From Thermoplasmata archaeon (GTDB taxonomy: Archaea > Thermoplasmatota > Thermoplasmata > UBA10834): a stretch of 64,000 nt of DNA. Both the position numbers and the translations under genes were made by a program. Positions 1 through 64,000 of the stretch are shown one piece after another. Positions within the stretch are counted from its first letter, which is position 1, and every line of letters begins with the position of its first letter. The stretch lies in contig JACZKW010000047.1 in the NCBI GenBank assembly GCA_014859835.1, positions 68,794-132,793 of the forward strand, written 5' to 3'. Below the pieces are notes generated by a model, which did no database searches, was not told the origin of the DNA, and saw only the letters and a list, made by a program, of their open reading frames with translations.

Positions 1-1070
1 TCAAACGGTGCTTCGATGCCATGAACGGTTGCGATTCCGATGATATCATGGCATCTCATGAGTTGAACGAGACCGCCGAATCTAGATGTGTCGGTCTCAC
101 CGTTGAGACACGGCCGGATTGGTTCAACAAGGAACAGTTGGACCGGTCCATGCACTTCGGTGCAACCAAGGTCGAATTCGGCGTTCAGATCCTCGATGAT
201 GATGTGTTGGCCGGGGTCAAGAGAGGCCACGGTGTTCGCGAGGTCGTCGACGCCACGGAAAGGGCGAGGAATGCAGGTCTCAAGATATGCTATCACATGA
301 TGCCTGGCCTCCCGGGAAGCACCTTCGAGAAGGACCTCGAATCGTTCACGCGTTTGTTCGAGGACGACAGGTTCAGACCGGATATGCTGAAGATCTACCC
401 GACTCTGGTCGTCAAAGGGACAGACCTGTATGAGCTATGGACCGCGGGTGGATATTCGCCGTTTTCGGTCGAGGATGGTACAAGGATGCTCTCCGAGGTG
501 AAGAAGCAGATTCCTCCATGGGTGAGGATCCTGAGGATTCAACGAGACATACCAGTCCAGCTGATAGAGGCCGGGATAAGGAAGAGCCATCTCAGGGAAC
601 TCGTTCACGAGAGACTCGCCTCAGAAGATTCGCGGTGTCGGTGTATCAGATGTCGGGAGATAGGCCACGTCAACATGCGAGGGCAGGCTACCACCGCCGA
701 CACTCCAGAACTCAGAAAGATCGAATATTCCGCGTCGCGAGGCAAGGAGTTCTTCATATCATATGAGCTGCCGTCCATAGATGCTCTGATCGGCTATGCC
801 CGGCTGAGATTCCCATCCGACGGATCTGGTAATCATGCCCTCGTAAGAGAACTCCATGTCTATGGCCAGATGGTGCCCATCGGTATGGGGTCGGGAGGTC
901 AATGGCAGCACAGAGGGTTGGGCGAGAGCCTTCTTCGAGAATGTGAGATGATCGCATCTGGAAGCGGGTACGACGAGCTGCTCGTAACGAGCGGAGTCGG
1001 TGCCAGAGGATATTACAGAGGGCTCGGATACGATCGGAAAGGGCATTATATGTCTAAGCCATTGTGCTGA
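1..1070 (+). CDS. elp3: Elongator/tRNA-modification protein ELP3 (radical-SAM + GNAT), 3' portion; reading frame is open to the window edge, so the N-terminus lies off-window
   Basis: Translation matches the ELP3 radical-SAM C-terminal region and the HAT/GNAT domain (…KIYPTLVVKGTDLYELW…, …ELHVYGQMVPIG…). The frame stays open upstream of the ATG at 21. Confidence 0.8.
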   Translation, partial: KRCFDAMNGCDSDDIMASHELNETAESRCVGLTVETRPDWFNKEQLDRSMHFGATKVEFGVQILDDDVLAGVKRGHGVREVVDATERARNAGLKICYHMMPGLPGSTFEKDLESFTRLFEDDRFRPDMLKIYPTLVVKGTDLYELWTAGGYSPFSVEDGTRMLSEVKKQIPPWVRILRIQRDIPVQLIEAGIRKSHLRELVHERLASEDSRCRCIRCREIGHVNMRGQATTADTPELRKIEYSASRGKEFFISYELPSIDALIGYARLRFPSDGSGNHALVRELHVYGQMVPIGMGSGGQWQHRGLGESLLRECEMIASGSGYDELLVTSGVGARGYYRGLGYDRKGHYMSKPLC

Positions 1071-1138
1071 ATGCAGATGAATGCGAGAACGTTATGATTA
1101 TATCACCGGACCCGTATCGCATAATGAGGAGGTAACGC

Positions 1139-3013
1139 GTGGCTTGTCTCAGATGTGGTTGCATGTGCGAGGAGGGGCCGCTCCTCTGTGATGCATGCGC
1201 CGACGCTTCTTTCGAAGACCCGCGGTTCTTTCTGAACCCATCATTAATTGGCCGGAGTGTTTTTCAGAGGATGCGCTCGGAAGGGTCTGCCACAATGCTT
1301 CTCGGCCCCACTTCTTGTTCAGACACGATGTGTATCCCTTCAGTCGATTTGCAGAAGATGGTTTCGGAGACCGGTGTCAACGGCATGACTCCGGAGGAGC
1401 TCAAAGGGTTCTACGAACAATGCAACACGATACTGGCACATCTAGGCGTTCCTCTCAAATTCGACCTGCCTTTCATATTGATCACTGAAGATGCTGCGCA
1501 GACCATAACAACCATAATACAGAAAGTGGAGCAGGCGGAGCAACTCTATCCCAACGAGGGCATGAGTGACTTGTACTTGCGAATGGGTCTCGTCTACTGG
1601 TACGCTTTTCACGGGATATTGATGAGGACAGCATCCAAAGACTGGGCCAATGCGAAGAAGAAGCTGCTCAGGTCGAGAGCGAGGGATTACATGGCCCGGG
1701 TCACCCAGACCGACGACCTCAGCTCAATAGCGACCTACAACATGGGTATGCTGGCGGTCGATGCTGGGGACTGGGCGGACGCTGAGATGCATCTCTCAAA
1801 CGCCCTCAAGCATTTCCCCAACGATAGGAAGATCATCGAATCCCTGGCCAAGTCTCAACTCGAACTAGGGAACCCGATGGATGCCATGGCACGGATAGAC
1901 GACGCTTTGGCGCTGGAGGAGACTCAGAGACTATGGGTCCTTAAAGGCCGGGTCCTTAGAGACCTGAACAAGCCCCAGGAGGCGCTCGATTGCTTCAGCA
2001 GGTCGCTTTCTCTGGACTCAAGATTCATCGAAGCTTACGATCACATCATCGTCGTTCTGCACGAGCTGGGCAGGACCGAGGACGCCTCAGTGGCCGAGCG
2101 TCAGAGGGCCATGGCGAGGACGCCGGACCTGGACCAGAAAGTGACGGATCTGATCAGCGAATTGAAGAAGGCATCCGCCGAGACAACGGTAGGAGCGCCT
2201 CCGAGACATTTCATACACATCGCTGAGGAACCCAAAGTGGAGGTCCAAGTCGAATCCTATCCTGCCGAGCTTGCTCGGGAAGCGCTCAGATCGGGGAACT
2301 ACGATTCGGCGATACAGATGGCCGAGCACATTCTTCGGGAGGAGCCCGGTTCTGTGGATGCACAATTGACACTGATCGAATCTCTTGTGAAGACAAATGA
2401 CCTGGCCCGAGCAGACCATGTCGCACACACCTTCTACGAGAACAACAGGAGCGATCCTCGTTCCTGGTATTGGCGGGGCGTATTGGCTGAAAATGAGGGT
2501 AAATGGGGAGCTTCTGTTCAGTACTTCAGCAAGGCTGTATCACTCGATCCGAGGCAAATCGACGCATGGGTGTTGATGGGTGACGCGCTGCTCAAGAACG
2601 GCAAGGTCAGCGGTGCCGACGAGAGCTACTCCAGAGCCCTGCAGATCAATGGCAACTATCCCCGAGCATGGCTCGGAAAGGCCAAGGCGATGCGCGAGCT
2701 GGGCCGTTGGGGGGCCGCGATCCAATGCCTGGATAAGTATAACATGCTGGAGCCGCGCGATAAGGATTCATGGCTGTTGAAAGCAGACATCCTGTTCGAG
2801 AAGGAAAAGCATCGCAGGGCGGTGGAGGCATACGACAGGTTCCTGGAACTTGACCAAGACGATTCCCACGCTCTCGGCAGAAAAGGGATTGCATTGAACG
2901 CCATCGGTATGCAGGACGAGGCACGCAAGTGTCTCGAGGAGGCCGTGAGGCTGGATTCGACTAACAGGGACGCTGCGAAGTGGCTGAAAACCCTGGACGG
3001 AGGGGATGAGTGA
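1139..3013 (+). CDS. TPR-repeat protein with an N-terminal Cys-rich zinc-ribbon-like motif
   Basis: N-terminus reads CLRCGCMCEEGPLLCDAC, followed by multiple 34-aa TPR-like repeats (W/L/G/Y/A/F/A/P pattern). It overlaps the next gene by 4 nt (ATGA). Confidence 0.6.
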   Translation: MACLRCGCMCEEGPLLCDACADASFEDPRFFLNPSLIGRSVFQRMRSEGSATMLLGPTSCSDTMCIPSVDLQKMVSETGVNGMTPEELKGFYEQCNTILAHLGVPLKFDLPFILITEDAAQTITTIIQKVEQAEQLYPNEGMSDLYLRMGLVYWYAFHGILMRTASKDWANAKKKLLRSRARDYMARVTQTDDLSSIATYNMGMLAVDAGDWADAEMHLSNALKHFPNDRKIIESLAKSQLELGNPMDAMARIDDALALEETQRLWVLKGRVLRDLNKPQEALDCFSRSLSLDSRFIEAYDHIIVVLHELGRTEDASVAERQRAMARTPDLDQKVTDLISELKKASAETTVGAPPRHFIHIAEEPKVEVQVESYPAELAREALRSGNYDSAIQMAEHILREEPGSVDAQLTLIESLVKTNDLARADHVAHTFYENNRSDPRSWYWRGVLAENEGKWGASVQYFSKAVSLDPRQIDAWVLMGDALLKNGKVSGADESYSRALQINGNYPRAWLGKAKAMRELGRWGAAIQCLDKYNMLEPRDKDSWLLKADILFEKEKHRRAVEAYDRFLELDQDDSHALGRKGIALNAIGMQDEARKCLEEAVRLDSTNRDAAKWLKTLDGGDE

Positions 3014-5595
3014 TGGTCGAACTAGATAAGATCCTTGACGAGCGCTCAGATGACCGGATCATCGGCGCGGTCCTCAACCTCCCTGACCCGGAGTTCAGCA
3101 ACTTGGTGGAGAAGGTCCTTGGATATCTGGAGCTGAAGATGTCCAGGAGTCGACTCAGGGAGACTTTCGTGATCGCAGATTGCATCCACCGATCCGATGA
3201 CACCAGATATGCCATCCTGTTCTCGAGGCGGGAGCAGCCGTTGGGAAGAGGCGATGTCGAGAGTTTGATCTCATACATGGAGAAGACAGGGGCGTCATCC
3301 GCCCTAGTGTTTACAACTGCTCCCATTCTTGACGAGGCTGTCGAACTCATGTGTGAGCATTCAATCGGCTTCGCGGACGGAAAGAAACTCATCGCCATCC
3401 TCCGCAGATTCGACCTGGACAAGGAGGTCTTACAGATCACGTCCATGATGCCCGAAGTGGTCGTGGCCGAACACCCAGCTATCTCCGGAGAAAGGCTCGA
3501 GGATGCGATGAAGGCGGGATACGACGCCCTTGCGAGCAAGGATTTCATGCGCGCTCTTGAGGCGTTCGACCTCGCCATATTGGTTGATGAGAACTACGAT
3601 GTGCCCTGGCGACTCAAGGGAGTGGTCCTGGATGAGATGGGATACCACGAGCAGGCGCTCGAGTGTTATAAGCACGCTCTCGAACTCCTGCCAGAGAGCG
3701 ATGATACATGGTTCGCTCTCGGCAACTGTTTCTTCGCACTTTCCAGATACACCGAGGAGATAATGTGCTATGACAAGGCCCTGTTCTACAACCCTATGAT
3801 GCAGAAGGCCTTGATCAATAAAGGATCCACCCTGCACAGACTGGGACGATACCAGGAGGCACTGCTCACATACGACAAGGTGCTCAAGATCAACTATCGC
3901 CTGGAGAAGGTCCATAACAATAAGGGGGCCACTCTTCACGCACTCAACAGGCAGATGGAAGCGCTGGAATCTTACGATCGTGCGATAGAGCTCAAACATG
4001 ATTATGTCGAGGCATGGATCAACAAAGGCAACCTGCTGTACATGATAGGACGATACGAGGAAGCCCTCGAATCATTCACCCAAGTCACGAGATTCCGGCC
4101 GGAGTACCCCAAGGGCTGGTATCTCCGAGGGATGGTCTCCAAGAAGCTCGGCAAGGTCACACAGGCCAACTCTGTATTCGAGCAGGCCCTTCAGCTCGAT
4201 CCGGACTATGTCGATGCAAGGAAGGCACTCGGGGAAGTGAAGCAGATGATCGCTGAGCAGTTCGTCGAAGTGCCCAGGATCGTTGAAGACATCTTCTTGA
4301 CTGCTCCAGATGCCCCTGCCAAGGCCGAACCCGAGACGCCTACACCCGTCATGGCCGAGGATGTGGTCGTTCGTGTCCAGGAACCAACGGTCGAACAGCT
4401 TGCGGGCGAGCTCTACGGCGACCGTGCCCAGCTCCTCCTGCTTCTTGGCAGGCATGATGAGGCGTTCGAATTCCTGGGCAAGTCCCTAAGGTTGGAGGGC
4501 GAGGATCCGAGCCTGCTCACCGCCGCTGGGAACGTCCTCTTCCGACAGGGGAAGATCGAGGCGGCGATAAGATCCTACGAACACGCCTTATCGATCGACG
4601 GGTCACACGTCCCTGCCTTGATGAATCTGCACAACGCGCTGATGGAGATGGGCGAATGGGAGAAGGCCCACGGACTCGGTGAGGCGCTTCGGGACTCTTC
4701 CGCCGGGTGGCAGGGCCATGCATTGGCGGCCATCGAAGCCCGTCACAGGGGCGACCCTGCAGGAGCGACAGAGGAAATCGATGATGCCCTTGCCACTGAG
4801 AACCTCGCGATGCTGCTCAACTATCGCGGCCTGACCAAACTAGAATGTGATGATCTGGACGGCGCTGCCGAAGCGTTCGAGCGCGCCGTCGCGTTGCCTT
4901 TGGATAGGTCGGAGGCGTGCAACAACCTGGGAGTCGTCATATTGAAGAAGGGCGAGTTCGAGAAGGCGAGCCTAGAGGTTGACCGGGCCATAAGGCACAG
5001 GAAGAGCAACCCGGCTGCTTGGAACAACAGGGGTTGCATACTCTACAAGAGGGACAGGATGAGGGAGGCGATCGCATGCTTCGACGAATCATTGCTCATA
5101 GCCCCTTCTACTGTCGCGATGACGAACAAAGGGTTCGTGCAGTTGACATTGGACATGCTTCCGGAGGCCCTCAGCTCGTTCGAGCAATCGATCAGATTGG
5201 CCGAGACTCCTGAGGGATACAACAACAAAGGTATCGTGCTCATGCGCATGTCCAAGATGGACGACGCCCGGGTCTCCCTGAAGGACGCGTTGAGGTTGGC
5301 TCCAAAGTTCGGAGACGCATCCTCGAACCTCAAGAGAGCTGAGTCGGCACCACCTGGGCTGGGCAACACATCGACCGCGACCGAGGATCTAACTCGATCT
5401 CCGCGACTGGAAGTTGTCGGAGGTAACGATGCATCTTCTCTGGACATGGACGAGCTGACACCGAAGAACCTCCGAAAGAAGCGCAAAGCCGAATTGGAGG
5501 CCATATGCGACGCGTTCGGGGTAAGCTCCAGAGGGACCAAGTCCGAACTGATATCGCGTATCTTGCGCTCGAAGAGGCAGGCTTCGAAGAAGTGA
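3010..5595 (+). CDS. Multidomain protein: Mrr-like restriction-endonuclease-fold N-domain, long TPR array and C-terminal SAP-like motif
   Basis: The N-terminal ~140 aa align to the Mrr_cat pattern (LPDPEFSNLVEKVLGYLEL…VIADCIH…GRGDVESLISYM…ALVFTTAPILDEAVEL…GFADGKKLIAIL). Many TPR repeats follow. The C-terminus (ELEAICDAFGVSSRGTKSELISRILRSKR) is SAP-like. Confidence 0.55.
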   Translation: MMVELDKILDERSDDRIIGAVLNLPDPEFSNLVEKVLGYLELKMSRSRLRETFVIADCIHRSDDTRYAILFSRREQPLGRGDVESLISYMEKTGASSALVFTTAPILDEAVELMCEHSIGFADGKKLIAILRRFDLDKEVLQITSMMPEVVVAEHPAISGERLEDAMKAGYDALASKDFMRALEAFDLAILVDENYDVPWRLKGVVLDEMGYHEQALECYKHALELLPESDDTWFALGNCFFALSRYTEEIMCYDKALFYNPMMQKALINKGSTLHRLGRYQEALLTYDKVLKINYRLEKVHNNKGATLHALNRQMEALESYDRAIELKHDYVEAWINKGNLLYMIGRYEEALESFTQVTRFRPEYPKGWYLRGMVSKKLGKVTQANSVFEQALQLDPDYVDARKALGEVKQMIAEQFVEVPRIVEDIFLTAPDAPAKAEPETPTPVMAEDVVVRVQEPTVEQLAGELYGDRAQLLLLLGRHDEAFEFLGKSLRLEGEDPSLLTAAGNVLFRQGKIEAAIRSYEHALSIDGSHVPALMNLHNALMEMGEWEKAHGLGEALRDSSAGWQGHALAAIEARHRGDPAGATEEIDDALATENLAMLLNYRGLTKLECDDLDGAAEAFERAVALPLDRSEACNNLGVVILKKGEFEKASLEVDRAIRHRKSNPAAWNNRGCILYKRDRMREAIACFDESLLIAPSTVAMTNKGFVQLTLDMLPEALSSFEQSIRLAETPEGYNNKGIVLMRMSKMDDARVSLKDALRLAPKFGDASSNLKRAESAPPGLGNTSTATEDLTRSPRLEVVGGNDASSLDMDELTPKNLRKKRKAELEAICDAFGVSSRGTKSELISRILRSKRQASKK

Positions 5596-5656
5596 CTTCA
5601 GCGCCTCCGCTGAGCCTTCAAGATCCTCTCAGTCGACTCCTCCGATCAGAAATCGC

Positions 5657-5902
5657 TCACGCGATGTTCATCACGACGACATCGCGGACAGCTTTCATCT
5701 CGCTGAACGGAAGCACGAGTCTTCCCTGGGCATCGGTCTTGAACAATCTCGGTTCGATCTCTTCAGCAGGGATCACGAGAACATTCTGAAGCTCACCAGT
5801 CTTCGTGTCTATCATGAAGTTCTCAATCATGCCGAGTATCTGGCCGTCGTTTGTCATTACCGTTTTGCCCTTAAGCTCGGTTATGAATTTGCGCATCTGC
5901 AT
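5657..5902 (-). CDS. PRC-barrel domain protein
   Basis: Small protein (81 aa) with a PRC-barrel-like sequence (…LKGKTVMTNDGQILGMIENFMIDTKTGELQNVLV…). It lies immediately upstream of CDC48 on the same strand. Confidence 0.5.
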   Translation of the reverse strand: MQMRKFITELKGKTVMTNDGQILGMIENFMIDTKTGELQNVLVIPAEEIEPRLFKTDAQGRLVLPFSEMKAVRDVVVMNIA

Positions 5903-5913
5903 CCCATCTCCGA

Positions 5914-8136
5914 CTATCTGTAGTAGCCAAGCCCATTATCATCTTTGCGCTTCTTAGAGATTGCGGTCTTTATTTCCAGGACCTGCGACTCATAGAACTT
6001 GACCGTCTCTGGGCCGGTCGACGCCCTAACTATGCTCAACGCCTTCTCGAAGTGTTCGAAGCGGACCTTGTCCGCTTTCTTGTTCTCCCGGAGCGCAATG
6101 AGTGCCGCTTCCCTGCAGAGGTTCTCGATATCCGCGCCTACGAAACCTTCCAAACGCTTCGCGAGAGGGGCCAGGTCGACGCCCTCGAGAGGCATCTTCT
6201 TCGTATGGACATCGAGGATCTTTCTCCGGGCCTTTTCATCCGGTATCGGGATCAGGAGCAGTTTGTCGAACCTGCCCGGCCTCAGGAGCGCGGGGTCAAT
6301 CATGTCCGGCCGGTTGGTCGCTCCTATGACGAAGACGTTCTCCATATCCTCCAGCCCGTCCATGGATGTGAGCAATTGGTTCACGATTCTCTCAGTGGCT
6401 CCTGAATCGTTATGGCTTCCTCTCCTCGGAGCGATCGCATCGATCTCGTCGAAGAATACGATGCTCGGCGAGACCTGCTTCGCCTTCTTGAATATCATCC
6501 TCACGGCCTTTTCGCTCTCACCGACCCATTTGGACATGACCTCTGGACCTTTTATGGATATGAAATTCGTGTTAGACATGTTCGCGATCGCACGTGCGAT
6601 CAGAGTCTTTCCGGTTCCTGGAGCACCGAACAGCAGCACCCCTTTCGGTGGTCTGATGCCCAATCTCTTGAATGACTCAGGATCTTCGATGGGCAGCTCG
6701 ATGGCCTCGTGCAGCTCCTTCTTCACATCATCTAGTCCCCCGACATCCTCCCAAGTGACGTTCGGTACCTCGATCAACACTTCGCGCATGGCACTGGGCT
6801 CGATGTCTCGTTTAGCATCCGCGAAATCCTGTCCCGTTACCTTCATCTTCTCTAGTATGTCTGCGGGAATAGGCTTTCCCAGATCGATATCGGGCAGGTA
6901 TCTCCGCAGAGATCGCATTGCAGCTTCGCGAGCAAGTGCGGCCAGGTCCGCGCCTGCAAAGCCATGGGTTATCTCTCCGATGTGATCCAGATTGACAGTC
7001 TCATCGATTGGCATTCCTCTTGTATGGATCTGCATTATCTCCTGGCGTCCAGCGGTGGAAGGTACCCCAATCTCAATCTCTCTATCGAACCTTCCAGGCC
7101 TTCTCAGGGCAGGATCGATAGCTTCCTCCCTGTTTGTCGCTGCGATAACTATGACATTACCCCTGCTCGTGAGCCCATCCATCAAGGTGAGGAGCTGAGC
7201 GACGACTCTCCTCTCGACCTCTCCTTGGACCTCGTCCCTCCTAGGGGCGATCGAATCCAGCTCGTCGATGAAGATCACGGATGGGGCGTTCTTCTCCGCC
7301 TCAGCGAATATCTCTCTGAGTTTCTCTTCGCTCTGGCCATAGAATTTGGACATTATCTCCGGTCCCTGTATCGAGAAGAAGTTGGCCCCCGCCTCATTCG
7401 CTACGGCTCTTGCGATTAATGTCTTGCCAGTGCCTGGCGGTCCATAGAGGAGCACTCCTTTCGGCGGGTCGATGCCCAGCCTCGTGAATATCTCTGGGTG
7501 TTTCAGCGGGAGCTCGATCATCTCCCGGATCCTCTCCAATTCCCCTTCCAACCCTCCTATGTCCTCATAGGTGACGGAGGGGCGGGCAAGGTCGGTGATC
7601 TCTATCGGCTCGGTTTTCACAGACAGTTCCGTCTGCTCGGTCACTTGGACTATCCCATTGGGTGCCGTAGATGCGACCATGAAAGGAAGAAACCCCCCCA
7701 TCAGAGCGATGTTGGGGATGATGATTTCGTCACCCTTGATCACGGCCCTGTTGAGCAATCCCTTCTTGAACAATCCCTCGACACCTTGACCGAATCTGAC
7801 GCGCTTTCCGTGAGGTATCTTGGGAGCGACCACTATCTTCTGGGCCGGCTGAGCATCGGCTTTCTGCACAACGACGTTCTCGCCTATGGATACCGCAGCG
7901 TTCCCTCGTATCATGCCATCGATTCTGATGATCCCTTTGCCCTCGTCCTCATGAGCTGCCCTGAACACCTTCGCCGCCGTCCTCTTCTTGCCAACGATCT
8001 CGATGATTTCACCAACATCGACTGAGAGATCCTTCCTTGTCGAGGTGTCTATTCGAGCTCTTCCGAGGCCCACTTCGGATTGGTGATGCGCTCTCGCGAC
8101 CCGAAGGGTGATCCCATCCGCTTTCTTCTTCACCAT
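5914..8136 (-). CDS. cdc48: CDC48/VAT AAA+ ATPase with two AAA domains
   Basis: Two Walker A motifs (GPPGTGKT and GAPGTGKT), two SRH regions, an N-terminal double-psi barrel region and a C-terminal tail ending GYYR. Length is 740 aa. Confidence 0.9.
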
Positions 8137-8369
8137 CTACCGGCAAATCCCCTCCTAGCTCAAAAAAGGTTTGGGTTCCAAGCGACTTAATGCGTTTTCG
8201 CCGGCGCGCTTCTCGATAAACTCGATTTTCGACATTTGAACGATGGCATTCTCTGACATCTGTGTTTTGCTCATAAACCAGCGTTTATGGACGCTTTTCA
8301 GAGCCATTAGGGGTTGCTCAGAAAGCCTTAAAATAGGTCCAATCATTCAAACAGGTGCGAGGCTCAAGG

Positions 8370-9254
8370 ATGTACGAGGTACGATTCCATGGCCGTGGCG
8401 GCCAGGGCGCTGTCATGGCTGCGCAAGCACTCGCGAGCGCCGCTCACCAGGAAAGCGGGTATGCAACCGCCTTCCCATTTTTCGGGGCTGAAAGAAGGGG
8501 TGCCCCGGTGCTCGCGTTTACGAGAATTGATAAGACGCGGATTTACAGGAAGACGCAGGTACACGAACCCGACTTCGTCGTCGTTCTCGACGAATCTCTG
8601 ATCGATTCGGTCAACGTGGTCGACGGTCTGAAGAAGGGCGGCATCGTGATAGTTAACACTGCTAGGAAGCCTGAAGAGGTCGATGTGGGTATCGATGTCA
8701 AGATGGCCACTATCGATGCCACCTCTGTCGCGTTGGAAGTATTGAAACAACCCGCGACGAACTCATCGATCCTGGGTGCTTTGTCGAAAGCGACAGGTCT
8801 TGTCTCGATCGAATCCATCGAGAAGGGGATCATGGAGGTGTTCGGTGACAGGCTCGGCCCGAAGATCGGTGAGAAGAACGCTAAGGCGGCCAGGGTCGCC
8901 TATGAGCGCACTATCGTGGGCGAATCGCACGGTCACAGACCTCTGAAGGCCGCTAAGAAGTGGCTCCCCGATGTCAATGAACTGCCACTGGGCGCCGCTG
9001 GCATCGTGAAGAAGACCGAAGCGGGCATGGTAGGTCCAGGTTCGTTCACAGAGAACAAGACTGGTAGCTGGAAGGTTTTCAGGCCAGAGTATGATATCGA
9101 AAAGTGCACTATGTGCAACTTCTGCTGGTTCTACTGCCCCGAGGGATGCATATACAGAAAGGGCGAGAAGATGGAATTCGACATGGATTACTGCAAGGGC
9201 TGCGGGATATGCGCCAACGAGTGCCCCGTTGAAGCCATAAAGATGGTGAGGTGA
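8370..9254 (+). CDS. porG: Pyruvate/2-oxoacid:ferredoxin oxidoreductase gamma-delta fusion; alternative GTG start at 8355
   Basis: …[11 protein letters not shown]… is the gamma-subunit signature. The C-terminus has two 4Fe-4S motifs ([12 protein letters not shown] and [12 protein letters not shown]) typical of the delta subunit. Confidence 0.8.
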
Positions 9255-9260
9255 AGAGGC

Positions 9261-10439
9261 ATGGCTCACAAGATTGTCACGGGTAACTATGCAGCCGCGT
9301 ACGGCGCTATGAGGAGCAGAGTCAGAACGGTGGCAGCATATCCGATCACTCCTCAGACGTTCATAGTCGAGCACTTGTCCGAGTTCATCAACAACGGTGA
9401 GTTGGACTCAGAATACATCGAAGTGGAGAGCGAACACTCGGCCATGAGTGCATGCGTCTCTGCGAGCGCGACTGGCGTGCGCACATTCACTGCAACTTCT
9501 TCCCAAGGATTGGCATTGATGCACGAGATTCTGCCCATCGCGAGCGGGCTGAGATTGCCTATCGTGATGTCAGTCGTCAACCGTGCGATCGCTGCCCCGA
9601 TAAACATCTGGGTGGAGCACAACGATATCATGCCCGAGCGGGATTCCGGCTGGCTGCAGGTCTTCTGCGACCACAATCAGGAAGTCCAGGACATGATCCT
9701 GCAAGCATTCAGGATTGCCGAGGACAAGCGCGTCGCGCTACCGGTGGCTGTCTGTCTGGACGCGTTCATCCTATCGCATACGGTCGAGCCAGTTGATCTG
9801 ATGTGCCAGGAGGATGCCGATAGGTTCCTCCCGAAATACAGCCCGCCAAGCCCGATACTCGACCCCAATAATCCGACGGCCGTCGGTGTATTCGTTCCAC
9901 CGGAATATATGATGGAGTGCCGGTGGCAGATGGACAATGCGATGCGCCAGGCACCCAAGGTGATCGAAGAGGTCAACAAGGCGTTCGCCAAGGAGTTCGG
10001 CAGGGATTATGGCGGGATGATAGACCCGTACATGTGTGATGATGCCGATGTGGTTCTGATCACTCTGGGCACTGTTGGGTCCACGACTCATGAGGTCGTA
10101 GATGTTATGCGAGCAGAGGGCAAGAAAGTGGGCATGGTCAAGCTCAGGTTCTGGAGACCATATCCTGCGGCGCAGTTGCGAAAGATCGCGGAGAAGGTGA
10201 AAGCCGTCGGGGTCTTCGACCGTGCGGTTTCGTACGGGGTCGCTGGGCCATCCTTCATTGAGTTCAGAAACGCTGCATATGGTCTCGATGTGCCAACGAT
10301 GAACGTCATCGGCGGTCTCGGTGGCAACGATGTCTCTCTGGCGGATATCCGTTCGATATTCGATAAACTGCTGGAGATCGCAAAGACCGGAGTGGTCAAG
10401 AGGGAGATAGTCTGGCTCAACACAAGGGGGGTGGAGTGA
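9261..10439 (+). CDS. porA: Pyruvate:ferredoxin oxidoreductase alpha subunit
   Basis: …YPITPQTFIVEHLSE…SEHSAMSACVSASATGVRTFTATSSQGL… is conserved PorA sequence. Confidence 0.85.
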   Translation: MAHKIVTGNYAAAYGAMRSRVRTVAAYPITPQTFIVEHLSEFINNGELDSEYIEVESEHSAMSACVSASATGVRTFTATSSQGLALMHEILPIASGLRLPIVMSVVNRAIAAPINIWVEHNDIMPERDSGWLQVFCDHNQEVQDMILQAFRIAEDKRVALPVAVCLDAFILSHTVEPVDLMCQEDADRFLPKYSPPSPILDPNNPTAVGVFVPPEYMMECRWQMDNAMRQAPKVIEEVNKAFAKEFGRDYGGMIDPYMCDDADVVLITLGTVGSTTHEVVDVMRAEGKKVGMVKLRFWRPYPAAQLRKIAEKVKAVGVFDRAVSYGVAGPSFIEFRNAAYGLDVPTMNVIGGLGGNDVSLADIRSIFDKLLEIAKTGVVKREIVWLNTRGVE

Positions 10440-11329
10440 TGAAACTCAAGGAACTCCCAGATGAAGAACTGTTCACCCGGGGACATACCGCATGCGCTGG
10501 TTGCGGAGGGGCAGTGGCTGTCAGGAATCTGATGAAGATACTCGGAAAGAACACCGTAGTGGTCAACCCTGCATGTTGTCTGCTCATATTCGGAGCAACA
10601 TACCCCAACATCGCCTGGAAGGTTCCGTTCCACCATGTCGCATTCGAGAACACAGCGGCATGCGCGACAGGCATAAAGCGCGCCCTGAAAGTGCGTGGAA
10701 TGGATGACACCCTCGTGATGGGTATCGCCGGTGACGGCGGAACTGCGGATATCGGGATGCAGGCGTTGTCCGGTGCGGCCGAGAGGAACGAGGACATACT
10801 CTATGTGATGTACGATAACGAAGCGTACATGAACACTGGTATCCAGAGGTCCAGTTCCACACCTTATGGTGCATGGACGACCACGACGCCGGTCGGATCT
10901 GTCAAGTCTGGGAAGGAGAACTTCAAGAAGGACATGCCGCAGATAATGATGGCACACAACGTGCCATATGTCGCGACCGCGTCCATAGGTCATATCCAGG
11001 ACTTCATCAACAAGTTCGAGAAGGCCAAGAAGATCAAGGGATTCAGGTACATCCAGATCTTTACCCCGTGCCCCACAGGATGGAGGCACGACACTGCAAA
11101 GACGATCGAGATATGCAAGCTCGCAGTCGATACGGGCATGTGGACGCTCTACGAGTCGGAGAACGGCAAGGTCACCATAAACCGGAAGCCGAAGATGACT
11201 CCGGTGACCGAATACCTAAAGCCACAGGGAAGGTTCAGACACCTGACCGAGGACGACATCAAGAAGATTCAGGATTGGGTCAATAAGAAATGGGCGGCCG
11301 ACGAGAAGTACGCTCAGTGCAAACAGTGA
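10436..11329 (+). CDS. porB: Pyruvate:ferredoxin oxidoreductase beta subunit (TPP-binding)
   Basis: CAGCG motif and a GDGG…TPP-binding region. Overlaps porA by 4 nt. Confidence 0.85.
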   Translation: MMKLKELPDEELFTRGHTACAGCGGAVAVRNLMKILGKNTVVVNPACCLLIFGATYPNIAWKVPFHHVAFENTAACATGIKRALKVRGMDDTLVMGIAGDGGTADIGMQALSGAAERNEDILYVMYDNEAYMNTGIQRSSSTPYGAWTTTTPVGSVKSGKENFKKDMPQIMMAHNVPYVATASIGHIQDFINKFEKAKKIKGFRYIQIFTPCPTGWRHDTAKTIEICKLAVDTGMWTLYESENGKVTINRKPKMTPVTEYLKPQGRFRHLTEDDIKKIQDWVNKKWAADEKYAQCKQ

Positions 11330-11352
11330 GGATCTCGAGCACCCTCACTATC

Positions 11353-11392
11353 CCTTCGTTTTCTTCATCAAAACCATTTGTGTTTCGTTTTC
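11353..11392. terminator. T-rich intergenic tract between convergent porB and GNAT genes (archaeal oligo-T terminator candidate)
   Basis: The tract CCTTCGTTTTCTTCATC…GTGTTTCGTTTTCCCG lies in the convergent gap. Confidence 0.3.
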
Positions 11393-11419
11393 CCGCCCCT
11401 GATCGGGTAGGGTGATTTT

Positions 11420-12271
11420 TCAAAGACCCTTGCACATCTCGGCCTGTTTCAGGGTCACATGGAAATCGAACTTGTCCAGCAATCGTTGCACTGGCAGCTC
11501 GTCATTGACGTTGTATAGGCCAGTCGTGAACACGCCCATCTCGAAGAGCCTGTTCAGAGCGAACTTCATCAGCCCTGTCCCTATTCCTTGACCGCGTTTT
11601 TCCGGGACGACACCGAGGTACGGGATGAATCCGCTGTTCTCGACTCTTCGGACAATGACGAATCCGCCCTTGACCTTGTAGCATTCGGAATTTCTGGCAG
11701 TCATCATGAGACCGTGGATTTTTCTCCTCTGCCAGCAACTATTCTCATATGATCTCTCGTGGAGGTCCATGAGGTCCTGAAGCGTTGCCTTCTCGGGCGC
11801 TATCCCGAAACCCGAGGACTGCTGGGGTTTGCCATCGGCGCATAGATAGACATTGCTCTGCTGGTATCCCATCGACCTGTAGAGCTCCTCTGCCTTCTCA
11901 TTTCCCTGGATCACTTCCAGGCTGATCTCCTTGGCTCCCCTCTTGCGGGAGAATTCCTCAGCTGCGAGCATCAGTTTCCGGCCGAGACCCCTGCGTCTGA
12001 ATTCTGGGACAACCCCAACTCCACCGACCCATGCTTCCTCTCCGTCGATCACCGGGTTGACATATCCTATTATGCTGCCCTTGTCGACGGCAACCAATAC
12101 ATTCGCAGAGTCTCCTCCGACGGACCTGATGAAATCCATCCAGAACTCCTTGCTCGACTTCATGGGGACGATGTAGTCCGCGAATATCTCGTTCTGCGCG
12201 TCGATCAGTTCGTCCAGCTCTGTTCTGTCCATGTGTCTAATCAATGTACCCTGCAAAGCCATTCGTGTCAC
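11420..12271 (-). CDS. Tandem GNAT-domain N-acetyltransferase
   Basis: Two acetyl-CoA-binding-like motifs (…VPEFRRRGLGRKLM… and …PEKRGQGIGTGLM…). Confidence 0.6.
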   Translation of the reverse strand: MTRMALQGTLIRHMDRTELDELIDAQNEIFADYIVPMKSSKEFWMDFIRSVGGDSANVLVAVDKGSIIGYVNPVIDGEEAWVGGVGVVPEFRRRGLGRKLMLAAEEFSRKRGAKEISLEVIQGNEKAEELYRSMGYQQSNVYLCADGKPQQSSGFGIAPEKATLQDLMDLHERSYENSCWQRRKIHGLMMTARNSECYKVKGGFVIVRRVENSGFIPYLGVVPEKRGQGIGTGLMKFALNRLFEMGVFTTGLYNVNDELPVQRLLDKFDFHVTLKQAEMCKGL

Positions 12272-12273
12272 TT

Positions 12274-13758
12274 CTACATGGTTTCTGGTTTCATGTGCGG
12301 GAACAGTATGACTTCCTTTATCGAGGGGGCATTCGTCAATATCATTGCGAGTCGATCGACGCCTATGCCGAGACCTCCTGTCGGCGGGAGACCGTATTCT
12401 AGCGCCCGGATGTAATCTGAGTCGATCGGATGTGCCTCCTCGTCCCCTTCCTTACGACGCCTGTCCTGTTCCATGAATCTCTGTTCCTGTTCCTCTGGAT
12501 CGTTGAGTTCTGAGAATGCGTTGGCGAATTCCCATCCGTTTATGAAGAGTTCGAACCTCTCGACGAGGTCAGGATTCCCGCGCTTCCGCTTTGCCAACGG
12601 GGATACTTCCACAGGATGATCTATTACGAATGTCGGGTTCATCAGATGTGGCTGTGCCTTCTGGTCGAATATTTCGGCGACGATCTTGCCTATGTTCTGA
12701 CAGTCAGCTATGTCCCTCACGCCGATCTTCATGGCGACATCTCGAGCCTCTTCGACCGATCCGAATGATGATATGTCGATTCCCGTGTGCTCCTTGACTG
12801 CATCGTGCATCGTTATCCGGAGCCAGGGTTTCGAGAAATCCAGCACTTTATCTCCGTATGGAATCTTGTTCGTCCCCGTTATATGCATCGCAGTGTCGCA
12901 GATGAGTGATTCTGTCAGGTCCATTATGTCCTCATAGTCTGCATATGCCTGATAGAGCTCAATCGACGTGTATTCTGGATAATGCTGCGCATCTATGTCC
13001 TCGTTCCTGAAGTTCTTGCCAATCTCGTAGACTTTCTCCAGGTTGCCGACTATGCATCTCTTGTGATAGAGCTCAGGGGCTATCCTGAGGTATAGATCCA
13101 TGTCTAGGTAGTTGTGGTGTGTCACGAAAGGCTTCGCCAGAGCGCCTCCGTAAAGGGGTTGTAGTATCGGTGTCTCGATTTCCAGAAAGTCTCTCTTGTT
13201 CAACCACTCCCTGAAGTAGGCGACCATCTTGCTCCTGTTTATGAATCTCTTTCTGACATCATCGTTGATTGCGAGGTCGAGGTACCTCTGTCTATACCTT
13301 GTCTGCACATCCTGCAGCCCATGAAATTTCTCTGGGAATGGTATTAGCGCTTTCGATAGGACTTCAAGGGTGCTGACCGCGATGGTCACCTCACCCATCT
13401 TGGTCCTGAAGACCTTACCTTTTACTCCGATTATGTCGCCGCGATCTAGCGATGTGAAAATGTCCCAGACATCTTGGCCAATGTCGTTCAGTTTGAAATA
13501 GAGCTGTATCTTGCCATCTCTGTCCACGAGATCGGCAAAGCCCGCCTTTCCATGGACACGGACAGCCATGGCTCTACCAGCAGTCGATACCTCCACGGAG
13601 CTTTTCTCCGCGCCAATATCCCCGAACTCCCGCTTCACACCCTCGCTGCTATGGGTGCGAATGAACCTGTACTTCTGGTACGGATCAAGCCCCTTACTCT
13701 TCAGGACTTCGAGCTTGCTCCTCATCTGAGCCCTCAAATCGCTCTCCTGTTCCGCCAT
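12274..13758 (-). CDS. lysS: Lysyl-tRNA synthetase, class II
   Basis: N-terminal OB anticodon-binding region and class-II motifs (…FLEIETPIL…, …FRNEDIDAQHYPEYTSIELYQAY…, …GLGIGVDRLAMILT…). Confidence 0.85.
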   Translation of the reverse strand: MAEQESDLRAQMRSKLEVLKSKGLDPYQKYRFIRTHSSEGVKREFGDIGAEKSSVEVSTAGRAMAVRVHGKAGFADLVDRDGKIQLYFKLNDIGQDVWDIFTSLDRGDIIGVKGKVFRTKMGEVTIAVSTLEVLSKALIPFPEKFHGLQDVQTRYRQRYLDLAINDDVRKRFINRSKMVAYFREWLNKRDFLEIETPILQPLYGGALAKPFVTHHNYLDMDLYLRIAPELYHKRCIVGNLEKVYEIGKNFRNEDIDAQHYPEYTSIELYQAYADYEDIMDLTESLICDTAMHITGTNKIPYGDKVLDFSKPWLRITMHDAVKEHTGIDISSFGSVEEARDVAMKIGVRDIADCQNIGKIVAEIFDQKAQPHLMNPTFVIDHPVEVSPLAKRKRGNPDLVERFELFINGWEFANAFSELNDPEEQEQRFMEQDRRRKEGDEEAHPIDSDYIRALEYGLPPTGGLGIGVDRLAMILTNAPSIKEVILFPHMKPETM

Positions 13759-13910
13759 CAGGCATCCCTCTCCAAGGGTGCGTTCTCATAGCCGAAGGTC
13801 GTACTTAAAAGTAAGCGACTCCCAGTCAGGGCCATTCTCCCGCTCTTGTTCCCACTCGCTCTCATGCAATTCACCTCGGTCGAAGCCCGCAATAAGTAAA
13901 GCGCGCTCCG

Positions 13911-14279
13911 CTACTGCTTCTTGCCTTTTTCCGCCTCTGCGATTGCCACCAGAAGCTCCTCTATCCGGAATGGTTTGAGAAGGAATCCTTTGGCTCCTGC
14001 AGCGAGAGCTTCCTTCTCTATATGAAGGTCCGCGCTCCCGAAGAATATTGTCGCGCTGGGGTCCATCTTGAGGATCTCTTGTGTCGCACTGACCCCATCC
14101 TTTATGGGCATCCTCTGGTCCATGATTATGACCACAGGTTTCTCTGCCATCTCCTTGTATTTCCTGACGGCCTCCTCGCCGTCCGAAGCGACGGCGACGA
14201 CGGAATGTCCGTTCGCTTCAAGGATGTCTCGGTACAGGTCGACGATGAACTTCTCATCATCGACGAGGAATACTGTAAC
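13911..14279 (-). CDS. Stand-alone response-regulator receiver (CheY-like) domain protein; start codon unresolved
   Basis: The track ORF (M at 14150) contains only the C-terminal half. Extending the frame upstream gives VTVFLVDDEKFIVDLYRDILEANGHSVVAVASDGEEAVRKYKEMAEKPVVIIMDQRMP…K, a full receiver with the DD, D and K residues. There is no ATG/GTG/TTG between the upstream in-frame TGA (about 14290) and the DD motif. A GGAGGT motif precedes an ATA codon. Confidence 0.5.
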   Translation of the reverse strand, partial: VTVFLVDDEKFIVDLYRDILEANGHSVVAVASDGEEAVRKYKEMAEKPVVIIMDQRMPIKDGVSATQEILKMDPSATIFFGSADLHIEKEALAAGAKGFLLKPFRIEELLVAIAEAEKGKKQ

Positions 14280-14505
14280 TATATTACAACCTCCGACTCC
14301 GTGGCATCAATCGCACTTCGAGATGCGCACTTGCCCTATCATCAGGTCCGAAGAGTATCAAGCCAGATGGGGTTGTGTCAATTATCTTGCACGTTATATA
14401 ATGCTTTTCGTTACGGCGAGAACCCTCGAAAGTCATCCGAATGGCATCATCCGATGCCGGTAAACTCTTATATAGTGAACCTTTCAATAGGCCTTGACGA
14501 GGCCT

Positions 14506-14673
14506 ATGGCAAAGAACAAGAAAGGCGAGGGGTTTCACTCCGCGGCCGGTCTGATCAGATATTTCGATTCCGAGGATGACAAGGCGCTCAAGGTACATCC
14601 TTGGCTTGTAGTGGCCCTCTGCATAGCTGCATCCGCCATAGTCCTGGTGTTCGGGGCGCTATATCCGACATGA
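14506..14673 (+). CDS. Preprotein translocase subunit Sec61beta (archaeal SecG), 55 aa
   Basis: MAKNKKGEGFHSAAGLIRYFDSEDDKALKVHPWLVVALCIAASAIVLVFGALYPT. The conserved AGL(I/M)RY motif plus a single C-terminal TM helix match archaeal Sec61beta. Too short for the ORF track. An AT-rich TATA-like element (CTTATATAG) lies about 30 nt upstream. Confidence 0.6.
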   Translation: MAKNKKGEGFHSAAGLIRYFDSEDDKALKVHPWLVVALCIAASAIVLVFGALYPT

Positions 14674-14988
14674 TTTTCTGTGTCGAACGAGAATACTCTC
14701 CATATTGAGGGGACACGGCGCCAGACCAATGAACCAGTTCCATTCTCTATGTACATTCATGTGCAGCCCGAGTCTCATTCTCGACGGAACACATAAATAT
14801 CGTTGCAGTCTTCGAGAATCTGCTCGAGGCGAAAGGACATGGCCACATCAAGAGTCGTGTATGGTAGTCTTCACGCGTGATGACACACGCCCCAGCCAGA
14901 ACTCAAGACATGGTTTTTACATGAATATATGGCCCAGTTTGAGCTTTCCTTCCGATCGACGAAATCATGGACCCGAGGTGGATTTGGC

Positions 14989-15855
14989 ATGAGTGCACTC
15001 AGGATCGCCCTCCCGAACAAGGGAAGATTGAACGGCAGCGCAGTCAGATTGATGAACAGGATCGGTTTCTCGGTCCCCGACTCGAGCAGCAGGACACTGC
15101 TGGCCGAGTTTAGCAAGGGTAGGTATCAGGTTCTGATGGCACGCGCCCTGGATATTCCCGAATTCGTCGAGATGGGAGCTGCCGACCTTGGTATCACCGG
15201 TCTCGATATCCTTCTTGAGACGAAGAGGAGTGTGGAGCGGATGATGGACCTCGACTTCGGGAGATGCCGATTGGTCGTCGCGGTTCCTGACGAATCATCT
15301 ATTCAGAACGTGTCTGATGTCAAGGATGGAGCCACCGTAGCAACATCCTTCCCAAACCTGACAAAGGAATTCTTCCAGGGACTCGGGAAGAAGGTCGAGA
15401 CCGCTGAGGTCTCGGGGGCAACGGAAGTCGCGCCCAGGATAGGCCTGGCGGAGATAATAACGGATCTGACAGAGACCGGGTCGACCTTGAAGTTGAATCA
15501 CCTGAAGGAGATAGGCGTCGTATTGGAGTCGGTCGCAGTCCTCATAGCGAACCCGAAAGCCATCGAGGAGAAGAAGATCAGGATGGATGAGATCACAAGC
15601 GCTATGGCGAGTGTCATGAACGCTTCGAGGAAGCGCTACCTGATGGCCAATGTCCCAAAGGACAAGCTGACCAGCCTCGACACGCTTCTGCCAGGCGTCT
15701 CCGGACCGACGGTCATGAACATCATAGGTCGGGATGACGTCGTGGCGATACACGCGGTTGCGAACGAGGATGAGGTCAATGGAGTCATCGCGATGCTGAA
15801 GGGCATCGGAGCGACGGGGATCCTAGTGATGCCGATAGACAGGATGGTACTGTGA
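14989..15855 (+). CDS. hisG: ATP phosphoribosyltransferase (long form); track ORF begins at 14929 but the HisG-like N-terminus MSALRIALPNKGRL starts at 14989
   Basis: …RIALPNKGRL…, …LDFGRCRLVVAVP… and a C-terminal regulatory domain. Confidence 0.85.
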   Translation: MSALRIALPNKGRLNGSAVRLMNRIGFSVPDSSSRTLLAEFSKGRYQVLMARALDIPEFVEMGAADLGITGLDILLETKRSVERMMDLDFGRCRLVVAVPDESSIQNVSDVKDGATVATSFPNLTKEFFQGLGKKVETAEVSGATEVAPRIGLAEIITDLTETGSTLKLNHLKEIGVVLESVAVLIANPKAIEEKKIRMDEITSAMASVMNASRKRYLMANVPKDKLTSLDTLLPGVSGPTVMNIIGRDDVVAIHAVANEDEVNGVIAMLKGIGATGILVMPIDRMVL

Positions 15856-15856
15856 T

Positions 15857-17143
15857 ATGCTGAAATACACATTGTCCCGGATGACCTCCAAGGAGTTGCG
15901 GTCGGTCTTAGAGAGAGAGGATGTGGACCTGACATCAGCCCTTTCATCCGCCATGGACATAATAGATCAAGTCCGTGCGAATGGAGACGAGGCGCTTTTG
16001 AGGTTCTCAGAACAATTCGAGGGGTTTCGAAGCAATGCGATGCGAATTCCTGAATCCGAGTTGGTCTCAGCTCAGAGGAGACTTCCCAAACTCCTTCTTC
16101 AGGCTATTAAGAGATCGAAGGCTAGGATTGAGAAGTTCCATTCCAAACAGACAATCCGGCCGTTCGAATACGAGGATGATTGCGGCATCATTGGACAGCG
16201 TGTGGTCCCTCTCGAGCGGGTCGGTGTTTATGTTCCAGGCGGAACCGCAAGCTACGCCTCTTCCGTGCTGATGGCGTGTATCCCTGCAAAGATCTCCGGT
16301 GTCAAGGAGATAGCAGTGTGTACTCCTGGTAGAAGCGGGAAGGTGGCCGATTCGATCCTGGCAGCTGCTGGAATATGCGGTATAAACGAAGTATATTCTG
16401 TCGGTGGAGCACAAGCGGTGGCCGCCATGGCCTACGGCACTGAAACGATACGACGGGTGCAGAAGATCGTTGGACCTGGCGGCGCATTTGTCACAGCAGC
16501 GAAGTTGCTCGTGAGAAATGATTGCGAGATTGATTTCCTTGCGGGGCCCTCTGAAGTGCTGCTGATCGCAGACGATCATGCCGACCCAAGATTCATCGCA
16601 ATGGAGATGCTGGCACAGCTCGAGCACGACCCTCTGGCTAGGGCGGTGCTGGTGACCGACTCGAAAAAGATGATCGAGTCATCGTCGAGGATCCTTGGCG
16701 ACCTGATATCGACCGCTGCTCGGAAAGAGATCGTGGATCGGTCATCGTCATGTGGAGCCATCTTCATCAAGGTCAAGAGTGTGAATTCCGCGGTTGAATT
16801 CTCCAACAGTTACGCTCCCGAACACTTGGTGATAGATGTCCGGAATCCAAAGAAGGTTCTGAAATCCATATACAACGCAGGATCAGTATTCCTGGGCCCT
16901 TATTCATCAGTCGCATTCGGTGATTACTGCACAGGGACGAATCACATATTGCCAACGAAAGGTGTCGCGGCGATGAAGTCCTCCTTGTCGACCTATGATT
17001 TCGTCAAGATAGTCCCGTACCAGATGTTGACCCGGAAGGGAGCGTCCAAGCTATCTGAGACGGTTCGACTGATGGCTCTATCCGAGGGACTGCCCGCGCA
17101 CGCCGACGCGGCGTGCGCACGTGCGGGGAGGGTGAGGAGATGA
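15857..17143 (+). CDS. hisD: Histidinol dehydrogenase
   Basis: …[18 protein letters not shown]…, …[13 protein letters not shown]…, …[21 protein letters not shown]…. Confidence 0.9.
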
Positions 17144-18204
17144 CATCGGTCGGAGAACTCAGACGGAGGACCCTGGAGACACTCTCCAGGCCGTCCTATT
17201 CGATTGCTAAGAAGGACATGGTCCTTCTGAACGACAATGCCAACCTGTTTGGCGTGAACCCCGCCGTGATGGATGTGGCAGAAGAATTCGACTTTTCCAG
17301 GTTATGGGCATATCCCAGCGAGAACTCGGACGCTCTTCGGGATCGTATCGCATCCGAATACGGTCTATCCCCTAAGGAAGTGATAGTCGGTAACGGGTCC
17401 GATGAATTGCTGGATATCGTCTCAAAGACTTTCATCAACCCTGGGGACAGGTTCTGCTCGCCATCGCCGACTTTCGGGATGTACAGATTCTATGCACGAG
17501 TCAATCTTGCCACAATATGCGAGGTGCCCCTCCGACCTGATTTTTCAATGGATGTTGACCGGATTCTCGCTCAGAATGCGAAACTGACGGCGATATGTCA
17601 GCCGAACAATCCCACTGCCAACCTCTTCGAAACAGATGCCATCAGGAGGATATTGACCGAATCCAAGGGCGTGGTCATGGTGGACGAGGCGTATAGCGAT
17701 TTCAGCGGGACCAGCATGGTCGAAGATATCATGACGAGTCCATCAGCGCTCGACATCCGCACATTCTCGAAGGCATATGGCCTGGCCGGGTTGAGGGCGG
17801 GTTTCGCGCTCGCACGTGAGGAGACGATCAACGAGTTGAGACGGGTTCGGACACCGTTCGGCCTCAATTCATTCACCGAGGCTGTCGCCATCAAGGCCAT
17901 AGACAATAGTGATTGGGTGAGATCGATGGTCGATGAGATGAAGTCTCAGAGGGCTTACCTTGACGGTAAGCTCAGAGCGATGGGTTTCGAGACATACCCC
18001 TCCGTATGCAATTTCGTCATAGCAAAATGCCCGGTCGAGGGCACCCCTTTGGTCTCGGCCCTGGGGGATCTAGGGATAGCGATCAGGGACTGCAGTTCGT
18101 TCCCGATGATGAAGGATCACATCAGGGTGACCGTAGGGCCCAGGGCTCTTTTGGATCGATTCCTTGAAGCGCTCGATCAACTGATTACGGTGAGGATCGA
18201 ATGA
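17113..18204 (+). CDS. hisC: Histidinol-phosphate aminotransferase
   Basis: Class-II aminotransferase pattern (…VDEAYSDF…, …RTFSKAYGLAGLRAGFA…). Position is in the his operon. Confidence 0.85.
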   Translation: MRTCGEGEEMTSVGELRRRTLETLSRPSYSIAKKDMVLLNDNANLFGVNPAVMDVAEEFDFSRLWAYPSENSDALRDRIASEYGLSPKEVIVGNGSDELLDIVSKTFINPGDRFCSPSPTFGMYRFYARVNLATICEVPLRPDFSMDVDRILAQNAKLTAICQPNNPTANLFETDAIRRILTESKGVVMVDEAYSDFSGTSMVEDIMTSPSALDIRTFSKAYGLAGLRAGFALAREETINELRRVRTPFGLNSFTEAVAIKAIDNSDWVRSMVDEMKSQRAYLDGKLRAMGFETYPSVCNFVIAKCPVEGTPLVSALGDLGIAIRDCSSFPMMKDHIRVTVGPRALLDRFLEALDQLITVRIE

Positions 18205-18800
18205 GAGTCAGCATAGTGGATTATGGTGTAGGCAACCTTCACAGCATCTCCAAAGGGATTGAGAGAGCAGGCGCGAGAGTAGAGGTTATCCGTGATTTCT
18301 CCAAGCTTCCAGAGGCGGAATGCATAGTGTTCCCGGGAGTTGGTGCGTTCGGGGCCGCAATGGAGCAGCTTCGTCCGGTCAGCGACGAGGTGAGAGGTGC
18401 CATATTATCTGGAACCCCTACGCTGGGTGTGTGTCTGGGCATGCAGATTCTGTTCGATAGGAGCGATGAGTCCGCTGGCCCCGGTCTCTCCATCCTAAGA
18501 GGCGATGTTCGGAGGCTGAAGGGTGATAGAATACCCCACATGGGCTGGAACGATGTCCAGCACTCTGGCGACCCTCTATTCGATGGCGTTCCTCAGGGAA
18601 GTAAATTTTATTATGCGAACTCCTTTGTCTGCCATCCCATGGGAAAAATCGGAATATCCGAGACGCACTACGGTGAGACGTTCGTATCCGCGGTCAGGAA
18701 GGGGACACTGTGCGGGGTGCAGTTCCACCCTGAGAAGAGCGGATCGATAGGTCTGAAATTGCTTTCGAATTTCGTCAGGATTGCGGAGGAATCGGCATGA
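18201..18800 (+). CDS. hisH: Imidazole glycerol phosphate synthase glutamine amidotransferase subunit
   Basis: …DYGVGNLHSISKGIERAGA…, GVCLGMQ catalytic Cys, …QFHPEKSG…. Confidence 0.85.
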   Translation: MRVSIVDYGVGNLHSISKGIERAGARVEVIRDFSKLPEAECIVFPGVGAFGAAMEQLRPVSDEVRGAILSGTPTLGVCLGMQILFDRSDESAGPGLSILRGDVRRLKGDRIPHMGWNDVQHSGDPLFDGVPQGSKFYYANSFVCHPMGKIGISETHYGETFVSAVRKGTLCGVQFHPEKSGSIGLKLLSNFVRIAEESA

Positions 18801-19507
18801 TCATAGTGCCTGCGGTTGATATCAAGGGTGGCAAATGCGTGCAACTGGTAGGTGGAAAGCCAGGTACGGAGAGAGTGAGCATAGAAGACGTCGTCGGCGT
18901 CGCGAGGAAGTGGCAGGAGCAGGGAGCCGAGATGCTCCATGTTATCGATCTGGACTCCGCACTCGGAACAGGCAACAATGAGAGCCTGATCGAGATGATA
19001 GTCGCGGATCTCGCCATCCCTGTCCAAGTCGGTGGAGGCATAAGGACCGATGAGAAGGTGTATCGGCTATTCGAAATCGGTTGCGAGCGCGTGATCATCG
19101 GAACAAGAGCCGTCGAAGACCGACAGTTCGTGGAACGCCTGGCGAGCAAATATACTGACGGAATCGTGGTGGCTCTGGACTCCTCCTCTAAGGAGATACT
19201 TGTCAGAGGTTGGCAGGAGGGTTCAGGAAAGGTCATGCGCGATGTTGCGAAGGACCTCGAGGATCTGCCGTTCTGGGGATTCCTCTACACCAACGTGGAT
19301 GTAGAGGGGAAGCTCCAGGGTATAGATCCGCTCCCGATCAGGAGTCTGATAGAGGCTACGAAGAAGCATGTCATCGTATCGGGGGGTATCACGACCAGAA
19401 GCGATTTGGATACCCTCCGGAACATGGGTGTCGATTCCGTGGTCCTGGGCATGTCCATATACACTGGCACGATCGATTTCAAGAAAGTCGTGAGGGAGTT
19501 CAGGTGA
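18797..19507 (+). CDS. hisA: ProFAR isomerase
   Basis: MIIVPAVDIKGGKCVQLVGG…, …LHVIDLDSALGTGNN…. Confidence 0.85.
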   Translation: MIIVPAVDIKGGKCVQLVGGKPGTERVSIEDVVGVARKWQEQGAEMLHVIDLDSALGTGNNESLIEMIVADLAIPVQVGGGIRTDEKVYRLFEIGCERVIIGTRAVEDRQFVERLASKYTDGIVVALDSSSKEILVRGWQEGSGKVMRDVAKDLEDLPFWGFLYTNVDVEGKLQGIDPLPIRSLIEATKKHVIVSGGITTRSDLDTLRNMGVDSVVLGMSIYTGTIDFKKVVREFR

Positions 19508-20067
19508 AGACGGAGGAAAGGCAGAGGATTGCCGAGATATCCCGAAAGACCAGGGAGACAACAATCTTCGTGAAGCTCAGCATAGATGGTTCGGGGGAGT
19601 GTAAGTGCATCATTCCAGACGAATTCCTGCGACACATGGTGGAGACTTTGACCAAGTATTCCGGGGTCGACATGGACATGACCGCTGAGGGCGACATGGA
19701 GCACCACCTCGTGGAGGATGTGGCAATCACCATTGGGAAAGCATATAGGAAGGCCATTGGCGAAGGTGCGGTGAAGCGCATAGCCAGCTCGACGGTTCCC
19801 ATGGATGAGGCGCTGGTTCAGGTCTCGGTCGATCTGATCGACAGGCCATATGTGCACTTGGAAATGCCCGATATCATGTACGAACACTTCATTCGCTCTT
19901 TCGCGATGGAACTAAGGGCGACGATCCACTCTGTCGTCATCAGGGGGAAGGACGAGCATCACATAATCGAGGCGACATTCAAGGCGTTGGGGATTGCGCT
20001 GAGGACAGCGATGACCCCCGTATCTTCAGCTCTGTCGACCAAGTCCTCCGTCGTCTGGGGGGAATGA
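19504..20067 (+). CDS. hisB: Imidazoleglycerol-phosphate dehydratase; GTG start overlapping the hisA stop, track ORF begins upstream at 19210 inside hisA
   Basis: …RKTRETTIFVKLSIDGSG…, …HHLVEDVAITIGKA…, …DEHHIIEATFKALGIALR… (the two IGPD signature regions). Confidence 0.8.
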   Translation: MKTEERQRIAEISRKTRETTIFVKLSIDGSGECKCIIPDEFLRHMVETLTKYSGVDMDMTAEGDMEHHLVEDVAITIGKAYRKAIGEGAVKRIASSTVPMDEALVQVSVDLIDRPYVHLEMPDIMYEHFIRSFAMELRATIHSVVIRGKDEHHIIEATFKALGIALRTAMTPVSSALSTKSSVVWGE

Positions 20068-20076
20068 ACCACGACA

Positions 20077-20835
20077 TTGACCAAGAGGATAATCCCCTGT
20101 CTGGATGTCCGAAACGGATATGTTGTCAAAGGTGTCTGTTTCAAGAACCTCAAGGAGGTCGGCGACCCTCCCACACTCGCAGTCGAATATCAACTCCAGG
20201 GAGCCGATGAGATCGTGTTCCTAGACGTCAACGCCTCGGTATCCGGGACGAAGACACTTCATGATGCAGTGAGGAAGACCGCGGAGCAGCTGTTCGTTCC
20301 TCTGACCGTTGGGGGCGGGATACGGTCGTTCAGCGATGTCAGGAAGACTCTTGAAGTAGGCGCCGACAAGACATCAATCAACTCTGCGGCGGTCATCGAT
20401 CCTACGCTGATCAACAAATGCGCCAAGTCTTTTGGAAGCCAATGCATCGTGCTGGCATTGGATGCCAAGAGGGTGGACGACTCTTGGGAGGTCTACACGC
20501 ATTCGGGGACGAATGCCACCGGCCTTGACGCCATAGAGTGGGCGAAGGAGGCTTGCGAGCGCGGTGCCGGCGAGATATTGCTGACGAGCATGGATGCGGA
20601 CGGCACAAAGAAAGGTTACGACATCGAACTCACCAGAGCAGTTGTGAGGGCGGTCAATGTGCCCGTCATCGCATCCGGTGGTTGTGGCACGATCGAGCAC
20701 ATGGTCGAAGTACTGACTGCCGGAGAGGCAGATGCGGCCCTGGCAGCCTCCATATTCCACTTTGGCCAACACACTGTCGCGGAGGTCAAACACGCCTTGG
20801 AGTCGAAAGGCGTCCCAGTGAGGTGGGGCTCTTGA
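20077..20835 (+). CDS. hisF: Imidazole glycerol phosphate synthase cyclase subunit
   Basis: …[16 protein letters not shown]…, …[11 protein letters not shown]…, …VGGGIRS…, …ASGGCGT…. Confidence 0.9.
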
Positions 20836-21416
20836 GCGAGGATAAGAAAGGAGAACTGATTCCGGTCGTTGTCCAGGATATATGCAATAACAATGTCCTG
20901 ATGTTGGCATACATGAACGACGAGGCGATGGAGCTCACTCGAAAGACTGGATTCATGCATTATTGGAGCAGATCCAGAAACGCGATCTGGAAGAAGGGAG
21001 AGACCTCTGGCAACGTCCAGAAGGTAATCGAGCTGCTGATGGATTGCGACAACGACGCCATGCTGGCCCGGGTGGAGCAGACGGGAGTCGCATGCCATAC
21101 CGGGACCTATTCGTGCTTCTGCAAGGAACCGCTGCCGCAGAACGATATCTTCTCCCAACTCTGGCAGGTGTTCGAGGAGCGAAAGACGACCGGCTGTGAG
21201 TCATCATACACCTGCAAGTTGCTTAAGAACAGGAATCTACTGCTGAAGAAGATCGGCGAGGAGAGTTCAGAGGTCATCATAGCAGCCAAGGACAAGCAGA
21301 AAGGGGAAGTCGTATACGAGGCCGCTGATCTCATCTATCATCTGATGGTTCTGCTCTATGACGAAGGTATCACTCTGGACGATATCAAGAAGGAACTCGG
21401 GGAGAGGAGAAAATGA
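20832..21416 (+). CDS. hisI: Bifunctional phosphoribosyl-AMP cyclohydrolase / phosphoribosyl-ATP pyrophosphatase; TTG start overlapping the hisF stop, track ORF begins at 20538 inside hisF
   Basis: …[23 protein letters not shown]… and …[15 protein letters not shown]…CHTGTYSCF… match HisI. The C-terminus (…YTCKLL…[11 protein letters not shown]…[13 protein letters not shown]…) matches HisE. Confidence 0.75.
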
Positions 21417-22084
21417 ATAATGGGAAACGCTGTGATTTTCACACGCACACGATATTGAGCGATGGCGAACTCCTTCCTATGGAGTTGATCCGCCGGGCCG
21501 CGGCAACGGAACACAGGGCCATCGCATTGACAGATCATGCATCCTTCTCAAACATCGAGAGCACAATCGAGAGCGTTGCAAGGGATTGCGAGAAGGCGGA
21601 TGCCTGGGGTATCCAAGCCATACCTGGGGTCGAACTCACTCATGTGCCCGTCAGATATCTCGACGATGCCATCCGTCGTTCGCGCAAGGCAGGCGCGGAG
21701 ATAATCGTCGTTCACGGGGAGACGCCCGTCGAACCAGTGGAACCGGGGACGAACCATGTGGCCGTACTCAACCCAGAGGTGGACATACTCGCCCATCCTG
21801 GGATGATCTCCCTCGACGACATAGAGCTGGCCGCCAAGAACGGAATATTCGTCGAAGTGACATGTAGGCGGGGGCACTCTCTCACCAACGGTCATGTTGT
21901 CGCTTTGGCGAGAACAGCCAAAGCCAAGCTCTTGGTCAATACCGATACCCACTCTCCAAGTGATCTCAGTTCGATGGAATTCGCCAGGACGGTTGCGCTG
22001 GGGGCGGGATTGGGGTCAGATGAGGCGATACGCGCCCTCGTTACCAACCCTGAGGATCTGCTTCGAAAGCTGGGTCGGCTTTGA
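21413..22084 (+). CDS. PHP-domain phosphoesterase, probable histidinol-phosphatase (HisJ/HisK-type) completing the his operon
   Basis: [11 protein letters not shown] metal-binding motif at the N-terminus and …LTDHASF…. It overlaps the hisIE stop and is on the same strand. Confidence 0.55.
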
Positions 22085-22167
22085 TCATTACGCTATTCGT
22101 ATTAATTTGAGCAGTCGTTCTTAATAAAGCCCATATAGACAATCGGCGATTCAGTATCGGTAGTCGC

Positions 22168-22563
22168 ATGACAATAATCAGCATGTCTGTGGATGATGGC
22201 CTCATCGAGAAATTCGACCAGATATCTGGAGTCAAAGGGTTCAGGTCCCGTTCGGACGCCATGCGAGAGGCGATGCGCTCGTTCGTGGATGAAGCTGAGT
22301 GGGACAATCAAACGGGGGAGAACCAGATAGTCATTACCCTAGTCTATGACGAGATGGGTCCGAGGGGTGAACTCTCAGTACTTCAGCATAGGTTCGAAGA
22401 GATACAGATGATGCTTCACTTGCATCTCGAGAAGGGCCAATGCATGGAGGTCTTCATCGCTCGCGGACAGAATGCAGCCCTGAGGGAAATCCTTCGTAGG
22501 ATTCGCAGTATCAAAGGTGTCAGATCGATACGGTTCATCTCGACATCGAGTGGGACCGAGTGA
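22168..22563 (+). CDS. nikR: NikR-like nickel-responsive transcriptional regulator (RHH + ACT-like metal-binding domain)
   Basis: N-terminal ribbon-helix-helix (IISMSVDDGLIEKFDQI…RSDAMREAMRSF). The C-domain carries H-x-H-x5-C (MMLHLHLEKGQCMEV) plus a His about 10 residues upstream, the same spacing as the NikR high-affinity Ni site. Confidence 0.7.
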   Translation: MTIISMSVDDGLIEKFDQISGVKGFRSRSDAMREAMRSFVDEAEWDNQTGENQIVITLVYDEMGPRGELSVLQHRFEEIQMMLHLHLEKGQCMEVFIARGQNAALREILRRIRSIKGVRSIRFISTSSGTE

Positions 22564-22643
22564 TGCCACCTGTCTCATAGACGAACCCAGCTCACGCTAG
22601 CGCTACGCAACATGTCTGTCTGGCATATCAACGCGATACTGCC

Positions 22644-23849
22644 TTAGGCGGCCACCCAGCCACAGGTCATCTCGTTGTACAGGATGAGGAAATTCCCCCA
22701 ACCACTGTCCTGTGCGAATGCGAGCGTACTGTAGAGTTCGTACTGAGTTCTCCATGCATCATTGTGTGAACCCCACCAAACGGATATTCCGCCTGCCGCT
22801 GCAGACCGATCTGGATTGTAGACATCTATGACCGCGAGCTCCATCGCGTCCACCATCGTTTGCAGGGCAACCATCATGGTGGCATCAGCAGATAGTACGG
22901 GATCCGCCATTAGGTGTCTTCCGAGATCAATCAGATCGACCTGATAATGCGATCCACACGATACATAGTAGCTGTCTCTGACAGCGGCTCTGTAATTGCT
23001 CGCATAATCCGCCAGTCCTTCGGTCATCGCGTCGGTCCATGCGGACATCGCGATGATTGATTGTGATACGACCTTCAAGTCCACGATGCCGAGTGTGCAG
23101 TACCATGCCCAGCTGATCGGCTCGTATGATTCCTTCCAGCCTGCCAACATATCCGTCGCTACCTGCTGCGGCGTCCTGATGGAATCCAAAGCGACCGGTG
23201 TGAACATCAGATCATATGGGAAACCATCTCCAGCAACCAGGTCTTCCGATGCGACCAAGAGTTCCACGAGACCAGTCCTCGCAGCCTGATATGCCAGCTC
23301 CATGCTGGAGCAAGCACAGGCGTCGAAGGCAAGGATGTCGATATATACACCCGCTTCAATGATTGCATTCTCCATCTCTTCAAGGGATATCTTGTCACCG
23401 CCAGATGTCTGATCTGTGCAGAACCCTTTCCACGCGCTGCCATGATCCCACGGTATCACAACAAGATGGTCAGATTGATAGTGTTCATCGACCTCGGACA
23501 GGAACCAGCCGAAGGTTTCGCCGTCACCGAAATTCATCTCCGGGTAGGTTTCGACCACCTGCCACAAATCGCCCGATATCTCTATTCTCTCGGTCCCTTC
23601 GGTGCTCAATCTGTCGACCATCGCGACTATCTTCAGCCCATCGCTCGCTGGAATTTGGAGCAGATACTCGAGGCTGGGGCTGTCCCAATACATCTCGAGG
23701 TTGTTATCCGCATCAACGTAAATCGCAAGGGTCCATGTCCCTTCAGACAATACTGGTTTTTCCTGCTGTTTCGCGACTGTGATTCCAGGGACCATCAAGG
23801 TGCCTGCAAGCACAATGCTAACCAGAAGACTAAAGCTGCGCATTCTCAT
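22644..23849 (-). CDS. Secreted clostripain-like cysteine peptidase (family C11)
   Basis: N-terminal signal peptide/TM (MRMRSFSLLVSIVLAGTLMV). The catalytic dyad context (…VVIPWDHGSAW… and …ILAFDACACSS…) is typical of C11. Confidence 0.6.
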   Translation of the reverse strand: MRMRSFSLLVSIVLAGTLMVPGITVAKQQEKPVLSEGTWTLAIYVDADNNLEMYWDSPSLEYLLQIPASDGLKIVAMVDRLSTEGTERIEISGDLWQVVETYPEMNFGDGETFGWFLSEVDEHYQSDHLVVIPWDHGSAWKGFCTDQTSGGDKISLEEMENAIIEAGVYIDILAFDACACSSMELAYQAARTGLVELLVASEDLVAGDGFPYDLMFTPVALDSIRTPQQVATDMLAGWKESYEPISWAWYCTLGIVDLKVVSQSIIAMSAWTDAMTEGLADYASNYRAAVRDSYYVSCGSHYQVDLIDLGRHLMADPVLSADATMMVALQTMVDAMELAVIDVYNPDRSAAAGGISVWWGSHNDAWRTQYELYSTLAFAQDSGWGNFLILYNEMTCGWVAA

Positions 23850-24000
23850 CTCTTTCCCCCTATTGAAGCCTCTAAATCCCCCAATCAGGCTTCAGCCAGG
23901 AATGTGGGTGGCAGTACAAAATAGCTTCTCAGGACACGGCGCATGTCTCATTTGATCGGCGGAATGAGTGATTACCTGGGATTCACTATATATGAAAGAA

Positions 24001-24007
24001 CGAAAAA
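24001..24007 (-). terminator. Oligo-T (TTTTTCG on the minus strand) directly after the tRNA-Glu 3' end
   Basis: The plus-strand sequence cgaaaaa immediately abuts the encoded CCA. Confidence 0.35.
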
Positions 24008-24110
24008 TGGCGCTCCCGCCGGGATTTGAACCCGGGTATCGAACTATCGCCGGCCATCCTTGCGGATGACCACGAGAGGCTCGAATGATTGGCCACTACA
24101 CTACAGGAGC
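24008..24110 (-). tRNA. tRNA-Glu(CUC), intron-containing (about 27-nt intron at 37/38, window 24046-24072), genomically encoded CCA
   Basis: Reverse complement reads GCTCCTG-TA-GTGTAGTGGCCAATCAT-T-CGAGC-CTCTCG[TGGTCATCCGCAAGGATGGCCGGCGAT]A-GTTCG-ATAC-CCGGG-TTCAAAT-CCCGG-CGGGAGC-G-CCA. There is a 7-bp acceptor stem (one GU pair), a T-arm GGTTCAAATCC, and the anticodon loop CUCUCGA after intron removal. The intron can form a hairpin (CATCC GCAA GGATG). Confidence 0.75.
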
Positions 24111-24136
24111 TCAGTAGGTCCAAGCAAACCTAAAGT

Positions 24137-24146
24137 CTTACATAAA
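24137..24146 (-). promoter_or_regulatory. TATA-like element (minus strand TTTATGTAAG) about 27-36 nt upstream of the tRNA-Glu 5' end
   Basis: AT-rich box at the expected distance for an archaeal TATA/BRE. Confidence 0.25.
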
Positions 24147-24383
24147 CGTTTGGGACCCTCTATTCAGGCCTTCAAAACTCACTGGCTAGCAAGATTCCAT
24201 CGTCTATCCCCACAACCCCCTTCACTATCTGTTTGCTTATCGAATCCTATCGATAGTATGGGTGTGATGAATGCATCATGCTCGAAATTCTCCAATGCAG
24301 GAATTCGCAGGCTGGATAGATTGGAGACAAAGATGGCCATTCCGAAGCGGCACATCCGATTCATATAGGACGGTAGCGCTAAG

Positions 24384-25202
24384 TCAGATGTCCTCATCGC
24401 CCTCTCGCCAGTCTAGGCCAGGAGTCCTAATGCCCACCTTCACGACGGGCGGTAACTTCCGTTTGTGGGATGAGAGCCTGATTGTCCTTTCTATGCGGAG
24501 CACCTCTTTCACAGTGGTCTCGGCGTTCTCGGCTATAGTCTTATCACTCTGCCCCAATTCGATTCCGTGGAGTATCGAGTCGAGCCGTTCATAGGTAATT
24601 CCCATCTCTTTCTCATCTGTTTGTCCTTTCCATAGACCCGCAGAGGGCGCCTTCTTTCTGACCCCTTCTGGCACGCCCAGTTTCTCGGCGAGCTGACGCA
24701 CCTCGGTCTTGTACAGGTCTCCGATGGGTTCGAGGTCCGCACCACCATCCCCGAACTTGGTGAAGTATCCGACAAGCAGCTCGCTTTTGTTGCTGGTCCC
24801 TAGGACCAGCCTTGATTCTGCTCTCGCATAATGGTACAGGATGGTCATCCTGCACCTCGCCTTGACATTGGCGAGGGCCTTCTTATCTGCCTTCTCTAGC
24901 ACAGATGCGTATTCATCGACGATCTTCGTGATATCGATGGTCCTGTGCTTCACACCCTCAGCTTTGCACAGATCCTCGGCATCTCTGACATCGTCCTTGG
25001 AGGAATCACGCTCCGGCATCAGAATCCCAAGAACCTTCTCTTTTCCAACCGCTCTCACGGCGAGTTTGAGAACGACTGCTGAATCAATGCCTCCACTGAC
25101 TCCTACTGCGAAGCCTTTTGCTCCTATCTTCCTTAGCTTTTCTGCCAGGAACCGTTCGATGATCCTCTCAGTTCCTTCCTTGAGCTGTGGGGTCTTCATC
25201 AC
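24384..25202 (-). CDS. nadE: NH3-dependent NAD+ synthetase
   Basis: PP-loop SGGIDS (…GFAVGVSGGIDSAVV…), …GTSNKSELLVGYFTKFGDGGADLEPIGDLYKTEV…. Confidence 0.85.
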   Translation of the reverse strand: MMKTPQLKEGTERIIERFLAEKLRKIGAKGFAVGVSGGIDSAVVLKLAVRAVGKEKVLGILMPERDSSKDDVRDAEDLCKAEGVKHRTIDITKIVDEYASVLEKADKKALANVKARCRMTILYHYARAESRLVLGTSNKSELLVGYFTKFGDGGADLEPIGDLYKTEVRQLAEKLGVPEGVRKKAPSAGLWKGQTDEKEMGITYERLDSILHGIELGQSDKTIAENAETTVKEVLRIERTIRLSSHKRKLPPVVKVGIRTPGLDWREGDEDI

Positions 25203-25275
25203 CGCTCTGATGGCATGGTTCGGATATAGCCGTTATGGTTCGGAAATGACGATTGTCAGCCGTAAAATCTAATCT

Positions 25276-26130
25276 ATGGGTATCTCGATGCCGAACAGTA
25301 TGACTCGCACAACCGTGACTCTCGCTCAGATCACATGTCAACTGCACGACAAATCGGCTAACCTCAAGCGTATGAGTTCCGTCGTTCGGAGGACGAAGGG
25401 GCGAGTCGTCATATTTCCTGAGACTTCTCTGACTGGCTATCTTCCGAGGGACGATCTCTTCAAGCAAGCAGAGCCAATGGACGGTCCCAGCATAAGAGCG
25501 ATGGCTTCTCTCGCAAAGGAAACTAAGAAAGATATCGTCTTTGGAGCGCCCATAAGGGACGAGCGAATACATGGTTTGATTTACAACTCAAGCATCCTCG
25601 CGACTGGCCATGGCAAGCTGTTCAGATATGACAAGATGTACCTCCCGACATTCGGGCCATTCGAGGAACGAGTATTTTTCACTCCTGGCAATGACGCGGT
25701 CGTAGCACAGGGCATGCACGCAAGAATCGGTCTGATGGTATGCTATGACATGTTTTTCCCAGAACTCGCCAAGCTCGAATCGCTCATGGGCGCCCAGCTG
25801 CTCATAAACATATCCGCCGCCCCGACGACCTCTAGGCCGAGTTTCGAGAAGGTCATGCCTGCTCGAGCTGCTGAGAATAGCGTATTTCTGGCCTATACGA
25901 ACCTTGTTGGGGTACACGGTTCCCTAGTGTTCGGAGGCGGAAGTGTACTTTATGGTCCTCGGGGGGACGAGATCATCAAGGCCAAGGAACTCGAGGAGGA
26001 TATCGTCACGCATGAGATTGACTTCGAGGATCTGGACGCTGCTCGCAGATTCAGACCACTTCTCAGGGACAGTCGGCCGGAGCTATTCGATCGAATAGGG
26101 ACGATACTCCGGGGAAACACGAAGGAATGA
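25276..26130 (+). CDS. Carbon-nitrogen hydrolase (nitrilase superfamily)
   Basis: …VVIFPETSLTGY…, …GLMVCYDMFFPE… (catalytic Cys context) and an upstream Lys region. It is divergent from nadE. Confidence 0.75.
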   Translation: MGISMPNSMTRTTVTLAQITCQLHDKSANLKRMSSVVRRTKGRVVIFPETSLTGYLPRDDLFKQAEPMDGPSIRAMASLAKETKKDIVFGAPIRDERIHGLIYNSSILATGHGKLFRYDKMYLPTFGPFEERVFFTPGNDAVVAQGMHARIGLMVCYDMFFPELAKLESLMGAQLLINISAAPTTSRPSFEKVMPARAAENSVFLAYTNLVGVHGSLVFGGGSVLYGPRGDEIIKAKELEEDIVTHEIDFEDLDAARRFRPLLRDSRPELFDRIGTILRGNTKE

Positions 26131-26196
26131 ATAGGGCTCTTATCCGTCGAATGTGCGTCGGCCCTTAATGGCTGCACCCGTTGATTGCGCATATTC

Positions 26197-26204
26197 TTAA
26201 ATAT
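26197..26204 (+). promoter_or_regulatory. TATA box (TTAAATAT) 25 nt upstream of the tRNA-Ser 5' end
   Basis: Canonical archaeal TATA-like octamer at about -26 relative to the tRNA start. Confidence 0.35.
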
Positions 26205-26228
26205 GGCCACCTTTTTGGTGGTTAGAAA

Positions 26229-26334
26229 GCTGAGGTGGCCCAGCCCGGTAAGGCGCGAGTCTGGAAACTCCGCTATAAGCGGCCGGTTAGCTCGTGGCGT
26301 TCGCGCCTCGGGAGTTCAAATCTCCCCCTCAGCG
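26229..26334 (+). tRNA. tRNA-Ser(GGA), intron-containing (about 22-nt intron at 37/38, window 26267-26288), no encoded CCA
   Basis: GCTGAGG-TG-GCC-CAGCCCGGTAA-GGC-G-CGAGT-CTGGAA[ACTCCGCTATAAGCGGCCGGTT]A-GCTCG-TGGCGTTCGCGCCTC(long variable arm)-GGGAG-TTCAAAT-CTCCC-CCTCAGC-G. It has the 3-bp D-stem, long variable arm and G73 typical of tRNA-Ser. Confidence 0.8.
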
Positions 26335-26340
26335 CTCATA

Positions 26341-26360
26341 TTCCTTTTGCCTTCCTTTTC
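26341..26360 (+). terminator. T-rich tract downstream of tRNA-Ser (TTCCTTTTGCCTTCCTTTTC)
   Basis: Oligo-T runs immediately 3' of the tRNA. Confidence 0.3.
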
Positions 26361-26479
26361 ATCTCTCCAGGTTTCATTGTATAGGCAACGTCTGCAGAAC
26401 GGCAGAAACTAAATACGCTCAATGACAATGAGTGAGTTCGCGACTGGTTCGCAATCTCGAGGTGGGTGGTACCTTGCAG

Positions 26480-27652
26480 ATGAAGATTCTACTCGTCGAT
26501 GACGACCCAGCTTATCTTGAAGTCTTGAAGTTCTTCCTTGAGCGAGATGGAGTCTTCGTTGCGGATGTGGCGACTTCTGCGAGGAAAGCTCTTGATATCC
26601 TTGCGAAGAGCAGAGAGCACGAAGCAGTCGTATCCGATTTCATGATGCCTGATATTGATGGCCTCGAATTCCTTAAGATACTCCGGGCTCAGGGGATCAT
26701 GATCCCTTTCATCATGTTGACTGGCCGTGGCAGGGAAGATGTCGCTATCCATGCATTGAACGGCGGAGCGGATTTTTACATCGCTAAGGGTGGCGACCCA
26801 AAGACACAATATCCCGAGCTATCGAATATGCTGACCAAGAGCATCAAACAGAAGCGTTCCGAGCGCGAAGTATTTGAGAGCGAGAGATTCCTGTCGAGCA
26901 TATTCGACAGCATTCAGGATGGAATAAGCGTGCTCGATGCCAATTACAACATCATTCGGGTGAACGGGGCCATGGAACGATGGTACCCTCACTCTCTGCC
27001 TTTGGTGGGCAAGAAGTGCTACGAGGCGTACCACGGACGATCCATCCCCTGCGAGATTTGTCCAACCAATCATACACTGGCTCATGGAGTCGCCCACAGG
27101 GAAGTTGTGCCAAAGACAGACAAATCCGGGGCAACAGTTGGATGGTTCGAACTCTACAGTTTCCCCATGAGCAATAGGGATACGGGCGAGGTTGAACGGG
27201 TTATCGAATATGTGCGGGACATCAGCGATAACGAGCGCGCTCGCGTGGCATTACTAGAGAGCGAAGAGAGGTACCGTCAGTTGGTCGAACTCGCGAACAT
27301 CGGCATCATGATGGTGGATGGAAGCGGCGAGATTACCTTCGCGAACCCGCGAATCGCCCACATGCTAGGGCGTCCAGGGGAGAAGCTCGATGGGCTGTCG
27401 TTGTACTCCTTCCTGGATTCACCCTGGTCAGAAATGGTCAGAGCCGATCTTCAAAGGCGACGGTCTTCCGGAGAGCAACAGGAATCCGAGTTCCTGAGAT
27501 CCGATGGCTCACGGCTGCAGGTTCTGTTGGGTGCATCCTCGATCATTGATTCCGGAGGCAAGCATCTCGGCGCATTGATTGTCGCTTCTGAGTTGACTGA
27601 AACCAAGAAGATGATGGAATCGCTCGTGAAATCCTCAGCATCACTGGAATAA
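26480..27652 (+). CDS. Response regulator with N-terminal receiver and two PAS domains (no obvious output enzyme or DNA-binding domain); track ORF begins at 26432
   Basis: MKILLVDDDPAYLEVL…SDFMMPDIDGLEF…LTGRG…AKG… is the receiver. Two PAS-like segments follow (…SIFDSIQDGISVLDANYNIIRVNGAMERWY… and …LVELANIGIMMVDGSGEITFANPRIAHMLG…). Confidence 0.7.
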   Translation: MKILLVDDDPAYLEVLKFFLERDGVFVADVATSARKALDILAKSREHEAVVSDFMMPDIDGLEFLKILRAQGIMIPFIMLTGRGREDVAIHALNGGADFYIAKGGDPKTQYPELSNMLTKSIKQKRSEREVFESERFLSSIFDSIQDGISVLDANYNIIRVNGAMERWYPHSLPLVGKKCYEAYHGRSIPCEICPTNHTLAHGVAHREVVPKTDKSGATVGWFELYSFPMSNRDTGEVERVIEYVRDISDNERARVALLESEERYRQLVELANIGIMMVDGSGEITFANPRIAHMLGRPGEKLDGLSLYSFLDSPWSEMVRADLQRRRSSGEQQESEFLRSDGSRLQVLLGASSIIDSGGKHLGALIVASELTETKKMMESLVKSSASLE

Positions 27653-27799
27653 ATATAAATGAGACTGGAAAGCACGGCGAGGGTGCGAGATTCGAGATCC
27701 ACGTGCCAAAGGGTGCATATAGGTTAGAGACCCGTGAGGTTCGTTGATGCCATGTGAAGCAGCACACCCGTTGGCGCATCATGCAGAGTGTAGATAACC

Positions 27800-28471
27800 G
27801 TGAACGATGATGGACAGAATGACGGAGTGAAGACACTCCTGGAGAATTCACGGCGGATCATAGAAGCCGAGATTTCTTGGATATCGTGTCTGCTCTTGTT
27901 CTTTGCGACCGTCTATTCCGTAGTAAGACTGGACCTCCTCTGGGCGGCATTCGGGATATTCGCTCTTTCATTGTACGTACTCCCGATAATCATGACGAGG
28001 GATCCTTTCAGGGCAGTCCCGTGGGAGATGACCCTGCTTCTATCCATACCGATGCTGTTGCACATATCCGATGGTTCAGAGATCTTCAGCGAAAACATCG
28101 CATGGTGGGATGATATGACCTCACTCGCCATGGCGTTCTCGCTCTCCACGCTCGGCCTCCTGTTGACAATAGAATTGGAGATGTTCACCGAGGTCAGGAT
28201 GAACAGACCATTATCGATTTTTTTCGTCTTCATGTTCACCCTAGCCATATCTGGCTTCTGGTATCTAGGGGAATTCATCGGTGATTCGTTGTTCGGGACA
28301 GACAACCTGACCACCAATGATGCTGTCATGGATGGGCTGCTCTGGACGATGATCGGCGGTGTTCTGATGGGTATCGTCTATGGCGCTTACACGAAAACGA
28401 TGTCGAAGGAGAGGCGCCAAGCTCTTGGCATGATCCATCTATGGGAGGTGAGGCTCTGGAGGAAAGATTGA
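27800..28471 (+). CDS. Multi-pass membrane protein, uncharacterised (paralog A)
   Basis: About 5-6 hydrophobic helices. Shares motifs with the next gene (…WWDDMTSLAMAFSLSTLGLL…, …FWYLGEFIGDSLFG…, …GIVYGAYTKT…). Confidence 0.5.
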   Translation: MNDDGQNDGVKTLLENSRRIIEAEISWISCLLLFFATVYSVVRLDLLWAAFGIFALSLYVLPIIMTRDPFRAVPWEMTLLLSIPMLLHISDGSEIFSENIAWWDDMTSLAMAFSLSTLGLLLTIELEMFTEVRMNRPLSIFFVFMFTLAISGFWYLGEFIGDSLFGTDNLTTNDAVMDGLLWTMIGGVLMGIVYGAYTKTMSKERRQALGMIHLWEVRLWRKD

Positions 28472-29100
28472 AATTCTTATCCAGAATCATGCAGACGGGC
28501 ATGGTTGCCATTGCCTTGGTAGGTATTATAACTGCTAACTATACCTGGGTTCCTGCGGCACTCATCTCCCTCGCGATCAGCACAATCCCCGCGATCCTGC
28601 GAAAGGATTTGCGGCTAGTCCTACCATTAGAGCTGAACTTCTGGATAGTAATAGCTCTGTTCCTGCACGTTGCCGGAGGATTCTCAGGCTTCTACGATTC
28701 CGTTCCTGGTTGGGATCACCTGACTCATGCTATGTCCTCTTCCCTGATAGCTGCGTTGGCTTTCGTGGTTGTCGTCGCGTTGGATAAATACAGTGATCGC
28801 ATCTTCTTGCCCAGGCCATTCTTAGCCATGTTCATCTCGATGTTCACCATGGCAATCGGCGTCGTATGGGAACTCATGGAATATGCAAATGATAAGCTGT
28901 CGGGGAGCCACCTCCAATACTCACTTTCGGATACTATGGTGGATTTGTTCTTCGATGCCTTGGCAGGGCTGATAGTCGCAATCGTCGGTGCATATTACCT
29001 GACATATACGAGTAAAGAGCATTTTATCGATGCCATGCAGATAGACCAGGCCAAGGAGAAGATGGACCAGATCCTAGGTAGTGTGCGCCAGAGAAAATGA
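28441..29100 (+). CDS. Multi-pass membrane protein, uncharacterised (paralog B); alternative ATG at 28489 removes the overlap with paralog A
   Basis: Motifs collinear with paralog A (…GWDHLTHAMSSSLIAALAFVV…, …VVWELMEYANDKLSG…, …AIVGAYYLTYT…). Confidence 0.5.
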   Translation: MGGEALEERLKFLSRIMQTGMVAIALVGIITANYTWVPAALISLAISTIPAILRKDLRLVLPLELNFWIVIALFLHVAGGFSGFYDSVPGWDHLTHAMSSSLIAALAFVVVVALDKYSDRIFLPRPFLAMFISMFTMAIGVVWELMEYANDKLSGSHLQYSLSDTMVDLFFDALAGLIVAIVGAYYLTYTSKEHFIDAMQIDQAKEKMDQILGSVRQRK

Positions 29101-29718
29101 CGACTTTTCGAGGTCGCTCTCTGCCAATATCATCTCCGCCTTCCGGAAATCATCTGGAGAGTTGAGATTCCAGAAGCTGGACAATTCTCGATCGACCTCG
29201 CGTATGCGTTTCTCCTGAACGAATCTTAGGTCCATCGATTGGAACATCTCTGATACTCGGAATCCTCCTCGTTCGACGACCTTCGTGCATGCTCTCTCGA
29301 CGGCGTTCCTGTTATAGATCGCATGGAGCGGTTCAGGGAAACCCCTAATGATGGGAACCGCGCCCTCTGTGTCCTCGGATTCCTCGAGGAGGAGTTTGTA
29401 TATCTTGGCGCGCACGAAAGGCGTGTCACAAGGACAGATTGCCACAAGATCGCTGTTGGACGAAGACACTGCCGCTCTGATTCCTTCTAGCGGACCAAAA
29501 TCGTCTTTCGAATCCTCTGTTATGCGCGCTTTTCCAGCGAAAATAGGTTCGTAATCACCCTTTCTGCCCACACCGACCGAGACAACCATCTCATCCACGA
29601 TTCCAGACATCTCTTCCAGGACATGGAGTACCATGGGCTTCTGTCCGAGCTTGAGGAGTCCCTTGTCTCTGCCCATCCTCGTGCTGTGCCCCCCTGTGAG
29701 AAGTATCCCTGTCAGCAT
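29074..29718 (-). CDS. mobA: Molybdenum cofactor guanylyltransferase (MobA-like NTP transferase)
   Basis: N-terminal MLTGILLTGGHSTRMGRDKGLL is the MobA signature. Confidence 0.7.
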   Translation of the reverse strand: MLTGILLTGGHSTRMGRDKGLLKLGQKPMVLHVLEEMSGIVDEMVVSVGVGRKGDYEPIFAGKARITEDSKDDFGPLEGIRAAVSSSNSDLVAICPCDTPFVRAKIYKLLLEESEDTEGAVPIIRGFPEPLHAIYNRNAVERACTKVVERGGFRVSEMFQSMDLRFVQEKRIREVDRELSSFWNLNSPDDFRKAEMILAESDLEKSSFSLAHTT

Positions 29719-29834
29719 CCTAACACCTGAACCAGTACGCCTGTTATCAATCTATTCCTGCAATGGTGTCTATGCCAGTATGCCGAAAGCATTATTACCG
29801 GGATGACTCTTCGAACAATCATTGTGAGTATTGT

Positions 29835-30881
29835 ATGGTCAAGATCACGATGGCACATGGAGCCGGAGGGGAGCGGATGCAGGAATTCATCCGCAAATTC
29901 GTTATTGAGGAATTGGACCACGACTTCGGCGAGATACCTCTATCCGCGTTGGATGACGCGGCCATAGTGGATGGGATTGCATTCACGACGGACTCCTACA
30001 CGGTCAAACCACTCTTCTTTCCAGGGGGAGATATCGGTGTTCTCTCCGTTGCAGGCACCGTGAATGATATCTGTGTCATGGGCGCAAAGCCACTTGCCCT
30101 TTCATGCGCCATGATTATCGAGGAGGGTTTCTCTGAGGCGGATCTTCAGAGGATCGTCAAGAGTATCAGCTTGACAGCGAAATCGGCAGATGTCAGGATT
30201 GTCACGGGTGATACGAAAGTGGTCGAGAATGGCGCAGCCGATGGATTATTCATCAACACCAGCGGCATCGGGAGGCGGTCCGACCATCTCGATCATAATA
30301 TCCAGATGGTGCGCCGATCCAGGGAGTTCAAACCTAATTGGCCGAACGATTCATCGGTGGGCCCTGGAGATACGATCATCGCGTCCGGATCAATCGGAAA
30401 CCATGGGATCGCGCTGCTCTCGTTCAGGGAAGGATACGGTTTCGATACGGTCGTACACAGCGACGCCAAACCTCTGAATTCTCTGATCGAAGATGCGCTC
30501 AAGATCGGTGGCATCACCGCAATGAAAGACCCCACAAGGGGTGGAGTGGCGAACCTTCTTAACGAGTGGGCCGAGAAATCTCATGTGGGTATCAAGATCT
30601 CCGAGGAGGCCCTTCCCATAGATGACGAGGTCTTGGCGGCATGCGAGATGCTTGGCATCGATCCCCTTGAGATAGGGAACGAGGGAAAGGTCTTGATGGC
30701 GGTCGTGCCATCCATGGCTAACGAAGTCCTCTCCACCATACGCTCCAGACCCGAGGGAAGGAACGCCGCCATAATCGGTGAGGTGTCAAAAGAGTTCTCG
30801 GGCGTCATGATGGAGACGCACACGGGTGGCAAACGGGTCATAGAACCCCCCGTTGGCGACCCTGTACCTCGAATATGCTGA
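29835..30881 (+). CDS. hypE: [NiFe]-hydrogenase maturation protein HypE; track ORF begins upstream at 29763
   Basis: …KITMAHGAGGE…, AIR-synthase-like domains, and a C-terminal …PRIC (the HypE PRIC Cys motif). Confidence 0.85.
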   Translation: MVKITMAHGAGGERMQEFIRKFVIEELDHDFGEIPLSALDDAAIVDGIAFTTDSYTVKPLFFPGGDIGVLSVAGTVNDICVMGAKPLALSCAMIIEEGFSEADLQRIVKSISLTAKSADVRIVTGDTKVVENGAADGLFINTSGIGRRSDHLDHNIQMVRRSREFKPNWPNDSSVGPGDTIIASGSIGNHGIALLSFREGYGFDTVVHSDAKPLNSLIEDALKIGGITAMKDPTRGGVANLLNEWAEKSHVGIKISEEALPIDDEVLAACEMLGIDPLEIGNEGKVLMAVVPSMANEVLSTIRSRPEGRNAAIIGEVSKEFSGVMMETHTGGKRVIEPPVGDPVPRIC

Positions 30882-30885
30882 CGTG

Positions 30886-31404
30886 TCACGCTTCAGTCGA
30901 TCTTGTCGCTAGCCCATTCGCGGTCTCAACGACGAACTTGACGATGCTCGGTAGGGCCTTGGAGACCGTATCAGTCAGCTCCTCGCTCACATTTACGAGG
31001 TCGTCCGCTTCGATTGCGATGAAGATGACCTCCTTAGGCATCTTATCGGGCACTACCTTCCTTCCCAGCGCGAATGCAGTGGCGACATTTATTCCGTGCG
31101 GGGAAGCCCCGTGTACCGTATTCTCGAAGTCCTCTTCACGGAGTGCATAGAATTCTCCAGGGCGACCGCCCTCGGTCTTGATCGCGTCCACGACTATCAC
31201 TTGGTCATAGCCGATGATCATGTCGAGGAGTTCCAGTCCACTCGCGGCGAGCTCCTCCACATCTATCGATGGCATGGACATCTCCCTTAGCTTCCTGGCG
31301 ACATGTATGCCAACGCCGTCATCCGACAATATAGGGTTGCCCAGACCTATCACCAAGGTTCTCATGCCATCCGCAACGGTTTCCGCCATATTTATCCTGT
31401 CCAC
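30886..31404 (-). CDS. Hydrogenase maturation endopeptidase (HycI/FrhD/HybD family); start ambiguous (M at 31404, 31389 or 31368)
   Basis: …RTLVIGLGNPILSDDGVGIHVA… with the Asp/His metal ligands typical of hydrogenase C-terminal proteases. It lies directly downstream of mvhA. Confidence 0.75.
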   Translation of the reverse strand: MDRINMAETVADGMRTLVIGLGNPILSDDGVGIHVARKLREMSMPSIDVEELAASGLELLDMIIGYDQVIVVDAIKTEGGRPGEFYALREEDFENTVHGASPHGINVATAFALGRKVVPDKMPKEVIFIAIEADDLVNVSEELTDTVSKALPSIVKFVVETANGLATRSTEA

Positions 31405-31461
31405 ACTAATCTCTGAATGAATGAAAAACTGGAATTCGGAGGGTTTCCCCTCCAGAGTTTC

Positions 31462-32985
31462 TCAAAAGTTTCTTACCGTCTCGACGATGGAACCGTCCTT
31501 TCTGTGGACCTTCACTTCGAGCGCAGGGCCGCCGTTCAGAGCATGTGTCCCGCACGAGTTGCAGGGGTCATAGCATCTGAATGCCATCTCAACTTTGTTG
31601 AGCAGTCCTGGCGAGACCTCGCCGTTCTTGATCAGGGCCTTGGCCGCCTGCTTCACGCTCGTGTTGATCGCAGCGTAGTTGTTGGTCGTCGCGACTATCA
31701 TGTTGATCTTAGTGCAGATGCCGTCCTTGTCCGAGGCGTAGTGGTGTATGAGCGTGCCTCTTGGGGCCTCGCAGATACCGACACCCTCCGTCGGCGGGTT
31801 GAACGCTCCTCTGATATCGTCGCTTGTGATGCTCTTGTCATTCGCGAGCTCGAGCATCCGTTCCCCGGCGTACTGCAGCTCGATCACCCTTGCCCAGTGA
31901 TACGCGAGCGTGTGGTGTACCGGACCTTTCACCCCGAGGTCCTTCATGGTCTTCGCGAGCACTTCGTACTCGGCCTGAGCCAGAGGTGTGGTGTATCCTT
32001 CGCACACGTTTATCCTGCCCAGAGGACCGACACGGTAGATGCCGCTCGATGGACCGACCTCGAAGCCCTTCCATCCGACGCTCTTCAGGTAGGGCATCTT
32101 CATGTAGGTCCATGGTTCGACATGCTCGGCGATTATGTCCAGGTACTCGCTAGGCTTGAACTTGACGACCTGTTTGCCGGTCTGGTCGACTACACGGATG
32201 TCACCATCGTAGAAGTTGCTCTTGTTGTTCTTGTCGACCATACCCATATAGTAGGTCTCGAGGTAGTATGCGTCCTGGTTCAGGATGAGGCCGAGGTAGT
32301 CCTTGTTGGCGAGCACGACATCGTGAAACAGCTTTATCGTGAACTTGCCGAACTCGACACACGACTTCGCCATCTCCACCATCTGCAGGCGCTCCTCCTC
32401 ACTGATTTGCTTGGAGACCCCGCCGGGGAGGCCGAATACTGGGTGCGTCGCCCTTCCGCCGATTATCTCCTGGACCTTCTGACCGTAAGACCTGTGCTTT
32501 ATCACTTCGGCACCGATCGGGACGCCTACCGCGTCCACTACCCCCAGCACGTTCCTCTTGCTGGCCGGGGCCGATGGTCCAAGGACGAAGTCCGGGGCCG
32601 CGAGGGCGTAGAAGTGCGCTATGTGGCTGTGGGTGTACTGTCCCATGTAGAACAGCTCCCTGAGCTTCTTGGCGGTCTCGGTCGGCTCGGCATTGAACAC
32701 TGCGTCCAAAGCCTTCGTCGATGCTATGTGGTGCGCAGCTGGACAGACACCGCAGAGCCTGTTCGTCAGCACGGGCAGCTCCTGCACGTGGCGGCCGATG
32801 CAGAATCTCTCGAATCCTCTGAGTTCCGGGACCTGGAGGTATGCGTTCGCGACGTTCCCGGCATCGTCCAGGAATATCTCGATCTTGCCATGCCCCTCCA
32901 GTCTCGTGATAGGGTCTATCGTGATTTTCTTCTCCTTCGTCTTCACCGTTGCATCGTTGATGATAGGTCCTGTCATTGCAATCAC
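31462..32985 (-). CDS. mvhA: [NiFe] hydrogenase large subunit, F420-non-reducing (Mvh/Vhu-type)
   Basis: N-terminal RLEGHG and …CGVCP… (RxCGxC). C-terminal DPCNSCGTH followed by a cleavable extension. Confidence 0.85.
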   Translation of the reverse strand: MIAMTGPIINDATVKTKEKKITIDPITRLEGHGKIEIFLDDAGNVANAYLQVPELRGFERFCIGRHVQELPVLTNRLCGVCPAAHHIASTKALDAVFNAEPTETAKKLRELFYMGQYTHSHIAHFYALAAPDFVLGPSAPASKRNVLGVVDAVGVPIGAEVIKHRSYGQKVQEIIGGRATHPVFGLPGGVSKQISEEERLQMVEMAKSCVEFGKFTIKLFHDVVLANKDYLGLILNQDAYYLETYYMGMVDKNNKSNFYDGDIRVVDQTGKQVVKFKPSEYLDIIAEHVEPWTYMKMPYLKSVGWKGFEVGPSSGIYRVGPLGRINVCEGYTTPLAQAEYEVLAKTMKDLGVKGPVHHTLAYHWARVIELQYAGERMLELANDKSITSDDIRGAFNPPTEGVGICEAPRGTLIHHYASDKDGICTKINMIVATTNNYAAINTSVKQAAKALIKNGEVSPGLLNKVEMAFRCYDPCNSCGTHALNGGPALEVKVHRKDGSIVETVRNF

Positions 32986-33995
32986 CCCTTCTTGTTGCGC
33001 TCCTTGACAATCCTTCTAAGCGGGGACTTCGGCAGCGTGAACGCGTAGAACGTGCCGAGCGGGTCCTTGACCTGCATCATCATTTCCATTATCTGCTCCT
33101 CACTTAAGGTTGACTCCGAATCTGTGATGTTCAGGAGCGAGGACACGGCACTCAACATGCTCGCGCCCTGGTCGATGACCGCCTTGGTCGGGCCCATGCA
33201 TCCCCTGCAGGGCATGTTCGCGTTGGGGCACATCGCGCCGCAACCGGCCCTGGTGGCAGGTCCTATGCAGATTATGCCTTGGTCAAGCAGGCACTTCTTG
33301 GGGTCTGGCTTGATCTCGTAGGCCTGATAGATCTTGTCTATCCTCCTGTTCTTCTCGACCCTCTCCTTCTTACACTCGTCACACAGAGTCTTGTCACTGG
33401 CGATTACAGTGCCCTTCGGGGGCAACGGCGCGCCCTTCGTCACATGCTGGACGACGGCATCGACTGCCAATGCGATCAGGTTGACCGTCGGTGGGCAGCC
33501 GGGCATGAAGTAGTCGACGTCTATCACTTCGTCGAGCGTCTTCACATCGTTGTAGAACTTCGGCAGTTCCAGCTCACCCTCGGGGACCTTGGTTATCTCC
33601 TGTGGGTAGATCCCGTTGGGGTTGTCCGTGGACTGCGTCTTCTTGTAGACGGTCTCGAAGACCTCTTCCCTGTTGGTCACATTGCCCAGGCCAGGCGTCC
33701 CACCGAAGCAGGCGCAGGATCCGAAGCTTATCATTATCACCGATTTCGCCCTGAGCAGCTTGGCCACATGCTCGTTCTCGGAGTTCCTTATGGCCCCGTT
33801 GTAGAACGATACCGTGATAGACTTGTCAGGCATTTTCTCGATATCTTCCAGCTTGCCATCGAACCCGATGGGCCAGAACACGACCTCGGCTATCGCATGT
33901 ATGTCCAGTATCTTCGCATCTATGTCCAGGAGTGCTACGTCACATCCGCCGCAGCCTGCTCCCCAGTACTGCGCGATCTTGATCTTCTCAGCCAT
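32982..33995 (-). CDS. mvhG: [NiFe] hydrogenase small subunit (Mvh/Vhu-type)
   Basis: …AQYWGAGCGGCDVAL…, …GSCACFGG…, and distal Fe-S cluster Cys motifs. Confidence 0.85.
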   Translation of the reverse strand: MAEKIKIAQYWGAGCGGCDVALLDIDAKILDIHAIAEVVFWPIGFDGKLEDIEKMPDKSITVSFYNGAIRNSENEHVAKLLRAKSVIMISFGSCACFGGTPGLGNVTNREEVFETVYKKTQSTDNPNGIYPQEITKVPEGELELPKFYNDVKTLDEVIDVDYFMPGCPPTVNLIALAVDAVVQHVTKGAPLPPKGTVIASDKTLCDECKKERVEKNRRIDKIYQAYEIKPDPKKCLLDQGIICIGPATRAGCGAMCPNANMPCRGCMGPTKAVIDQGASMLSAVSSLLNITDSESTLSEEQIMEMMMQVKDPLGTFYAFTLPKSPLRRIVKERNKKG

Positions 33996-33996
33996 T

Positions 33997-34386
33997 TCAG
34001 CTCACCTCTCCTATGTCCGATTGCTTACTGGGAACTGCCGAGTACTGAGGCGCCTGCCCTTTCATGCCGGTCTGTTCGACCAGCCTCCACTTCTTCAGGG
34101 CGATTATGTGCCTGACGATCTCCGGCTTCGCTATGCCCGTGAAGTCGTGCAGCTCGTGCACGGTCCTGGGCCCCTTCTCCATCTGTGACAGGAGCAGGTT
34201 CCTCTCCAGCTCCACCGCCGCAGCCTTCTGCACGATGAAGCTGTACCTCGCATCCGTGATCTTCTCGCCGAACACATTTCCTACCGTCGTGAGCTGCCCC
34301 TTCTTCCCAAGGAGCCACCTTATGCGCTCGCCCTCGACGGTCCTTCTAGCCGCCTCGATCCTGGCCTTTCTTCCAGTCATCGTCAT
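33997..34386 (-). CDS. Small winged-helix-like protein, homologous to the C-terminal extension of the MvhD-fusion at 37873-38706
   Basis: 129 aa (…GKKGQLTTVGNVFGEKI…LERNLLLSQMEKGPRTVHELHDFTGIAKPEIVRHIIALKKWRLVEQTGMKG…). It overlaps both mvhD upstream and mvhG downstream by 4 nt. The aligned module in the other gene reads …GKELNLVGKGNVYDNKL…FERSLILELSRTKARSVKELGEMMEVPTDKVLRHIVLLRQNSLIAMEHPEG…. Confidence 0.5.
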   Translation of the reverse strand: MTMTGRKARIEAARRTVEGERIRWLLGKKGQLTTVGNVFGEKITDARYSFIVQKAAAVELERNLLLSQMEKGPRTVHELHDFTGIAKPEIVRHIIALKKWRLVEQTGMKGQAPQYSAVPSKQSDIGEVS

Positions 34387-34838
34387 TCACCACCTCTGAT
34401 CGGAGATGGTCCAAGCTCGTTTATCGTGTTCGTGAATTCGGTCATGGTCTTCTGGAACTTCTCGCCCTCACCGGCCGAGATCCATTCCAACTGCAGTCTG
34501 TCCGTGTCATAACCGAACTGCTGTATGAGCATCTTCAGCAAGGCTATCCTCCTGCGGGTCCTGTAATTTCCACCTATGTAGTGGCAGTCCGCTGGGTGAC
34601 AGCCTGCGACCAGGATGCCGTCCGCGCCCCTCTCGAACGCCCTGAGGACGAACTCGGGGTCGACCCTGGCGGAGCACATGACCCTGATGACCCTGAAATG
34701 AGGTGGCATCTGGAGCCTGCTGACTCCTGCCAGGTCCGCTCCTGCGTACGAGCACCAGTTGCAGCAGAACACTATGATCTTCGGCTCGAATCCGTGGTCC
34801 GTCCCGGTCTTCTGGTGGTTGTGAGCATCTGAACTCAT
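34383..34838 (-). CDS. mvhD: MvhD (methyl-viologen-reducing hydrogenase delta subunit), [2Fe-2S] carrier
   Basis: …KIIVFCCNWCSYAGADLAGVSRLQMP…RVMCSARVDP…GCHPADCHYIGGN…. Confidence 0.85.
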   Translation of the reverse strand: MSSDAHNHQKTGTDHGFEPKIIVFCCNWCSYAGADLAGVSRLQMPPHFRVIRVMCSARVDPEFVLRAFERGADGILVAGCHPADCHYIGGNYRTRRRIALLKMLIQQFGYDTDRLQLEWISAGEGEKFQKTMTEFTNTINELGPSPIRGGE

Positions 34839-37800
34839 TGCTTCACCTCCTGCTTCTTCGGTTCCTCAACAAGCGCAGCATCGATCATAGCGAGGATCTG
34901 CTCATCCCTGAAACCCTTCTGGGTGAGTGCGCCAGCGGGACATGCTCCCACACAGGCGCCGCAACCCTTGCACAGACCGACATTGACATCGACGATCTTC
35001 TTGTCCTTGATCTTCTTGTTATCGATGATCTCGAGCGCCTTGTACTCGCATGTGGGCACGCAGATGCCGCAACCGTCGCAATATTGCTCGTCGACGCTCG
35101 CGACTATCCCCTCGGCTTCCAGCGTGGTCTTGGATAAGATCGTCATGGCCCTGGCGACTGCGCCAAGTGCTTGGGCGATGCTCTCATCCACGAACTTCGG
35201 CGAATGAGCTATACCGGCGAGATAGACGCCTTCGGTGGCGAAGTCGATCGGCCTCAGCTTCATGTGCGCCTCCAGGAAGAAACCTTCCTTGGTTATAGGG
35301 ACCTTCAGCATGGGCGCGAGTTCCTCGGAGCCTTCCTCTGGCCTGGTCCCAGATGCGAGGACAAGGCAGTCTGGCCTCAGAACGACCTCCTTGCCGGTGT
35401 CCTCGTCTATCAATCTCACTTCGATCTTGCCGCCCTTGTCCTCTACGACGGGCTTCTTCTCATCGTCGAACCGTATGAAGGTCACGCCCTTCTGCGCGGC
35501 CTCCTTGTAGTACTTCTCTCTGAAGCCATAGGTCCTGATGTCCCTGTAGAGCACGTACACCTTCGCGTTCGGGTCCTTGTCCTTGATCTTATTGGCCGCG
35601 GTCATAGTGCCCGTGCAACAGACGCGGGAACAGTTCGGGAACTTGTCCTCCCTGGACCCGACGCACTGTATGAACACATAGGAATCGCCCTTGACCTCTC
35701 CCTTCTTCATCTTGCCCTTGAACTCGAGGAGCGTCATCACGTTGGCGTTCTTGCCATATAGGTACTCTCCCTCGGGCTTGTACTCCCGTCCGCCGACGGC
35801 GACTACGACGACTCCATGCTCCATCTCGGAGCCGTCCGTGAGCTGCGTCTTGAAGTTGCCGACATATCCGTCGATGGTCTTTACGGTCGTTCCAAGGTGT
35901 AGCGTGATGTTCTTGTTCGCCCTGATCTCCTGATCGACCTTCTTGAGGTACTCGTCAGGGTCGTCCCCGGACGGGAGATAATGAAGCTTCCTCAGGTTTC
36001 CTCCGAGTTCCTTCTCCCTCTCCACCAGGTGCACCTTGATGCCCTGCTTGGCGAGTTCTAGAGCGGATACCATGCCGCTCACTCCACCACCTATGACGAG
36101 AGCGTCCTGGTTCACGTTAATTATGAGGTTCTCGAGCGGTTCCAGCAACCTCGACTTCGCAAGAGCCATCCGCACAAGGGCCTTGGCCTTCTTCGTGGCG
36201 GCCTTAGGCTCGTGCATGTGTATCCAAGAGCACTGGTCCCTGATGTTCGCCATCTCGAAAAGGTACGCGTTGAGGCCAGCCTCCCTGATGGTGTTCTGGA
36301 ATAGTGGTTCATGCGTCCTCGGAGTGCAGCTCGCGACGACCACTCTGTTCAGGTCGTGCTCCTTGACCTTCTCCTTGATCTTCTCCTGAGCATCGGCGGA
36401 ACACGTGTACAAGTTCTGTTCGGCGTACACCACGTTGGGCAGGGTCTTCGCGTATTCCATGACCTCTGGCACATTGACGACGCCGCCGATGTTGATGCCA
36501 CAGTGGCAGATGAACACACCTACCCTGGGCTCCTTGCCGACCACATCGATCTCCTTCGGGTACACCTTTTTGGTGATCAAGGTGTTCCTTGAGGCCGTTA
36601 TCTCTGTGCCCGCCTTGGCCGCGGCACCGCTCGCTTCGGCCACGGTCATCGGGATATCCTTCGGTGACGAGAACGCGCCGCTGACGAATATGCCCGGTCT
36701 GGATGTCTCGACAGGTGAGAACGCGCCTGTCTGGCAGAACCCGTCGTCGTTCAGCCTGAACTTCATGACACGGCTCAGATTCTCCGCGTCCGCGGGCGGT
36801 GTCAGACCGACAGCCAGCACGACCAGGCCGAACTCCTCTTCCTTCGGTTCGCCGTTCTCGACGTACTTGATCATCAGATTCTTCGTCTTCGGGTTCTCGA
36901 CGACCGCCGCTGCCCTGGATCGGACGAATCTTATGCCGTATTCGTTCTTGGCGCGGTTGTAGTAATCATCGAACTCCTTTCCGAAGGCCCTCATGTCCAT
37001 GAAGAATATCGAGGGCTTGATGTTCCCTCCGTGTTCCTTGGCTATGATCGCCTCCTTGATCGAGTACATGCAACATACGCTGGAGCAGTACTCGTTCCCG
37101 CAGTGCTCGTCCCTGGAGCCGACGCACTGTATGAACGCGATCTTCTCGGGTATGTCACCGTCCGATGGCCTGAGCACGGTCCCGAAGTACGGGCCGGTCG
37201 CGCTCAGCATCCTCTCGAACTCTATGCTCGTGACGACGTTCGGGTACACGCCATAACCATACTCTGGCTTCAGGCGCGCGTTGAACTCGTCGAAGCCGGG
37301 AGATACGATGATCGACCCGACCTTGATCTCGAAGACCTTCTCCTTCTGATCGTAATCGACTGCCTTGGCCTTGCACTCCTCTGCGCAGATCCCGCAACCT
37401 ATGCACTTCTCGGGGTCTATCGAGTAGATCAGAGGTACGGCCTGCGGGTATGCGACATAGATCGCCTTCCTGATCTTCGTTCCCTCGTTGTACTCGTCCA
37501 CGGCCTCGATCGGACATTTCTGGGCGCAGCTTCCGCAGCCAGTACACTTCGTAGGATCGACCCTGAAAGCCCTCTGCCTCACCGTGACGGTGAAGTTGCC
37601 CGCCTGGCCATCCACGATGGCGATGTCCGCGTTCGTGATCAACTGTATGTTGTGGTGCCTGCCCGCGGCGACCAGCTTGGGCGCCATTATACACATGGCG
37701 CAGTCGTTCGTCGGGAAGGTCTTATCGAGCTGGGCCATGGTGCCGCCTATGCTCGCCTTCTTCTCAACCAGATATACTCTGTATCCGGAATCGGCAAGGT

Positions 37801-37876
37801 CCAATGCGGACTGGAGACCTGATATGCCTCCTCCTACAACCATGACCGCGCCGACCTTGTCAGTAGTAGCCATCAC
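34835..37876 (-). CDS. hdrA: Long (1013 aa) tandem-fused HdrA: N-terminally truncated HdrA-like FAD/ferredoxin unit fused to a complete HdrA
   Basis: Two Rossmann motifs (VMVVGGGISGLQSALDLA and ALVIGGGVSGMVSALELA). There is an internal HdrA N-domain Cys cluster (…VGVFICHCGINIGG…ASCTPRTHEP…DQCSWIH…), multiple 4Fe-4S motifs and a C-terminal 2x[4Fe-4S]. Confidence 0.85.
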   Translation of the reverse strand: MMATTDKVGAVMVVGGGISGLQSALDLADSGYRVYLVEKKASIGGTMAQLDKTFPTNDCAMCIMAPKLVAAGRHHNIQLITNADIAIVDGQAGNFTVTVRQRAFRVDPTKCTGCGSCAQKCPIEAVDEYNEGTKIRKAIYVAYPQAVPLIYSIDPEKCIGCGICAEECKAKAVDYDQKEKVFEIKVGSIIVSPGFDEFNARLKPEYGYGVYPNVVTSIEFERMLSATGPYFGTVLRPSDGDIPEKIAFIQCVGSRDEHCGNEYCSSVCCMYSIKEAIIAKEHGGNIKPSIFFMDMRAFGKEFDDYYNRAKNEYGIRFVRSRAAAVVENPKTKNLMIKYVENGEPKEEEFGLVVLAVGLTPPADAENLSRVMKFRLNDDGFCQTGAFSPVETSRPGIFVSGAFSSPKDIPMTVAEASGAAAKAGTEITASRNTLITKKVYPKEIDVVGKEPRVGVFICHCGINIGGVVNVPEVMEYAKTLPNVVYAEQNLYTCSADAQEKIKEKVKEHDLNRVVVASCTPRTHEPLFQNTIREAGLNAYLFEMANIRDQCSWIHMHEPKAATKKAKALVRMALAKSRLLEPLENLIINVNQDALVIGGGVSGMVSALELAKQGIKVHLVEREKELGGNLRKLHYLPSGDDPDEYLKKVDQEIRANKNITLHLGTTVKTIDGYVGNFKTQLTDGSEMEHGVVVVAVGGREYKPEGEYLYGKNANVMTLLEFKGKMKKGEVKGDSYVFIQCVGSREDKFPNCSRVCCTGTMTAANKIKDKDPNAKVYVLYRDIRTYGFREKYYKEAAQKGVTFIRFDDEKKPVVEDKGGKIEVRLIDEDTGKEVVLRPDCLVLASGTRPEEGSEELAPMLKVPITKEGFFLEAHMKLRPIDFATEGVYLAGIAHSPKFVDESIAQALGAVARAMTILSKTTLEAEGIVASVDEQYCDGCGICVPTCEYKALEIIDNKKIKDKKIVDVNVGLCKGCGACVGACPAGALTQKGFRDEQILAMIDAALVEEPKKQEVKQ

Positions 37877-38706
37877 TGCTCACCTCCGATCTCTATGGTC
37901 TTGTATGTGGGGGTGAATCCCTCCGGGTGTTCCATGGCGATCAGACTGTTTTGCCTGAGCAGGACTATGTGTCTGAGCACCTTGTCCGTAGGGACCTCCA
38001 TCATCTCCCCGAGCTCCTTAACGGACCTCGCTTTGGTCCTGGACAGCTCGAGTATGAGGCTCCTCTCGAACTCATCGGAGGTGGCCTCTGTGATTATCTT
38101 CTCTATCTCCTCCGGGTCCAGCTTGTTGTCGTAGACATTGCCCTTGCCGACAAGGTTCAGTTCCTTGCCCACAAGCGCCTTCAATCTGAATGTCTCGGAC
38201 GCCATGTCCGCGGCCGCGACCCTTGACATCAACCGTTCATCCTTCTTGACCTTGTTCGGTCCCAAGGCCTTCACGGTCTCCGTGAACTCCGTCACGACCT
38301 TCGAGAACTTCTCTCCTTCTGATGCGGACACCCATTCGAGCCTGAGTCTCTCGGGCGCTATGCCACATTCTTTGAGCAGCTTCTTCATGAGGTTCACGCG
38401 CTTCTCCGTGTAGTAGTTCCCGCTGATGTAATGGCAGTCTCCTATGTGGCAGCCGCCGAGCAGGATGCCATCGGCACCAGCCTTGAAGATGTCCAACACC
38501 AGATGCGGACTGATCCTCGTAGAGCACATCACCCTGACCGGGCGTATGTTGGTCGGGTACTGGTACCTGCTCACTCCACACAGGTCCGCTCCTGCATACG
38601 AGCACCAGTTGCAGAGGAACCCGATAATCTTCGGTTCCCACTCGCTGTCATGCTTCTTCTCTAGTGCGTGCGTCTCGTGATGAGTAGTGTGATGCTTTTC
38701 CGTCAT
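37873..38706 (-). CDS. MvhD-domain protein with about 130-aa C-terminal winged-helix-like extension
   Basis: The N-terminus (…KIIGFLCNWCSYAGADLCGVSRYQYP…GCHIGDCHYISGN…) is MvhD. The C-terminal extension is homologous to ORF 33997-34386. Confidence 0.75.
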   Translation of the reverse strand: MTEKHHTTHHETHALEKKHDSEWEPKIIGFLCNWCSYAGADLCGVSRYQYPTNIRPVRVMCSTRISPHLVLDIFKAGADGILLGGCHIGDCHYISGNYYTEKRVNLMKKLLKECGIAPERLRLEWVSASEGEKFSKVVTEFTETVKALGPNKVKKDERLMSRVAAADMASETFRLKALVGKELNLVGKGNVYDNKLDPEEIEKIITEATSDEFERSLILELSRTKARSVKELGEMMEVPTDKVLRHIVLLRQNSLIAMEHPEGFTPTYKTIEIGGEQ

Positions 38707-38709
38707 CTC

Positions 38710-40590
38710 TCACACCTCCTCATCGAGAGCAGCTCTGGCTTCAGCGAGCAGCTGAGCATCAGTGTAATTCGTCATCGTTATCGCACCCTCCGGGCAGGTG
38801 GCGCCGCATGCACCGCAACCCTTGCACGCTGCGGCTATGGCCTCAACCAGGCCTTTGTCGTTCTTTCTCAACGCGCCATACGGGCAGACAGCGATACAAG
38901 TACCACAGCCAGTGCACTTGGTCTCGTCCACGACTGATGTCAGCGCCTCGGCCTGCACATACCCTTTCGCCATCGGTATGGCTGCCCTGGATGCCGCCGC
39001 GGCACCCTGTATGGCGCATTCTGAGATGTCTGCCGGGCCCTTGCAGGTCCCGCAGACATATATGCCATCGGTCGCGAAGTCCACCGGCCTGAGCTTGACA
39101 TGCGCTTCCAGGAAGAACCCTTCCTGGCCCAGCGGGACCTTGAGCAGCTTCGACAGGTCTCCAGCATCGGGCTGAGCGACCAACGGGGTCGACAATATGA
39201 CCATGTCGACCGGCATGGTCCTCTCAAGCTTGAGCGTCTCATGGAAGTAAGTCACCTTCAACTGGTTGTCTTCCATGAACACCTTGGGGAGGTTCTCGGT
39301 CGTGTATCTCACGAACTTGACCCTCTTCTCCCTGGCCTTGTTGTAGTTGAGCTCATGCTCAACTCCGTATGCCATGACGTCCCTGTTGAACACGGTGACC
39401 TCGATCTTCTCGGACGGGCCTAGCTTCACCTCTTCGGCATCGCTCTCGCCCTCGGTTCCTCGGCTGCGTCTCCTGCGCCTGCGCTCGAGGATCTCGTCCG
39501 TCGCCTTCTTCTCGACCGGGATCTTGTCGACTACGGTGCCCTGCTTCTCGGCCAGTCCTAGCATGTTCTCGTAGTTGTCGACGATATTGATCGCGTTCTT
39601 GATCGCCACATTGCAGCAGATCCTGGAGCAGTAGCTGAGCTTCTGTCCCCTTGACCCGACACATTGTACGAACGCGACGCTCTTCAGTTTCGGGAGGGTC
39701 TTCTTCTTGCACAGTATCTCGAACTCAGTCAGGGTGACCACGTTCGGGAACTGGTTGTAGCCGTACAATCCCTCGGGGACGTACTCGAGCGCGCCCGTCG
39801 CCACTATGATCGTGCCGACCTTGATCTTCTTGTCCTCGGCGCCCTTGTGGCCAATCACGACCTCGTAGTTCCCTATGAATCCTTCAACGCTCTTCAGCAT
39901 CGAGTTGGTGTATACTGTTATGTTCTTGTGTTCGCTGACCTTCTTGATCAATGGGACGATCGTCTCCTCGGCTCCCTTGTCTGTGACATAAAGGTTGTTC
40001 AGGAGCTTGACGAACCCTCCGAGTTCGCCGTCCCTCTCGACGAGGTGCACGGGGAATCCCATGTCCGCCATGGACAGGGCAGCGGACATCCCGCTGACTC
40101 CGCCACCCACGACCAGGGCGACCGACTCCACATCGACCCTGACCTCTTCCTGGGGCACGAGCAACCTTGCCCGGGAAACGCCCATCCTTATGAGGTCCTT
40201 GGCCTTGACCGTCGCCTTGTCCTTCTCCTTCATGTGGACCCAGGAACAGTGTTCACGTATGTTCACGAATGTAAACAGGTACTTGTTCAATCCAGCGGAC
40301 TCGCAGGTCGCCTGGAACAGCGGCGCGTGCGTCCTCGGAGTGCAGCTCGCCACTATGACCCTGTTCAGGTTGTGCTTCCTGATGGCCTCCCTTATGCTGC
40401 TGAGGCCGTCCTCGGCACAGGTGTACAGGTTGTCATTCGCGTAGACCACATCGGGCAAGGTCTTCGCGTACTCCGCGACGGTCGGAACATCGACGAACCC
40501 GCCTATGTTCGAACCGCAGTGGCAGACGAACACGCCTATCCTCGGCTTATCACTCTGGATCGCTTCCTTGTTCTCGGCCATCTGAATCAT
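38710..40590 (-). CDS. hdrA: HdrA-like protein (complete-HdrA unit; second half of a split double HdrA)
   Basis: …IGVFVCHCGSNIGGFVD…ASCTPRTHAP…EHCSWVH…, FAD motif ALVVGGGVSGMSAALSMA, C-terminal CTGCGTCIAVCP…CKGCGACGATCP. Contains an Arg-rich/acidic insertion ERRRRRRSRGTEGESDAEE. Confidence 0.8.
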   Translation of the reverse strand: MIQMAENKEAIQSDKPRIGVFVCHCGSNIGGFVDVPTVAEYAKTLPDVVYANDNLYTCAEDGLSSIREAIRKHNLNRVIVASCTPRTHAPLFQATCESAGLNKYLFTFVNIREHCSWVHMKEKDKATVKAKDLIRMGVSRARLLVPQEEVRVDVESVALVVGGGVSGMSAALSMADMGFPVHLVERDGELGGFVKLLNNLYVTDKGAEETIVPLIKKVSEHKNITVYTNSMLKSVEGFIGNYEVVIGHKGAEDKKIKVGTIIVATGALEYVPEGLYGYNQFPNVVTLTEFEILCKKKTLPKLKSVAFVQCVGSRGQKLSYCSRICCNVAIKNAINIVDNYENMLGLAEKQGTVVDKIPVEKKATDEILERRRRRRSRGTEGESDAEEVKLGPSEKIEVTVFNRDVMAYGVEHELNYNKAREKRVKFVRYTTENLPKVFMEDNQLKVTYFHETLKLERTMPVDMVILSTPLVAQPDAGDLSKLLKVPLGQEGFFLEAHVKLRPVDFATDGIYVCGTCKGPADISECAIQGAAAASRAAIPMAKGYVQAEALTSVVDETKCTGCGTCIAVCPYGALRKNDKGLVEAIAAACKGCGACGATCPEGAITMTNYTDAQLLAEARAALDEEV

Positions 40591-41885
40591 CCCCCTCCTG
40601 CCTGCATGAGCGCTTCGACCGCCTTCGCCGCCGCGCTCGAGCCCTGAGCGACCGACTCGGGTATGTCCGCCGGGCCGGCGCAGTATCCTGCCAGGTATAT
40701 CCCAGAGACCACGGTTCTGCCGGGTCCGAGGATCCTGTCAGAGGATTCCAGGAACCCGAATTCGTCCTGCTTCAGGCCCAGTATCTTGGCGAGCTCGGCG
40801 GTCTCCTTCTTCGGCACGAGGGTGGTCGCGAGGACGACTAGGTCGAACTCCTCGGACTGCTGCCTCCCACCGACATCGTACACCACCAATGGGTTATGGG
40901 TGTCAGGGTTCTCCTGGACCGTGGCGTCCGAGTTGATGTATCTGACGCTGTAGTCCCTCTTCGCCCGCTCGACGTATTCGTAGAATCCCTTCGAGCAGGC
41001 CCTCATATCCTTGTAGAATATCGTGGATTCGATATCGTCATAATGCTCCTTGGCGAGCATGGCCTCCTTGGTGGAGTGCATGCAACACACGGAGCAGCAG
41101 TAGGGATGCCCTACCTGCGGGTTGCGTGAGCCGACGCACTGTATGAATCCGATCTTCTTCGGCCTCTCTCCGTCAGACCGCCTCTGTATATGTCCATGTG
41201 TCGGGCCGGCCGCGTTGATCATCCTCTCATATTCCATCGCGGTGAACACGTTGGGGTATCGGCCATACCCGTACTCGGAGGACGGTGTCGGGTCCCAGAC
41301 ATCGAAACCGGTCGCGACTATTATCGAACCGACCTCGAACTCGAGTATCTGGTCCTTCATCTCATAGTTGATGGCCTCTCTCTTGCAGGCCTTCATGCAG
41401 TTACCGCACTTGCCCTTGGTCAGCATGAGACAGTTGTCCTTGTCGATGGTCATCACTCTGGGCACGGCCTGCATGAAGGGGACGTATATCGCCTTCCTCT
41501 TCGTCAGTCCCATCTCCCAGTCGCTCACGACCTTGCTCGGGCACTTCTCGAGGCATTCTCCACAGCCAGTACACTTGGACTCGTCCACGAACCTGGCCTT
41601 CTTGAGCACCTTCACCTTGAAGTCGCCCACGCTTCCTTCCACCCCGATCACTTCAGCGTAAGTTATCACGTTGGTGTTCGGGTGGCTGAAGCAGTCAGCC
41701 ATCTTCGGTGCAAGGATGCAGATCGAGCAGTCGTTCGTCGGGAATGTTTTGTCCAGTTGTGCCATTCTTCCGCCTATGCTGGGCGTCTTCTCAACCAGAT
41801 GGACAATTATTCCCTTGTCCGCGAGGTCCAGAGCCGCCTGTATTCCAGCGACTCCTCCTCCAATCACCATAACAGCCTTTTCCAT
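40587..41885 (-). CDS. hdrA: HdrA-like protein (FAD/ferredoxin unit lacking the HdrA N-domain; first half of a split double HdrA)
   Basis: VMVIGGGVAGIQAALDLA…MAQLDKTFPTNDCSIC… plus 4Fe-4S motifs. Collinear with the N-terminal halves of the 1013- and 1008-aa proteins. Confidence 0.8.
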   Translation of the reverse strand: MEKAVMVIGGGVAGIQAALDLADKGIIVHLVEKTPSIGGRMAQLDKTFPTNDCSICILAPKMADCFSHPNTNVITYAEVIGVEGSVGDFKVKVLKKARFVDESKCTGCGECLEKCPSKVVSDWEMGLTKRKAIYVPFMQAVPRVMTIDKDNCLMLTKGKCGNCMKACKREAINYEMKDQILEFEVGSIIVATGFDVWDPTPSSEYGYGRYPNVFTAMEYERMINAAGPTHGHIQRRSDGERPKKIGFIQCVGSRNPQVGHPYCCSVCCMHSTKEAMLAKEHYDDIESTIFYKDMRACSKGFYEYVERAKRDYSVRYINSDATVQENPDTHNPLVVYDVGGRQQSEEFDLVVLATTLVPKKETAELAKILGLKQDEFGFLESSDRILGPGRTVVSGIYLAGYCAGPADIPESVAQGSSAAAKAVEALMQAGGG

Positions 41886-42096
41886 TCAAAGACCTCCGAG
41901 AGTTTTCTAATACAAATTTCCGTCAACGGGTTCCACCCATCTTCGGCGATTCTTATGCTCCTGAACCTGATTTCGGTATCCGGGCTTTCATCCGTACTCC
42001 CTTCTCAATCTTATCTGTTTCGTTGAATGCGCGACGATTGTAGGCCATACTACTCTTGCATTCGTCCCTTTTTCGTCCCGCACTCGCCGATGTGCG

Positions 42097-42519
42097 CTAC
42101 TTCGCAATCACCTTCTTGACGTCAGCGCCCTTCTCGATCTCGGTCACCTTGACCTTGAATGGGACTTTCTTCTTCGCCTGTGCGTCGGCTCTGGCGAACC
42201 TCTGGCAGTTCGGATACGTGCACGGGGAGCACTTCTCATCCTTGCACGAGAGTTCCACGAGCAGCATCCTCTCTCTGGTGTCCTCCGGCTTCGTAACGGG
42301 CTTCCGGATCTCGAACATCTTGGACATCTTCGTCTCATATGGCTTCTTCTTGGGTTCGTACCTGGCGAACCTCTGACAGTTCGGGTACGTACACGGAGAA
42401 CACTTGGTGTCCTTGCAGGACAGTTCTATCAGCACGAACCTGTCGCCTACGTTCTTCGGCGAGTTCTCTCCCTTGCCCCCCTTCGTATCTGCCTTCTTGG
42501 TCGTGGTTTTTGGAATCAT
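42097..42519 (-). CDS. Small Lys-rich protein with duplicated C-x4-C-x2-C-x4-C motif (putative metal-binding), unknown function
   Basis: Two about 60-aa repeats, each containing L(I/V)ELSCKD(T/E)KCSPCTYPNCQRFAR. The repeats are also recognisable at DNA level with mostly synonymous differences. Confidence 0.5.
   Translation of the reverse strand: MIPKTTTKKADTKGGKGENSPKNVGDRFVLIELSCKDTKCSPCTYPNCQRFARYEPKKKPYETKMSKMFEIRKPVTKPEDTRERMLLVELSCKDEKCSPCTYPNCQRFARADAQAKKKVPFKVKVTEIEKGADVKKVIAK
42191..42425. repeat. Intragenic direct repeat (two about 65-nt copies, 42191-42255 and 42361-42425) encoding the duplicated Cys motif
   Basis: ctggcgaacctctgRcagttcggRtacgtRcacggRgaRcactt…ccttgcaSgaSagttc occurs twice, 170 nt apart. 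Confidence 0.6.
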
Positions 42520-42545
42520 CTTAACATCCCTTGAGATTAAAACCG

Positions 42546-44141
42546 CTACTCGAGCGAGTCAGCGATCGCGACAGTCAGGTCCTTTATCTTTATATCTATC
42601 TGCTCCTTGGGTACCAGGGTCTTGTTCTCCTGGGCGCACTTCAGATGGATGAGGCACTTGTAGCAGCCGGTCACGAGGCACTCGGCCCCCGTCTTCTTCG
42701 CCTCCTTCAGCCTCTCTACCTGCAACCTACGCGAAGTCTCGTCGCAGGTGGCCCACGCGCTCACACCACAGCATAATGCTTTGTCGCGGGTGTTCTCCAT
42801 CTCGACAATCTCGGTACCCTCCGAGGCTTTCAGGGCGTTCCTGGGCTGGTCGTAGATGTCCATGTGCCTTCCGAGCCTACACGAATCCTGGAAGGTCAGC
42901 TTCTGGGCGTTCTTCTTCAGTTTGAGCTTGCCTTCCTTGATCAGGTCGTCTATCAGCTGCGAGATGTGCACCATCTCGAAGTCCGCATCCCCCATCAGCT
43001 CTTGATAGTCGAGGTCGAAGGTGCGCAGGCATTCCGGGCACGAGAAAACGACCTTCTTGGCCCCAGAGGCCTTTATGACCTCGAGGTTCTTCTTCATCAG
43101 CTTCTGCATGGCCGCCTCGTCCCCGGTCCAGTTGAGGTCGTGCCCGCAGCAGACCTCATCGTTACTGACGACCGGGATAATACCCCCCTTATTCATTATC
43201 TTTACTGCAGCCTGGGGTATGCCAGAGAGGTCCAATTCCCGGTCCTTGAATATCGAGTCGAAGTATACCGCGCACCCCGTGAAGAAGAACACGTCACCCT
43301 TCTCGGCGATCTTGATATCATCCGTGACCCATCCCAGCCGGTTCTGCTTGAAGTCTCCGTGGGCCATGACCCGCATGACCCCTTGCATCAATCCGCCCTG
43401 GGAGCATACAGGCACGTTATCCAGCGAGCTCGCCTCGGTCCTCAAGCCCCTGATGAATCCCGAATAATCGACCTTGTACGGGCACATCGAATTGCATTGC
43501 TCACAGGTGACGCAGGTCCAGATGTCCTTGTCCGTCGAGAGCGTCTGCATCTGCCCCTCCGTAGCCTTAAGGACTATGGTCCTGGGCGCGAACTCCGTAT
43601 TGTACTTGGCGACCGGGCATACGGTCGTACACTTGCCGCACTCTACACAGTCGAACGCGCCCGTATCCTCGATCAGAGCATCTATCCTCTGCTTCAGGGT
43701 GATCGGGTCCTTGGTTGCCTTAGGGGCCTTCGGCATCGGGTTCGGCCCGAGCTTCCTGATCTGTTCTGTGAACTCCTTCATGGTCGCAGCGAACTTCTGC
43801 CCCTCTGATGCGGATATCCATTCCAATCGCATCCTGTCCTTGCCGATCCCGAGCCTGTCGAGGAGTTCCTTGACCGATTCCATGCGCTTCTCGGCCTCGA
43901 CGTTCCCGGAGATGTAATGACAATCGCCGATGTGGCATCCCGCAATCAGGATACCATCCGCGCCCAGTTCCAGTGCCCTGAGTATGAAGTATGGTTCAAC
44001 CCTCCCTGAGCACATGACCCTGATGATCCTGGCGTTGGGGGGATACTGCATCCTGCTCACGCCTGCCAGGTCCGCTCCTGCGTACGAGCACCAGTTGCAG
44101 CAGAAGGCCACTATGTTCGGCTCGAACTCCTTGCTGCTCAA
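42546..44141 (-). CDS. MvhD-HdrC-HdrB three-domain fusion (MvhD + HdrD-like)
   Basis: The N-terminus (…NIVAFCCNWCSYAGADLAGVSRMQYP…GCHIGDCHYISGN…) is MvhD. Two 4Fe-4S motifs follow (CVECGKCTTVCP and CVTCEQCNSMCP), then two CCG domains (…FFFTGCAVYF…CCGHDLNW…SCPEC… and …FQDSCRLGRH…LCCGVSAW…GCYKC…). Confidence 0.8.
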   Translation of the reverse strand: MSSKEFEPNIVAFCCNWCSYAGADLAGVSRMQYPPNARIIRVMCSGRVEPYFILRALELGADGILIAGCHIGDCHYISGNVEAEKRMESVKELLDRLGIGKDRMRLEWISASEGQKFAATMKEFTEQIRKLGPNPMPKAPKATKDPITLKQRIDALIEDTGAFDCVECGKCTTVCPVAKYNTEFAPRTIVLKATEGQMQTLSTDKDIWTCVTCEQCNSMCPYKVDYSGFIRGLRTEASSLDNVPVCSQGGLMQGVMRVMAHGDFKQNRLGWVTDDIKIAEKGDVFFFTGCAVYFDSIFKDRELDLSGIPQAAVKIMNKGGIIPVVSNDEVCCGHDLNWTGDEAAMQKLMKKNLEVIKASGAKKVVFSCPECLRTFDLDYQELMGDADFEMVHISQLIDDLIKEGKLKLKKNAQKLTFQDSCRLGRHMDIYDQPRNALKASEGTEIVEMENTRDKALCCGVSAWATCDETSRRLQVERLKEAKKTGAECLVTGCYKCLIHLKCAQENKTLVPKEQIDIKIKDLTVAIADSLE

Positions 44142-47100
44142 ACCTTCACCTCCTCGTCCTTGTCAGTCAAGAGGGCCTCGAGCATGGTCATTATCTGTTC
44201 GGACTTGAAGTGCTTGGGACTGATCGCCCGCGCACAGCATGCGACCGCGCAGGAGCCACAGCCCTTGCAGAGCGCCTCGTTAATCCTGGATTTGATCACT
44301 CCTGGGGATATCTCCTCGAGTCTCGGGGCGCCGTACTCGCACACATCCTCGCATCTGCCGCAGGCTATGCACCTCTCCTCGTTGACGACGCTCACGACCC
44401 CTTCGGCCTCTATGAACGGTTTGGACAGGACGGTGTTCACCCTTGCAGCTGCGGCCAGCGCCTGCGATATGCTCTCGTCGATCAATCTCGGTGAATGCGC
44501 GAGCCCGCAGAGGAAGATCCCGTCCGTCGCGAAATCGACCGGTCTCAGCTTCATGTGTGCCTCCAGGAAGAACCCCTCCTTGGTCAGCGGCACCTTCAGC
44601 AGCTGGGCAAGGTCCTTGTTGTCCGGGTTCGGCCGGACCGCGGCGTTTAGAACGAGATAGTCCGTTTTGATCGTCACGGTCTGCTCTATGAACTGTTCGT
44701 CGATCTCCACGACGATGTCCCCATTCGTCGCAACGACTCTGGGTGGAGATTCGGGATCGTATCGGAGGAAGATGACGCCAAGCCTGGCCGCTTCGTTGTA
44801 ATTCTCCTCTGCGAAACCGTAGGTCCTGATGTCTCTGTAGAGCACGAAGACATTCGTCTCGGGGTGCTCCTTCTTGATCTTCATCGCGTTCGCCATGGCG
44901 GTCGAACAGCATATCCTGGAGCAGTTCGGATACTCGTCGTTCCTCGAACCGACGCACTGGATTATCACGACATTGTCCGCCTTGAAATCTTTCTCGGCAA
45001 GCAGCTCTCCCAGATCCGTCTGCCTGATGACCTTCGGGTTCTTCCCGAACATGTACTCCACCGGCTCGTACTCCACACCACCGGTGGCCACGACGATGGC
45101 GCCGTGCTTGAACTTCTCTCCGCTCTTGAGAGTGGTCTCGAAATTGCCGATATATCCCTTTATCTCCGAGGCGGTCTCGTTGAGGTAGGTCTTGATGTTC
45201 TTGTGTTCTGCTATTTCCTTCTCGAGCTGTTCGAAAGTCTTCTGGGGGTCGACTCCCGAGAGTGTATGATGTATCCGTCTCAGATGCCCACCCAGCTGCT
45301 TCTCCTTTTCCACCAGGTGCACCTCGAAGCCGGAATTCGCTATCTCTAGGGTCGCGGTCATGCCGCTCAGACCTCCGCCGATGACCAGCGCTGACGGTGT
45401 GACGGGTATCTTGGGTTGAGGTAGAGGCTCAAGCATCGCCGCTTTCGCTACCGCCATGCGCACAAGGTCCTTCGCTTTCGCGGTCGCTTTCACCGGTTCC
45501 AACCGGTGCACCCAAGAGCACTGGTCCCTGATGTTGGCCATCTCGAAAAGGTACTTGTTCAGCCCCGCCTCCTTGACCGTGTTCTGGAACAGCGGCTCGT
45601 GAGTCCTCGGCGTACAGCTCGCGACGACCACCCTGTTCAGGTCGTGTTTCTCGACGACCTCCTTGATCTTCTTCTGAGTGTCCTGTGAGCATGTGTAAAG
45701 GTTACGTTCGACGTAGACCACGCCAGGCAAGGTCGCTGCATATTCGACTACCTCCGGCACGTTCACCACAGAACCGATGTTTATGCCGCAATGGCAGACG
45801 AACACGCCTATCCTGGGTTCCTTGCCGGAGACATCCCTCTCCTGTGGATACTCCTTCTTGGTGACCAGCTTGCCCCGCTCATCCGACAGTAACGCTGCCA
45901 CCTTCCCCGCAGCGCCGCTGGCTTGAGCGATCGAGTCTGGAATGTCCTTCGGGCCAGAGAACGCGCCGCACACGAATATCCCGGGGACGGATGTCGACAC
46001 AGGGGTCAGATCGTCAGTCTCGCAGAACCCGAACTTGTTCAGGTTGAGTCCGAATATCTTTGCCATATTGCCAGTGGATTCCGGGGGCCTCGCGCCCGCA
46101 GAGAGCACGACCAGGTCGAACACCTCCTCTCGAATGTCCGGACCCTCGAGATAGCTGAGCATGAGGTTGTTCGTCTCCGGGTCCTCCTGGACCTTTGATA
46201 TACGGTTGTTCCTCAGGACCCTCACGCCGTATTCGTTCTCCGCTCTCATCAGGTATTCCTCGAACTCCTTGCCGAAAGCCCGAGTGTCCATGAAGAATAT
46301 CGCAGTGTCCAGCCCCTGGACATGCTCCTTGCCTATGACCGCCTGCTTCAGGGCGGCCATGCAACAGTATGATGAACAATAGGTATTGGATGTCTGCGCG
46401 TCCCTCGAGCCGACACACTGTATGAACGCGATCTTCTTGGGCACATCCCCATCCGAAGGCCGGATCACGTGTCCCTCCGTCGGACCAGACGCGCTGAGCA
46501 TCCTCTCGAACTCTATGTTCGAGAGCACATTATGGAATACGCCGTGCCCGTACTCGATCTTCTTCGACGAATCGTAGACGTCGTATCCGGGGCTCAGGAT
46601 GATGGCGCCCACCTCGATCATCTCTTCCTTGTCCAGCTCATCGGAGTAATTGATCGCCTTCGCCTCGCAGAATCTGTCACAGACCCCGCATCCGATGCAC
46701 AGTCCCTTGTCTATAGTGTATACTAAGGGCACAGCCTGCGGGAACGGGACATAGATCGCCTTTGCCGGTGCCAAGTCCCTATCAAAGGCGTTGGCCCCTT
46801 CGATCGGGCAGTGTTCGGCGCACACTCCGCAGCCAGTGCACTTCTCTTCGATTATGAACCTGGACCTACGCGATAGCTTGACCTTGAAATCACCCGTTTT
46901 GCCCTCGATGCCCTTGAGCTCCGCGTTGGTGATCATCGTGATGTTCTCATGCCTCCCTGTCGCGACCAGCTTCGGGGAGATGATGCACATCGAGCAATCG
47001 TTCGTGGGGAAGGTCTTGTCCAACTGTGCCATCGTGCCGCCTATGCTGAGCCCGGATTCGAGTATGTACACCTTGAACCCGGAATCGGCCAGATCCAGCG

Positions 47101-47164
47101 CCGCCTGCATCCCTGCGGGACCGCCTCCGACCACGAGCACGGCCCCAACTTTTCTATCTGCCAT
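44138..47164 (-). CDS. hdrA: Long (1008 aa) tandem-fused HdrA, paralog of 34835-37876
   Basis: VLVVGGGPAGMQAALDLA at the N-terminus. An internal HdrA N-domain (…IGVFVCHCGINIGSVVN…ASCTPRTHEP…DQCSWVH…) and a second FAD motif ALVIGGGLSGMTATLEIA. Collinear with the other long HdrA. Confidence 0.85.
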   Translation of the reverse strand: MADRKVGAVLVVGGGPAGMQAALDLADSGFKVYILESGLSIGGTMAQLDKTFPTNDCSMCIISPKLVATGRHENITMITNAELKGIEGKTGDFKVKLSRRSRFIIEEKCTGCGVCAEHCPIEGANAFDRDLAPAKAIYVPFPQAVPLVYTIDKGLCIGCGVCDRFCEAKAINYSDELDKEEMIEVGAIILSPGYDVYDSSKKIEYGHGVFHNVLSNIEFERMLSASGPTEGHVIRPSDGDVPKKIAFIQCVGSRDAQTSNTYCSSYCCMAALKQAVIGKEHVQGLDTAIFFMDTRAFGKEFEEYLMRAENEYGVRVLRNNRISKVQEDPETNNLMLSYLEGPDIREEVFDLVVLSAGARPPESTGNMAKIFGLNLNKFGFCETDDLTPVSTSVPGIFVCGAFSGPKDIPDSIAQASGAAGKVAALLSDERGKLVTKKEYPQERDVSGKEPRIGVFVCHCGINIGSVVNVPEVVEYAATLPGVVYVERNLYTCSQDTQKKIKEVVEKHDLNRVVVASCTPRTHEPLFQNTVKEAGLNKYLFEMANIRDQCSWVHRLEPVKATAKAKDLVRMAVAKAAMLEPLPQPKIPVTPSALVIGGGLSGMTATLEIANSGFEVHLVEKEKQLGGHLRRIHHTLSGVDPQKTFEQLEKEIAEHKNIKTYLNETASEIKGYIGNFETTLKSGEKFKHGAIVVATGGVEYEPVEYMFGKNPKVIRQTDLGELLAEKDFKADNVVIIQCVGSRNDEYPNCSRICCSTAMANAMKIKKEHPETNVFVLYRDIRTYGFAEENYNEAARLGVIFLRYDPESPPRVVATNGDIVVEIDEQFIEQTVTIKTDYLVLNAAVRPNPDNKDLAQLLKVPLTKEGFFLEAHMKLRPVDFATDGIFLCGLAHSPRLIDESISQALAAAARVNTVLSKPFIEAEGVVSVVNEERCIACGRCEDVCEYGAPRLEEISPGVIKSRINEALCKGCGSCAVACCARAISPKHFKSEQIMTMLEALLTDKDEEVKV

Positions 47165-47165
47165 G

Positions 47166-47615
47166 TCAAACGTCCTCCTCGCACAACGGTCCGAGCCTCT
47201 CCAGCTCTGCCACCATCTTCTTTACGACGTCTGCGAACTTCTGTCCCTCTGAGCCAGCGATCCATTCTATTCGGAATCTCTGGTCCTCTATGCCCGCGTC
47301 TTCGAGGAATTCTGACAGGAAGTCTCCTCTCATCGCCGCCTTCTCGTTGCCGTTTATGTAATGGCAATCCGCTGGATGGCATCCTGCGACGATCACACCG
47401 TCCGCACCCAGCTCGAATGCCTTCAGCACGAAGGCCGGATCGACTCTTCCCGAGCACATGACTCTGATTATCCTGACATTTGACGGATACTGCAATCTGC
47501 TCACGCCCGCCAGGTCAGCTCCTGCATACGAGCACCAGTTGCAGCAGAATGCGATGATCTTGGGCTCGTGAGTCTTCTCTGTGCTCTGAGCATCCTTGGT
47601 GACTGGTCCGCTCAT
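47166..47615 (-). CDS. mvhD: MvhD; track ORF extends upstream to 47951 across the hdrB 3' end, but an ATG at 47615 with a GGGGGG SD follows the hdrB stop
   Basis: …KIIAFCCNWCSYAGADLAGVSRLQYP…RVMCSGRVDP…GCHPADCHYINGN…. Confidence 0.8.
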   Translation of the reverse strand: MSGPVTKDAQSTEKTHEPKIIAFCCNWCSYAGADLAGVSRLQYPSNVRIIRVMCSGRVDPAFVLKAFELGADGVIVAGCHPADCHYINGNEKAAMRGDFLSEFLEDAGIEDQRFRIEWIAGSEGQKFADVVKKMVAELERLGPLCEEDV

Positions 47616-47617
47616 GT

Positions 47618-48535
47618 TCACGCCCCCCTGAGCTTCCTCAGCAGTGAATGGGCGGACACGTGATGCGTATCGAAGCCCAGCGAGATCGGGTCTATGCCCA
47701 TCGAGAGTGCCTGGAGCTGTGATACATGCATGACCGGGATGCCATCCTTCGTGAAGGTCTTCTGCGCGTTGTCGAACTGAAGGAGGCAGAACGGGCATCC
47801 AGTGACGATGCAGTCTGCGCCGACTGCCGAAATGTTCTTGCACTTGTCCTCCGTGAGCGAGTTGGCGAGATCGACGACGTGGGATCTCACACCACCTCCC
47901 GCGCCGCAGCAATCCAACTTGTCCTCGTAATCCACGGATGTCGCGCCGCACGCCTCGACGATCTGGTCGAGGAGCACGGGGTTGTTCGGATCATCTATCG
48001 TTTGATTCTCCGTCGGTCGCAGGTAATGACATCCATAATGCACGGCCACGGTGATGTTATTCAGGGGTTTCTTGACCTTGCTGGCTATGGCCTCCAGACC
48101 TATGTCTCTGGCCATCACATCGATATAGTGGCGTACCTTGACTGGTTCGAAAATCTTCCTCCTTCCCTCGGTCTTCCTGGGCACGCCAGTATATTTCTTA
48201 CCTATCTGGGCGAGCACACGGTTCACCCTGCCCATGGCCTTCGGATCCTGGAGGTACTCCGTGGCTTTGAGGAGGGAGGTGAGGCAGCCGTTGCATACGG
48301 TCATGATGTCCCTTCGCTCCTCCTGGGCAAGTACGAGGTTCCTCGCGGCCAGCAGAAGCCATGTGTTCTTGTCGGTGGAGTAGAATATCCCTGGGACCGG
48401 GCAGCAAGAGAACTCTGGCATGTCCATCACGTCGAGGTCGAAGCCCTCTTTTCCACAGACCCACCTCACTGCATATTCGATGCCAGGATATCTGTTCGGT
48501 ATGACGCAACCGAAGAAGTACGCGTAAGGGGTCAT
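47618..48535 (-). CDS. hdrB: Heterodisulfide reductase subunit B
   Basis: Two CCG domains (…FFGCVIP…FSCCPVPG… and …HYGCHYL…LDCCGAGGG…GCPFC…). Confidence 0.9.
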   Translation of the reverse strand: MTPYAYFFGCVIPNRYPGIEYAVRWVCGKEGFDLDVMDMPEFSCCPVPGIFYSTDKNTWLLLAARNLVLAQEERRDIMTVCNGCLTSLLKATEYLQDPKAMGRVNRVLAQIGKKYTGVPRKTEGRRKIFEPVKVRHYIDVMARDIGLEAIASKVKKPLNNITVAVHYGCHYLRPTENQTIDDPNNPVLLDQIVEACGATSVDYEDKLDCCGAGGGVRSHVVDLANSLTEDKCKNISAVGADCIVTGCPFCLLQFDNAQKTFTKDGIPVMHVSQLQALSMGIDPISLGFDTHHVSAHSLLRKLRGA

Positions 48536-49116
48536 GCCTTGACCTCCTCTTCGATGCCTATGAGTTTGTCGTACTTCGACGCGTGTATCAGGACATTGAT
48601 CTCCCGCAATACCTTCTTGTAACTCGGATCGTTCGAATGCACCTGCTCCAGGCCAAGCTCGCTTCGGATCTTGTTGATCTCCTCGTCCGGTTTGACGCTC
48701 TGGCCATACCTCACGAGGTTCGTTGCGGCTACCTTGATGAACGGAGGTATGACTCCTTCCCTGACTGCTATGTGTCTAAGTGCGATCATCACCTCGGCCG
48801 GATTGATGTCGGCCGGGCAATGCTCGTAGCATCTGTAACAGGTCGCGCATACCCATCGGGTGCTGAGGGTGTAGCTCTTGAGTCCGAACTGGCAGTACTT
48901 GATGATGCTCCTTGTCTTGTAATCTATCTTCAGGCTTATCGGGCATACACCAGTGCAGTTTCCGCATTGGAGGCAGGTCATGACGTCCTTTCCGCCGTAC
49001 TTCTTGATTTCCTTCGCGAAATTTCGATCCAGCTGGCTCTCGTCGATGACCTTCTCCTCGACGAGTTTCTCCTTGAGTCCACTAATGAAGGTCTTCTCGA
49101 CTTCTCCGATGATCAC
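48532..49116 (-). CDS. hdrC: Heterodisulfide reductase subunit C
   Basis: CLQCGNCTGVCP and CATCYRCYEHCP (2x[4Fe-4S]). Confidence 0.9.
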   Translation of the reverse strand: MIIGEVEKTFISGLKEKLVEEKVIDESQLDRNFAKEIKKYGGKDVMTCLQCGNCTGVCPISLKIDYKTRSIIKYCQFGLKSYTLSTRWVCATCYRCYEHCPADINPAEVMIALRHIAVREGVIPPFIKVAATNLVRYGQSVKPDEEINKIRSELGLEQVHSNDPSYKKVLREINVLIHASKYDKLIGIEEEVKA

Positions 49117-51206
49117 ACCTCCGTCTCAGCGTTCTTCTTCTGAGGTGGTTTATGCGTCCCACATATTGGCGTCCATGCCGCCATGATCTCCGAATTTATC
49201 TGATCGTCAGTGAACTGCTTTGCGGTTATGGCCTTCTGTGGACACGATGCAGCACAAGTACCGCATCCATGGCATAGGGCCTCTATGATGCGCACTTTCG
49301 TGCCTCCCTTCTCGGATTCGTAGAGCTCGGGAGCACCATATGGGCAAAGTTCTGCGCAAAGGCCACAGCCGACGCATAGGTCTTCGTCGATCGATACCGT
49401 GAGCGGTTCTATCCTCACCTTTCCAGTCAGCATGAGCACTGCAGCGGACGAGGCCGCTGCCTTGGCCTGGGCGACGGAGTCCGGGATATCCTTAGGAGCC
49501 TGCGCGCAACCCGCGACAAAGATCCCGTCGGCAGCCGTGTCGACTGGTCTCAGCTTCGGATGCGCTTCCATGAAGAACCCGTCGGGGCTCGTCGTGATGC
49601 TCAGTATCTTCCCTATGCGCTTGCTCCCCTCGGATGGCACCAGGCCTGTCGACAGAACCACAAGATCGAATTCCCTCTCGGTGATCTTGTTGAGCAGCGT
49701 CTCCTCAGCCCTGATCGTGATGACCTTTGTCTCAGGGTCCTCGCTCAGCTTGGCTGGCCTGCCCCTGAAGAATTCGACTCCGTACTCTTCTCTGACACGG
49801 TGATAGAGTTCTTCGAACCCTTTCCCGAAAGCTCGTATGTCATTGTAATACACCGCGATTTCGGTGTCCGGCTCATGTTCCTTGATTATCTGCGCATTCT
49901 TTATCGCGTACATGCAGCAGACGCGTGAGCAATAGTTGTTGCCGATCTTCTTGTTTCTGGAACCGACACATTGGATGAATGCCACGCGTTTCGGTGTGAC
50001 TTTGTCCGAAGGCCTTATCAGATGCCCGCCGGTCGGACCCGAAGCGTTCAACAGCCTCTCGAGTTCGAGGGCCGATATCACGTTCTCATATTCCCAGTAC
50101 TTGTAGACGCCCTTCCTCATGGGCACATAGGTCTCGGATCCAGTCGCGATGATTATCGTCCCGACCTTGAAATCGAGCACCTCGTCCTCCATCTTATGGT
50201 CGATCGCGTTGTTCGTGCACGCCTTGACGCAGAGCTGGCACTTCCCGCTCTTGAAATGCAGACAGTTCTCCTTGTCTACAGTGTATTTCAGCGGGACGGC
50301 CTGCGGGAACGGGACGTATATCGCCTTCCTCTTCCCAAAGCCCATGTCGAACTCGTTATCCACCTTGACTGGACAGACATCGGCACATACACCGCATCCT
50401 ACGCACTTGTCCTCGTGGACGAACCGCGCCTTCCGCCTTACCTTCACATCATAATTGCCGATGTACCCCTTGACTTCCTCGACCTCTGAGTATGACAGCA
50501 GCTCGATGTTTGGGTTACGCGATAGCTCGACCATCTTCGGCGCGAGTATGCATATCGCACAGTCCCCTGTCGGGAATGTCTTGTCAAGCTGTGCCATCAC
50601 TCCGCCGATGCTCGGTTTGCTCTCGACCAAGTACACTTTGAATCCCATGTTGGCGAGGTCGAGTGATGACTGTATCCCGGTGACCCCTCCTCCGACCACG
50701 AGCGCAGCTCTTTCGACTGGGACCTCCCTTGCCTCCAACGGTTCCAGCCTGGCCACCTTGGAGACCCCCATCCTCACGAGGTCGATCGCCTTCTGAGTCG
50801 CGTTATCCTTCTCATGTGAATGGACCCACGAGCACTGCTCGCGGATGTTGACCATGTGTAATACGTACGGATTCAGCCCCGCCCTCTGTATGCATGTCCT
50901 GAATGTCGGTTCATGCAGTCTCGGAGAACACGAAGCTATGACCACTCTGTTGACATTCCATTCCTTGATCGCCTTCAGGATCTCTTCCTGACCAACGTCG
51001 GAGCAAGTGTATTTATTGTCCCGAGCGACCACAACGCCCGGCAGCTCTTCAGCTGCATCTCTCACTTTGACGCAATCGACCACGCCCGCGATATTGCTAC
51101 CGCAGTGGCATACGAAAACTCCTATACGTGGTTCGGTCGCGTCGCTTGTCCCTTGTGACGGCGTTCTTTCAACAGAGTCCTTTTCCAGAGGTTCGGGCGA
51201 GCCCAT
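49113..51206 (-). CDS. hdrA: Heterodisulfide reductase subunit A (canonical length, 697 aa)
   Basis: N-domain Cys cluster (…IGVFVCHCGSNIAGVVD…ASCSPRLHEP…EQCSWVH…), FAD motif ALVVGGGVTGIQSSLDLA, inserted and C-terminal ferredoxin motifs. A GGAGGGGGGA SD lies directly upstream. Confidence 0.9.
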   Translation of the reverse strand: MGSPEPLEKDSVERTPSQGTSDATEPRIGVFVCHCGSNIAGVVDCVKVRDAAEELPGVVVARDNKYTCSDVGQEEILKAIKEWNVNRVVIASCSPRLHEPTFRTCIQRAGLNPYVLHMVNIREQCSWVHSHEKDNATQKAIDLVRMGVSKVARLEPLEAREVPVERAALVVGGGVTGIQSSLDLANMGFKVYLVESKPSIGGVMAQLDKTFPTGDCAICILAPKMVELSRNPNIELLSYSEVEEVKGYIGNYDVKVRRKARFVHEDKCVGCGVCADVCPVKVDNEFDMGFGKRKAIYVPFPQAVPLKYTVDKENCLHFKSGKCQLCVKACTNNAIDHKMEDEVLDFKVGTIIIATGSETYVPMRKGVYKYWEYENVISALELERLLNASGPTGGHLIRPSDKVTPKRVAFIQCVGSRNKKIGNNYCSRVCCMYAIKNAQIIKEHEPDTEIAVYYNDIRAFGKGFEELYHRVREEYGVEFFRGRPAKLSEDPETKVITIRAEETLLNKITEREFDLVVLSTGLVPSEGSKRIGKILSITTSPDGFFMEAHPKLRPVDTAADGIFVAGCAQAPKDIPDSVAQAKAAASSAAVLMLTGKVRIEPLTVSIDEDLCVGCGLCAELCPYGAPELYESEKGGTKVRIIEALCHGCGTCAASCPQKAITAKQFTDDQINSEIMAAWTPICGTHKPPQKKNAETEV

Positions 51207-51675
51207 CGTCCCCCCTCCTCGACCTGAGCGTGTCGAAGTTATCCGGCCGAATGACCCCGCGAATGCACCATTTCCTGCAGACTGGCGCTTCCACTCGGCC
51301 TAAGTGTCTGACGGATTTGGATAACTGACAAGTGGTTAATATAGGTTTCGACGGACCCATTTCGAAAAACGCAGGTGTCGAGGCGATAATCGTTAAAGCG
51401 TGTCCCAGGGGTTGCAGTTTCTATTTCATAAATGGGGTCACAAATTCGAAAATCGTTTAATTGATGGTTCTCGATACTATAGGTGGCTACGAACCAGCAG
51501 ATTCCTGTCCGAACCGAAGGCCCGTAAAGTCGAAATCTCGACGAACATACCGTCACGAGGACGTCTCGTCTCGAAGTCCATCGCATCCCCTCATCGTCTT
51601 GGTCCTATTTGCAGTGTGTCCTCATCATTTTGGTGCTTGAGAACACGGCCATGAATGAGGTGACCCTGCGCATAT

Positions 51676-52764
51676 TCACTTAGCTGCTTGCTTCTTTCTG
51701 TATCTATATGATATGTGGCAACTACCCTCTCTTGAGACCATGCATGGACCGAGAGGGTTCGCAGGTGTGCATCCGGTTGAGAACAAGGGGCATTCCTCGC
51801 TGGTCAGGATGCCTCTCAACATCTCCCCACATCTGCATCCCTCGACCTCGGAGAACTCCTTCTCATGCACAGGGGCGAGGAGGTCAGAATATCTGCTTCT
51901 CGCGTCGTGAGTTTCAAATCTCTTTCTGATGGAGAGTCCGCTTCCATTGATCACAGGGAAACCTCTCCATAACACGTCGGATGGTTCGAACACATCCTCA
52001 AGCACCTTCATGGCGGTCAGGTTGCCCTCCCTGTGGACGACTCTGGAGTATTCGTTCTCCACCTCGGCTCTTCCATCCCTCACTTGATTCGCCAGCATGT
52101 ACACTCCCATCATCAGGTCGAGAGGTTCGAATCCAGCCACGACCTGCGGCATCTTGTACTTCTCAGAGAGGAACTCGTACGGTCTGGTCCCAATCATGGT
52201 GCTAACATGGCCCGGCTGTATCATCCCATGGAGACGGATCTCGCCCATCTCTGCTATGGCTGCCAGTGCTGGAGGTACCATCCTATGGCAGCTGAGGACA
52301 CTGAAGTTGGCGGGCGGGTCGTTCCGGATCGCAGCTGCTATAGTGGGAGATGTCGTCTCGAAGCCTATACCCATGAATACGACCTCCTTCTGATTGTTCT
52401 GGGCGAGGGCCACGGCATCATCGACCCCGAGGACGATTCTGACATCCGCTCCATCCGCCTTCGCGTCGTTCAGGGAACCTTTCTCACCTGGGACCTTCAT
52501 CATATCCCCGAAAACAGCCACGGTCACGCCTGCACGCGCGATGGCCAATATCTCCTCGATCTCTCCTGGTGGTGTGACACATACCGGGCATCCAGGTCCC
52601 TGCCGTATGTCTATCCCGATCCTTTTGAACTCGCTGTCCAAGCCGAACCTGACGAGGGTATCCTGATGGGTCCCGCAGACATGCATCAATGTGAGGTCGA
52701 GGCTCATGCGTTCGAGTTTATCGATTATCTTCCTCGACATCTCCCTGTCTCTCAATCTAAACAT
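51676..52764 (-). CDS. hypD: [NiFe]-hydrogenase maturation protein HypD; track ORF begins at 52809, with internal starts at 52764 and 52740 equally plausible
   Basis: …LMHVCGTHQ…, …GPGCPVCVTP…, …CRCGEML… are the HypD CGxH and CPVC motifs. Confidence 0.85.
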   Translation of the reverse strand: MFRLRDREMSRKIIDKLERMSLDLTLMHVCGTHQDTLVRFGLDSEFKRIGIDIRQGPGCPVCVTPPGEIEEILAIARAGVTVAVFGDMMKVPGEKGSLNDAKADGADVRIVLGVDDAVALAQNNQKEVVFMGIGFETTSPTIAAAIRNDPPANFSVLSCHRMVPPALAAIAEMGEIRLHGMIQPGHVSTMIGTRPYEFLSEKYKMPQVVAGFEPLDLMMGVYMLANQVRDGRAEVENEYSRVVHREGNLTAMKVLEDVFEPSDVLWRGFPVINGSGLSIRKRFETHDARSRYSDLLAPVHEKEFSEVEGCRCGEMLRGILTSEECPLFSTGCTPANPLGPCMVSREGSCHISYRYRKKQAAK

Positions 52765-53131
52765 CCGGGACCACCAACCGCAAGTTCTTGATAGTGCATT
52801 CTCGACCATTGACGATCCTGGCAGGCCCTCTGCACTTGGGGCACTCTAGAATCGGCACGATCCTATGTGGGGAATCCTCGGACGGTGACATCTCTCCCTT
52901 GAATCCGCAATCACACTCGATCGTGCCCTTGACATGGTTTATTGTCAGAGTGGAACCCTGAAGAATTGTGTCCTTCGAGAGGATCTCGTAGGAGAACTTC
53001 AATTGCTCCTCACCGAGCATCGTGAAATCGCCGAGATCCAGGAACACTTCCTCCACCTTGACGGCATTCCATTTCTTGGATTCCTCGATAAGCCCATCGA
53101 TGATCTGACTCATCACGGAGAATTCGTGCAT
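52757..53131 (-). CDS. hypA: Hydrogenase nickel-insertion protein HypA
   Basis: MHEFSVMSQIIDGL… (N-terminal MHE Ni-binding motif) and zinc-finger CDCG…CPKC. Confidence 0.8.
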   Translation of the reverse strand: MHEFSVMSQIIDGLIEESKKWNAVKVEEVFLDLGDFTMLGEEQLKFSYEILSKDTILQGSTLTINHVKGTIECDCGFKGEMSPSEDSPHRIVPILECPKCRGPARIVNGRECTIKNLRLVVPDV

Positions 53132-53134
53132 GGT

Positions 53135-53362
53135 CTATGCCCCTGCATTCTCCTGCTCTAGCATCTCGCGGAAGAGTTCGAGGGTCTTCTCGGCCTCTTC
53201 TTTGTCGAGGAGTTGGATGGCATAACCAGCATGGACGATGACATAGTCTCCTATCTTTGCGTCGACAAGACTGATGTTAGCGGTCCTGGAGACTCCTCCG
53301 AAATCGACGGTGGCCATCATCCCGTCGATCGACTTGACCTCGGCTGGAACTGCTAAGCACAT
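53135..53362 (-). CDS. hypC: Hydrogenase assembly chaperone HypC (75 aa); the track 216-aa ORF is an upstream in-frame artefact overlapping hypF
   Basis: MCLAVPAEV… has the invariant N-terminal MC(L/I)A(I/V)P. Its size is typical of HypC/HupF. Confidence 0.8.
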   Translation of the reverse strand: MCLAVPAEVKSIDGMMATVDFGGVSRTANISLVDAKIGDYVIVHAGYAIQLLDKEEAEKTLELFREMLEQENAGA

Positions 53363-53397
53363 CTGGCGGTCAGTATGCGGGGTCCGTTGATAAAGTT

Positions 53398-55605
53398 TTA
53401 GCCAAGCCTGGCTCCGACGATCGCGTTCTGCCCGGTCGATATGCCCCCGTCTCCGTTGCAGATGCGTCTGTGACCAACGAATGTCAATCCTTTCGACGTC
53501 ACGGTCTCCCTGACCCATGCGGTTATCGGGCCATTGTACGAGACCCCTCCAGTGAGGCCAAGCTGTTTCAACCCCTTCTTCTCGGCCATCTCGCACGCCC
53601 TCTCCGTCAGACCGACCACCAGGGTCTTGACGAAGGACGAGGCGGCATCTGCCTTTTCCTGATCGGATACGAGTTTCATGTCCAGGAGTGTATCGAACAT
53701 GGGTGCGGTCTTGGCAATCTCCAACTTTCCAGATCGCTCGAACCCCAAGTCGAACTCTAACCGAGGCTCGCCTACATCGAGCCATCTCTCAAGTTTTATC
53801 GCGGGCTCTCCTTCGTAGGTCCTTCTGCAGCTTATGCCGAGTATGCACGACACCGCATCCAGCACCCGTCCCATGCTGGACGCCTTCACGCTCTTAGCCA
53901 TCATCTTGGAGAATAAATCGCTGGTCTTGCTGTCTACCATGGTCGTCTCCCTCTCCAGCATGAGCTGTATGGCGGATACGACCCTCTTCGGATCGACGAC
54001 CGCCTTGTCTCCTCCTAGAAGCGGTATGCCTTCCATCGTCCCGATCCTTTCGTATCCCGAGTAATCCGCGAGAAGCGTCTCACCTCCCCACGAAGTGCCA
54101 TCATCGCCGAAACCGGTCCCGTCCCATGTCAGGCATACGAGCGGCCCATCGATCTTCCTATCTATCATCAACGAGGCAGCGTGGGCGTGATAGTGCTGTG
54201 TTTCGATCATCTCGCAATCGAACTCGTTCGCCAACCTCTTCGCCACGATCCTGGTCGAATATCTCGGATGTCTGTCTAATCCTATCGCGTCGATCTCTTT
54301 CACTCCGAGCAGTCTTGCGAGATGGTGTATGGTCTCATCTAGGTACTGCAAGGTCGGGTGCTGTTGCGATTCTCCAACATACTGCGTGAGGAATATCTCG
54401 CCGTTCCTCGTGACCGATCCAGTGACGTCCCATTGGGCGCCGACACCTATCACTGCGTGCGTGTGGTTCGCTTCGACTGGTACAGGGACGAACCCTCTTG
54501 ATTTTCTCAGGAAGTTCATCCCGTCCGAGTTGATCTTGACCACACTATCATCGCATCGATGGATTATCCTCCTGTTGTGCATCAGATACACGTCGAGCCC
54601 AAGGTCGAACGCCTTTTCGCTGTCGATGACCATCGGCTCACCCGGTGGGTTCGCGGAGGTCATGATCACGCCATCTTGCTTGAGATGTCTGAATAGAAGC
54701 AAGTGAGCTGCTGAATATGGAAGCATGACTCCAAGATTGTTCAGACCGGGCGACACTCCTTCGAGTTCTTCGAAATGCCTCTCAACCTTTTTCATCAGAA
54801 CGATTGGTCTCTGAGGTGATGTCAGGAGTTCCCTTTCGTCATCATCCATCGACACGTATTTCATGGTCGTTTCTAGGTCACGCATCATGACCGCGTAGGG
54901 TTTCTCCCCCCGTCTGTAGATGCTCCGAAGTTTCGGCGCGTTCTCGAAGGAACAGACAATGTGCATCCCGCCCCAGCCTTTGAGAATGCCGACGGAATCC
55001 TCATCTATCCTCTTGGCGAATTCAGCGAAGGGATCACCGCCTATTTCCTTCCCTTCTCTTTCGAACAGGCGATATTTCGGACCACATTCTGGGCATGAGA
55101 TCGTCTGTGCATGGAATCGTCTATCTTCCGGAGAAGCGTATTCATTGTTGCACGAGGGGCACATAGGGAAATCCGACATGCTCGTTCTGGCGCGGTCGAA
55201 TGGCAAGTCCGCGATGACCGTGAACCTCGCTCCGCATTCCGTGCAGTTCGTGAATGGGAACATGTGCCTTTTGTTCCCTCTAATTGAAAAATCATCCATA
55301 CACTGTGCGCAAATGGCCGTGTCCGTTGGTATCAAGGAGACTCTGACACCATCTGTGCTCTGGGATATCGCGAACTCTCCAAGCACCTCGTCGGATTCGG
55401 AGATATCAGCTCTATCTATTCTGGCAAGAGATGGCAAAGCCTCTTCGAGCCTCTTCAGGAACTCATCTGCGTCCCTATCCACATGGATCACGACATTGGA
55501 GCCATTGTTCAGGACGTAGCCGCGAAGCCCCATCGCTTTCGCGACCCTGTACACCGTCGGCCTGAAACCGACGCCCTGGACTATGCCATAGACCGTTATC
55601 TTCAT
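53398..55605 (-). CDS. hypF: Carbamoyltransferase HypF
   Basis: N-terminal acylphosphatase (…VQGVGFRPTVY…), two Zn-finger-like CxxC pairs, YrdC-like and Kae1-like C-terminal domains. Confidence 0.9.
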   Translation of the reverse strand: MKITVYGIVQGVGFRPTVYRVAKAMGLRGYVLNNGSNVVIHVDRDADEFLKRLEEALPSLARIDRADISESDEVLGEFAISQSTDGVRVSLIPTDTAICAQCMDDFSIRGNKRHMFPFTNCTECGARFTVIADLPFDRARTSMSDFPMCPSCNNEYASPEDRRFHAQTISCPECGPKYRLFEREGKEIGGDPFAEFAKRIDEDSVGILKGWGGMHIVCSFENAPKLRSIYRRGEKPYAVMMRDLETTMKYVSMDDDERELLTSPQRPIVLMKKVERHFEELEGVSPGLNNLGVMLPYSAAHLLLFRHLKQDGVIMTSANPPGEPMVIDSEKAFDLGLDVYLMHNRRIIHRCDDSVVKINSDGMNFLRKSRGFVPVPVEANHTHAVIGVGAQWDVTGSVTRNGEIFLTQYVGESQQHPTLQYLDETIHHLARLLGVKEIDAIGLDRHPRYSTRIVAKRLANEFDCEMIETQHYHAHAASLMIDRKIDGPLVCLTWDGTGFGDDGTSWGGETLLADYSGYERIGTMEGIPLLGGDKAVVDPKRVVSAIQLMLERETTMVDSKTSDLFSKMMAKSVKASSMGRVLDAVSCILGISCRRTYEGEPAIKLERWLDVGEPRLEFDLGFERSGKLEIAKTAPMFDTLLDMKLVSDQEKADAASSFVKTLVVGLTERACEMAEKKGLKQLGLTGGVSYNGPITAWVRETVTSKGLTFVGHRRICNGDGGISTGQNAIVGARLG

Positions 55606-55615
55606 CAGTTATCCT

Positions 55616-56266
55616 CTAGAGTCCCAACGCGGTGACCAGGTCATCCAACCCGTTCCCGTGCCTTGCGTCCATCTTGACGATCTTCGCGCCTGGGTTTATT
55701 CTTCGGGCATCCCTCTCGAGTATCCTCGGATCGACCTGCATGGCTTCGGCCAGGTCGATCTTATTGATCACTATGACATCCGAGAACGCGAATATCGCAG
55801 GATGCTTCCTGACCATATCGTCACCTTCTGTGACGCTGATCACGACCACCCTAACATGAGACCCGAGCGGGAAATCCACCGGGCATACGAGGTTCCCGAC
55901 GTTCTCGATGAACAGATAGTCTATCTTATCCAGTGGCAGATCCTCCAATGCGTGGTCGACCAGATGGGCGTCCAGGTGACACTCCTTTCCGGTGCTTATG
56001 TTGGCTGCTGGTATGCCGTGGGCCACTAGCCTCTGATAATCGTCATCGCCGGAAACATCTCCCGCGATTGCGGCGCTCTCTTTGCCCTTGGACTTCAGAT
56101 GGTCGACCAACTTCTCGATGATCAGGGTCTTCCCAGAACCTATCGCACCGAGGAAGTCGAACGCCCTTATGTCATGCTCTTCAAGAAGGGAGCGGTTCTC
56201 GTCCGCCAACCGGCGATTCTCCGCGAGAATATCTTTCTCCATGTCCACGGTGACGACTTTGTGCAT
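55616..56266 (-). CDS. hypB: Hydrogenase nickel-incorporation GTPase HypB
   Basis: Walker A GAIGSGKT and …NVGNLVCP… (CH motif region) and …NKIDL…. Confidence 0.85.
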   Translation of the reverse strand: MHKVVTVDMEKDILAENRRLADENRSLLEEHDIRAFDFLGAIGSGKTLIIEKLVDHLKSKGKESAAIAGDVSGDDDYQRLVAHGIPAANISTGKECHLDAHLVDHALEDLPLDKIDYLFIENVGNLVCPVDFPLGSHVRVVVISVTEGDDMVRKHPAIFAFSDVIVINKIDLAEAMQVDPRILERDARRINPGAKIVKMDARHGNGLDDLVTALGL

Positions 56267-56398
56267 GCTCGTGAATCCGAGCTTTCGCTTTAATATTTTG
56301 GCCCAGACAATAGCCGAATTCTAAGACCTCATTGCATATTCTGGATCGAAACGGTCCATGATTGAGATCATAAAAAAGAGAAGATCGAGGCGCAGTGT

Positions 56399-56674
56399 CT
56401 ACTGCTTGCCCCTCTCCTTGGGGTTTACGGATTCGGGCTCGAGTGCCGGCTCGTCCGCGACCACTTTCATCTTGGCGGCCTCCGACTTGAGATCCTTGTT
56501 CTCCTCGAGGACTCCCGTCAGGACCCCCATGATGTCCTTACCGTCGTTCAGATCTCTATACGCGCTGTCCAGATCCTCAATCGTCAGGACGGTGATCTTG
56601 TCCCCCTTCGCCTTGTCCCCGGGGATCAATTCCTCTACAGAGTATGTCCTCTTGCGGTCTGTGCTCTGTCTCAC
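56399..56674 (-). CDS. Small acidic hypothetical protein (91 aa)
   Basis: ORF only. No recognisable motif and the codon usage is unremarkable. Confidence 0.3.
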   Translation of the reverse strand: MRQSTDRKRTYSVEELIPGDKAKGDKITVLTIEDLDSAYRDLNDGKDIMGVLTGVLEENKDLKSEAAKMKVVADEPALEPESVNPKERGKQ

Positions 56675-56891
56675 GTTCTCACTTCCCCCGCACCCTTGTG
56701 CGTTGTGAGCGGAAAGAACAGAGTTCCTCCGCTTCTTAACCCACCATTACGCAATTATGGATTAATAAGCCAGTGGCTTGGAATTCCAATGATTTCTTAG
56801 AATATGTCCTCGGAGCCATTCGCGGTTTCATGGACCTGCATCAAAACATGGATTATGCTCTTGTCCCATTCCTGATCGTGTGCGTTGAGGT

Positions 56892-57905
56892 GTGACGGGT
56901 GATTGGATGAAACCGTTTGCTGATAGGATTATGGATGCTATTGATGGAAAACAGAATCCAACCTGCGTAGGACTCGACCCGCGCTTTGACATGATGCCTG
57001 GATTCTTGAAAGAAGAATGTCAGGCCAAGTATGGCGAGAATTTCGAAGCGATTGGAGAGTGTTTCCTCGAATTCAATCGAGCAATCATCGACGCTGTCAA
57101 GGACCATGTTGCTGTGGTGAAACCGCAAGCAGCATATTACGAAGCATATGGAGCTGCTGGGATTGGAGCGCTTCAAGAGACCGTTGAATACGCTATGAAT
57201 AAAGGATTGCTTGTCATCATCGATGCGAAGAGAAATGACATCGGCCCCACAGCTGAGATGTATTCCCGAACATATCTTGGCAAGGTGGATTCATGGTCTG
57301 GACCGACTCCATGTTTCGACGTTGATGCATTGACTGTGAGTCCTTATCTGGGTAGAGATGGAATTGATCCGTTCATCAATGATTGTATGGCCTATGGAAA
57401 GGGCATCTTCGTACTTGTCAAGACATCTAACCCTTCCTCTATTGACTTCCAAGATATCCCTACGATATTCGAGCATCCTGATAACGATACCATCGTTGCG
57501 GATCAGGCGGCCGCTCCTGCATATGTCGGGGTTGCCGAGAGAGTCCGTTCATGGGGGAAAGAAGTCATGGGGGACAGAAATTACAGCAGCATTGGAGCCG
57601 TGGTCGGCGCGACATTTCCGCACGAGGCCGAAAAGCTCCGCAAGCTGATGCCGGCTTCTTTCTTCCTGGTCCCAGGATATGGTGCTCAGGGGGGCACCGC
57701 ATCGGATGTCATGAATTGCTTCGATGAGGATGGTTTCGGGGCGATTGTGAGTTCCTCAAGAGGTATAATCTATGCAGACCGATCCGACAAATGCGCGGGT
57801 CGATATGCTGAAGGGGATTACAGCCTAGCAGCTGCCGATGCAGCGATCGCCATGCGGAACGATATCATCAACGCGATGCGATCTTGCGGCAAGTATCCAT
57901 GGTAG
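56892..57905 (+). CDS. pyrF: Orotidine-5'-phosphate decarboxylase, type 2 (long form); alternative ATG at 56907
   Basis: …CVGLDP…, …VKPQAAYYE…, …IDAKRNDIGPTAE…, …VVGATFPHE… match type-2 OMPDC. Confidence 0.8.
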   Translation: MTGDWMKPFADRIMDAIDGKQNPTCVGLDPRFDMMPGFLKEECQAKYGENFEAIGECFLEFNRAIIDAVKDHVAVVKPQAAYYEAYGAAGIGALQETVEYAMNKGLLVIIDAKRNDIGPTAEMYSRTYLGKVDSWSGPTPCFDVDALTVSPYLGRDGIDPFINDCMAYGKGIFVLVKTSNPSSIDFQDIPTIFEHPDNDTIVADQAAAPAYVGVAERVRSWGKEVMGDRNYSSIGAVVGATFPHEAEKLRKLMPASFFLVPGYGAQGGTASDVMNCFDEDGFGAIVSSSRGIIYADRSDKCAGRYAEGDYSLAAADAAIAMRNDIINAMRSCGKYPW

Positions 57906-57962
57906 AAGAATGCCGGAACAAACCTTTTCCTCTTCAATCGCTGGAATCATGAACGATGGTCC

Positions 57963-58256
57963 TCAGGTCGGAGCCCTATTGTGTATGACTTCGTTGATCC
58001 AATTTATCAGCTTTGCATATGCCTGCTCGCCTTTCTGAGTCAGCACGACTCTCTCATGCCCATCATCGGAGTCCTCGATCCTCACCAGGCCATGCTCAGT
58101 CATCCAGACCAGGTACTTCTTGAAGACATCATAATTGATATTCGAAGCCACTTGAAGCCTTGTCTTGAGCATTGGACCATTCTGTCTCCAGAGCCGGTCC
58201 AGCAGCCTGGACACTACGTAGAGGTCTGGTTTTTCCATGACATGATGGTCCGCCAT
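57963..58256 (-). CDS. Small winged-helix DNA-binding protein
   Basis: …NINYDVFKKYLVWMTEHGLVRIEDSDDGHERVVLTQKGEQAY… is wHTH-like. It overlaps the upstream membrane-protein gene (the preceding gene on the minus strand). Confidence 0.45.
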   Translation of the reverse strand: MADHHVMEKPDLYVVSRLLDRLWRQNGPMLKTRLQVASNINYDVFKKYLVWMTEHGLVRIEDSDDGHERVVLTQKGEQAYAKLINWINEVIHNRAPT

Positions 58257-58259
58257 CGG

Positions 58260-59519
58260 TCACACATCCCGGAGGAAGTCTTCCATGTCCTTCTTGAGTG
58301 TCTTGCACCGCGTTGTCCAGACCGCTAGAGTGCTCTTGTCCTCCTCCTTCTGCCGAGTCCTCCATCTATGATATACGAATACGGACAAGGCTATGGTTGC
58401 ACCACCCAGGATCAATAGGATCATCGGGATTATCGAATGATTGTCATATAGTCCTATGATTCCCCATATGAGGAATATCACTCCCATATACCCCAACAAA
58501 ACGATCACCATCCAATCTCCTGGTGAACGGAACATGCCACTCTTGTGAAGAACGCCGACCCAGTCGGGCACTCGTCTGCACGATTCGGAGATCAACTCAA
58601 ATGAATCCATTTCTCTGGAGGGTTCCGTTTCCTCATTCGCTTCTCTGGACAGAGCTCTCTCAAGCCTTGCAGCCCAGACACGCATCTCGTCCAGCTTCGG
58701 CTTGATTCTCCTCGCACTGATTCTCCATGATGCGAGAAGGAACACCACCATTGCTAGCAAGCCCAAGAGTGCCGAAATCGTTCCATTTTCGACCGTATGC
58801 AAGGTCAATCCAAGCACGGTCAGAAATGCAACCATGCTGAGAATTGCTAGAATCAGTAACCGATCCTGGTAATTTGATCTGGCGGATTCGTATGATTCGG
58901 ACGCGAGTCGATATCCCTCTGATAGACTATCAATAAGGAGTGCCCTGATGTTGGATGTGCGCGATTCTGATGTTGGAATGGGTAACCTTGATAATCTGGG
59001 GTAAATCCGCTCGCTTGCAAACACCACTGATTTATAGAATATTGATAAGGCGAATCCGATCGCCACCGGAAACATACCCGCAATGAAGAACGTGATGAGT
59101 ATGATGCTCCAACCCGCGGGTGTTGCATCTGCCTTATAACTCACAACAGTCCCTTCCGGTGTCTTGATTATCCTGATCTTAATTGACGACAAACTCGATA
59201 CATGCACGGATATGTGATCTTGCTTCTCTGTAACTCTATACCTTGAAACGCGAAGTCGGTGGACTAGATCCGCGGATACAGATGCTGGATCATCTGGGAT
59301 AGTGCATAGCTTGAAGCGCAACAGAACGCAGATTGAAAGAACAACCACGGTTGGTATCAGGAAATTGAGTGGTCCCAAGGTGTTCAACAGGGAATAGACA
59401 CTGATTGAAAGATCGTGGCCAAACAGAACATCGATCATGAATCGGAGCGCCATCGGAACTCCGATTCCAACTATCGCAATGAGAATTACCCAAAGGCGCG
59501 CCTTCTTTCGCTCCATCAT
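58260..59519 (-). CDS. Multi-pass membrane protein, uncharacterised
   Basis: At least 8 hydrophobic helices in two clusters separated by a soluble loop. Confidence 0.5.
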   Translation of the reverse strand: MMERKKARLWVILIAIVGIGVPMALRFMIDVLFGHDLSISVYSLLNTLGPLNFLIPTVVVLSICVLLRFKLCTIPDDPASVSADLVHRLRVSRYRVTEKQDHISVHVSSLSSIKIRIIKTPEGTVVSYKADATPAGWSIILITFFIAGMFPVAIGFALSIFYKSVVFASERIYPRLSRLPIPTSESRTSNIRALLIDSLSEGYRLASESYESARSNYQDRLLILAILSMVAFLTVLGLTLHTVENGTISALLGLLAMVVFLLASWRISARRIKPKLDEMRVWAARLERALSREANEETEPSREMDSFELISESCRRVPDWVGVLHKSGMFRSPGDWMVIVLLGYMGVIFLIWGIIGLYDNHSIIPMILLILGGATIALSVFVYHRWRTRQKEEDKSTLAVWTTRCKTLKKDMEDFLRDV

Positions 59520-59736
59520 TTCCCCCTGACTCAGATGCTCCTTGCATGAAATAAGGGTTACTCCACCACGATACGCTTTATGGTGGTTGCATAATTCAGC
59601 CCCTTCAGAATTGTGCGTTCCGCACTCCGCGCACGCTGAACTGCATCAAGCTTACAGTCCAGTAATTGATGCATTGATTCGAACCAGCTATCCAGAGTTT
59701 GTCAGGCACCCCGAAAATGAAATTCTTGCCGTGATG

Positions 59737-60147
59737 TCACAGAGTTGCCCCGCAAGACACGCATTTCAGGTCCGTCTGTTCGTTCAAAGTGCCACAGTAG
59801 CGGCACTTGAGCTTCGCGTTGATCTGTTGGTGATATCTTTCTTCGTGCTTCTTGTTGGTCCTTGTCAGATACACTCCAGCTCCGACCATGGCAAGTCCAG
59901 CAACGACCATGAGCAACGCGCCGATCCAGAGACCCATGAACATTGGAGCCAGGGCGAAGAAGAGCATCATGAAAGCGAGACCGAACAGCATCATTGGGAG
60001 AAAGCTGTCGTCGGTATCATCAGTCTGTCCTGTCACAACGCCAGTTGGAGACTGGATGATCTTGCCACAGCTCAGACAGAATCGTGAGACTTCGGGTATA
60101 TCGGCACTGCAGTGAGGGCACTTCAGCGGACCACACTCTGCTCTCAA
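59737..60147 (-). CDS. Membrane protein flanked by N- and C-terminal zinc-ribbon motifs
   Basis: CPHCS…CLSCG at the N-terminus, CRYCG…CVSCG at the C-terminus, and 2 TM helices between. Confidence 0.5.
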   Translation of the reverse strand: MRAECGPLKCPHCSADIPEVSRFCLSCGKIIQSPTGVVTGQTDDTDDSFLPMMLFGLAFMMLFFALAPMFMGLWIGALLMVVAGLAMVGAGVYLTRTNKKHEERYHQQINAKLKCRYCGTLNEQTDLKCVSCGATL

Positions 60148-60400
60148 GACCCTTATGAAGGCTCATATTGGTTACTTCGAGATTATCGATATCGATAATG
60201 GTCATGTCCTGTTCTCTCTTTTCACTCTCTTCAGATGTACGAGCACCACGTTGTCAACCGTCGGCTTATTGATAGCCTGTATGTGCTCAATATTGGCCTT
60301 CGGAGTGGGTACTATATAACACTGATTATTCCTGCAAAATCGGATTCGCGTTGTGAATCACATCGTTATATATATTTGACTTTCTATAAAGGAATCCCTT

Positions 60401-61867
60401 ATGCGTGAACTGTCTGGCAGTGGCATATATGGAAACCGTATCCCCAAATCTGGTAGCTCCCGCGCTGAACCGCCAAGAATCACTCGTGAGAAGACCCCCT
60501 TCCGGACCCGTAGGTTTGCCGTATCTCCATCGCTATCGCTCCTGATAGTCTTGGTCTGCACTGCTTGTCTTGTTCTGGCGCTATCTATCGGCGGCTCACC
60601 TATTGGCAGCGAGTTGCAGGTCAATGTCACCACAGCCGCTGACCAGGGCGCTCCTTCAGTCGCTATGACCTCTGGAGGAGAGTTCGCGGTCGTATGGGAA
60701 TCATATGGCCAGGACGGGGATGGCTATGACATCTATGCGCGACAGTATGACAGCACTGGAACGCCAATAGCGACCGAGTTCGGCGTCAACATCAATACCA
60801 CCGGCGATCAGAGATATCCATGCGCGGATACAGACTCTGACAGTAACCTGATGATCGTGTGGCAGTCGCCTGGAGATTATTGGGACGGCGTAGGGTATTC
60901 CACGCTGGGCGTGTACATCCTCAGATTCGACAGTTCTGGCACTTCGTGGAACCCCTCAGAGCAGCTGGCTAATGATCAGATGGCTGGGGATCAATTCGAG
61001 CCTGTCATTGCTGTCGCATCCAATTCGAAACACGTTGCTGTCTGGACCGACTCCGGACAGGATGGAAGTGGAAACGGGGTATTCGGCAAGCTGTTCAATC
61101 AGATGGGCGGAAGGATACTGAACTTCCAGGCCAACACATACATTACTGGATCTCAGTCCCAGCCTGCGATCGCCATGAGCGACGCTGGCGATTTCGTTGT
61201 GATGTGGAATTCATATGCTCAGGACGGAGACGAGGGAGGAATATGCGGGCAACGTTTCTCCAGCGGTGGCTCAGTAAGAGGTTCAGAGTTCCTTGTGAAC
61301 ACTCATACTTCTGATGACCAGAATTCTCCTGCAGTGGCCATTCATTCCTCTGGTACATTCATGGCCGCCTGGTCGTCTTACGGTCAAGACGGCGATGGCT
61401 ACGGGATATTCGGACAACGCTACGATGACGCCGGGACGCGCTTGGGATCGGAGTTTCAAGTGAACACTCATATCATTGGCGACCAGGTGAAGCCCAGTGT
61501 CTCTCCAGGTTCGAACGGATCCTTCCTGGCGACTTGGAGCTCCCAGGGTCCTGGCGGGAATGGTTTCGATGTATATGCTCAGCAATTCGATTCTGATGGC
61601 TCTCCGATCGGTTCTGAGTTCAAGGTCAACTCGTACGTATCGGGAGACCAGATGGATGCGGTGATATCTGCAGACTCCTTGGGCAACTATGTAATCGCAT
61701 GGTCGTCAGCAGATCAGGACGGCGACGGCCTCGGTATTTTCTGTCAGAGGTATGATACGGTTGCAATCCCTGAATTTGGGGAGGCACTCGTTCCCGTAAC
61801 AGTGACCCTTCTAGTGTTCGTCGTCCTCATGAAGCGTCGCAGCAAGAAGGGGAAGACCGAATCATAG
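60401..61867 (+). CDS. Secreted/cell-surface protein with seven about 55-aa repeats and a PEF-CTERM-like archaeosortase-type anchor
   Basis: N-terminal TM/signal (LSLLIVLVCTACLVLALSI). Repeats follow the pattern (S/T)EFxVNT…GDQ…P(S/A)VA…G(D/T)FVV(A/M)WxSxxQDGDGxGIFGQR(Y/F)D. The C-terminus (IPEFGEALVPVTVTLLVFVVLMKRRSKKGK) is PEF + TM + basic tail. Strong TATA-like tracts (TATATATTTGACTTTCTATAAAGG) lie 10-35 nt upstream. Confidence 0.6.
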   Translation: MRELSGSGIYGNRIPKSGSSRAEPPRITREKTPFRTRRFAVSPSLSLLIVLVCTACLVLALSIGGSPIGSELQVNVTTAADQGAPSVAMTSGGEFAVVWESYGQDGDGYDIYARQYDSTGTPIATEFGVNINTTGDQRYPCADTDSDSNLMIVWQSPGDYWDGVGYSTLGVYILRFDSSGTSWNPSEQLANDQMAGDQFEPVIAVASNSKHVAVWTDSGQDGSGNGVFGKLFNQMGGRILNFQANTYITGSQSQPAIAMSDAGDFVVMWNSYAQDGDEGGICGQRFSSGGSVRGSEFLVNTHTSDDQNSPAVAIHSSGTFMAAWSSYGQDGDGYGIFGQRYDDAGTRLGSEFQVNTHIIGDQVKPSVSPGSNGSFLATWSSQGPGGNGFDVYAQQFDSDGSPIGSEFKVNSYVSGDQMDAVISADSLGNYVIAWSSADQDGDGLGIFCQRYDTVAIPEFGEALVPVTVTLLVFVVLMKRRSKKGKTES

Positions 61868-61883
61868 GACGCAGGTCACTCTT

Positions 61884-62906
61884 CTATGCGATAGGTTTGC
61901 GGTACCATGTGTAATGCTTGATGACTGTGAAGCCCATGCCTTCATACAGTCTAATGGGATCGTGCGGGTTCTCGATTTCCATGCCCAACGTGGCATCGTC
62001 CATCCCGTGGTCTTTGAGGACATGGAAGCTACTCGCCAGAAGGGCACGTGCCAGTCCTTTGCCCCTGTACTGCTCTCGGACGAAGACGTGTTCAGTATGT
62101 CCGCATTTTCTTTCGGCTCGCTTATTCTCCTCGTCCACTATATAATTAAGAACCATCCCTGCCAGAGTGTCTCCTTTCCATGCCACCTGCCACAAATCTG
62201 GCTGGAATCCACTCGTCTTCTTGAAAGCCTCGAAATGCTCGTCGTCCCAAATATTATCGGAGTAATCCCATTCCTTCTGCTTGGATTCCTTGCACGCCTC
62301 CCATATCTTGCGATGGTGCTCAGGGCTGACCGGGCGTATCTCGAAGCCGTCGGGAAGCGGCATTTTCGGAATATCATCCAGACTCCTGACCATATCTATG
62401 ACGTGCTGGACCTCTCGATATCCATTATTCACAATGATGGATCTCCATTCGTTGTCCGTGTCGTTAGCCCAAAGCTCCAGGTGCCCTGCTCCTCCTTCGT
62501 CGTCCATCTTCGCGATTCTCAAAATGTGCCTCTCATTGTGCAGGAACAGTGCCTCTCTGATGCCTTGACCGCGCCATTCTTTCAGGAGCTCTGCCGAGTG
62601 ACGGTAACTCTTCTTGCCATCCGCTCTCTTCTCCCATGTGACTCTCGCCAGTCCCACCATATCCCCCTCGATTTCGGCAATGAGGATGTCCGACTTCGGA
62701 TCGAAATCGAGAGGATTGCTGAAGTCTGCTACGATGTCTCCCTCGGTTGTGATGAAGTCGACGCCGTCGGCTGCTCTGCTATGGTTTATCACTGCGACCA
62801 TCGCAGGGATATCCCCCTTCCCTTGATAGCGACGGAGAGTCAGCCCACGAATCGCTGGGAAGTCTTCGGCCTCGATATTCTCCATCTGTTTCTCGTTGCC
62901 GGTCAT
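61884..62906 (-). CDS. Tandem GNAT-domain acetyltransferase
   Basis: Two GNAT cores (…WRGQGIREALF… and …RGKGLARALL…). Confidence 0.6.
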   Translation of the reverse strand: MTGNEKQMENIEAEDFPAIRGLTLRRYQGKGDIPAMVAVINHSRAADGVDFITTEGDIVADFSNPLDFDPKSDILIAEIEGDMVGLARVTWEKRADGKKSYRHSAELLKEWRGQGIREALFLHNERHILRIAKMDDEGGAGHLELWANDTDNEWRSIIVNNGYREVQHVIDMVRSLDDIPKMPLPDGFEIRPVSPEHHRKIWEACKESKQKEWDYSDNIWDDEHFEAFKKTSGFQPDLWQVAWKGDTLAGMVLNYIVDEENKRAERKCGHTEHVFVREQYRGKGLARALLASSFHVLKDHGMDDATLGMEIENPHDPIRLYEGMGFTVIKHYTWYRKPIA

Positions 62907-63297
62907 TCACATACGCCCTCGTCAGATGCTCAGGACACGATGGTGTATCTGGCCTGAGGCAAGGATTGACAAGACTCCAGACACTATCAATCTTCGGGCG
63001 ATTTCTCTAACCGAGTACCACGTTAGTTGCGCCTGGGTGCGAATCCCTGAGTGAGCGAAGACGAATCAGTTCGTCAAGGATCCAACGGTTGCCTTTCAGA
63101 CACGAATCCTGACCATGACGCAAAGATCGAATCAGGAGTTCTCTGCCGATTACCGAGTACTCGGGCCGATTCGTGGTAGTTTTGCTCAGTTAAAGCACGA
63201 CATGTTTATTATATGGTCCGAGGCGTTTCGAGAGAGGTCAGTGCGTCAACGAGGTGTCGTGACGTCACTCTGAGTTTGGGGGGATTGAACAGTGACG

Positions 63298-64000
63298 ATG
63301 GTAGGGGGCCGGTGCAAGAGCGCGTCGATTGTCTTGGTTGCAATTCTGTTCGTCGTATCGATGGCGGCGTCGGGTTTTAGCATCGCGGAGAATGCGAATC
63401 AGTCGCTTCCTGCGGACGAAGCGAGGGCATACACAGTATTCGCAGTTGGCGATATAGGGCTCGATCAGTTGCCGAGGGCGAACACGAACAGGTACCAATA
63501 CGACAAGGTCGCGCAGTTGATATTCGACAATTCACCTGACGCTTTCCTCACGCTGGGGGATGCTCAACACAACGACGGCGAGCTCGAGGATTATCTGACC
63601 TACTACGACACATATTTCAACAAATTGAAGGACATCACCTATCCCGTGCCAGGGAACCACGATTACTACTTGACCGATTATGCCGAGGGATACTTCGACT
63701 ACTTCGGGAGCCCGGAATATTGTGGCAATTCGGAGCTCGTTCTGCAACAGGAGGATGCAGAGGGTCACTCGCTGGGGTACTATTCCTTTGATATCGGAAC
63801 TTGGCACATTGTCGCGTTGAATTCATATCTTACGCATCAATGCGAACTGACGGAGGACCTGCTCCCGGTTGAGGGATCAACTGCTTGGCAGCAGTACGAA
63901 TGGTTGAAAGCCGACCTCGCTGCTCATCAGGACGGATACACGGGCACGATTGCGACGATGCATCACCCGTTATACGACTGGGAGCTGTACTATAAGTGCG
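63298..64000 (+). CDS. Secreted calcineurin-like metallophosphoesterase, 5' part (runs off the window; not in the ORF track)
   Basis: ATG at 63298, N-terminal TM/signal (IVLVAILFVVSMAASG), phosphoesterase motifs GD(I/A)…GDAQHND…GNHDY…. A TATA-like GTTTATTATATGG lies about 85 nt upstream. Confidence 0.65.
   Translation, partial: MVGGRCKSASIVLVAILFVVSMAASGFSIAENANQSLPADEARAYTVFAVGDIGLDQLPRANTNRYQYDKVAQLIFDNSPDAFLTLGDAQHNDGELEDYLTYYDTYFNKLKDITYPVPGNHDYYLTDYAEGYFDYFGSPEYCGNSELVLQQEDAEGHSLGYYSFDIGTWHIVALNSYLTHQCELTEDLLPVEGSTAWQQYEWLKADLAAHQDGYTGTIATMHHPLYDWELYYKC

Follow-up and report, generated by a model that had tools for sequence, protein, structure and literature searches.

A lineage-conserved Hdr/Mvh gene array with three double-HdrA modules and one hydrogenase in a Ca. 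Gimiplasmatales archaeon

The 64,000-nucleotide window analysed here, from an uncultured Thermoplasmata archaeon of Ca. Gimiplasmatales (GTDB UBA10834), carries four MvhD domains, seven FAD domains, one HdrBC pair and one HdrCB fusion in a single gene array, exactly the counts given in an earlier note on this DNA. Does such an array encode one large machine, several electron-bifurcating modules, or a familiar complex with spare copies? With moderate confidence, we read it as a lineage-conserved array, probably made of two units, in which one hydrogenase and one classical Hdr set stand beside three double-HdrA/MvhD cores that may work as separate bifurcating or confurcating modules.

The array occupies positions 30886 to 51206 and holds 16 consecutive minus-strand genes (Table 1), a number to which the earlier note's own list also sums despite its announced 18. 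HMM searches of the ORFs with Pfam and NCBIfam gave assignments that all agree with the gene order proposed there, and the cofactor motifs are all intact. At nine of the 15 junctions, start and stop codons overlap by 4 nt (four ATGA, four GTGA and one TTGA), and the six others are gaps of 1, 1, 3, 26, 57 and 211 nt; since only four are ATGA and one break reaches 211 nt, a description as mostly ATGA overlaps is only roughly right. The hyp genes do lie upstream, across a 469-nt spacer between hypD and hdrA-1 that holds a probably spurious 115-aa ORF.

Table 1. Features of the array and its borders (window positions).
Feature	Group	Positions	Strand	Characteristics
hypB-hypF-hypC-hypA-hypD	 	51676..56266	-	[NiFe] maturation genes just upstream; synteny with the array kept in all relatives
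box CGAAACCTATA	 	51340..51350	-	BRE/TATA-like, putative unit-1 promoter, in the hypD-hdrA spacer
hdrA-1	Set 1	49113..51206	-	697 aa; complete methanogen-type HdrA (Pfam/NCBIfam)
hdrC-1	Set 1	48532..49116	-	194 aa; 2 x CxxCxxCxxxC; TIGR03290 125 bits (cut-off 160)
hdrB-1	Set 1	47618..48535	-	305 aa; two complete CCG motifs; PF02754 E = 1.7e-31
mvhD-1	Set 1	47166..47621	-	151 aa; [2Fe-2S] Cys pattern intact; PF02662 E = 3.7e-55
double hdrA-2	Module 2	44138..47164	-	1008 aa; N-type half aa 1-440, linker, C-type half aa 441-1008
mvhD-hdrCB fusion	Module 2	42546..44141	-	531 aa; MvhD, 2 x [4Fe-4S], 2 x CCG in order
cysR	Module 2	42097..42519	-	140 aa, basic; internal repeat 2 x ELSC-x4-C-x2-C-x4-CQRF, 8 invariant Cys
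intergenic gap	 	41886..42096	-	211 nt; putative internal promoter of unit 2; box ACGAAACAGATAA at 42012-42022
hdrA-3n	Module 3	40587..41885	-	432 aa; N-type half as own gene, separate in all relatives
hdrA-3c	Module 3	38710..40590	-	626 aa; C-type half as own gene, with 53-aa charged insert
mvhD-3 + winged helix	Module 3	37873..38706	-	277 aa; C-terminal winged-helix domain (Pfam; homology to wH ORF)
double hdrA-4	Module 4 stretch	34835..37876	-	1013 aa; N-type + C-type layout as hdrA-2
mvhD-4	Module 4 stretch	34383..34838	-	151 aa; PF02662 E = 1.2e-55
wH	Module 4 stretch	33997..34386	-	129 aa; stand-alone winged-helix protein; HTH_5 E = 4.7e-6
mvhG	Module 4 stretch	32982..33995	-	337 aa, 13 Cys; [NiFe]-hydrogenase small subunit; best match VhuG, E = 1e-67
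mvhA	Module 4 stretch	31462..32985	-	507 aa; [NiFe]-hydrogenase large subunit; best match VhuA, E = 2e-125
maturation endopeptidase	Module 4 stretch	30886..31404	-	HycI/HybD-type hydrogenase protease (Pfam, NCBIfam)
hypE-like gene	 	29763..30881	+	AIR synthase-related fold; other array end, convergent with the protease gene

The first set is of the classical kind. Its HdrA comprises the N-terminal cluster, FAD/thioredoxin-reductase, inserted ferredoxin and C-terminal ferredoxin domains and, compared with 5ODC_A, keeps Cys11/13/46/71/103, Cys194/197, the 8 + 8 ferredoxin cysteines and residues 386/399/403/404; of the cysteine columns, only Cys326 and Cys541 (5ODC_A numbering) are replaced, and neither is kept consistently by any unit of the window. 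HdrB scores 329 bits against TIGR03288, slightly under the 345-bit cut-off, and HdrB, HdrC, MvhA and MvhG all fall under their NCBIfam equivalog cut-offs. MvhA carries both RxCGxCxxxH and DPCxxCxxH as well as a C-terminal extension, and is Mvh/Vhu-like (group 3c type).

The other HdrA units are built differently. In hdrA-2, residues 9-380 align with HdrA 146-511, residues 442-603 with HdrA 1-156, and residues 853-1001 with HdrA 509-654. By comparison with 5ODC_A, Cys194/Cys197 and the inserted ferredoxin domain are found in the N-type half, the N-terminal cluster domain and the C-terminal ferredoxin in the C-type half, and the FAD fold and HA4 cysteines in both. Between its unlike halves, each double HdrA has exactly one full set of accessory domains. 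In module 3, the boundary between the two genes coincides exactly with the linker of the fused proteins. The earlier note's proposal of several distinct HdrA/MvhD cores is supported as far as architecture and descent go: each has one accessory-domain set and its own MvhD, and the cores are old paralogs (40-57% identity between paralogous halves in protein, 60-84% in DNA) with positional orthologs across species. At the sequence level, the halves match the asymmetric heterodimer idea put forward for ANME and Moorella HdrA.

Such a pair may fold as an asymmetric pseudo-dimer, the equivalent of the methanogen (HdrA)2 core with a single complete circuit. Electrons from the MvhD [2Fe-2S] cluster would enter the C-terminal ferredoxin and reach the FAD; a first branch would then exit via HA4, and a second via the N-terminal cluster (with Cys197 of the partner half) and the inserted ferredoxin to ferredoxin, the path and the role of Cys197 being taken from PMC9012536. 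Exactly one MvhD gene lies behind every double HdrA, fused or split, which a single complete circuit per pair would explain; sequence logic and gene order suggest both the pseudo-dimer and a partnership between every HdrA and the MvhD downstream of it. Since both halves keep the FAD and HA4 motifs, a second active flavin is possible. The modules would act as independent flavin-based bifurcating or confurcating units, set apart by their high-potential partners: HdrBC for module 1 and, for module 2, the CB module fused to its MvhD, which is HdrD/TfrB-like, perhaps with the 8-Cys protein. This fusion is derived, since its MvhD and CB parts are separate genes in relatives L008 and L081. No CCG partner is encoded adjacent to modules 3 and 4, and bifurcation may thus be absent there. 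Electrons would come from H2 via MvhAG, most likely in module 4 if nowhere else and plausibly in the remaining modules; CoM-S-S-CoB is an unlikely acceptor.

Two small proteins accompany these cores. The MvhD part of mvhD-3 superposes on 5odc_D (60% identity, TM 0.81) and is followed by two long helices and a wHTH, a C-terminal part homologous to the stand-alone wH protein (E = 2e-16). The latter has no Cys and a pI of 10.1; its family counts only 128 representative clusters, and in seven of ten sampled multidomain members it stands directly behind an MvhD domain. The winged helix that goes with the MvhD of modules 3 and 4 could serve as a docking or scaffold element. The cysR protein (pI 9.6) has 189 homologs, of which the named ones are all hypothetical proteins of Thermoplasmata, and 28 of 29 family members give a weak match to PF04060 'FeS', under the gathering threshold; it is probably a metal- or Fe-S-binding protein.

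The array is also punctuated. The pattern CGAAACNNATA occurs at three sites in the window against 0.25 expected, all three intergenic. The gap before hdrA-3n measures about 120-220 nt in most related arrays (76 nt in L032), and its box, with a TA..G motif ~25 nt downstream, is kept in at least 80% of them. This conserved promoter-like box suggests two transcription units, probably from hdrA-1 through cysR and from hdrA-3n through the protease gene, with mvhGA confined to the second.

Within its lineage, the stacked arrangement is not unusual, contrary to first impressions: the identical order is found in over 30 UBA10834/Ca. Gimiplasmatales Thermoplasmata MAGs, each representing a species, where each double module has a positional ortholog at 70-99% identity. 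Nor is it the annotated cluster of a well-studied clade against which its novelty had been set; it is common and conserved, but the clade is not well studied, and the accessible papers on it treat Hdr/Mvh by presence or absence of genes, without describing the stacked array. Related arrays hold two to five double-HdrA modules, or NfnB-like inserts; the latter are seen in module 2 and module 3 orthologs, and in some relatives hdrA-3n has an NfnB/GltD-like module instead of the inserted ferredoxin. This variable number and this swap argue for separable plug-in units. Besides, the reduced relative L007 has the hyp genes and two modules without hydrogenase in the array, and distant arrays carry mvhAG on the opposite strand, which weakens an obligatory link to the hydrogenase. 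The components are of known kinds and the double HdrA has been recognised before, in ANME archaea and Moorella, as a prediction only (PMC9012536). We found no description of their multi-module stacking in a single array, nor of the MvhD-linked winged-helix domain, the clade-specific 8-Cys protein and the two promoter-like boxes.

How far do these observations decide between readings? An artefact of assembly or annotation, such as tandem repeats that were collapsed or joined into chimeras, or genes broken by frameshifts, might be suspected from the four-copy repeat families within the array, but it is effectively refuted: the copies are too divergent in DNA and protein, three assemblies from independent read sets contain an identical 1008-aa protein in the same gene neighbourhood, full-length homologs of about 1000-1016 aa number more than 100, and the order is repeated on contigs up to ~2 Mb, some deposited as whole chromosomes. 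It is hardly more credible that this is an ordinary methanogen-type MvhADG-HdrABC locus recycling CoM-S-S-CoB with redundant paralogs. The best database matches are indeed methanogen HdrA/B/C and VhuA/G/D, and the clade's Hdr/Mvh 'could recycle CoM' according to PMC11264602; yet the clade, with a Wood-Ljungdahl pathway and no MCR, is described in the literature as non-methanogenic, the subunits miss the equivalog cut-offs, and the paralogs, being complementary halves, differ in structure and are no redundant copies.

Two further readings deserve more weight, although we consider both improbable. All four HdrA cores, four MvhD, HdrBC, HdrCB and MvhAG could form a single machine with several flavins, on the model of the megadalton Hdr super-complexes found in methanogens (PDB 7bkb; PMC13518236), with the winged helices and the 8-Cys protein as glue or internal wires. 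The tight co-linearity with its translational overlaps, the resemblance of the winged helix to a structural MvhD appendage, and the joint inheritance of the AA2-DCB-cysR-A3n-A3c-MvhD/wH-AA4-MvhD core, even where the canonical hdrACB-mvhD is missing (L032, L048), would fit such an assembly, but modules can be lost among relatives and the conserved promoter-like box splits the array. It is about as doubtful that H2 is used only by hdrA-4/mvhD-4, perhaps with the canonical set, and that MvhD is a general adaptor to partners encoded elsewhere, such as methylene-H4F reductase, formate dehydrogenase, CODH, NAD(P)H modules or the second HdrA/MvhD-HdrCB pair. Hydrogenase-free MvhD is known, for instance in Moorella MetFV-HdrABC-MvhD (PMC9012536) or Methanosarcina HdrA2, the NfnB-like inserts suggest that relatives couple to NAD(P)H, the Wood-Ljungdahl pathway reported for the clade is of the H4F type, and both the hydrogenase-free modules of L007 and the confinement of mvhGA to the second putative unit agree with it. 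On the other hand, no MetF/MetV, Fdh or other donor gene was found in or beside the array, in the window and in relatives alike, and the hyp genes and mvhGA are strictly syntenic in most species. Separate modules beside one hydrogenase and one classical set remain the reading that we prefer.

Compared with known systems, Set 1 together with mvhG/mvhA matches all six subunits and all cluster ligands of MvhAGD-HdrABC from hydrogenotrophic methanogens (PDB 5ODC, 8RVU, 7BKB), to which the HdrA halves align at E ~1e-200. Here, however, the host is a non-methanogen, and the array adds three asymmetric double-HdrA cores, an MvhD-fused HdrD-like CB, the winged helix and the 8-Cys protein. ANME archaea have HdrA3/4 fused and HdrA5/6 and 12/13 in tandem, read as symmetry-broken heterodimers (Chadwick et al. 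2022, PMC9012536); these paralogs are likewise longer than 1000 aa or adjacent pairs, with complementary N-terminal cluster domain and Cys197, and NfnB-like inserts occur within the inserted ferredoxin domain in ANME-1 and in type-II relatives of the array alike. The half order is reversed, since the Cys197 half without the N-terminal domain comes first here and the N-terminal-domain half in ANME HdrA3/4; the partners are MvhD and a [NiFe] hydrogenase instead of FrhB/FdhAB-like proteins, and three double-HdrA units are stacked in one array. As described in PMC9012536, MetFV-HdrABC-MvhD of Moorella thermoacetica, a user of the H4F Wood-Ljungdahl pathway, shares a fused double HdrA with complementary halves, MvhD and HdrBC. 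In place of its metF/metV, absent in and beside the array, a hydrogenase is encoded. In QmoABC of sulfate reducers, an HdrC-like subunit accompanies two HdrA-related flavoproteins that differ from each other, and an MvhD-like domain follows one of the two, a layout that resembles split module 3. The array has neither the membrane HdrE-like part nor apr genes, no Qmo-named NCBIfam family matches the N-type or C-type half, and at E <= 1e-10 the N-type half matches no NCBIfam family besides methanogen HdrA/HdrA2. Finally, Methanosarcina HdrA2B2C2 (PMC5296606) has a single HdrA fused to MvhD, which is thereby an integral adaptor without hydrogenase. All HdrA units and MvhD domains of the array score best in NCBIfam with its HdrA2 model (NF040770), always under the 1100-bit cut-off; compared with HdrA2, HdrA is doubled here, and MvhD either stands as its own gene or is joined to HdrCB or the winged helix.

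Sixteen consecutive minus-strand genes, running from 51206 to 30886 of the window, form a canonical hdrA-hdrC-hdrB-mvhD set followed by three modules, each built on a double HdrA whose two unlike halves are either fused (hdrA-2, hdrA-4) or split into neighboring genes (hdrA-3n and hdrA-3c). The gene order proposed in the earlier note agrees with Pfam and NCBIfam searches of each ORF and its assignments were retained, but its count of 18 genes was an error, since its own list sums to 16. It had also described the genes as joined mostly by ATGA overlaps: 4-nt start/stop overlaps are indeed found at nine of the 15 junctions, but only four of them read ATGA (four are GTGA and one TTGA), while the remaining six junctions are gaps of 1, 1, 3, 26, 57 and 211 nt. 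The cofactor-binding motifs are intact, with two C..CC..CxxC motifs each in HdrB and the MvhD-HdrCB fusion, two CxxCxxCxxxC motifs each in HdrC and the fusion, and the CxWC..C..CxxxDC pattern in all four MvhD domains. MvhA displays RxCGxCxxxH and DPCxxCxxH, and its C-terminus is extended for the protease. The array is flanked by hyp genes on both sides. The spacer between hypD and hdrA-1 (469 nt) is AT-richer, and the short ORF lying in it, matched only in the close relatives L004/L005/L009 (87% identity) and L015 (50%), is probably a leader or promoter region and not a gene. The rest of the 64-kb window encodes POR, CDC48, TPR proteins, histidine biosynthesis and NAD synthase genes, and no MetF, Fdh, CODH or mcr gene was found there. 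It also contains a response-regulator/PAS protein gene and a tRNA missed by ARAGORN, whose length implies an intron, as is typical of archaea, so that it identifies the window as archaeal DNA; this tRNA is the sole Rfam match in the window, with none inside the array.

Positions and composition of the array, neighboring features and selected loci of relatives (L-numbers); positions are in the window unless a protein or locus is named
Feature	Position	Strand	Description
Set 1		-	hdrA 697 aa, hdrC 194, hdrB 305, mvhD 151 (Pfam, NCBIfam)
Module 2		-	double hdrA 1008 aa; 531-aa fusion of MvhD, two [4Fe-4S] motifs and two CCG domains (both Pfam, NCBIfam); 140-aa Cys-repeat ORF (cysR)
Module 3		-	split hdrA-like pair 432 + 626 aa; MvhD with C-terminal extension 277 aa (Pfam, NCBIfam)
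Module 4		-	double hdrA 1013 aa; mvhD 151; ArsR-like winged-helix ORF 129; mvhG 337; mvhA 507; HycI-type protease 172 (Pfam, NCBIfam)
hypBFCAD	51676-56266	-	upstream of array, same strand
hypE-like gene	29763-30881	+	downstream of array, convergent with protease gene
Spacer ORF	51239-51586	-	115 aa; no Pfam match
hdrA-3c	38710-40590	-	C-type half of module 3
CGAAAC-NN-ATA site	20110-20120	+	pattern search of window
CGAAAC-NN-ATA site	42012-42022	-	pattern search of window
CGAAAC-NN-ATA site	51340-51350	-	pattern search of window
Oxidoreductase cluster	8355-11329	+	three-gene 2-oxoacid/pyruvate:ferredoxin oxidoreductase (ferredoxin-dependent enzyme)
tRNA	26229-26334	+	106 nt; Rfam 40.8 bits
Response-regulator/PAS gene	26432-27652	+	
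FAD domain + inserted ferredoxin	double hdrA-2, residues 9-380		HdrA 146-511
N-terminal cluster domain	double hdrA-2, residues 442-603		HdrA 1-156
C-terminal ferredoxin	double hdrA-2, residues 853-1001		HdrA 509-654
hdrA-3n ortholog	L016:11761-14466		about 900 aa; NfnB/GltD-like insert
Second HdrA/MvhD-HdrCB module	L080:7334-11674		two genes
Ras/Roc-family small GTPase gene	L080:15049-15675	-	Pfam Ras, E = 2.5e-35
IS605 OrfB/TnpB (Cas12f-like) domain genes	L006:2378-3653		between hypF and hypC

Compared with solved HdrA structures, the domain order of double hdrA-2 is permuted. Alignment of all HdrA units with the methanogen HdrA 5ODC_A (MAFFT) revealed a clean complementarity between N-type halves (hdrA-2 residues 1-440, hdrA-3n, hdrA-4 residues 1-442) and C-type halves in all three double units. 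Cys194/Cys197 and the inserted ferredoxin (8 Cys) are present in the N-type and absent from the C-type halves, whereas the N-terminal cluster domain (Cys11/13/46/71/103) and the C-terminal ferredoxin (8 Cys) are found in the C-type halves alone; the HA4 cysteines (Cys386/399/403/404) and the GxGxxG FAD fold occur in both. By contrast with the halves, hdrA-1 has all domains and all cluster-domain Cys columns of 5ODC_A (Cys11/13/46/71/103, 194/197, 8 + 8 ferredoxin, 386/399/403/404). The pattern of four domains, FAD and six [4Fe-4S] sites is thus complete in hdrA-1 alone, and in the double units only when both halves are paired. Module 3 is split precisely where the fused versions have their linker. 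From these residue patterns, the two halves of a double HdrA would build an asymmetric (HdrA)2-like pair that shares the N-terminal cluster. The PDB yielded no solved structure of a fused HdrA. The hdrA-3c protein additionally carries, in its FAD domain, a highly charged insert of 53 aa (residues about 336-388, …ERRRRRRSRGTEGESDAEE…) that is missing from the fused paralogs and from 5ODC_A.

Such long genes in a repetitive array could in principle reflect collapsed tandem repeats, an artefact that the earlier note had named among the findings that would refute its reading. It does not hold: the 1008-aa double HdrA is recovered with identical sequence and the same upstream neighbors in three independent read-set assemblies, and has more than 100 full-length homologs (about 1000-1016 aa) that are assigned, where sources give a name, to Thermoplasmata/Thermoplasmatota MAGs. 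Within the array, paralogs share only 47-55% (N-type halves), 40-57% (C-type halves) or 51-63% (MvhD domains) identity, and DNA repeats are 60-84% identical. This divergence and the recurrence of the long HdrA in independent assemblies exclude the collapse of repeats, and the degree of sequence divergence marks the paralogs as old.

To evaluate the spread of the array, one genome per GTDB species was scanned with the MvhD-HdrCB protein as query, which yielded orthologs at 73-98% identity in 36 loci, and every ORF of these loci was matched against the 23 window proteins. All contigs of sufficient length show an identical order (hypBFCAD, hdrA, hdrC, hdrB, mvhD, double hdrA, mvhD-hdrCB, cysR, split hdrA pair, mvhD-wH, double hdrA, mvhD, wH, mvhG, mvhA; wH, winged helix), as in L009, L012, L015, L020, L024, L025 and L031, the latter on a 1.98-Mb chromosome (OY970070.1); direct look-ups of relatives agree. 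The synteny comparison with Thermoplasmatota MAGs called for in the earlier note shows that the gene order of the window recurs. An otherwise syntenic relative, L006, has IS605 OrfB/TnpB (Cas12f-like) domain genes inserted among its hyp genes. The array-bearing MAGs include isolate UBA10834, eponym of the GTDB order, and RBG_19FT_COMBO_56_21, eponym of the genus COMBO-56-21. The lineage abounds in anoxic sediments and groundwater, with a predicted lifestyle as archaeal acetogen or methylotroph. In the literature, UBA10834 is equated with Ca. Gimiplasmatales, reported to lack MCR and to possess an H4F Wood-Ljungdahl pathway with CODH/ACS. 'HdrA-D, MvhAGD' are given as present in this clade and one paper suggests CoM recycling (PMC11264602); the accessible literature on Thermoplasmatota/Gimiplasmatales is confined to presence/absence statements for Hdr/Mvh, the cluster itself being undescribed.

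Variants of the array are instructive about its construction. In L008 and L081, two distinct genes encode MvhD and HdrCB, which marks the fused form of the window as derived. Neither the canonical hdrA-C-B-mvhD set nor a stand-alone wH gene occurs in L032, L036, L037 and L048, while L027-L029 have one additional MvhD-wH + double-HdrA module. Four to five double-HdrA units with convergent mvhAG are found in L043, L046 and L047 (55-70% identical; labelled Methanomassiliicoccales or Methanobacteriota). The small-genome relative L007 (CP070736.1, 1.42-Mb chromosome) has kept hypBFCAD and a truncated array without hydrogenase genes, made up of the canonical set and about 1.5 modules (a double HdrA, an MvhD-wH and an HdrA fragment of 512 aa); this array may be a decaying version. 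In L016, an NfnB/GltD-like module (Fer4_20 + Pyr_redox_2) replaces the inserted ferredoxin of the hdrA-3n ortholog; seven similar loci (L017, L021-L023, L026, L038, L040) show the same replacement, and cysR is absent from the arrays that bear it. A 1477-aa relative of double hdrA-2 (P0113) has the same insert. This exchange of the inserted ferredoxin suggests that electron outlets are exchangeable. Elsewhere in the same genomes, a single C-type HdrA (about 590 aa) stands before a second MvhD-HdrCB paralog (55-58% identical). This two-gene module is widespread (L050-L087); in L080, two CBS-domain genes precede it, and the neighborhood (CBS proteins, an acyl-CoA synthetase-like gene, transporters) offers no clue to a substrate. 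The same MAG, 98% related to that of the window, encodes a Ras/Roc-family small GTPase.

Transcription may be divided within the array. The cysR/hdrA-3n gap, about 120-220 nt in most related arrays and 76 nt in L032, bears a conserved ACGAAACAGATAA box; a TA..G motif, likewise conserved, follows about 25 nt downstream. The pattern CGAAACNNATA (motif CGAAAC-NN-ATA) occurs three times in the window versus 0.25 expected, always in intergenic regions; one site precedes hdrA-1 by 134 nt and another falls in the cysR/hdrA-3n gap, where it is conserved across relatives. This motif is probably the host's BRE/TATA promoter signature, and its sites suggest two transcription units, from hdrA-1 to cysR and from hdrA-3n to the protease gene, with mvhGA located only in the second.

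Two components are uncharacterised. The 8-Cys protein encoded by cysR (pI 9.6) has 189 homologs, called hypothetical protein and Thermoplasmata in all sources that name one, and all contain two invariant ELSC-x4-C-x2-C-x4-CQRF repeats. No Pfam or NCBIfam family matches it above threshold, PF04060 'FeS' and zinc-knuckle families giving weak, sub-threshold matches, and an AlphaFold2 model from a 28-sequence alignment (pLDDT 39) has no assignable fold. Its candidate roles are Fe-S carrier, thiol substrate of the neighboring CCG module or Zn protein. The wH ORF (no Cys, pI 10.1) and the C-terminal extension of MvhD-3 are homologous (29% identity over 111 aa, E = 2e-16); the wH ORF matches Pfam HTH_5 (E = 4.7e-6) and no NCBIfam family. 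In the AlphaFold model of MvhD-wH, the 277-aa MvhD-3 (pLDDT 72.5, pTM 0.71), the MvhD part matches 5odc_D (TM 0.81) and is followed by two long helices and a winged helix-turn-helix, residues 229-266 of which form H-T-H + beta-hairpin at pLDDT about 90. Against the PDB, Foldseek was convincing for the MvhD part alone, the wH part giving generic weak matches (DnrK N-terminal domain, Csa3). Such a fold could point to a DNA-binding regulatory role. When 1.84 billion representative proteins were searched exhaustively with HMMER, the family comprised only 128 clusters, and in seven of ten sampled multidomain members the domain directly follows MvhD (HdrA-MvhD-wH, polyferredoxin-MvhD-wH, MvhD-wH-GltD-like). 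The tiny family and its place directly behind MvhD favor a structural role, DNA binding being conceivable as well, and we read wH as a putative MvhD-associated docking domain.

How could these parts work together? In the electron path of Chadwick et al. (PMC9012536), electrons pass from MvhD via the C-terminal ferredoxin to FAD, where the flow branches, to HdrBC via HA4 and to ferredoxin via the N-terminal cluster and the inserted ferredoxin. On this path, each double unit would have exactly one inlet and one ferredoxin outlet, the single inlet fitting the single MvhD gene that follows each unit. A high-potential module (HdrD/TfrB-like CB) is fused to MvhD in module 2, and none is encoded near modules 3 and 4. 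It is unlikely that all products of the array join in one super-assembly, against which the variable number of modules among relatives speaks; this variation argues for separable units and not for one fixed machine. A more elaborate and distinctly improbable scheme is a modular, multi-flavin bifurcation hub of a hitherto unrecognised kind: a single [NiFe] hydrogenase would dock via four cognate MvhD adaptors onto four different HdrA cores, three of them obligately asymmetric and single-track, with wH as address tag, H2 electrons delivered to several acceptors at once and the 8-Cys protein serving the HdrD-like module as dedicated Fe-S carrier or as thiol substrate. If true, H2 electrons would be distributed in this way within an archaeal, non-methanogenic, Wood-Ljungdahl-type metabolism. 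An even more speculative variant makes MvhD-wH a [2Fe-2S] redox-sensing DNA-binding regulator.

Flavin-based electron bifurcation of the HdrA type has a central place in how anaerobes conserve energy; to our knowledge, its structural basis has been worked out only for the symmetric enzyme of methanogens. With one hydrogenase beside one symmetric and three asymmetric HdrA cores, a single organism thus provides a natural comparison set, which could serve to examine HdrA pairs, whether fused or split, as single-track bifurcators, MvhD adaptor recognition and the use of Hdr in non-methanogens. Undescribed in the searchable literature are this conserved stack in an archaeal order that is widespread and non-methanogenic, the reversed order of the HdrA halves, the MvhD-associated winged helix and the 8-Cys protein, the last two being flagged here as uncharacterised components for study. 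Besides, our analysis corrects the simple reading 'HdrABC/MvhADG present, recycles CoM' in metabolic reconstructions of these MAGs.

Regarding known systems, the motifs are those of methanogen-type enzymes (two CCG in HdrB, two [4Fe-4S] in HdrC, NiFe motifs, MvhD [2Fe-2S] Cys), and the best families for the hydrogenase and MvhD are VhuA, VhuG and VhuD (group 3c [NiFe] type). A methanogen-type enzyme was nevertheless rejected: the NCBIfam equivalog cut-offs are not reached by HdrA (680 < 1400), HdrB (329 < 345), HdrC (125 < 160), VhuA (419 < 800) or VhuG (228 < 450), and the host physiology reported in the literature, without MCR, does not fit; no mcr gene lies within the 64-kb window. As for Qmo, the HdrC-like parts give a weak qmoC match (68 bits < 300), Qmo-named families do not match the HdrA halves at E <= 1e-10, and the array has neither apr genes nor a membrane subunit. 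A preprint on HdrA evolution makes no mention of fused forms. The double units resemble the fused and tandem HdrA of ANME archaea and the Moorella HdrA, whose N-terminal domain and Cys197 are complementary; Chadwick et al. proposed a heterodimer breaking the two-fold symmetry of (HdrA)2, reasoning that the N-terminal cluster of one protomer is ligated by Cys197 of the other (PMC9012536). The three double units of the window show this same complementarity. They differ in that it extends to both ferredoxin domains, unlike in that report, and in a reversed permutation, the half without the N-terminal domain coming first, whereas in ANME HdrA3/4 the half with this domain leads. The NfnB/GltD-like inserts of the relatives mirror ANME-1 HdrA9-11. 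The components of the array are of known kinds, namely Mvh/Hdr and the asymmetric type of double HdrA known from ANME and Moorella.

Follow-up and report, generated by a model that had tools for sequence, protein, structure and literature searches.

A helical and winged-helix module found twice, once fused to MvhD and once free, in a Thermoplasmata hydrogenase/heterodisulfide-reductase gene cluster

Why should a small open reading frame lie between mvhD and mvhG, and why should its product resemble the C-terminal extension of an MvhD-like protein encoded in the same cluster? The locus raises the question of whether this protein regulates the cluster or forms part of the enzyme, and the original prediction had left the choice between a redox-sensing regulator and a novel structural subunit. 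We addressed it for the 64,000-nucleotide stretch of Thermoplasmata DNA analysed here (the window).

Two copies of the module in one gene cluster

Both open reading frames were confirmed on the minus strand, and the peptides and coordinates originally quoted for them agree with the translations. The free-standing gene (33997–34386) encodes 129 aa, or possibly 127 aa from a second ATG, and the other (37873–38706) encodes a protein of 277 aa. BLASTP of the two products returned a single ungapped alignment between residues 8–118 and 161–271, with 32 of 111 residues identical (29%; 51% positives; E = 4e-15 for this single comparison). The homology along the length of the 129-aa protein, which had been proposed by eye, is thus far beyond chance when the alignment is computed formally. 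A module of about 110 residues, comprising a helical part and a winged helix, is present twice in this hydrogenase/heterodisulfide-reductase cluster, once fused to MvhD and once free.

The genes around the two copies are all on the minus strand. Residues 27–149 of the 277-aa protein (38260–38628) form an MvhD domain (PF02662) scoring 182 bits, and the plain 151-aa MvhD encoded immediately 5' of the free-standing module (34383–34838) scores 187 bits; the cutoff for both is 22.3. The module of the fusion covers residues ~157–271 (37894–38238), and BLASTP, Pfam and AlphaFold all support the fused architecture. The fusion gene overlaps the start of a gene for a 1013-aa double (type II) HdrA with two thioredoxin-reductase-like FAD domains (34835–37876). 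Directly 3' of the free-standing module lies the MvhG-type [NiFe] hydrogenase small subunit (32982–33995; PF01058), and the MvhA-type large subunit (PF00374) is encoded at 31462–32985. Upstream of the fusion gene is a split double HdrA of 432 aa and 626 aa (38710–41885). The cluster also encodes a 531-aa MvhD-HdrC/HdrB fusion (42546–44141) and a second double HdrA of 1008 aa (44138–47164). The MvhD domain of the 531-aa protein and a fourth one at 47190–47558, inside an open reading frame (47166–47951) whose listed start overlaps hdrB, both lack the module.

Both the plain 151-aa MvhD and the corresponding domain of the fusion are closely homologous to methanogen MvhD (5odc_D, 7bkb_F, 8rvu_F, 9sw2_D), with E = 1e-55 to 5odc_D and 60% identity, a TM score of 0.94 and an rmsd of 1.0 to 5odh_D. 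The module is absent from all six MvhD sequences matched in our copy of the PDB, each of 129–141 residues, and no chain in that copy matched it except generic winged-helix proteins. The methanogen Mvh-Hdr, Fdh-Hdr and Elp-Hdr complexes use dimers of single (type I) HdrA, whereas the window encodes double HdrA. Type II double HdrA and HdrA2/type Ia HdrA, in which MvhD is fused at the C terminus, belong to the same enzyme neighbourhood (PMC12054007; PMC9012536). In the parts of these two classifications of HdrA/MvhD fusions covered by a term search, neither a winged helix nor a C-terminal MvhD extension is mentioned. According to the 2025 survey, there has so far been no biochemistry on double HdrA enzymes (PMC12054007).

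The free-standing gene is wedged between its neighbours and translationally coupled, as had been proposed. Its ATG overlaps the TGA of mvhD (gaATGAcgATG) and is preceded by a Shine-Dalgarno-like GAGGTG, and its own TGA ends 1 nt before the ATG of mvhG. The order mvhD-module-mvhG is kept in relatives at 98%, 73% and ~44% identity. More than 140 homologue clusters of the same length, at 70–98% identity, were found in Thermoplasmata metagenome-assembled genomes, and five other representative matches, also module-only, fall into one clade with the free-standing copy. The free copy is an old second copy in this Thermoplasmata lineage, carried as a separate gene.

A recurrent cassette with double HdrA

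Word-indexed searches with single sequences reached only homologues of at least 70% identity; the family became visible through a profile search of representatives. With clusters defined at 50% identity, this search matched 279 of them at E ≤ 1e-3, of which 146 also passed E ≤ 1e-10. MvhD::module fusions accounted for 77 of the 148 best representatives, among them the triple HdrA-MvhD-module fusions P0137 and P0187. For the survey of genomes, we used a pattern from the narrower alignment A3, [EDT][EKR]GNVYGEK, since the broad alignment A2, which contains both copies from the window, has no conserved stretch of 7–10 columns. The A3 pattern recovered 46 module copies from 42 genomes that span more than 10 phyla, a sample biased to members carrying that motif and missing Geobacter and the free-standing proteins of the GNVFGE type. 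These genomes include Bathyarchaeia, Hadarchaeota, Thermoplasmata, Methanomassiliicoccales, Odinarchaeota and Archaeoglobi, as well as Chloroflexi, Bacillota, Thermodesulfobacteriota, WOR-3 and others.

Nearly all of the 46 copies lie in frame behind MvhD. A double HdrA of ~1000 aa is encoded within 250 nt downstream of 37 of them. Of these double HdrA genes, 30 are complete, and a plain MvhD comes next after 26. The arrangement mvhD::module, double hdrA, mvhD is therefore a recurrent cassette in which the module marks one of two MvhD adaptors. Fusion being the dominant state of the family, the functional partnership with MvhD put forward by the original prediction is well supported; the strongest genomic association, which is with double HdrA and not with the hydrogenase, had been missed. 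The claim of novelty stands in part. The family is widespread and essentially without prior description, but one earlier report, of April 2026, describes a winged helix on an MvhD-type adaptor (10.64898/2026.04.10.717634).

One entry departs from this cassette: in Syntrophobacteraceae, an orphan module occurs with neither MvhD nor HdrA nearby (L009/L044). Some apparent module-only entries, L010 among them, are artefacts, being fused genes interrupted by a selenocysteine TGA codon or a frameshift.

Fold, conservation and the resemblance to ArsR/SmtB proteins

Three lines of analysis agree with the MarR/ArsR-like winged helix that had been recognised by motif. The Pfam model HTH_5 (ArsR) matched residues 62–104 of the 129-aa protein. 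AlphaFold placed a helix-helix-helix-hairpin winged helix at residues 45–117 (34036–34254, minus strand) with pLDDT above 90, comprising helices 45–71, 76–83 and 87–99 and a hairpin at 103–117. Foldseek searches with this model found winged helices of the ArsR/SmtB and Z-alpha types, weakly (best E = 9e-4). The preceding helical part (34255–34386, minus strand) carries the conserved ERIRWLLGK...GNVFGEK. When the 277-aa fusion was modelled, as the original prediction had suggested for the module with MvhD, a rigid two-domain body resulted (pLDDT 93.3; pTM 0.87), with helices at 157–170 and 173–187 and the winged helix at 198–270. The module has pLDDT 97–98 in this model, including the equivalent of the N-terminal segment, which reaches 55–65 in the free protein modelled alone. 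Column conservation peaks at the N-terminal motif, at E57/R60 and at P111/Y113 of the wing, and exposed positions of the recognition helix hold 0.85–1.4 bits; the best-conserved residues of the family fall outside that helix.

Other identities were considered and set aside. A DsrC/TusE-like sulfur carrier was rejected because the conserved cysteines are absent, and an enzymatic domain was rejected because neither Pfam nor NCBIfam gave such a match.

The fold itself raises the alternative of an ordinary DNA-binding repressor: the 129-aa protein would be of the ArsR/SmtB type and autoregulate the mvh/hdr operon, and its likeness to the MvhD extension would reflect only shared winged-helix ancestry. 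The HTH_5 score of 26.8 bits exceeds the gathering score of 22, ArsR/SmtB proteins are the top PDB matches by both sequence and fold, and source annotations call homologues 'ArsR family transcriptional regulator'. Like SmtB (8qkf), NolR (4omz) and CzrA (1r1u), the module has a helix-turn-helix, a beta-hairpin wing and a recognition-helix pattern resembling V-S-x-H-L-x-x-L, kept in the free copy as V-R-H-I-x-x-L. The free copy also has a pI of ~10, and its 120 close Thermoplasmata homologues are uniformly basic (pI 8.8–10.3; net charge +2 to +9), which would suit nucleic-acid binding; this charge is why we retain a regulator of the ArsR type as a reading of the free copy.

Nevertheless, the homology to the MvhD extension spans all 111 aligned residues, including an N-terminal part outside the helix-turn-helix, which shows the highest conservation in the family and is an addition relative to ArsR/SmtB proteins. 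The NCBIfam model for the latter (NF033788, HTH_metalloreg) scored 21.2 bits for the free-standing and 18.4 bits for the fused copy, against a cutoff of 55. Unlike ArsR/SmtB proteins, the module has no alpha-5 dimerisation helix: in the predicted models, only a short unstructured tail follows the wing, with no helix past residue 117 of the free protein or 270 of the fusion. Sensing cysteines are lacking as well, since 118 of the 120 homologues contain no cysteine and the family alignment has no invariant His or Cys column. Most family members, moreover, are covalently joined to an iron-sulfur protein. A free-standing relative from the same clade and genomic slot (P0134) is acidic, with a pI of 5.3. 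The gene of the window is coupled inside a structural operon, between genes for subunits that touch in the solved Mvh-Hdr complexes. We therefore regard an ordinary repressor as unlikely, though it keeps an appreciable chance.

It is also conceivable, and somewhat less probable still, that the free module has a dual role, docking on MvhD and being released to bind DNA so that the state of the complex is relayed to transcription. The free Thermoplasmata branch has turned strongly basic, in contrast to the acidic fused paralogue (pI 5.5), and the Pfam-level ArsR signature is kept in the free copy and absent from the fused one, which had no Pfam HTH match. However, not all of the free-standing clade keeps the basic charge, and no sensing residues are apparent. 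One specific version of this idea is a long shot: the basic Thermoplasmata branch would be a DNA-binding factor held on MvhD/MvhAG and released by the redox or H2 state. If so, an electron-bifurcating enzyme would directly gate transcription of its own operon, while the ancestral fused module would stay purely structural. The free gene might also lack a function, being either what is left of an mvhD::module fusion that broke apart or an artefact of assembly or of a frameshift, as some module-only entries are. This reading is strongly disfavoured, given the complete upstream MvhD with its proper stop, the ribosome-binding-like sequence, the many homologues of equal length and the persistence of the split arrangement at ~44% identity.

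BamF and a proposed docking role for the module

The closest described counterpart is BamF, an MvhD-like selenoprotein of the class II benzoyl-CoA reductase BamBCDEFGHI of Geobacter metallireducens. Like the fusion in the window, BamF combines an MvhD domain with a winged-helix extension of more than 100 residues and partners a fused double HdrA, in that system BamE. A cryo-EM preprint on this enzyme, with PDB entries 29QY, 29RC and 29RN, describes its winged helix as a protein-protein interface that 'interfaces with BamI' (10.64898/2026.04.10.717634). For comparison, we located a BamF-type sequence through a published qPCR primer, an exact match to Geotalea daltonii bamF2. The sequence, L057, is a metagenomic protein and not the G. 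metallireducens chain of the structure; its contig shows the gene order bamE-F-G-H-I, with an in-frame TGA at codon 19 (Sec19).

The 119-aa extension of L057 matched the A2 profile at 36.2 bits (hmmsearch, E = 2e-13 for one target) and by hhalign at 95.8% (E = 7e-9; 101 columns), and the narrower, Thermoplasmata-weighted profile A1 gave no match to it even at E < 10. BLASTP aligned the BamF-type protein with the 277-aa protein collinearly through the extension (35% identity, 255 columns), and the BamE-like protein encoded on the L057 contig shares 46% identity with the 1013-aa HdrA. Judged by these comparisons, the BamF-type extension is a divergent member of the module family. Four further loci considered as bam clusters (P0141, P0180, P0161, L041) were rejected, being standard cassettes or MetF-linked gene neighbourhoods.

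The two systems also differ. The BamF-type extension lacks GNVYGEK, through a 7-residue deletion, and the wing proline. Its gene follows the double HdrA gene and is itself followed by those of the NuoE/F/G-like BamGHI, whereas the fusion gene of the window precedes double HdrA in a cluster without BamGHI, where BamI has no counterpart. The BamF extension is never a separate gene, in contrast to the free-standing copy of the window. The partners encoded in the window are an MvhAG hydrogenase and HdrBC-type proteins, and its MvhD has Cys where BamF has Sec. As the BamF extension is divergent, lacks GNVYGEK and is missed by the A1 profile, a similar role for the module is inferred from homology.

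Taken together, these findings favour, at a probability of roughly two in three, the interpretation that the module is an accessory docking domain of MvhD adaptors and that its free copy is a structural docking subunit acting in trans. A structural subunit fits much better than a redox-sensing regulator, the other option of the original prediction, because the fused model is rigid and conservation is highest outside the recognition helix, because cysteines are almost wholly absent and the NCBIfam ArsR/SmtB model is missed widely, and because the extension of BamF, a divergent relative, is reported as a protein-protein interface.

The docking interpretation suggests how the parts may work. The module would serve MvhD-type [2Fe-2S] electron-transfer adaptors that operate with double HdrA flavoproteins. 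Its first part, a helical segment of ~45 residues with the pattern R-x-R-W-L-x-G-K...G-N-V-Y/F-G-E-K, is predicted to pack onto MvhD, and its second part, the winged helix with a conserved E..R at the first helix and G-x-x-P-x-Y at the wing tip, would offer a protein-protein docking surface, by homology with BamF, rather than read DNA. In BamF, the winged helix would keep an adjacent subunit, whether for electron input or another partner, in place on the core of MvhD and HdrA. The normal state is a C-terminal MvhD fusion encoded directly upstream of double HdrA, as for the 277-aa protein. The hydrogenase-proximal MvhD may instead receive the module in trans, since the gene of the free copy, which is translationally coupled, lies between the second mvhD and mvhG. 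The free module could then bind the 151-aa MvhD by the interface used within the fusion, and may help to place either MvhAG or a second HdrA unit within a complex of hydrogenase and double HdrA.

Double HdrA enzymes occur widely, both in uncultured archaea and in anaerobic bacteria, and the present analysis links the module of their recurrent cassette to the only structure, that with BamF, to show an equivalent domain. This leads to the prediction that the winged helix, as a docking surface, determines which electron-input module joins which half of a double HdrA. Re-annotation is probably due for many database entries that now read 'ArsR family transcriptional regulator' or 'hypothetical protein'. 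The free-standing gene provides a naturally split system for experiments, since the module could be included or left out.

Homology, fold and genomic setting of the two module copies

BLASTP aligned the free-standing 129-aa ORF with the 277-aa MvhD protein in one ungapped stretch of 111 residues (29% identity, 51% positives; E = 4e-15), and their similarity is therefore real rather than due to chance. The original prediction, that the C-terminal extension of the 277-aa MvhD aligns with the 129-aa ORF, is thus borne out by a formally computed pairwise alignment. Pfam HTH_5 (ArsR) matched the free-standing protein at 26.8 bits, slightly over the gathering score of 22; in the fused protein, the MvhD/FlpD domain was the sole Pfam domain. 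An AlphaFold model of the free-standing protein (30 homologues) showed a confident winged helix at residues 45-117 (pLDDT above 90), preceded by a helical, low-confidence segment at residues 1-44. Foldseek of the module against the PDB recovered weak generic winged-helix matches only (NolR, SmtB, BigR, CzrA, Z-alpha; best E = 9e-4), sequence searches of the PDB gave marginal ArsR matches only, and no module was found on solved MvhD proteins (129-141 aa) in the PDB copy searched. The proposed winged-helix fold is supported by the Pfam, AlphaFold and Foldseek results.

Both copies lie in one long minus-strand cluster spanning 30.9 kb to 51.2 kb. In transcription order, this encodes HdrA (697 aa), HdrC, HdrB, an MvhD domain, a double HdrA (1008 aa), an MvhD-HdrC/B fusion (531 aa; 42546-44141, minus strand), a Cys-repeat ORF (140 aa; 42097-42519, minus), a split double HdrA (432 + 626 aa; 38710-41885, minus), the MvhD with the C-terminal extension (277 aa; 37873-38706, minus), a second intact double HdrA (1013 aa), a plain MvhD (151 aa), the free-standing module (129 aa; 33997-34386, minus) and, at the end, MvhG, MvhA and a HycI-type protease. 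The window holds the recurrent cassette described below (277 aa, 1013 aa, 151 aa) plus an additional free-standing module. The TGA of mvhD is overlapped by the ATG of the 129-aa ORF (gaATGAcgATG), with GAGGTG just 5'; mvhG starts 1 base past the ORF's stop, and its ribosome-binding site is encoded within the final codons of the ORF.

The 140-aa ORF, flanked by the mvhD-hdrCB fusion and the split double HdrA, carries an internally duplicated four-cysteine motif, (L/V)(I/V)ELSCKD(T/E)KCSPCTYPNCQRFAR; its sole Pfam match is weak ('Putative Fe-S cluster', E = 0.003), and a counterpart occupies the same position in locus L001 and in L016, a Methanomassiliicoccales MAG. The 531-aa protein combines MvhD (residues 10-132) with a 4Fe-4S dicluster domain (HdrC-like) and CCG domains (HdrB-like), and the same fusion occurs in Bathyarchaeia (L012, L035, L036). 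The two genes of the split double HdrA share a 4-nt overlap, and the same pair lies immediately 5' of mvhD::module in many genomes (e.g., L011, L017, L019-L021). A listed 261-aa ORF (47166-47951, minus) shares ~330 nt with hdrB (47618-48535); its true start is probably internal, because the MvhD domain fills residues 132-254 only.

Distribution of the module and its cassette

More than 140 homologue clusters are nearest to the free-standing ORF (70-98% identity). The organism-named close homologues all come from Thermoplasmata, Thermoplasmatota, Methanobacteriota or Euryarchaeota MAGs, and database names include 'ArsR family transcriptional regulator', other HTH-regulator names and 'hypothetical protein'. 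A profile run against 1.84 billion representative proteins returned 279 clusters at E <= 1e-3, 146 of them at E <= 1e-10. Parsing the best 148 of the 279 with HMMs built from the window identified 77 MvhD::module fusions, HdrA-MvhD-module and ferredoxin-MvhD-module proteins included, 68 module-only proteins and three with two modules. Frameshifts or in-frame TGA codons, presumably selenocysteine, in fused genes have misled gene callers, so that part of the module-only and N-terminally short entries are artefacts. Three proteins, P0152 (756 aa), P0167 (516 aa) and P0175 (364 aa), carry two modules without an MvhD domain, and the C-terminal end of P0152 is 4Fe-4S ferredoxin-like.

We scanned a single genome from each GTDB species for the motif [EDT][EKR]GNVYGEK and obtained 42 module loci. 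The archaea listed include Bathyarchaeia, Hadarchaeota, Thermoplasmata, Methanomassiliicoccales, Odinarchaeota and Archaeoglobi; other loci are from Chloroflexi/Anaerolineae, Bacillota, Thermodesulfobacteriota/Syntrophobacterales, WOR-3 and others. When parsed in six frames, the loci yielded 46 modules, nearly all with an MvhD domain directly 5' in frame. A ~1000-aa double HdrA lies within 250 nt 3' of 37 modules, a plain MvhD follows 26 of the 30 double HdrA genes complete in their locus, and hdrCB and mvhGA are often next. Only one surveyed locus has the module behind the second MvhD. These in-frame arrangements and the 77 fusions strongly support the proposal that the module is a partner of MvhD.

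Individual loci vary. Syntrophobacterales/Thermodesulfobacteriota genes (L045-L048, L041, L006/L007, L010) have an in-frame TGA at about codon 72-73 of MvhD, with a further one four codons into the MvhD match in L046/L047; these, like codon 19 in the BamF-type metagenome contig L057, probably encode selenocysteine. Gene callers split or truncate such genes into many 160-173-aa and 210-220-aa database 'proteins'. A TGA at the MvhD end followed in frame by the module (L022, Chloroflexi; 7914-7989) and a frame change between mvhD and module (L032, Anaerolineae; 7842-7998) are possible independent fissions, or sequencing errors; in both, the module is still 5' of a double HdrA. It also precedes a double HdrA in Archaeoglobi (L043, L049-L052), where MvhD is absent or a fragment (profile positions ~48-117), which suggests that an intact [2Fe-2S] domain is not required for the module to be retained. 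The orphan module gene of a Syntrophobacteraceae MAG (L009/L044; 1529-1849) does not fit the cassette pattern: it has no MvhD or HdrA nearby and adjoins an integrase-like ORF, a tautomerase and ABC-transporter genes. In Desulforhabdus (L006/L007), metV and metF directly follow the mvhD::module, double hdrA, mvhD cassette, while in a tar-biofilm Thermodesulfobacteriota MAG (L041) the only such gene by the cassette is an MTHFR gene upstream of it on the opposite strand. These neighbouring methylene-tetrahydrofolate reductase genes point to a complex of the MetFV-Hdr type, not to one linked to a hydrogenase.

Three relatives share the order double hdrA, mvhD, free module, mvhG with the window: GCA_018818785.1 (98% identity), the complete genome CP070732.1 (73%) and contig L055 (~44%). 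By neighbour-joining tree and BLAST ranking, the free-standing protein clades with representatives P0132, P0133, P0134, P0136 and P0142. Its own clade and a slot that recurs to ~44% identity indicate that the split is old and stable, and argue strongly against a recent break or assembly artefact.

Docking subunit or regulator

In the cryo-EM study of class II benzoyl-CoA reductase (April 2026 preprint, 10.64898/2026.04.10.717634), BamE is described as a fused HdrA dimer, BamF as carrying Sec19, and the BamF winged helix is reported to form an interface with BamI. We found a BamF-type sequence through the Geotalea daltonii bamF2 reverse qPCR primer (paper supplement), which matched one metagenome contig, L057, exactly. 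Its gene order is that of bamE-F-G-H-I: double HdrA (46% identical to the window double HdrA), MvhD with extension, NuoE-like 2Fe-2S, NuoF-like and Fer2_4/4Fe-4S proteins. Codon 19 of the L057 MvhD is an in-frame TGA, and the protein's 119-residue extension matched the broad family profile at 36.2 bits (E = 2e-13, single target) and the family by hhalign (95.8% probability, E = 7e-9, 101 columns). By BLASTP, the whole window protein is collinear with it into the extension (35% identity, 255 columns). A 7-residue deletion removes GNV from the L057 extension, whereas the RLR motif and tyrosine are retained (hhalign). Judged from these three comparisons, made through the metagenomic L057, the BamF extension reads as a divergent member of the module family, and would provide structural precedent for a protein-docking role. 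The window cluster lacks a BamI counterpart; here the winged helix might contact MvhG/A, the double HdrA through its second half, or the adjacent split double HdrA.

Modelling of the 277-aa fusion (50 homologues) gave pLDDT 93.3 and pTM 0.87, with pLDDT 97-98 in the module region. The N-terminal helical segment is uncertain in isolation and confident beside MvhD, which we take to mean that it folds against MvhD in the predicted structure. Across 130 family members, the top-conserved columns are R19, R21, G25, K26 and G34-N-V-Y-G-E39 in the N-terminal part and E57, R60 and I63 at helix 1 of the winged helix; hydrophobic core positions and wing P111/Y113 are also strongly conserved, and exposed recognition-helix positions reach only 0.85-1.4 bits.

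A structural docking role best explains the module, with a confidence of about 0.68. The original prediction had offered a novel structural subunit or a redox-sensing regulator; the BamF precedent and fused model favour the former, while the latter fared poorly. An ArsR-type regulator is unlikely: although the uniformly basic close Thermoplasmata free-standing proteins (pI 8.8-10.3) would allow nucleic-acid binding, the NCBIfam ArsR/SmtB model scored 21 bits (free-standing) and 18 bits (fused) against a cutoff of 55, neither AlphaFold model has a helix after the wing, and 118 of 120 free-standing homologues lack cysteine, all of which argues against an ArsR-type thiol/metal sensor. The fused paralogue is acidic (pI 5.5; family median 6.4). 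Nor do all members of the free-standing clade keep the basic charge: P0134, from the same genomic slot as the window copy, has pI 5.3. A dual role, for which the charge of the close Thermoplasmata proteins leaves room, is slightly less probable still.

Term searches in papers on HdrA diversity and fusions turned up neither a C-terminal extension of MvhD nor a winged helix, and the sole literature mention found was one sentence on BamF (preprint 10.64898/2026.04.10.717634). No model dedicated to the module exists in Pfam or NCBIfam. The module is therefore a variant of the known BamF-type extended MvhD adaptor; what is new is its broad, undescribed distribution and its unusual stand-alone form.

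Follow-up and report, generated by a model that had tools for sequence, protein, structure and literature searches.

The window, that is, the whole stretch of 64,000 nucleotides of Thermoplasmata DNA analysed here, contains a redox supercluster that Pfam scans and the map of open reading frames (ORFs) place at 30886..56266, with all genes on the minus strand. At its head, in the order of transcription, are hypB, hypF, hypA and hypD (51676-56266, minus strand), and next come hdrA (697 aa), hdrC (194 aa), hdrB (305 aa), mvhD and a double-hdrA gene (1008 aa), assigned on the same strand by Pfam and the ORF map. In uncultured archaea, "double HdrA" proteins with a length of about 1000 aa are known to be frequent (PMC11237513). 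An MvhD-HdrC-HdrB fusion of 531 aa (42546..44141, minus strand), identified by Pfam and by motifs, carries FlpD, two ferredoxin-type motifs (CxxCxxCxxxC) and a pair of complete CCG domains. The gene described in this work starts 26 nt past the stop of this fusion gene, and its product is here given the working name X.

Downstream of X are hdrA-N (40587..41885, minus strand), which encodes the N-terminal half of a split double HdrA with an FAD/NAD fold and Fer4 in its 432 aa, and hdrA-C (38710-40590, minus strand), which encodes an HdrA half of 626 aa, both assigned by Pfam. They are followed, in the order of transcription and on the same strand, by mvhD (277 aa), a second double-hdrA (1013 aa), mvhD (151 aa) and a gene for an ArsR-type HTH protein (129 aa), also by Pfam. 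Pfam and the ORF map further assign the small subunit (337 aa; 32982-33995) and the large subunit (507 aa; 31462-32985) of a [NiFe]-hydrogenase and a hydrogenase maturation protease (30886-31404), all on the minus strand, and hypE is found on the plus strand at 29763-30881. The genes neighbouring X all encode flavin or Fe-S redox proteins according to Pfam, in agreement with the original prediction, made from the letters of the window, which had described X as embedded in an hdr array.

A basic protein with two Cys4 repeats

X, of 140 aa, is the product of a real protein-coding gene (42097..42519, minus strand), as its ORF, its homologues, dN/dS and its invariant cysteines indicate. The ORF starts with ATG and the protein has a mass of 16.0 kDa, a pI of 9.6, a net charge of +16 and 26 lysines among its 140 residues, so its description as a small Lys-rich protein was correct. 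The C-terminus, which ends in GADVKKVIAK, is free of cysteine. The motif C-x4-C-x2-C-x4-C is present twice, at residues 35-48 (42376-42417, minus strand) and 92-105 (42205-42246, minus strand), which is the internal duplication that had been predicted. The offset between the repeats is exactly 57 aa, or 171 nt, and each repeat has about 57 aa. The core of repeat 1 is formed by residues 27-53 (RFVLIELSCKDTKCSPCTYPNCQRFAR; 42361..42441, minus strand) and that of repeat 2 by residues 84-110 (RMLLVELSCKDEKCSPCTYPNCQRFAR; 42190..42270, minus strand), as defined by the sequence, the DNA repeat and the alignment of homologues. In both, CSPCTYPNC is followed by QRFAR. As judged from the sequence, ELSC-x4-C-x-PCTYPNCQR[FY] is a compact and previously undescribed Cys4 motif, and a literature search with the spacing string C-x4-C-x2-C-x4-C found no match.

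The gene contains a direct DNA repeat (42172-42289 and 42343-42460) whose copies are 71% identical. In the 24-codon core, which compares residues 30-53 with residues 87-110, 22 of the 24 residues are identical; 10 codons have synonymous changes only and two have non-synonymous changes (I/V and T/E). Between the repeats pS is 0.64-0.73, which is saturated, and pN is 0.07-0.11 (Nei-Gojobori). Because the synonymous sites are saturated and pN is low, the duplication is ancient and the peptide is constrained. The original prediction had noticed that the DNA repeats differ mostly at synonymous positions and had attributed this to selection on the peptide rather than to recent slippage, and both statements hold. 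Between genomes, pairwise dN/dS of the window gene ranges from 0.10 to 0.47 in comparisons with 27 of 38 orthologues; the other 11 pairs have no value because dS is saturated.

Homologues and conserved gene order

A protein homology search finds at least 189 homologues of X at E<=1e-3 (best E 1e-84), with identities of 43-97% overall and of 62-97% among the 120 matches listed. Every named entry among the homologues listed is annotated as "hypothetical protein", and nearly all the named sources are metagenome-assembled genomes (MAGs) of Thermoplasmatota or Thermoplasmata. The spurious ORF that the original prediction had considered, in case homologues were absent and coding statistics poor, does not agree with this number of homologues or with the good coding statistics of the gene. 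Both a spurious ORF and recent slippage are ruled out by the homologues, by dN/dS and by the saturated synonymous divergence between the repeats.

The family is narrow, since 1.84 billion cluster representatives, scanned exhaustively with HMMER, yield just 22 representatives at 50% identity. The same scan distinguishes two-repeat forms of 125-157 aa and one-repeat forms of 48-102 aa. The nearest relative of the window is JAHIRF01, "Thermoplasmatota archaeon MM_PC_MetaG.mb.116", whose X is 94% identical and whose Hdr proteins are 97-99% identical. An alignment of 28 diverse homologues shows that all eight cysteines of X are invariant, together with E32, L33, P42, T44, Y45 and P46 in repeat 1 and P99, Y102, P103, Q106 and R107 in repeat 2. 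The tails that follow the two repeats co-vary within lineages, as FNVK is found after both repeats at locus L048 and TTxxFE[LMV] after both repeats of protein P0123 and of locus L044, which is consistent with two equivalent docking sites. In a phylogeny of the repeats, the sequences are too short to tell one duplication from several. The entries P0124 and L050, which appear as "single-repeat" forms, have the N-terminus of repeat 1 joined to the tail of repeat 2, and could be either a recombinational deletion or an assembly collapse of the repeat.

The same MAGs (at least 12) also encode a separate family of smaller proteins, about 50 aa long, with the pattern MPxxVxKWNxxYEQIETSC-x5-C-xPCTYPNCQRxVRLKK..FGK. 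Just after pyrD-pyrK lies the gene of this paralogue; it converges with a homocitrate-synthase-like gene, and genes for a cysteine desulfurase and IscU are nearby. A database search with the paralogue retrieves six proteins, and this low number is explained by such ORFs being rarely called as genes.

The gene order around X was surveyed in one genome per GTDB species, which gave 67 loci whose ORFs were compared by BLAST with the Hdr proteins of the window. All the loci come from Thermoplasmatota-type MAGs except one contig binned as Paceibacterota, which has 3.5 kb and is similar in sequence to the Thermoplasmata loci. The original prediction had proposed to check whether the homologues co-localise with hdr or mvh genes, and they do: an MvhD-HdrC/B gene, either fused or split as 138 + 387 aa, is directly upstream of X at 45 of the 46 loci with upstream sequence, and HdrA-N is directly downstream at all 45 loci where the downstream ORF is complete. 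At locus L018 the upstream gene is called as "HdrA2", which is a merged reading frame of HdrA2 and HdrC/B, so the gene is not missing. The slot of X is kept even where the Hdr proteins share only 50-60% identity with those of the window, and one-repeat forms fill the same slot at L053-L055. Around the homologues P0038 and P0013, database gene calls give the same gene order, with hdrCB and X 19-21 nt apart. Across divergent genomes, X is therefore co-localised and co-oriented with hdr and mvh genes as a subunit of an Hdr/Mvh complex would be.

The sole upstream exception is L048, where an AT-rich spacer of 260 nt and no HdrC/B gene precedes X, and HdrA-N still follows; X is thus tied to the HdrBC-less downstream module at least as tightly as to HdrC/B. 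In one MAG there is a further two-repeat copy away from hdr genes (L047), adjoining genes for arginine decarboxylase, SNase, RibD_C and SUKH, which offer no functional lead. Genes of the isc or suf systems never adjoin X among the surveyed loci.

The spacer between X and hdrA-N (41886..42096, minus strand) has 211 nt and was examined in an alignment of 22 spacers, which reveals a conserved block (AATCGTCGC...CAACGAAACAGATAAG; 42010-42039, minus strand) limited to close relatives. A GGAGG (41891-41897, minus strand) is found ahead of the hdrA-N start. An Rfam scan found no RNA family near the gene or the spacer, and a promoter and terminator scan with bacterial models returned nothing beyond the shuffled expectation. 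We infer that the spacer may be an internal archaeal promoter with a 5' leader.

The very basic composition of X and the conserved block directly downstream of its gene could also belong to a WhiB-like (Wbl) regulator, which would sense redox state or Fe-S status, bind nucleic acid and perhaps act on the 211-nt spacer to control the downstream hdrA module. Wbl proteins are small, have four cysteines including C-x2-C-x5-C and a basic tail, and are partners of transcription factors in actinobacteria; X is likewise small and basic. However, X has no sequence match to them and is placed within an enzyme operon, its gene lies as close to hdrCB as is typical of stoichiometric subunits, an ArsR-type regulator is already encoded in the cluster, Pfam and NCBIfam scans detect no HTH or known nucleic-acid-binding domain in X, and the spacer block is kept among close relatives only. 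Such a regulatory function is very unlikely.

Nature of the Cys4 domain

X stays below the curated cut-off of every Pfam and NCBIfam family. The best Pfam match is PF04060, "Putative Fe-S cluster", which scores 17.8 bits where the cut-off is 23, and the best NCBIfam matches, also sub-threshold, are to the N-terminus of RnfB/RsxB. Both fall in repeat 2, at residues 97-118 (Pfam) and 95-116 (NCBIfam). In a member-by-member Pfam scan of 28 homologues, PF04060 is the most consistent match, with 26 of the 28 at E<=0.1 and a best E of 7.9e-7, while the zinc-finger-type models IBR (24/28) and Zn_Tnp_IS91 (21/28) are slightly weaker. A PF04060 match is precomputed for a few of the database homologues. 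PDB profile searches with full-length and single-repeat profiles found no RnfB or CFeSP chain, and their lone match, to alcohol oxidase (E 0.63), is a chance match of "TYPNCQ". The original prediction had recognised no named family in X, and these profile searches lead to the same result.

Genuine PF04060-type domains were taken from the PDB, from RnfB (8ahx_B, 7zc6_B and 9eri_B) and from CFeSP (4djd_C, 2h9a_A and 9fzy_F), and compared with X by hhalign. In this comparison KDEKCSPCTYPNCQRFARAD pairs with PGSQCGQCGFPGCGAAAVAI, over 20 columns only, with a probability of 26% and a P of 7.2e-4. The triad C-x2-C-x4-C followed by a helix is present in both repeats of X and is aligned to CGQCGFPGC of RnfB/CFeSP. 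The fourth cysteine of PF04060, about 16-17 residues downstream, is absent from both repeats, and X has instead an invariant cysteine 4 residues upstream of the triad (5 in the small paralogue). Since the hhalign match covers 20 columns and the PDB searches are empty, the likeness of X to PF04060 is at the level of a motif, C-x2-C-x-[FY]-P-x-C plus a helix. Homology to PF04060 is not established, because the hhalign probability is 26%, the Pfam score is below the cut-off, the PDB searches are empty and the downstream fourth cysteine is absent.

The AlphaFold2 (AF2) model of full-length X is unusable (pLDDT 38). A single repeat, modelled from an alignment of 43 sequences, reaches a moderate pLDDT of 67 and is predicted as a helix at 4-17 that ends at the first cysteine, a Cys loop at 18-28 and a second helix at 29-40; Foldseek found no neighbour of this model in the PDB.

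Several known metal-binding and thiol domains differ from X in their cysteine patterns. Zinc ribbons and rubredoxins have two CxxC or CPxCG knuckles, whereas each repeat of X has one CxxC and its other spacings are x4, and no zinc-ribbon model is above threshold. X has no CxxCxxCxxxCP and does not match the Fer4 and FlpD models, it has no CCG as found in the HdrB/HdrD CCG domain PF02754 (CXnCCGXmCXXC), and DsrC models of Pfam and NCBIfam do not match it. The ribosomal protein eL37/eL37e was rejected: X reaches 11.4 bits with this model, whose cut-off is 71, the spacing of eL37 (C-x2-C-x14-C-x2-C) is different, and the genomic context is that of hdr and not of ribosomal genes. The ribosomal or zinc-ribbon family that the original prediction had regarded as the alternative to a redox protein has no clear match.

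In the loops of [2Fe-2S] ferredoxins, the spacing is C-x4-C-x2-C in the plant type and C-x5-C-x2-C in the adrenodoxin type. The first three cysteines of X have the plant-type spacing and the paralogue of about 50 aa has C-x5-C-x2-C, a resemblance in spacing only: a beta-grasp fold would need a larger domain than that of X, the fourth cysteine of X comes after 4 residues and not after 29-36, and the Fer2 profile does not match it. Because the first three cysteines also match this spacing, the type of cluster is not deducible from spacing alone.

The closest likeness of X is to the RnfB FdI domain and to the N-terminal domain of the CFeSP large subunit (AcsC/CfsA), with which it has in common C-x2-C-x4-C with an aromatic-Pro-x before the third cysteine. 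CSPCTYPNCQRFA of X is similar to CGQCG[FY]PGCxxxA of PF04060, with a helix after the third cysteine in both, and in X as in RnfB FdI and CFeSP the small domains are borne on flexible linkers. RnfB FdI, whose motif is CxxCx(n)Cx17C, is a small mobile cluster domain on solvent-exposed flexible linkers (PMC9588780). X differs from RnfB and CFeSP in being a free-standing tandem with Lys-rich tails, which has no membrane anchor, no extra ferredoxin modules and no corrinoid domain.

The four cysteines of each repeat could be ligands of either iron-sulfur or zinc, as the original prediction had suggested, along with possible binding of the very basic protein to nucleic acid or to an acidic protein surface. 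An Fe-S reading is favoured by PF04060 as the most consistent match, by RnfB as the top NCBIfam match, by the hhalign pairing, by the helix/Cys-loop/helix AF2 model and by the Fe-S and flavin neighbours. It is weakened by the fact that four cysteines in 14 residues suit a Zn(Cys)4 knuckle equally well and that IBR-type matches are comparable. In a structural zinc protein, two C-x4-C pairs would form one such knuckle per repeat, and the Lys arms would act as glue of an Hdr/Mvh supercomplex without carrying electrons. The compact 14-residue motif agrees with this, as do the weak matches to IBR, Zn_Tnp_IS91 and, weakly, eL37e; the very basic and largely unstructured prediction recalls small ribosomal and polymerase zinc proteins, and a fixed position in an operon is equally apt for a structural subunit. 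We nevertheless regard a structural zinc protein as rather unlikely, because each repeat lacks the CxxC knuckle pair that is usual in zinc ribbons and rubredoxins, an Fe-S domain is the profile that matches best and most consistently, the aromatic-Pro-x-Cys followed by a helix resembles RnfB/CFeSP and X is surrounded by genes of Fe-S redox proteins.

Proposed role in the Hdr/Mvh machinery

The machinery that hosts X would perform flavin-based electron bifurcation in non-methanogenic (or environmental Methanomassiliicoccales-like) Thermoplasmata. We propose that the Mvh-type hydrogenase/Hdr-type electron-bifurcating machinery has in X a lineage-specific accessory subunit, and specifically a tandem mini Fe-S electron-transfer or adaptor protein, and give this reading a probability of about 0.5. 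We infer for X the identity of the metal, membership in the complex and electron transfer. A subunit is favoured by the constrained gene, the invariant Cys4, the fixed gene order and the spacing of 19-26 nt to hdrCB. It is weakened as a reading by the extra two-repeat copy at L047, which has no hdr neighbours, and the paralogue of about 50 aa outside hdr clusters indicates that the domain of X is not exclusively Hdr-bound.

In the proposed mechanism, each repeat of about 57 aa would fold round its four cysteines into a small metal centre, most probably Fe-S. One option for each repeat is an RnfB-FdI-like [4Fe-4S] cluster with the fourth ligand supplied by the preceding segment; the centre may instead be a [2Fe-2S] cluster. 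A further, improbable reading is that the repeats carry an unusual type of Cys4 cluster, with all ligands within 14 residues, which would define a new Fe-S fold. Flexible Lys-rich linkers would join and flank the mini-domains and dock on the Hdr proteins; such docking is favoured by the mildly acidic character of these partners, whose pI is 5.5-6.6 compared with 9.6 for X. The two modules could be tethered electron relays or adaptors from the upstream MvhD-HdrC/B to the downstream HdrBC-less double-HdrA/MvhD, or they may bridge two equivalent protomers.

Among known proteins, MvhD ([2Fe-2S]), HdrC (two [4Fe-4S]) and the polyferredoxins are encoded inside hdr/mvh operons, as X is, and serve, or presumably serve, as electron wires between the hydrogenase, the flavin of HdrA and HdrB. 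X is far smaller per cluster site than these proteins, strongly basic and restricted to Thermoplasmatota. In its working, X appears most similar to small accessory Fe-S modules such as RnfB FdI, MvhD and HdrC, of which it is not a demonstrable family member.

An intact HdrC/B-type module, in which both CCG domains are complete, is encoded directly before X, a position that would also suit a protein substrate of this module. DsrC, which has two cysteines on a C-terminal arm, is a protein-borne substrate of an Hdr-like enzyme. X could be a DsrC-like carrier of thiols, disulfides or persulfides that is reduced at the CCG/noncubane site of the upstream HdrB-type module, which seems improbable; it is equally improbable that X is the physiological "heterodisulfide" of Hdr-based bifurcation in non-methanogenic Thermoplasmata. 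The latter is attractive because the Hdr substrate in these lineages is called an "unknown heterodisulphide" (bioRxiv 10.1101/2020.03.09.984617), and protein-borne substrates of Hdr-like enzymes have precedents in DsrC and LbpA, the latter in sHdr (PMC11094781). DsrC and LbpA are small proteins that work with Hdr-like enzymes, X is small and encoded with an HdrB/D-like CCG module, and its host has no CoM-S-S-CoB rationale. However, X has no sequence similarity to either protein, LbpA uses lipoate, and the cysteines of X form two compact Cys4 loops that are central in a conserved domain and not on a flexible terminal arm. A loop of 14 residues that has four invariant cysteines and conserved Pro, Tyr and Pro is typical of a metal site, X of L048 stays beside HdrA-N with no HdrC/B gene ahead, and the paralogue of about 50 aa has no Hdr neighbour.

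X could in principle be an Fe-S cluster carrier or assembly helper for the dozens of cluster sites in the Hdr and Mvh proteins. The neighbourhood of the paralogue, which is conserved and includes cysteine desulfurase, IscU/NifU_N and pyrD-pyrK, points in this direction, but it may be no more than synteny that related genomes have inherited; X, for its part, is never beside isc or suf genes and has no similarity to the known carriers Nfu, A-type and Grx in Pfam and NCBIfam. A function of this kind is highly improbable.

Many uncultured anaerobic archaea have multiple HdrA, MvhD and HdrBC genes with unknown partners and substrates. As far as sequence can indicate, X most likely represents an unannotated, lineage-specific family in which a small Cys4 metal domain accompanies a redox enzyme, with a paralogue of its motif, of about 50 aa, that gene callers usually miss. 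Its strict conservation between the HdrC/B and the HdrBC-less double-HdrA modules makes X a concrete candidate for a missing component of these systems, which may be a wire, an adaptor or a substrate. Since it is small, with 16 kDa in total and about 6 kDa per repeat, X should be easy to express and assay, and experiments on it would be a cheap and direct way into the Hdr supercomplexes of non-methanogenic archaea, which are poorly understood.

Spacer and transcription of the downstream unit

The gene of the 140-aa Lys-rich protein (42097-42519, minus strand) is separated from the downstream hdrA-N by a spacer of 211 nt (41886-42096), which carries a GGAGG sequence at 41891-41897 and a block at 42010-42039, AATCGTCGC...CAACGAAACAGATAAG, that is kept in close relatives and not in distant ones. 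This block may be a BRE/TATA-like internal promoter from which the hdrA-N/hdrA-C/mvhD/hdrA/mvhD unit further downstream is transcribed. The Lys-rich gene of the window is not followed by an oligo-T terminator. In a MAG labelled Methanomassiliicoccaceae (locus L048, 4457-4715), the Lys-rich gene has no HdrC/B gene upstream and is preceded by an AT-rich spacer of 260 nt with a TATA-like sequence, while HdrA-N is still found downstream, an arrangement that suggests that the Lys-rich gene is able to head the downstream unit.

Additional copies and the mini paralogue

The MAG CSMAG_404, assigned to 'Methanomassiliicoccales', has the usual hdr-linked copy (L044) and an extra two-repeat copy (L047, 9986-10519), which has no hdr genes within 10 kb and is surrounded by genes for an arginine decarboxylase, a SNase-like nuclease, a RibD_C protein and a SUKH protein. 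Genuine single-repeat forms occupy the hdr slot in loci L053-L055. The database homologue P0124 (81 aa) and L050:3-245 are also single-repeat, apparently formed by the N-terminus of repeat 1 and the tail of repeat 2, and they result either from recombination between the repeats or from assembly collapse of the repeat.

A second family of about 49-60 aa, paralogous to the Lys-rich protein and absent from the window, is found in loci L056-L073 (for example, L068:9998-10156, L065:9998-10255, and L061:9995-10156), with the consensus MPxxVxKWNxxYEQIETSC-x5-C-xPCTYPNCQRxVRLKK..FGK. This mini paralogue is present in at least 12 MAGs that also encode the Lys-rich protein, but is seldom annotated as a gene and has only six database entries. 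The pyrD-pyrK genes are always immediately upstream, a homocitrate/isopropylmalate-synthase-like gene is convergent with it, and genes for cysteine desulfurase and IscU (NifU_N), as well as cysK, are close to it. The sole match outside Thermoplasmatota, the 3.5-kb contig DATEYD010000314.1 (L057) binned as 'Candidatus Paceibacterota', is probably mis-binned, because the sequence flanking its mini paralogue is nearly identical to the Thermoplasmatota contig L059.

Hdr/Mvh gene content and other features of the window

A tRNA of 106 nt (26229-26334, plus strand) is detected by Rfam with 40.8 bits and presumably contains an intron; ARAGORN, run in the bacterial mode that is its default, calls no tRNA anywhere in the window. 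The 543-aa ORF at 31417-33048 (plus strand) was rejected as a gene, being a shadow ORF that runs antisense to the gene for the large subunit of the [NiFe]-hydrogenase (31462-32985, minus strand), and comparable long antisense ORFs occur throughout the hdrA genes.

The MvhD homologue of 277 aa (37873-38706, minus strand) has a C-terminal extension of about 130 aa (C-terminal part, 37876-38259), which is missing in the 150-aa MvhD copies. By eye, the extension resembles a winged-helix segment, but Pfam gives no match to it at E<=0.01. Three 'double HdrA' units of about 1010 aa are encoded, two fused (34835-37876 and 44138-47164) and one split into 432 and 626 aa (38710-41885), together with one canonical HdrA of 697 aa. 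The window also holds four MvhD domains, but its HdrB/C sets number only two and it encodes a single [NiFe]-hydrogenase; this unusual stoichiometry of HdrA, MvhD, HdrBC and hydrogenase suggests a supercomplex.
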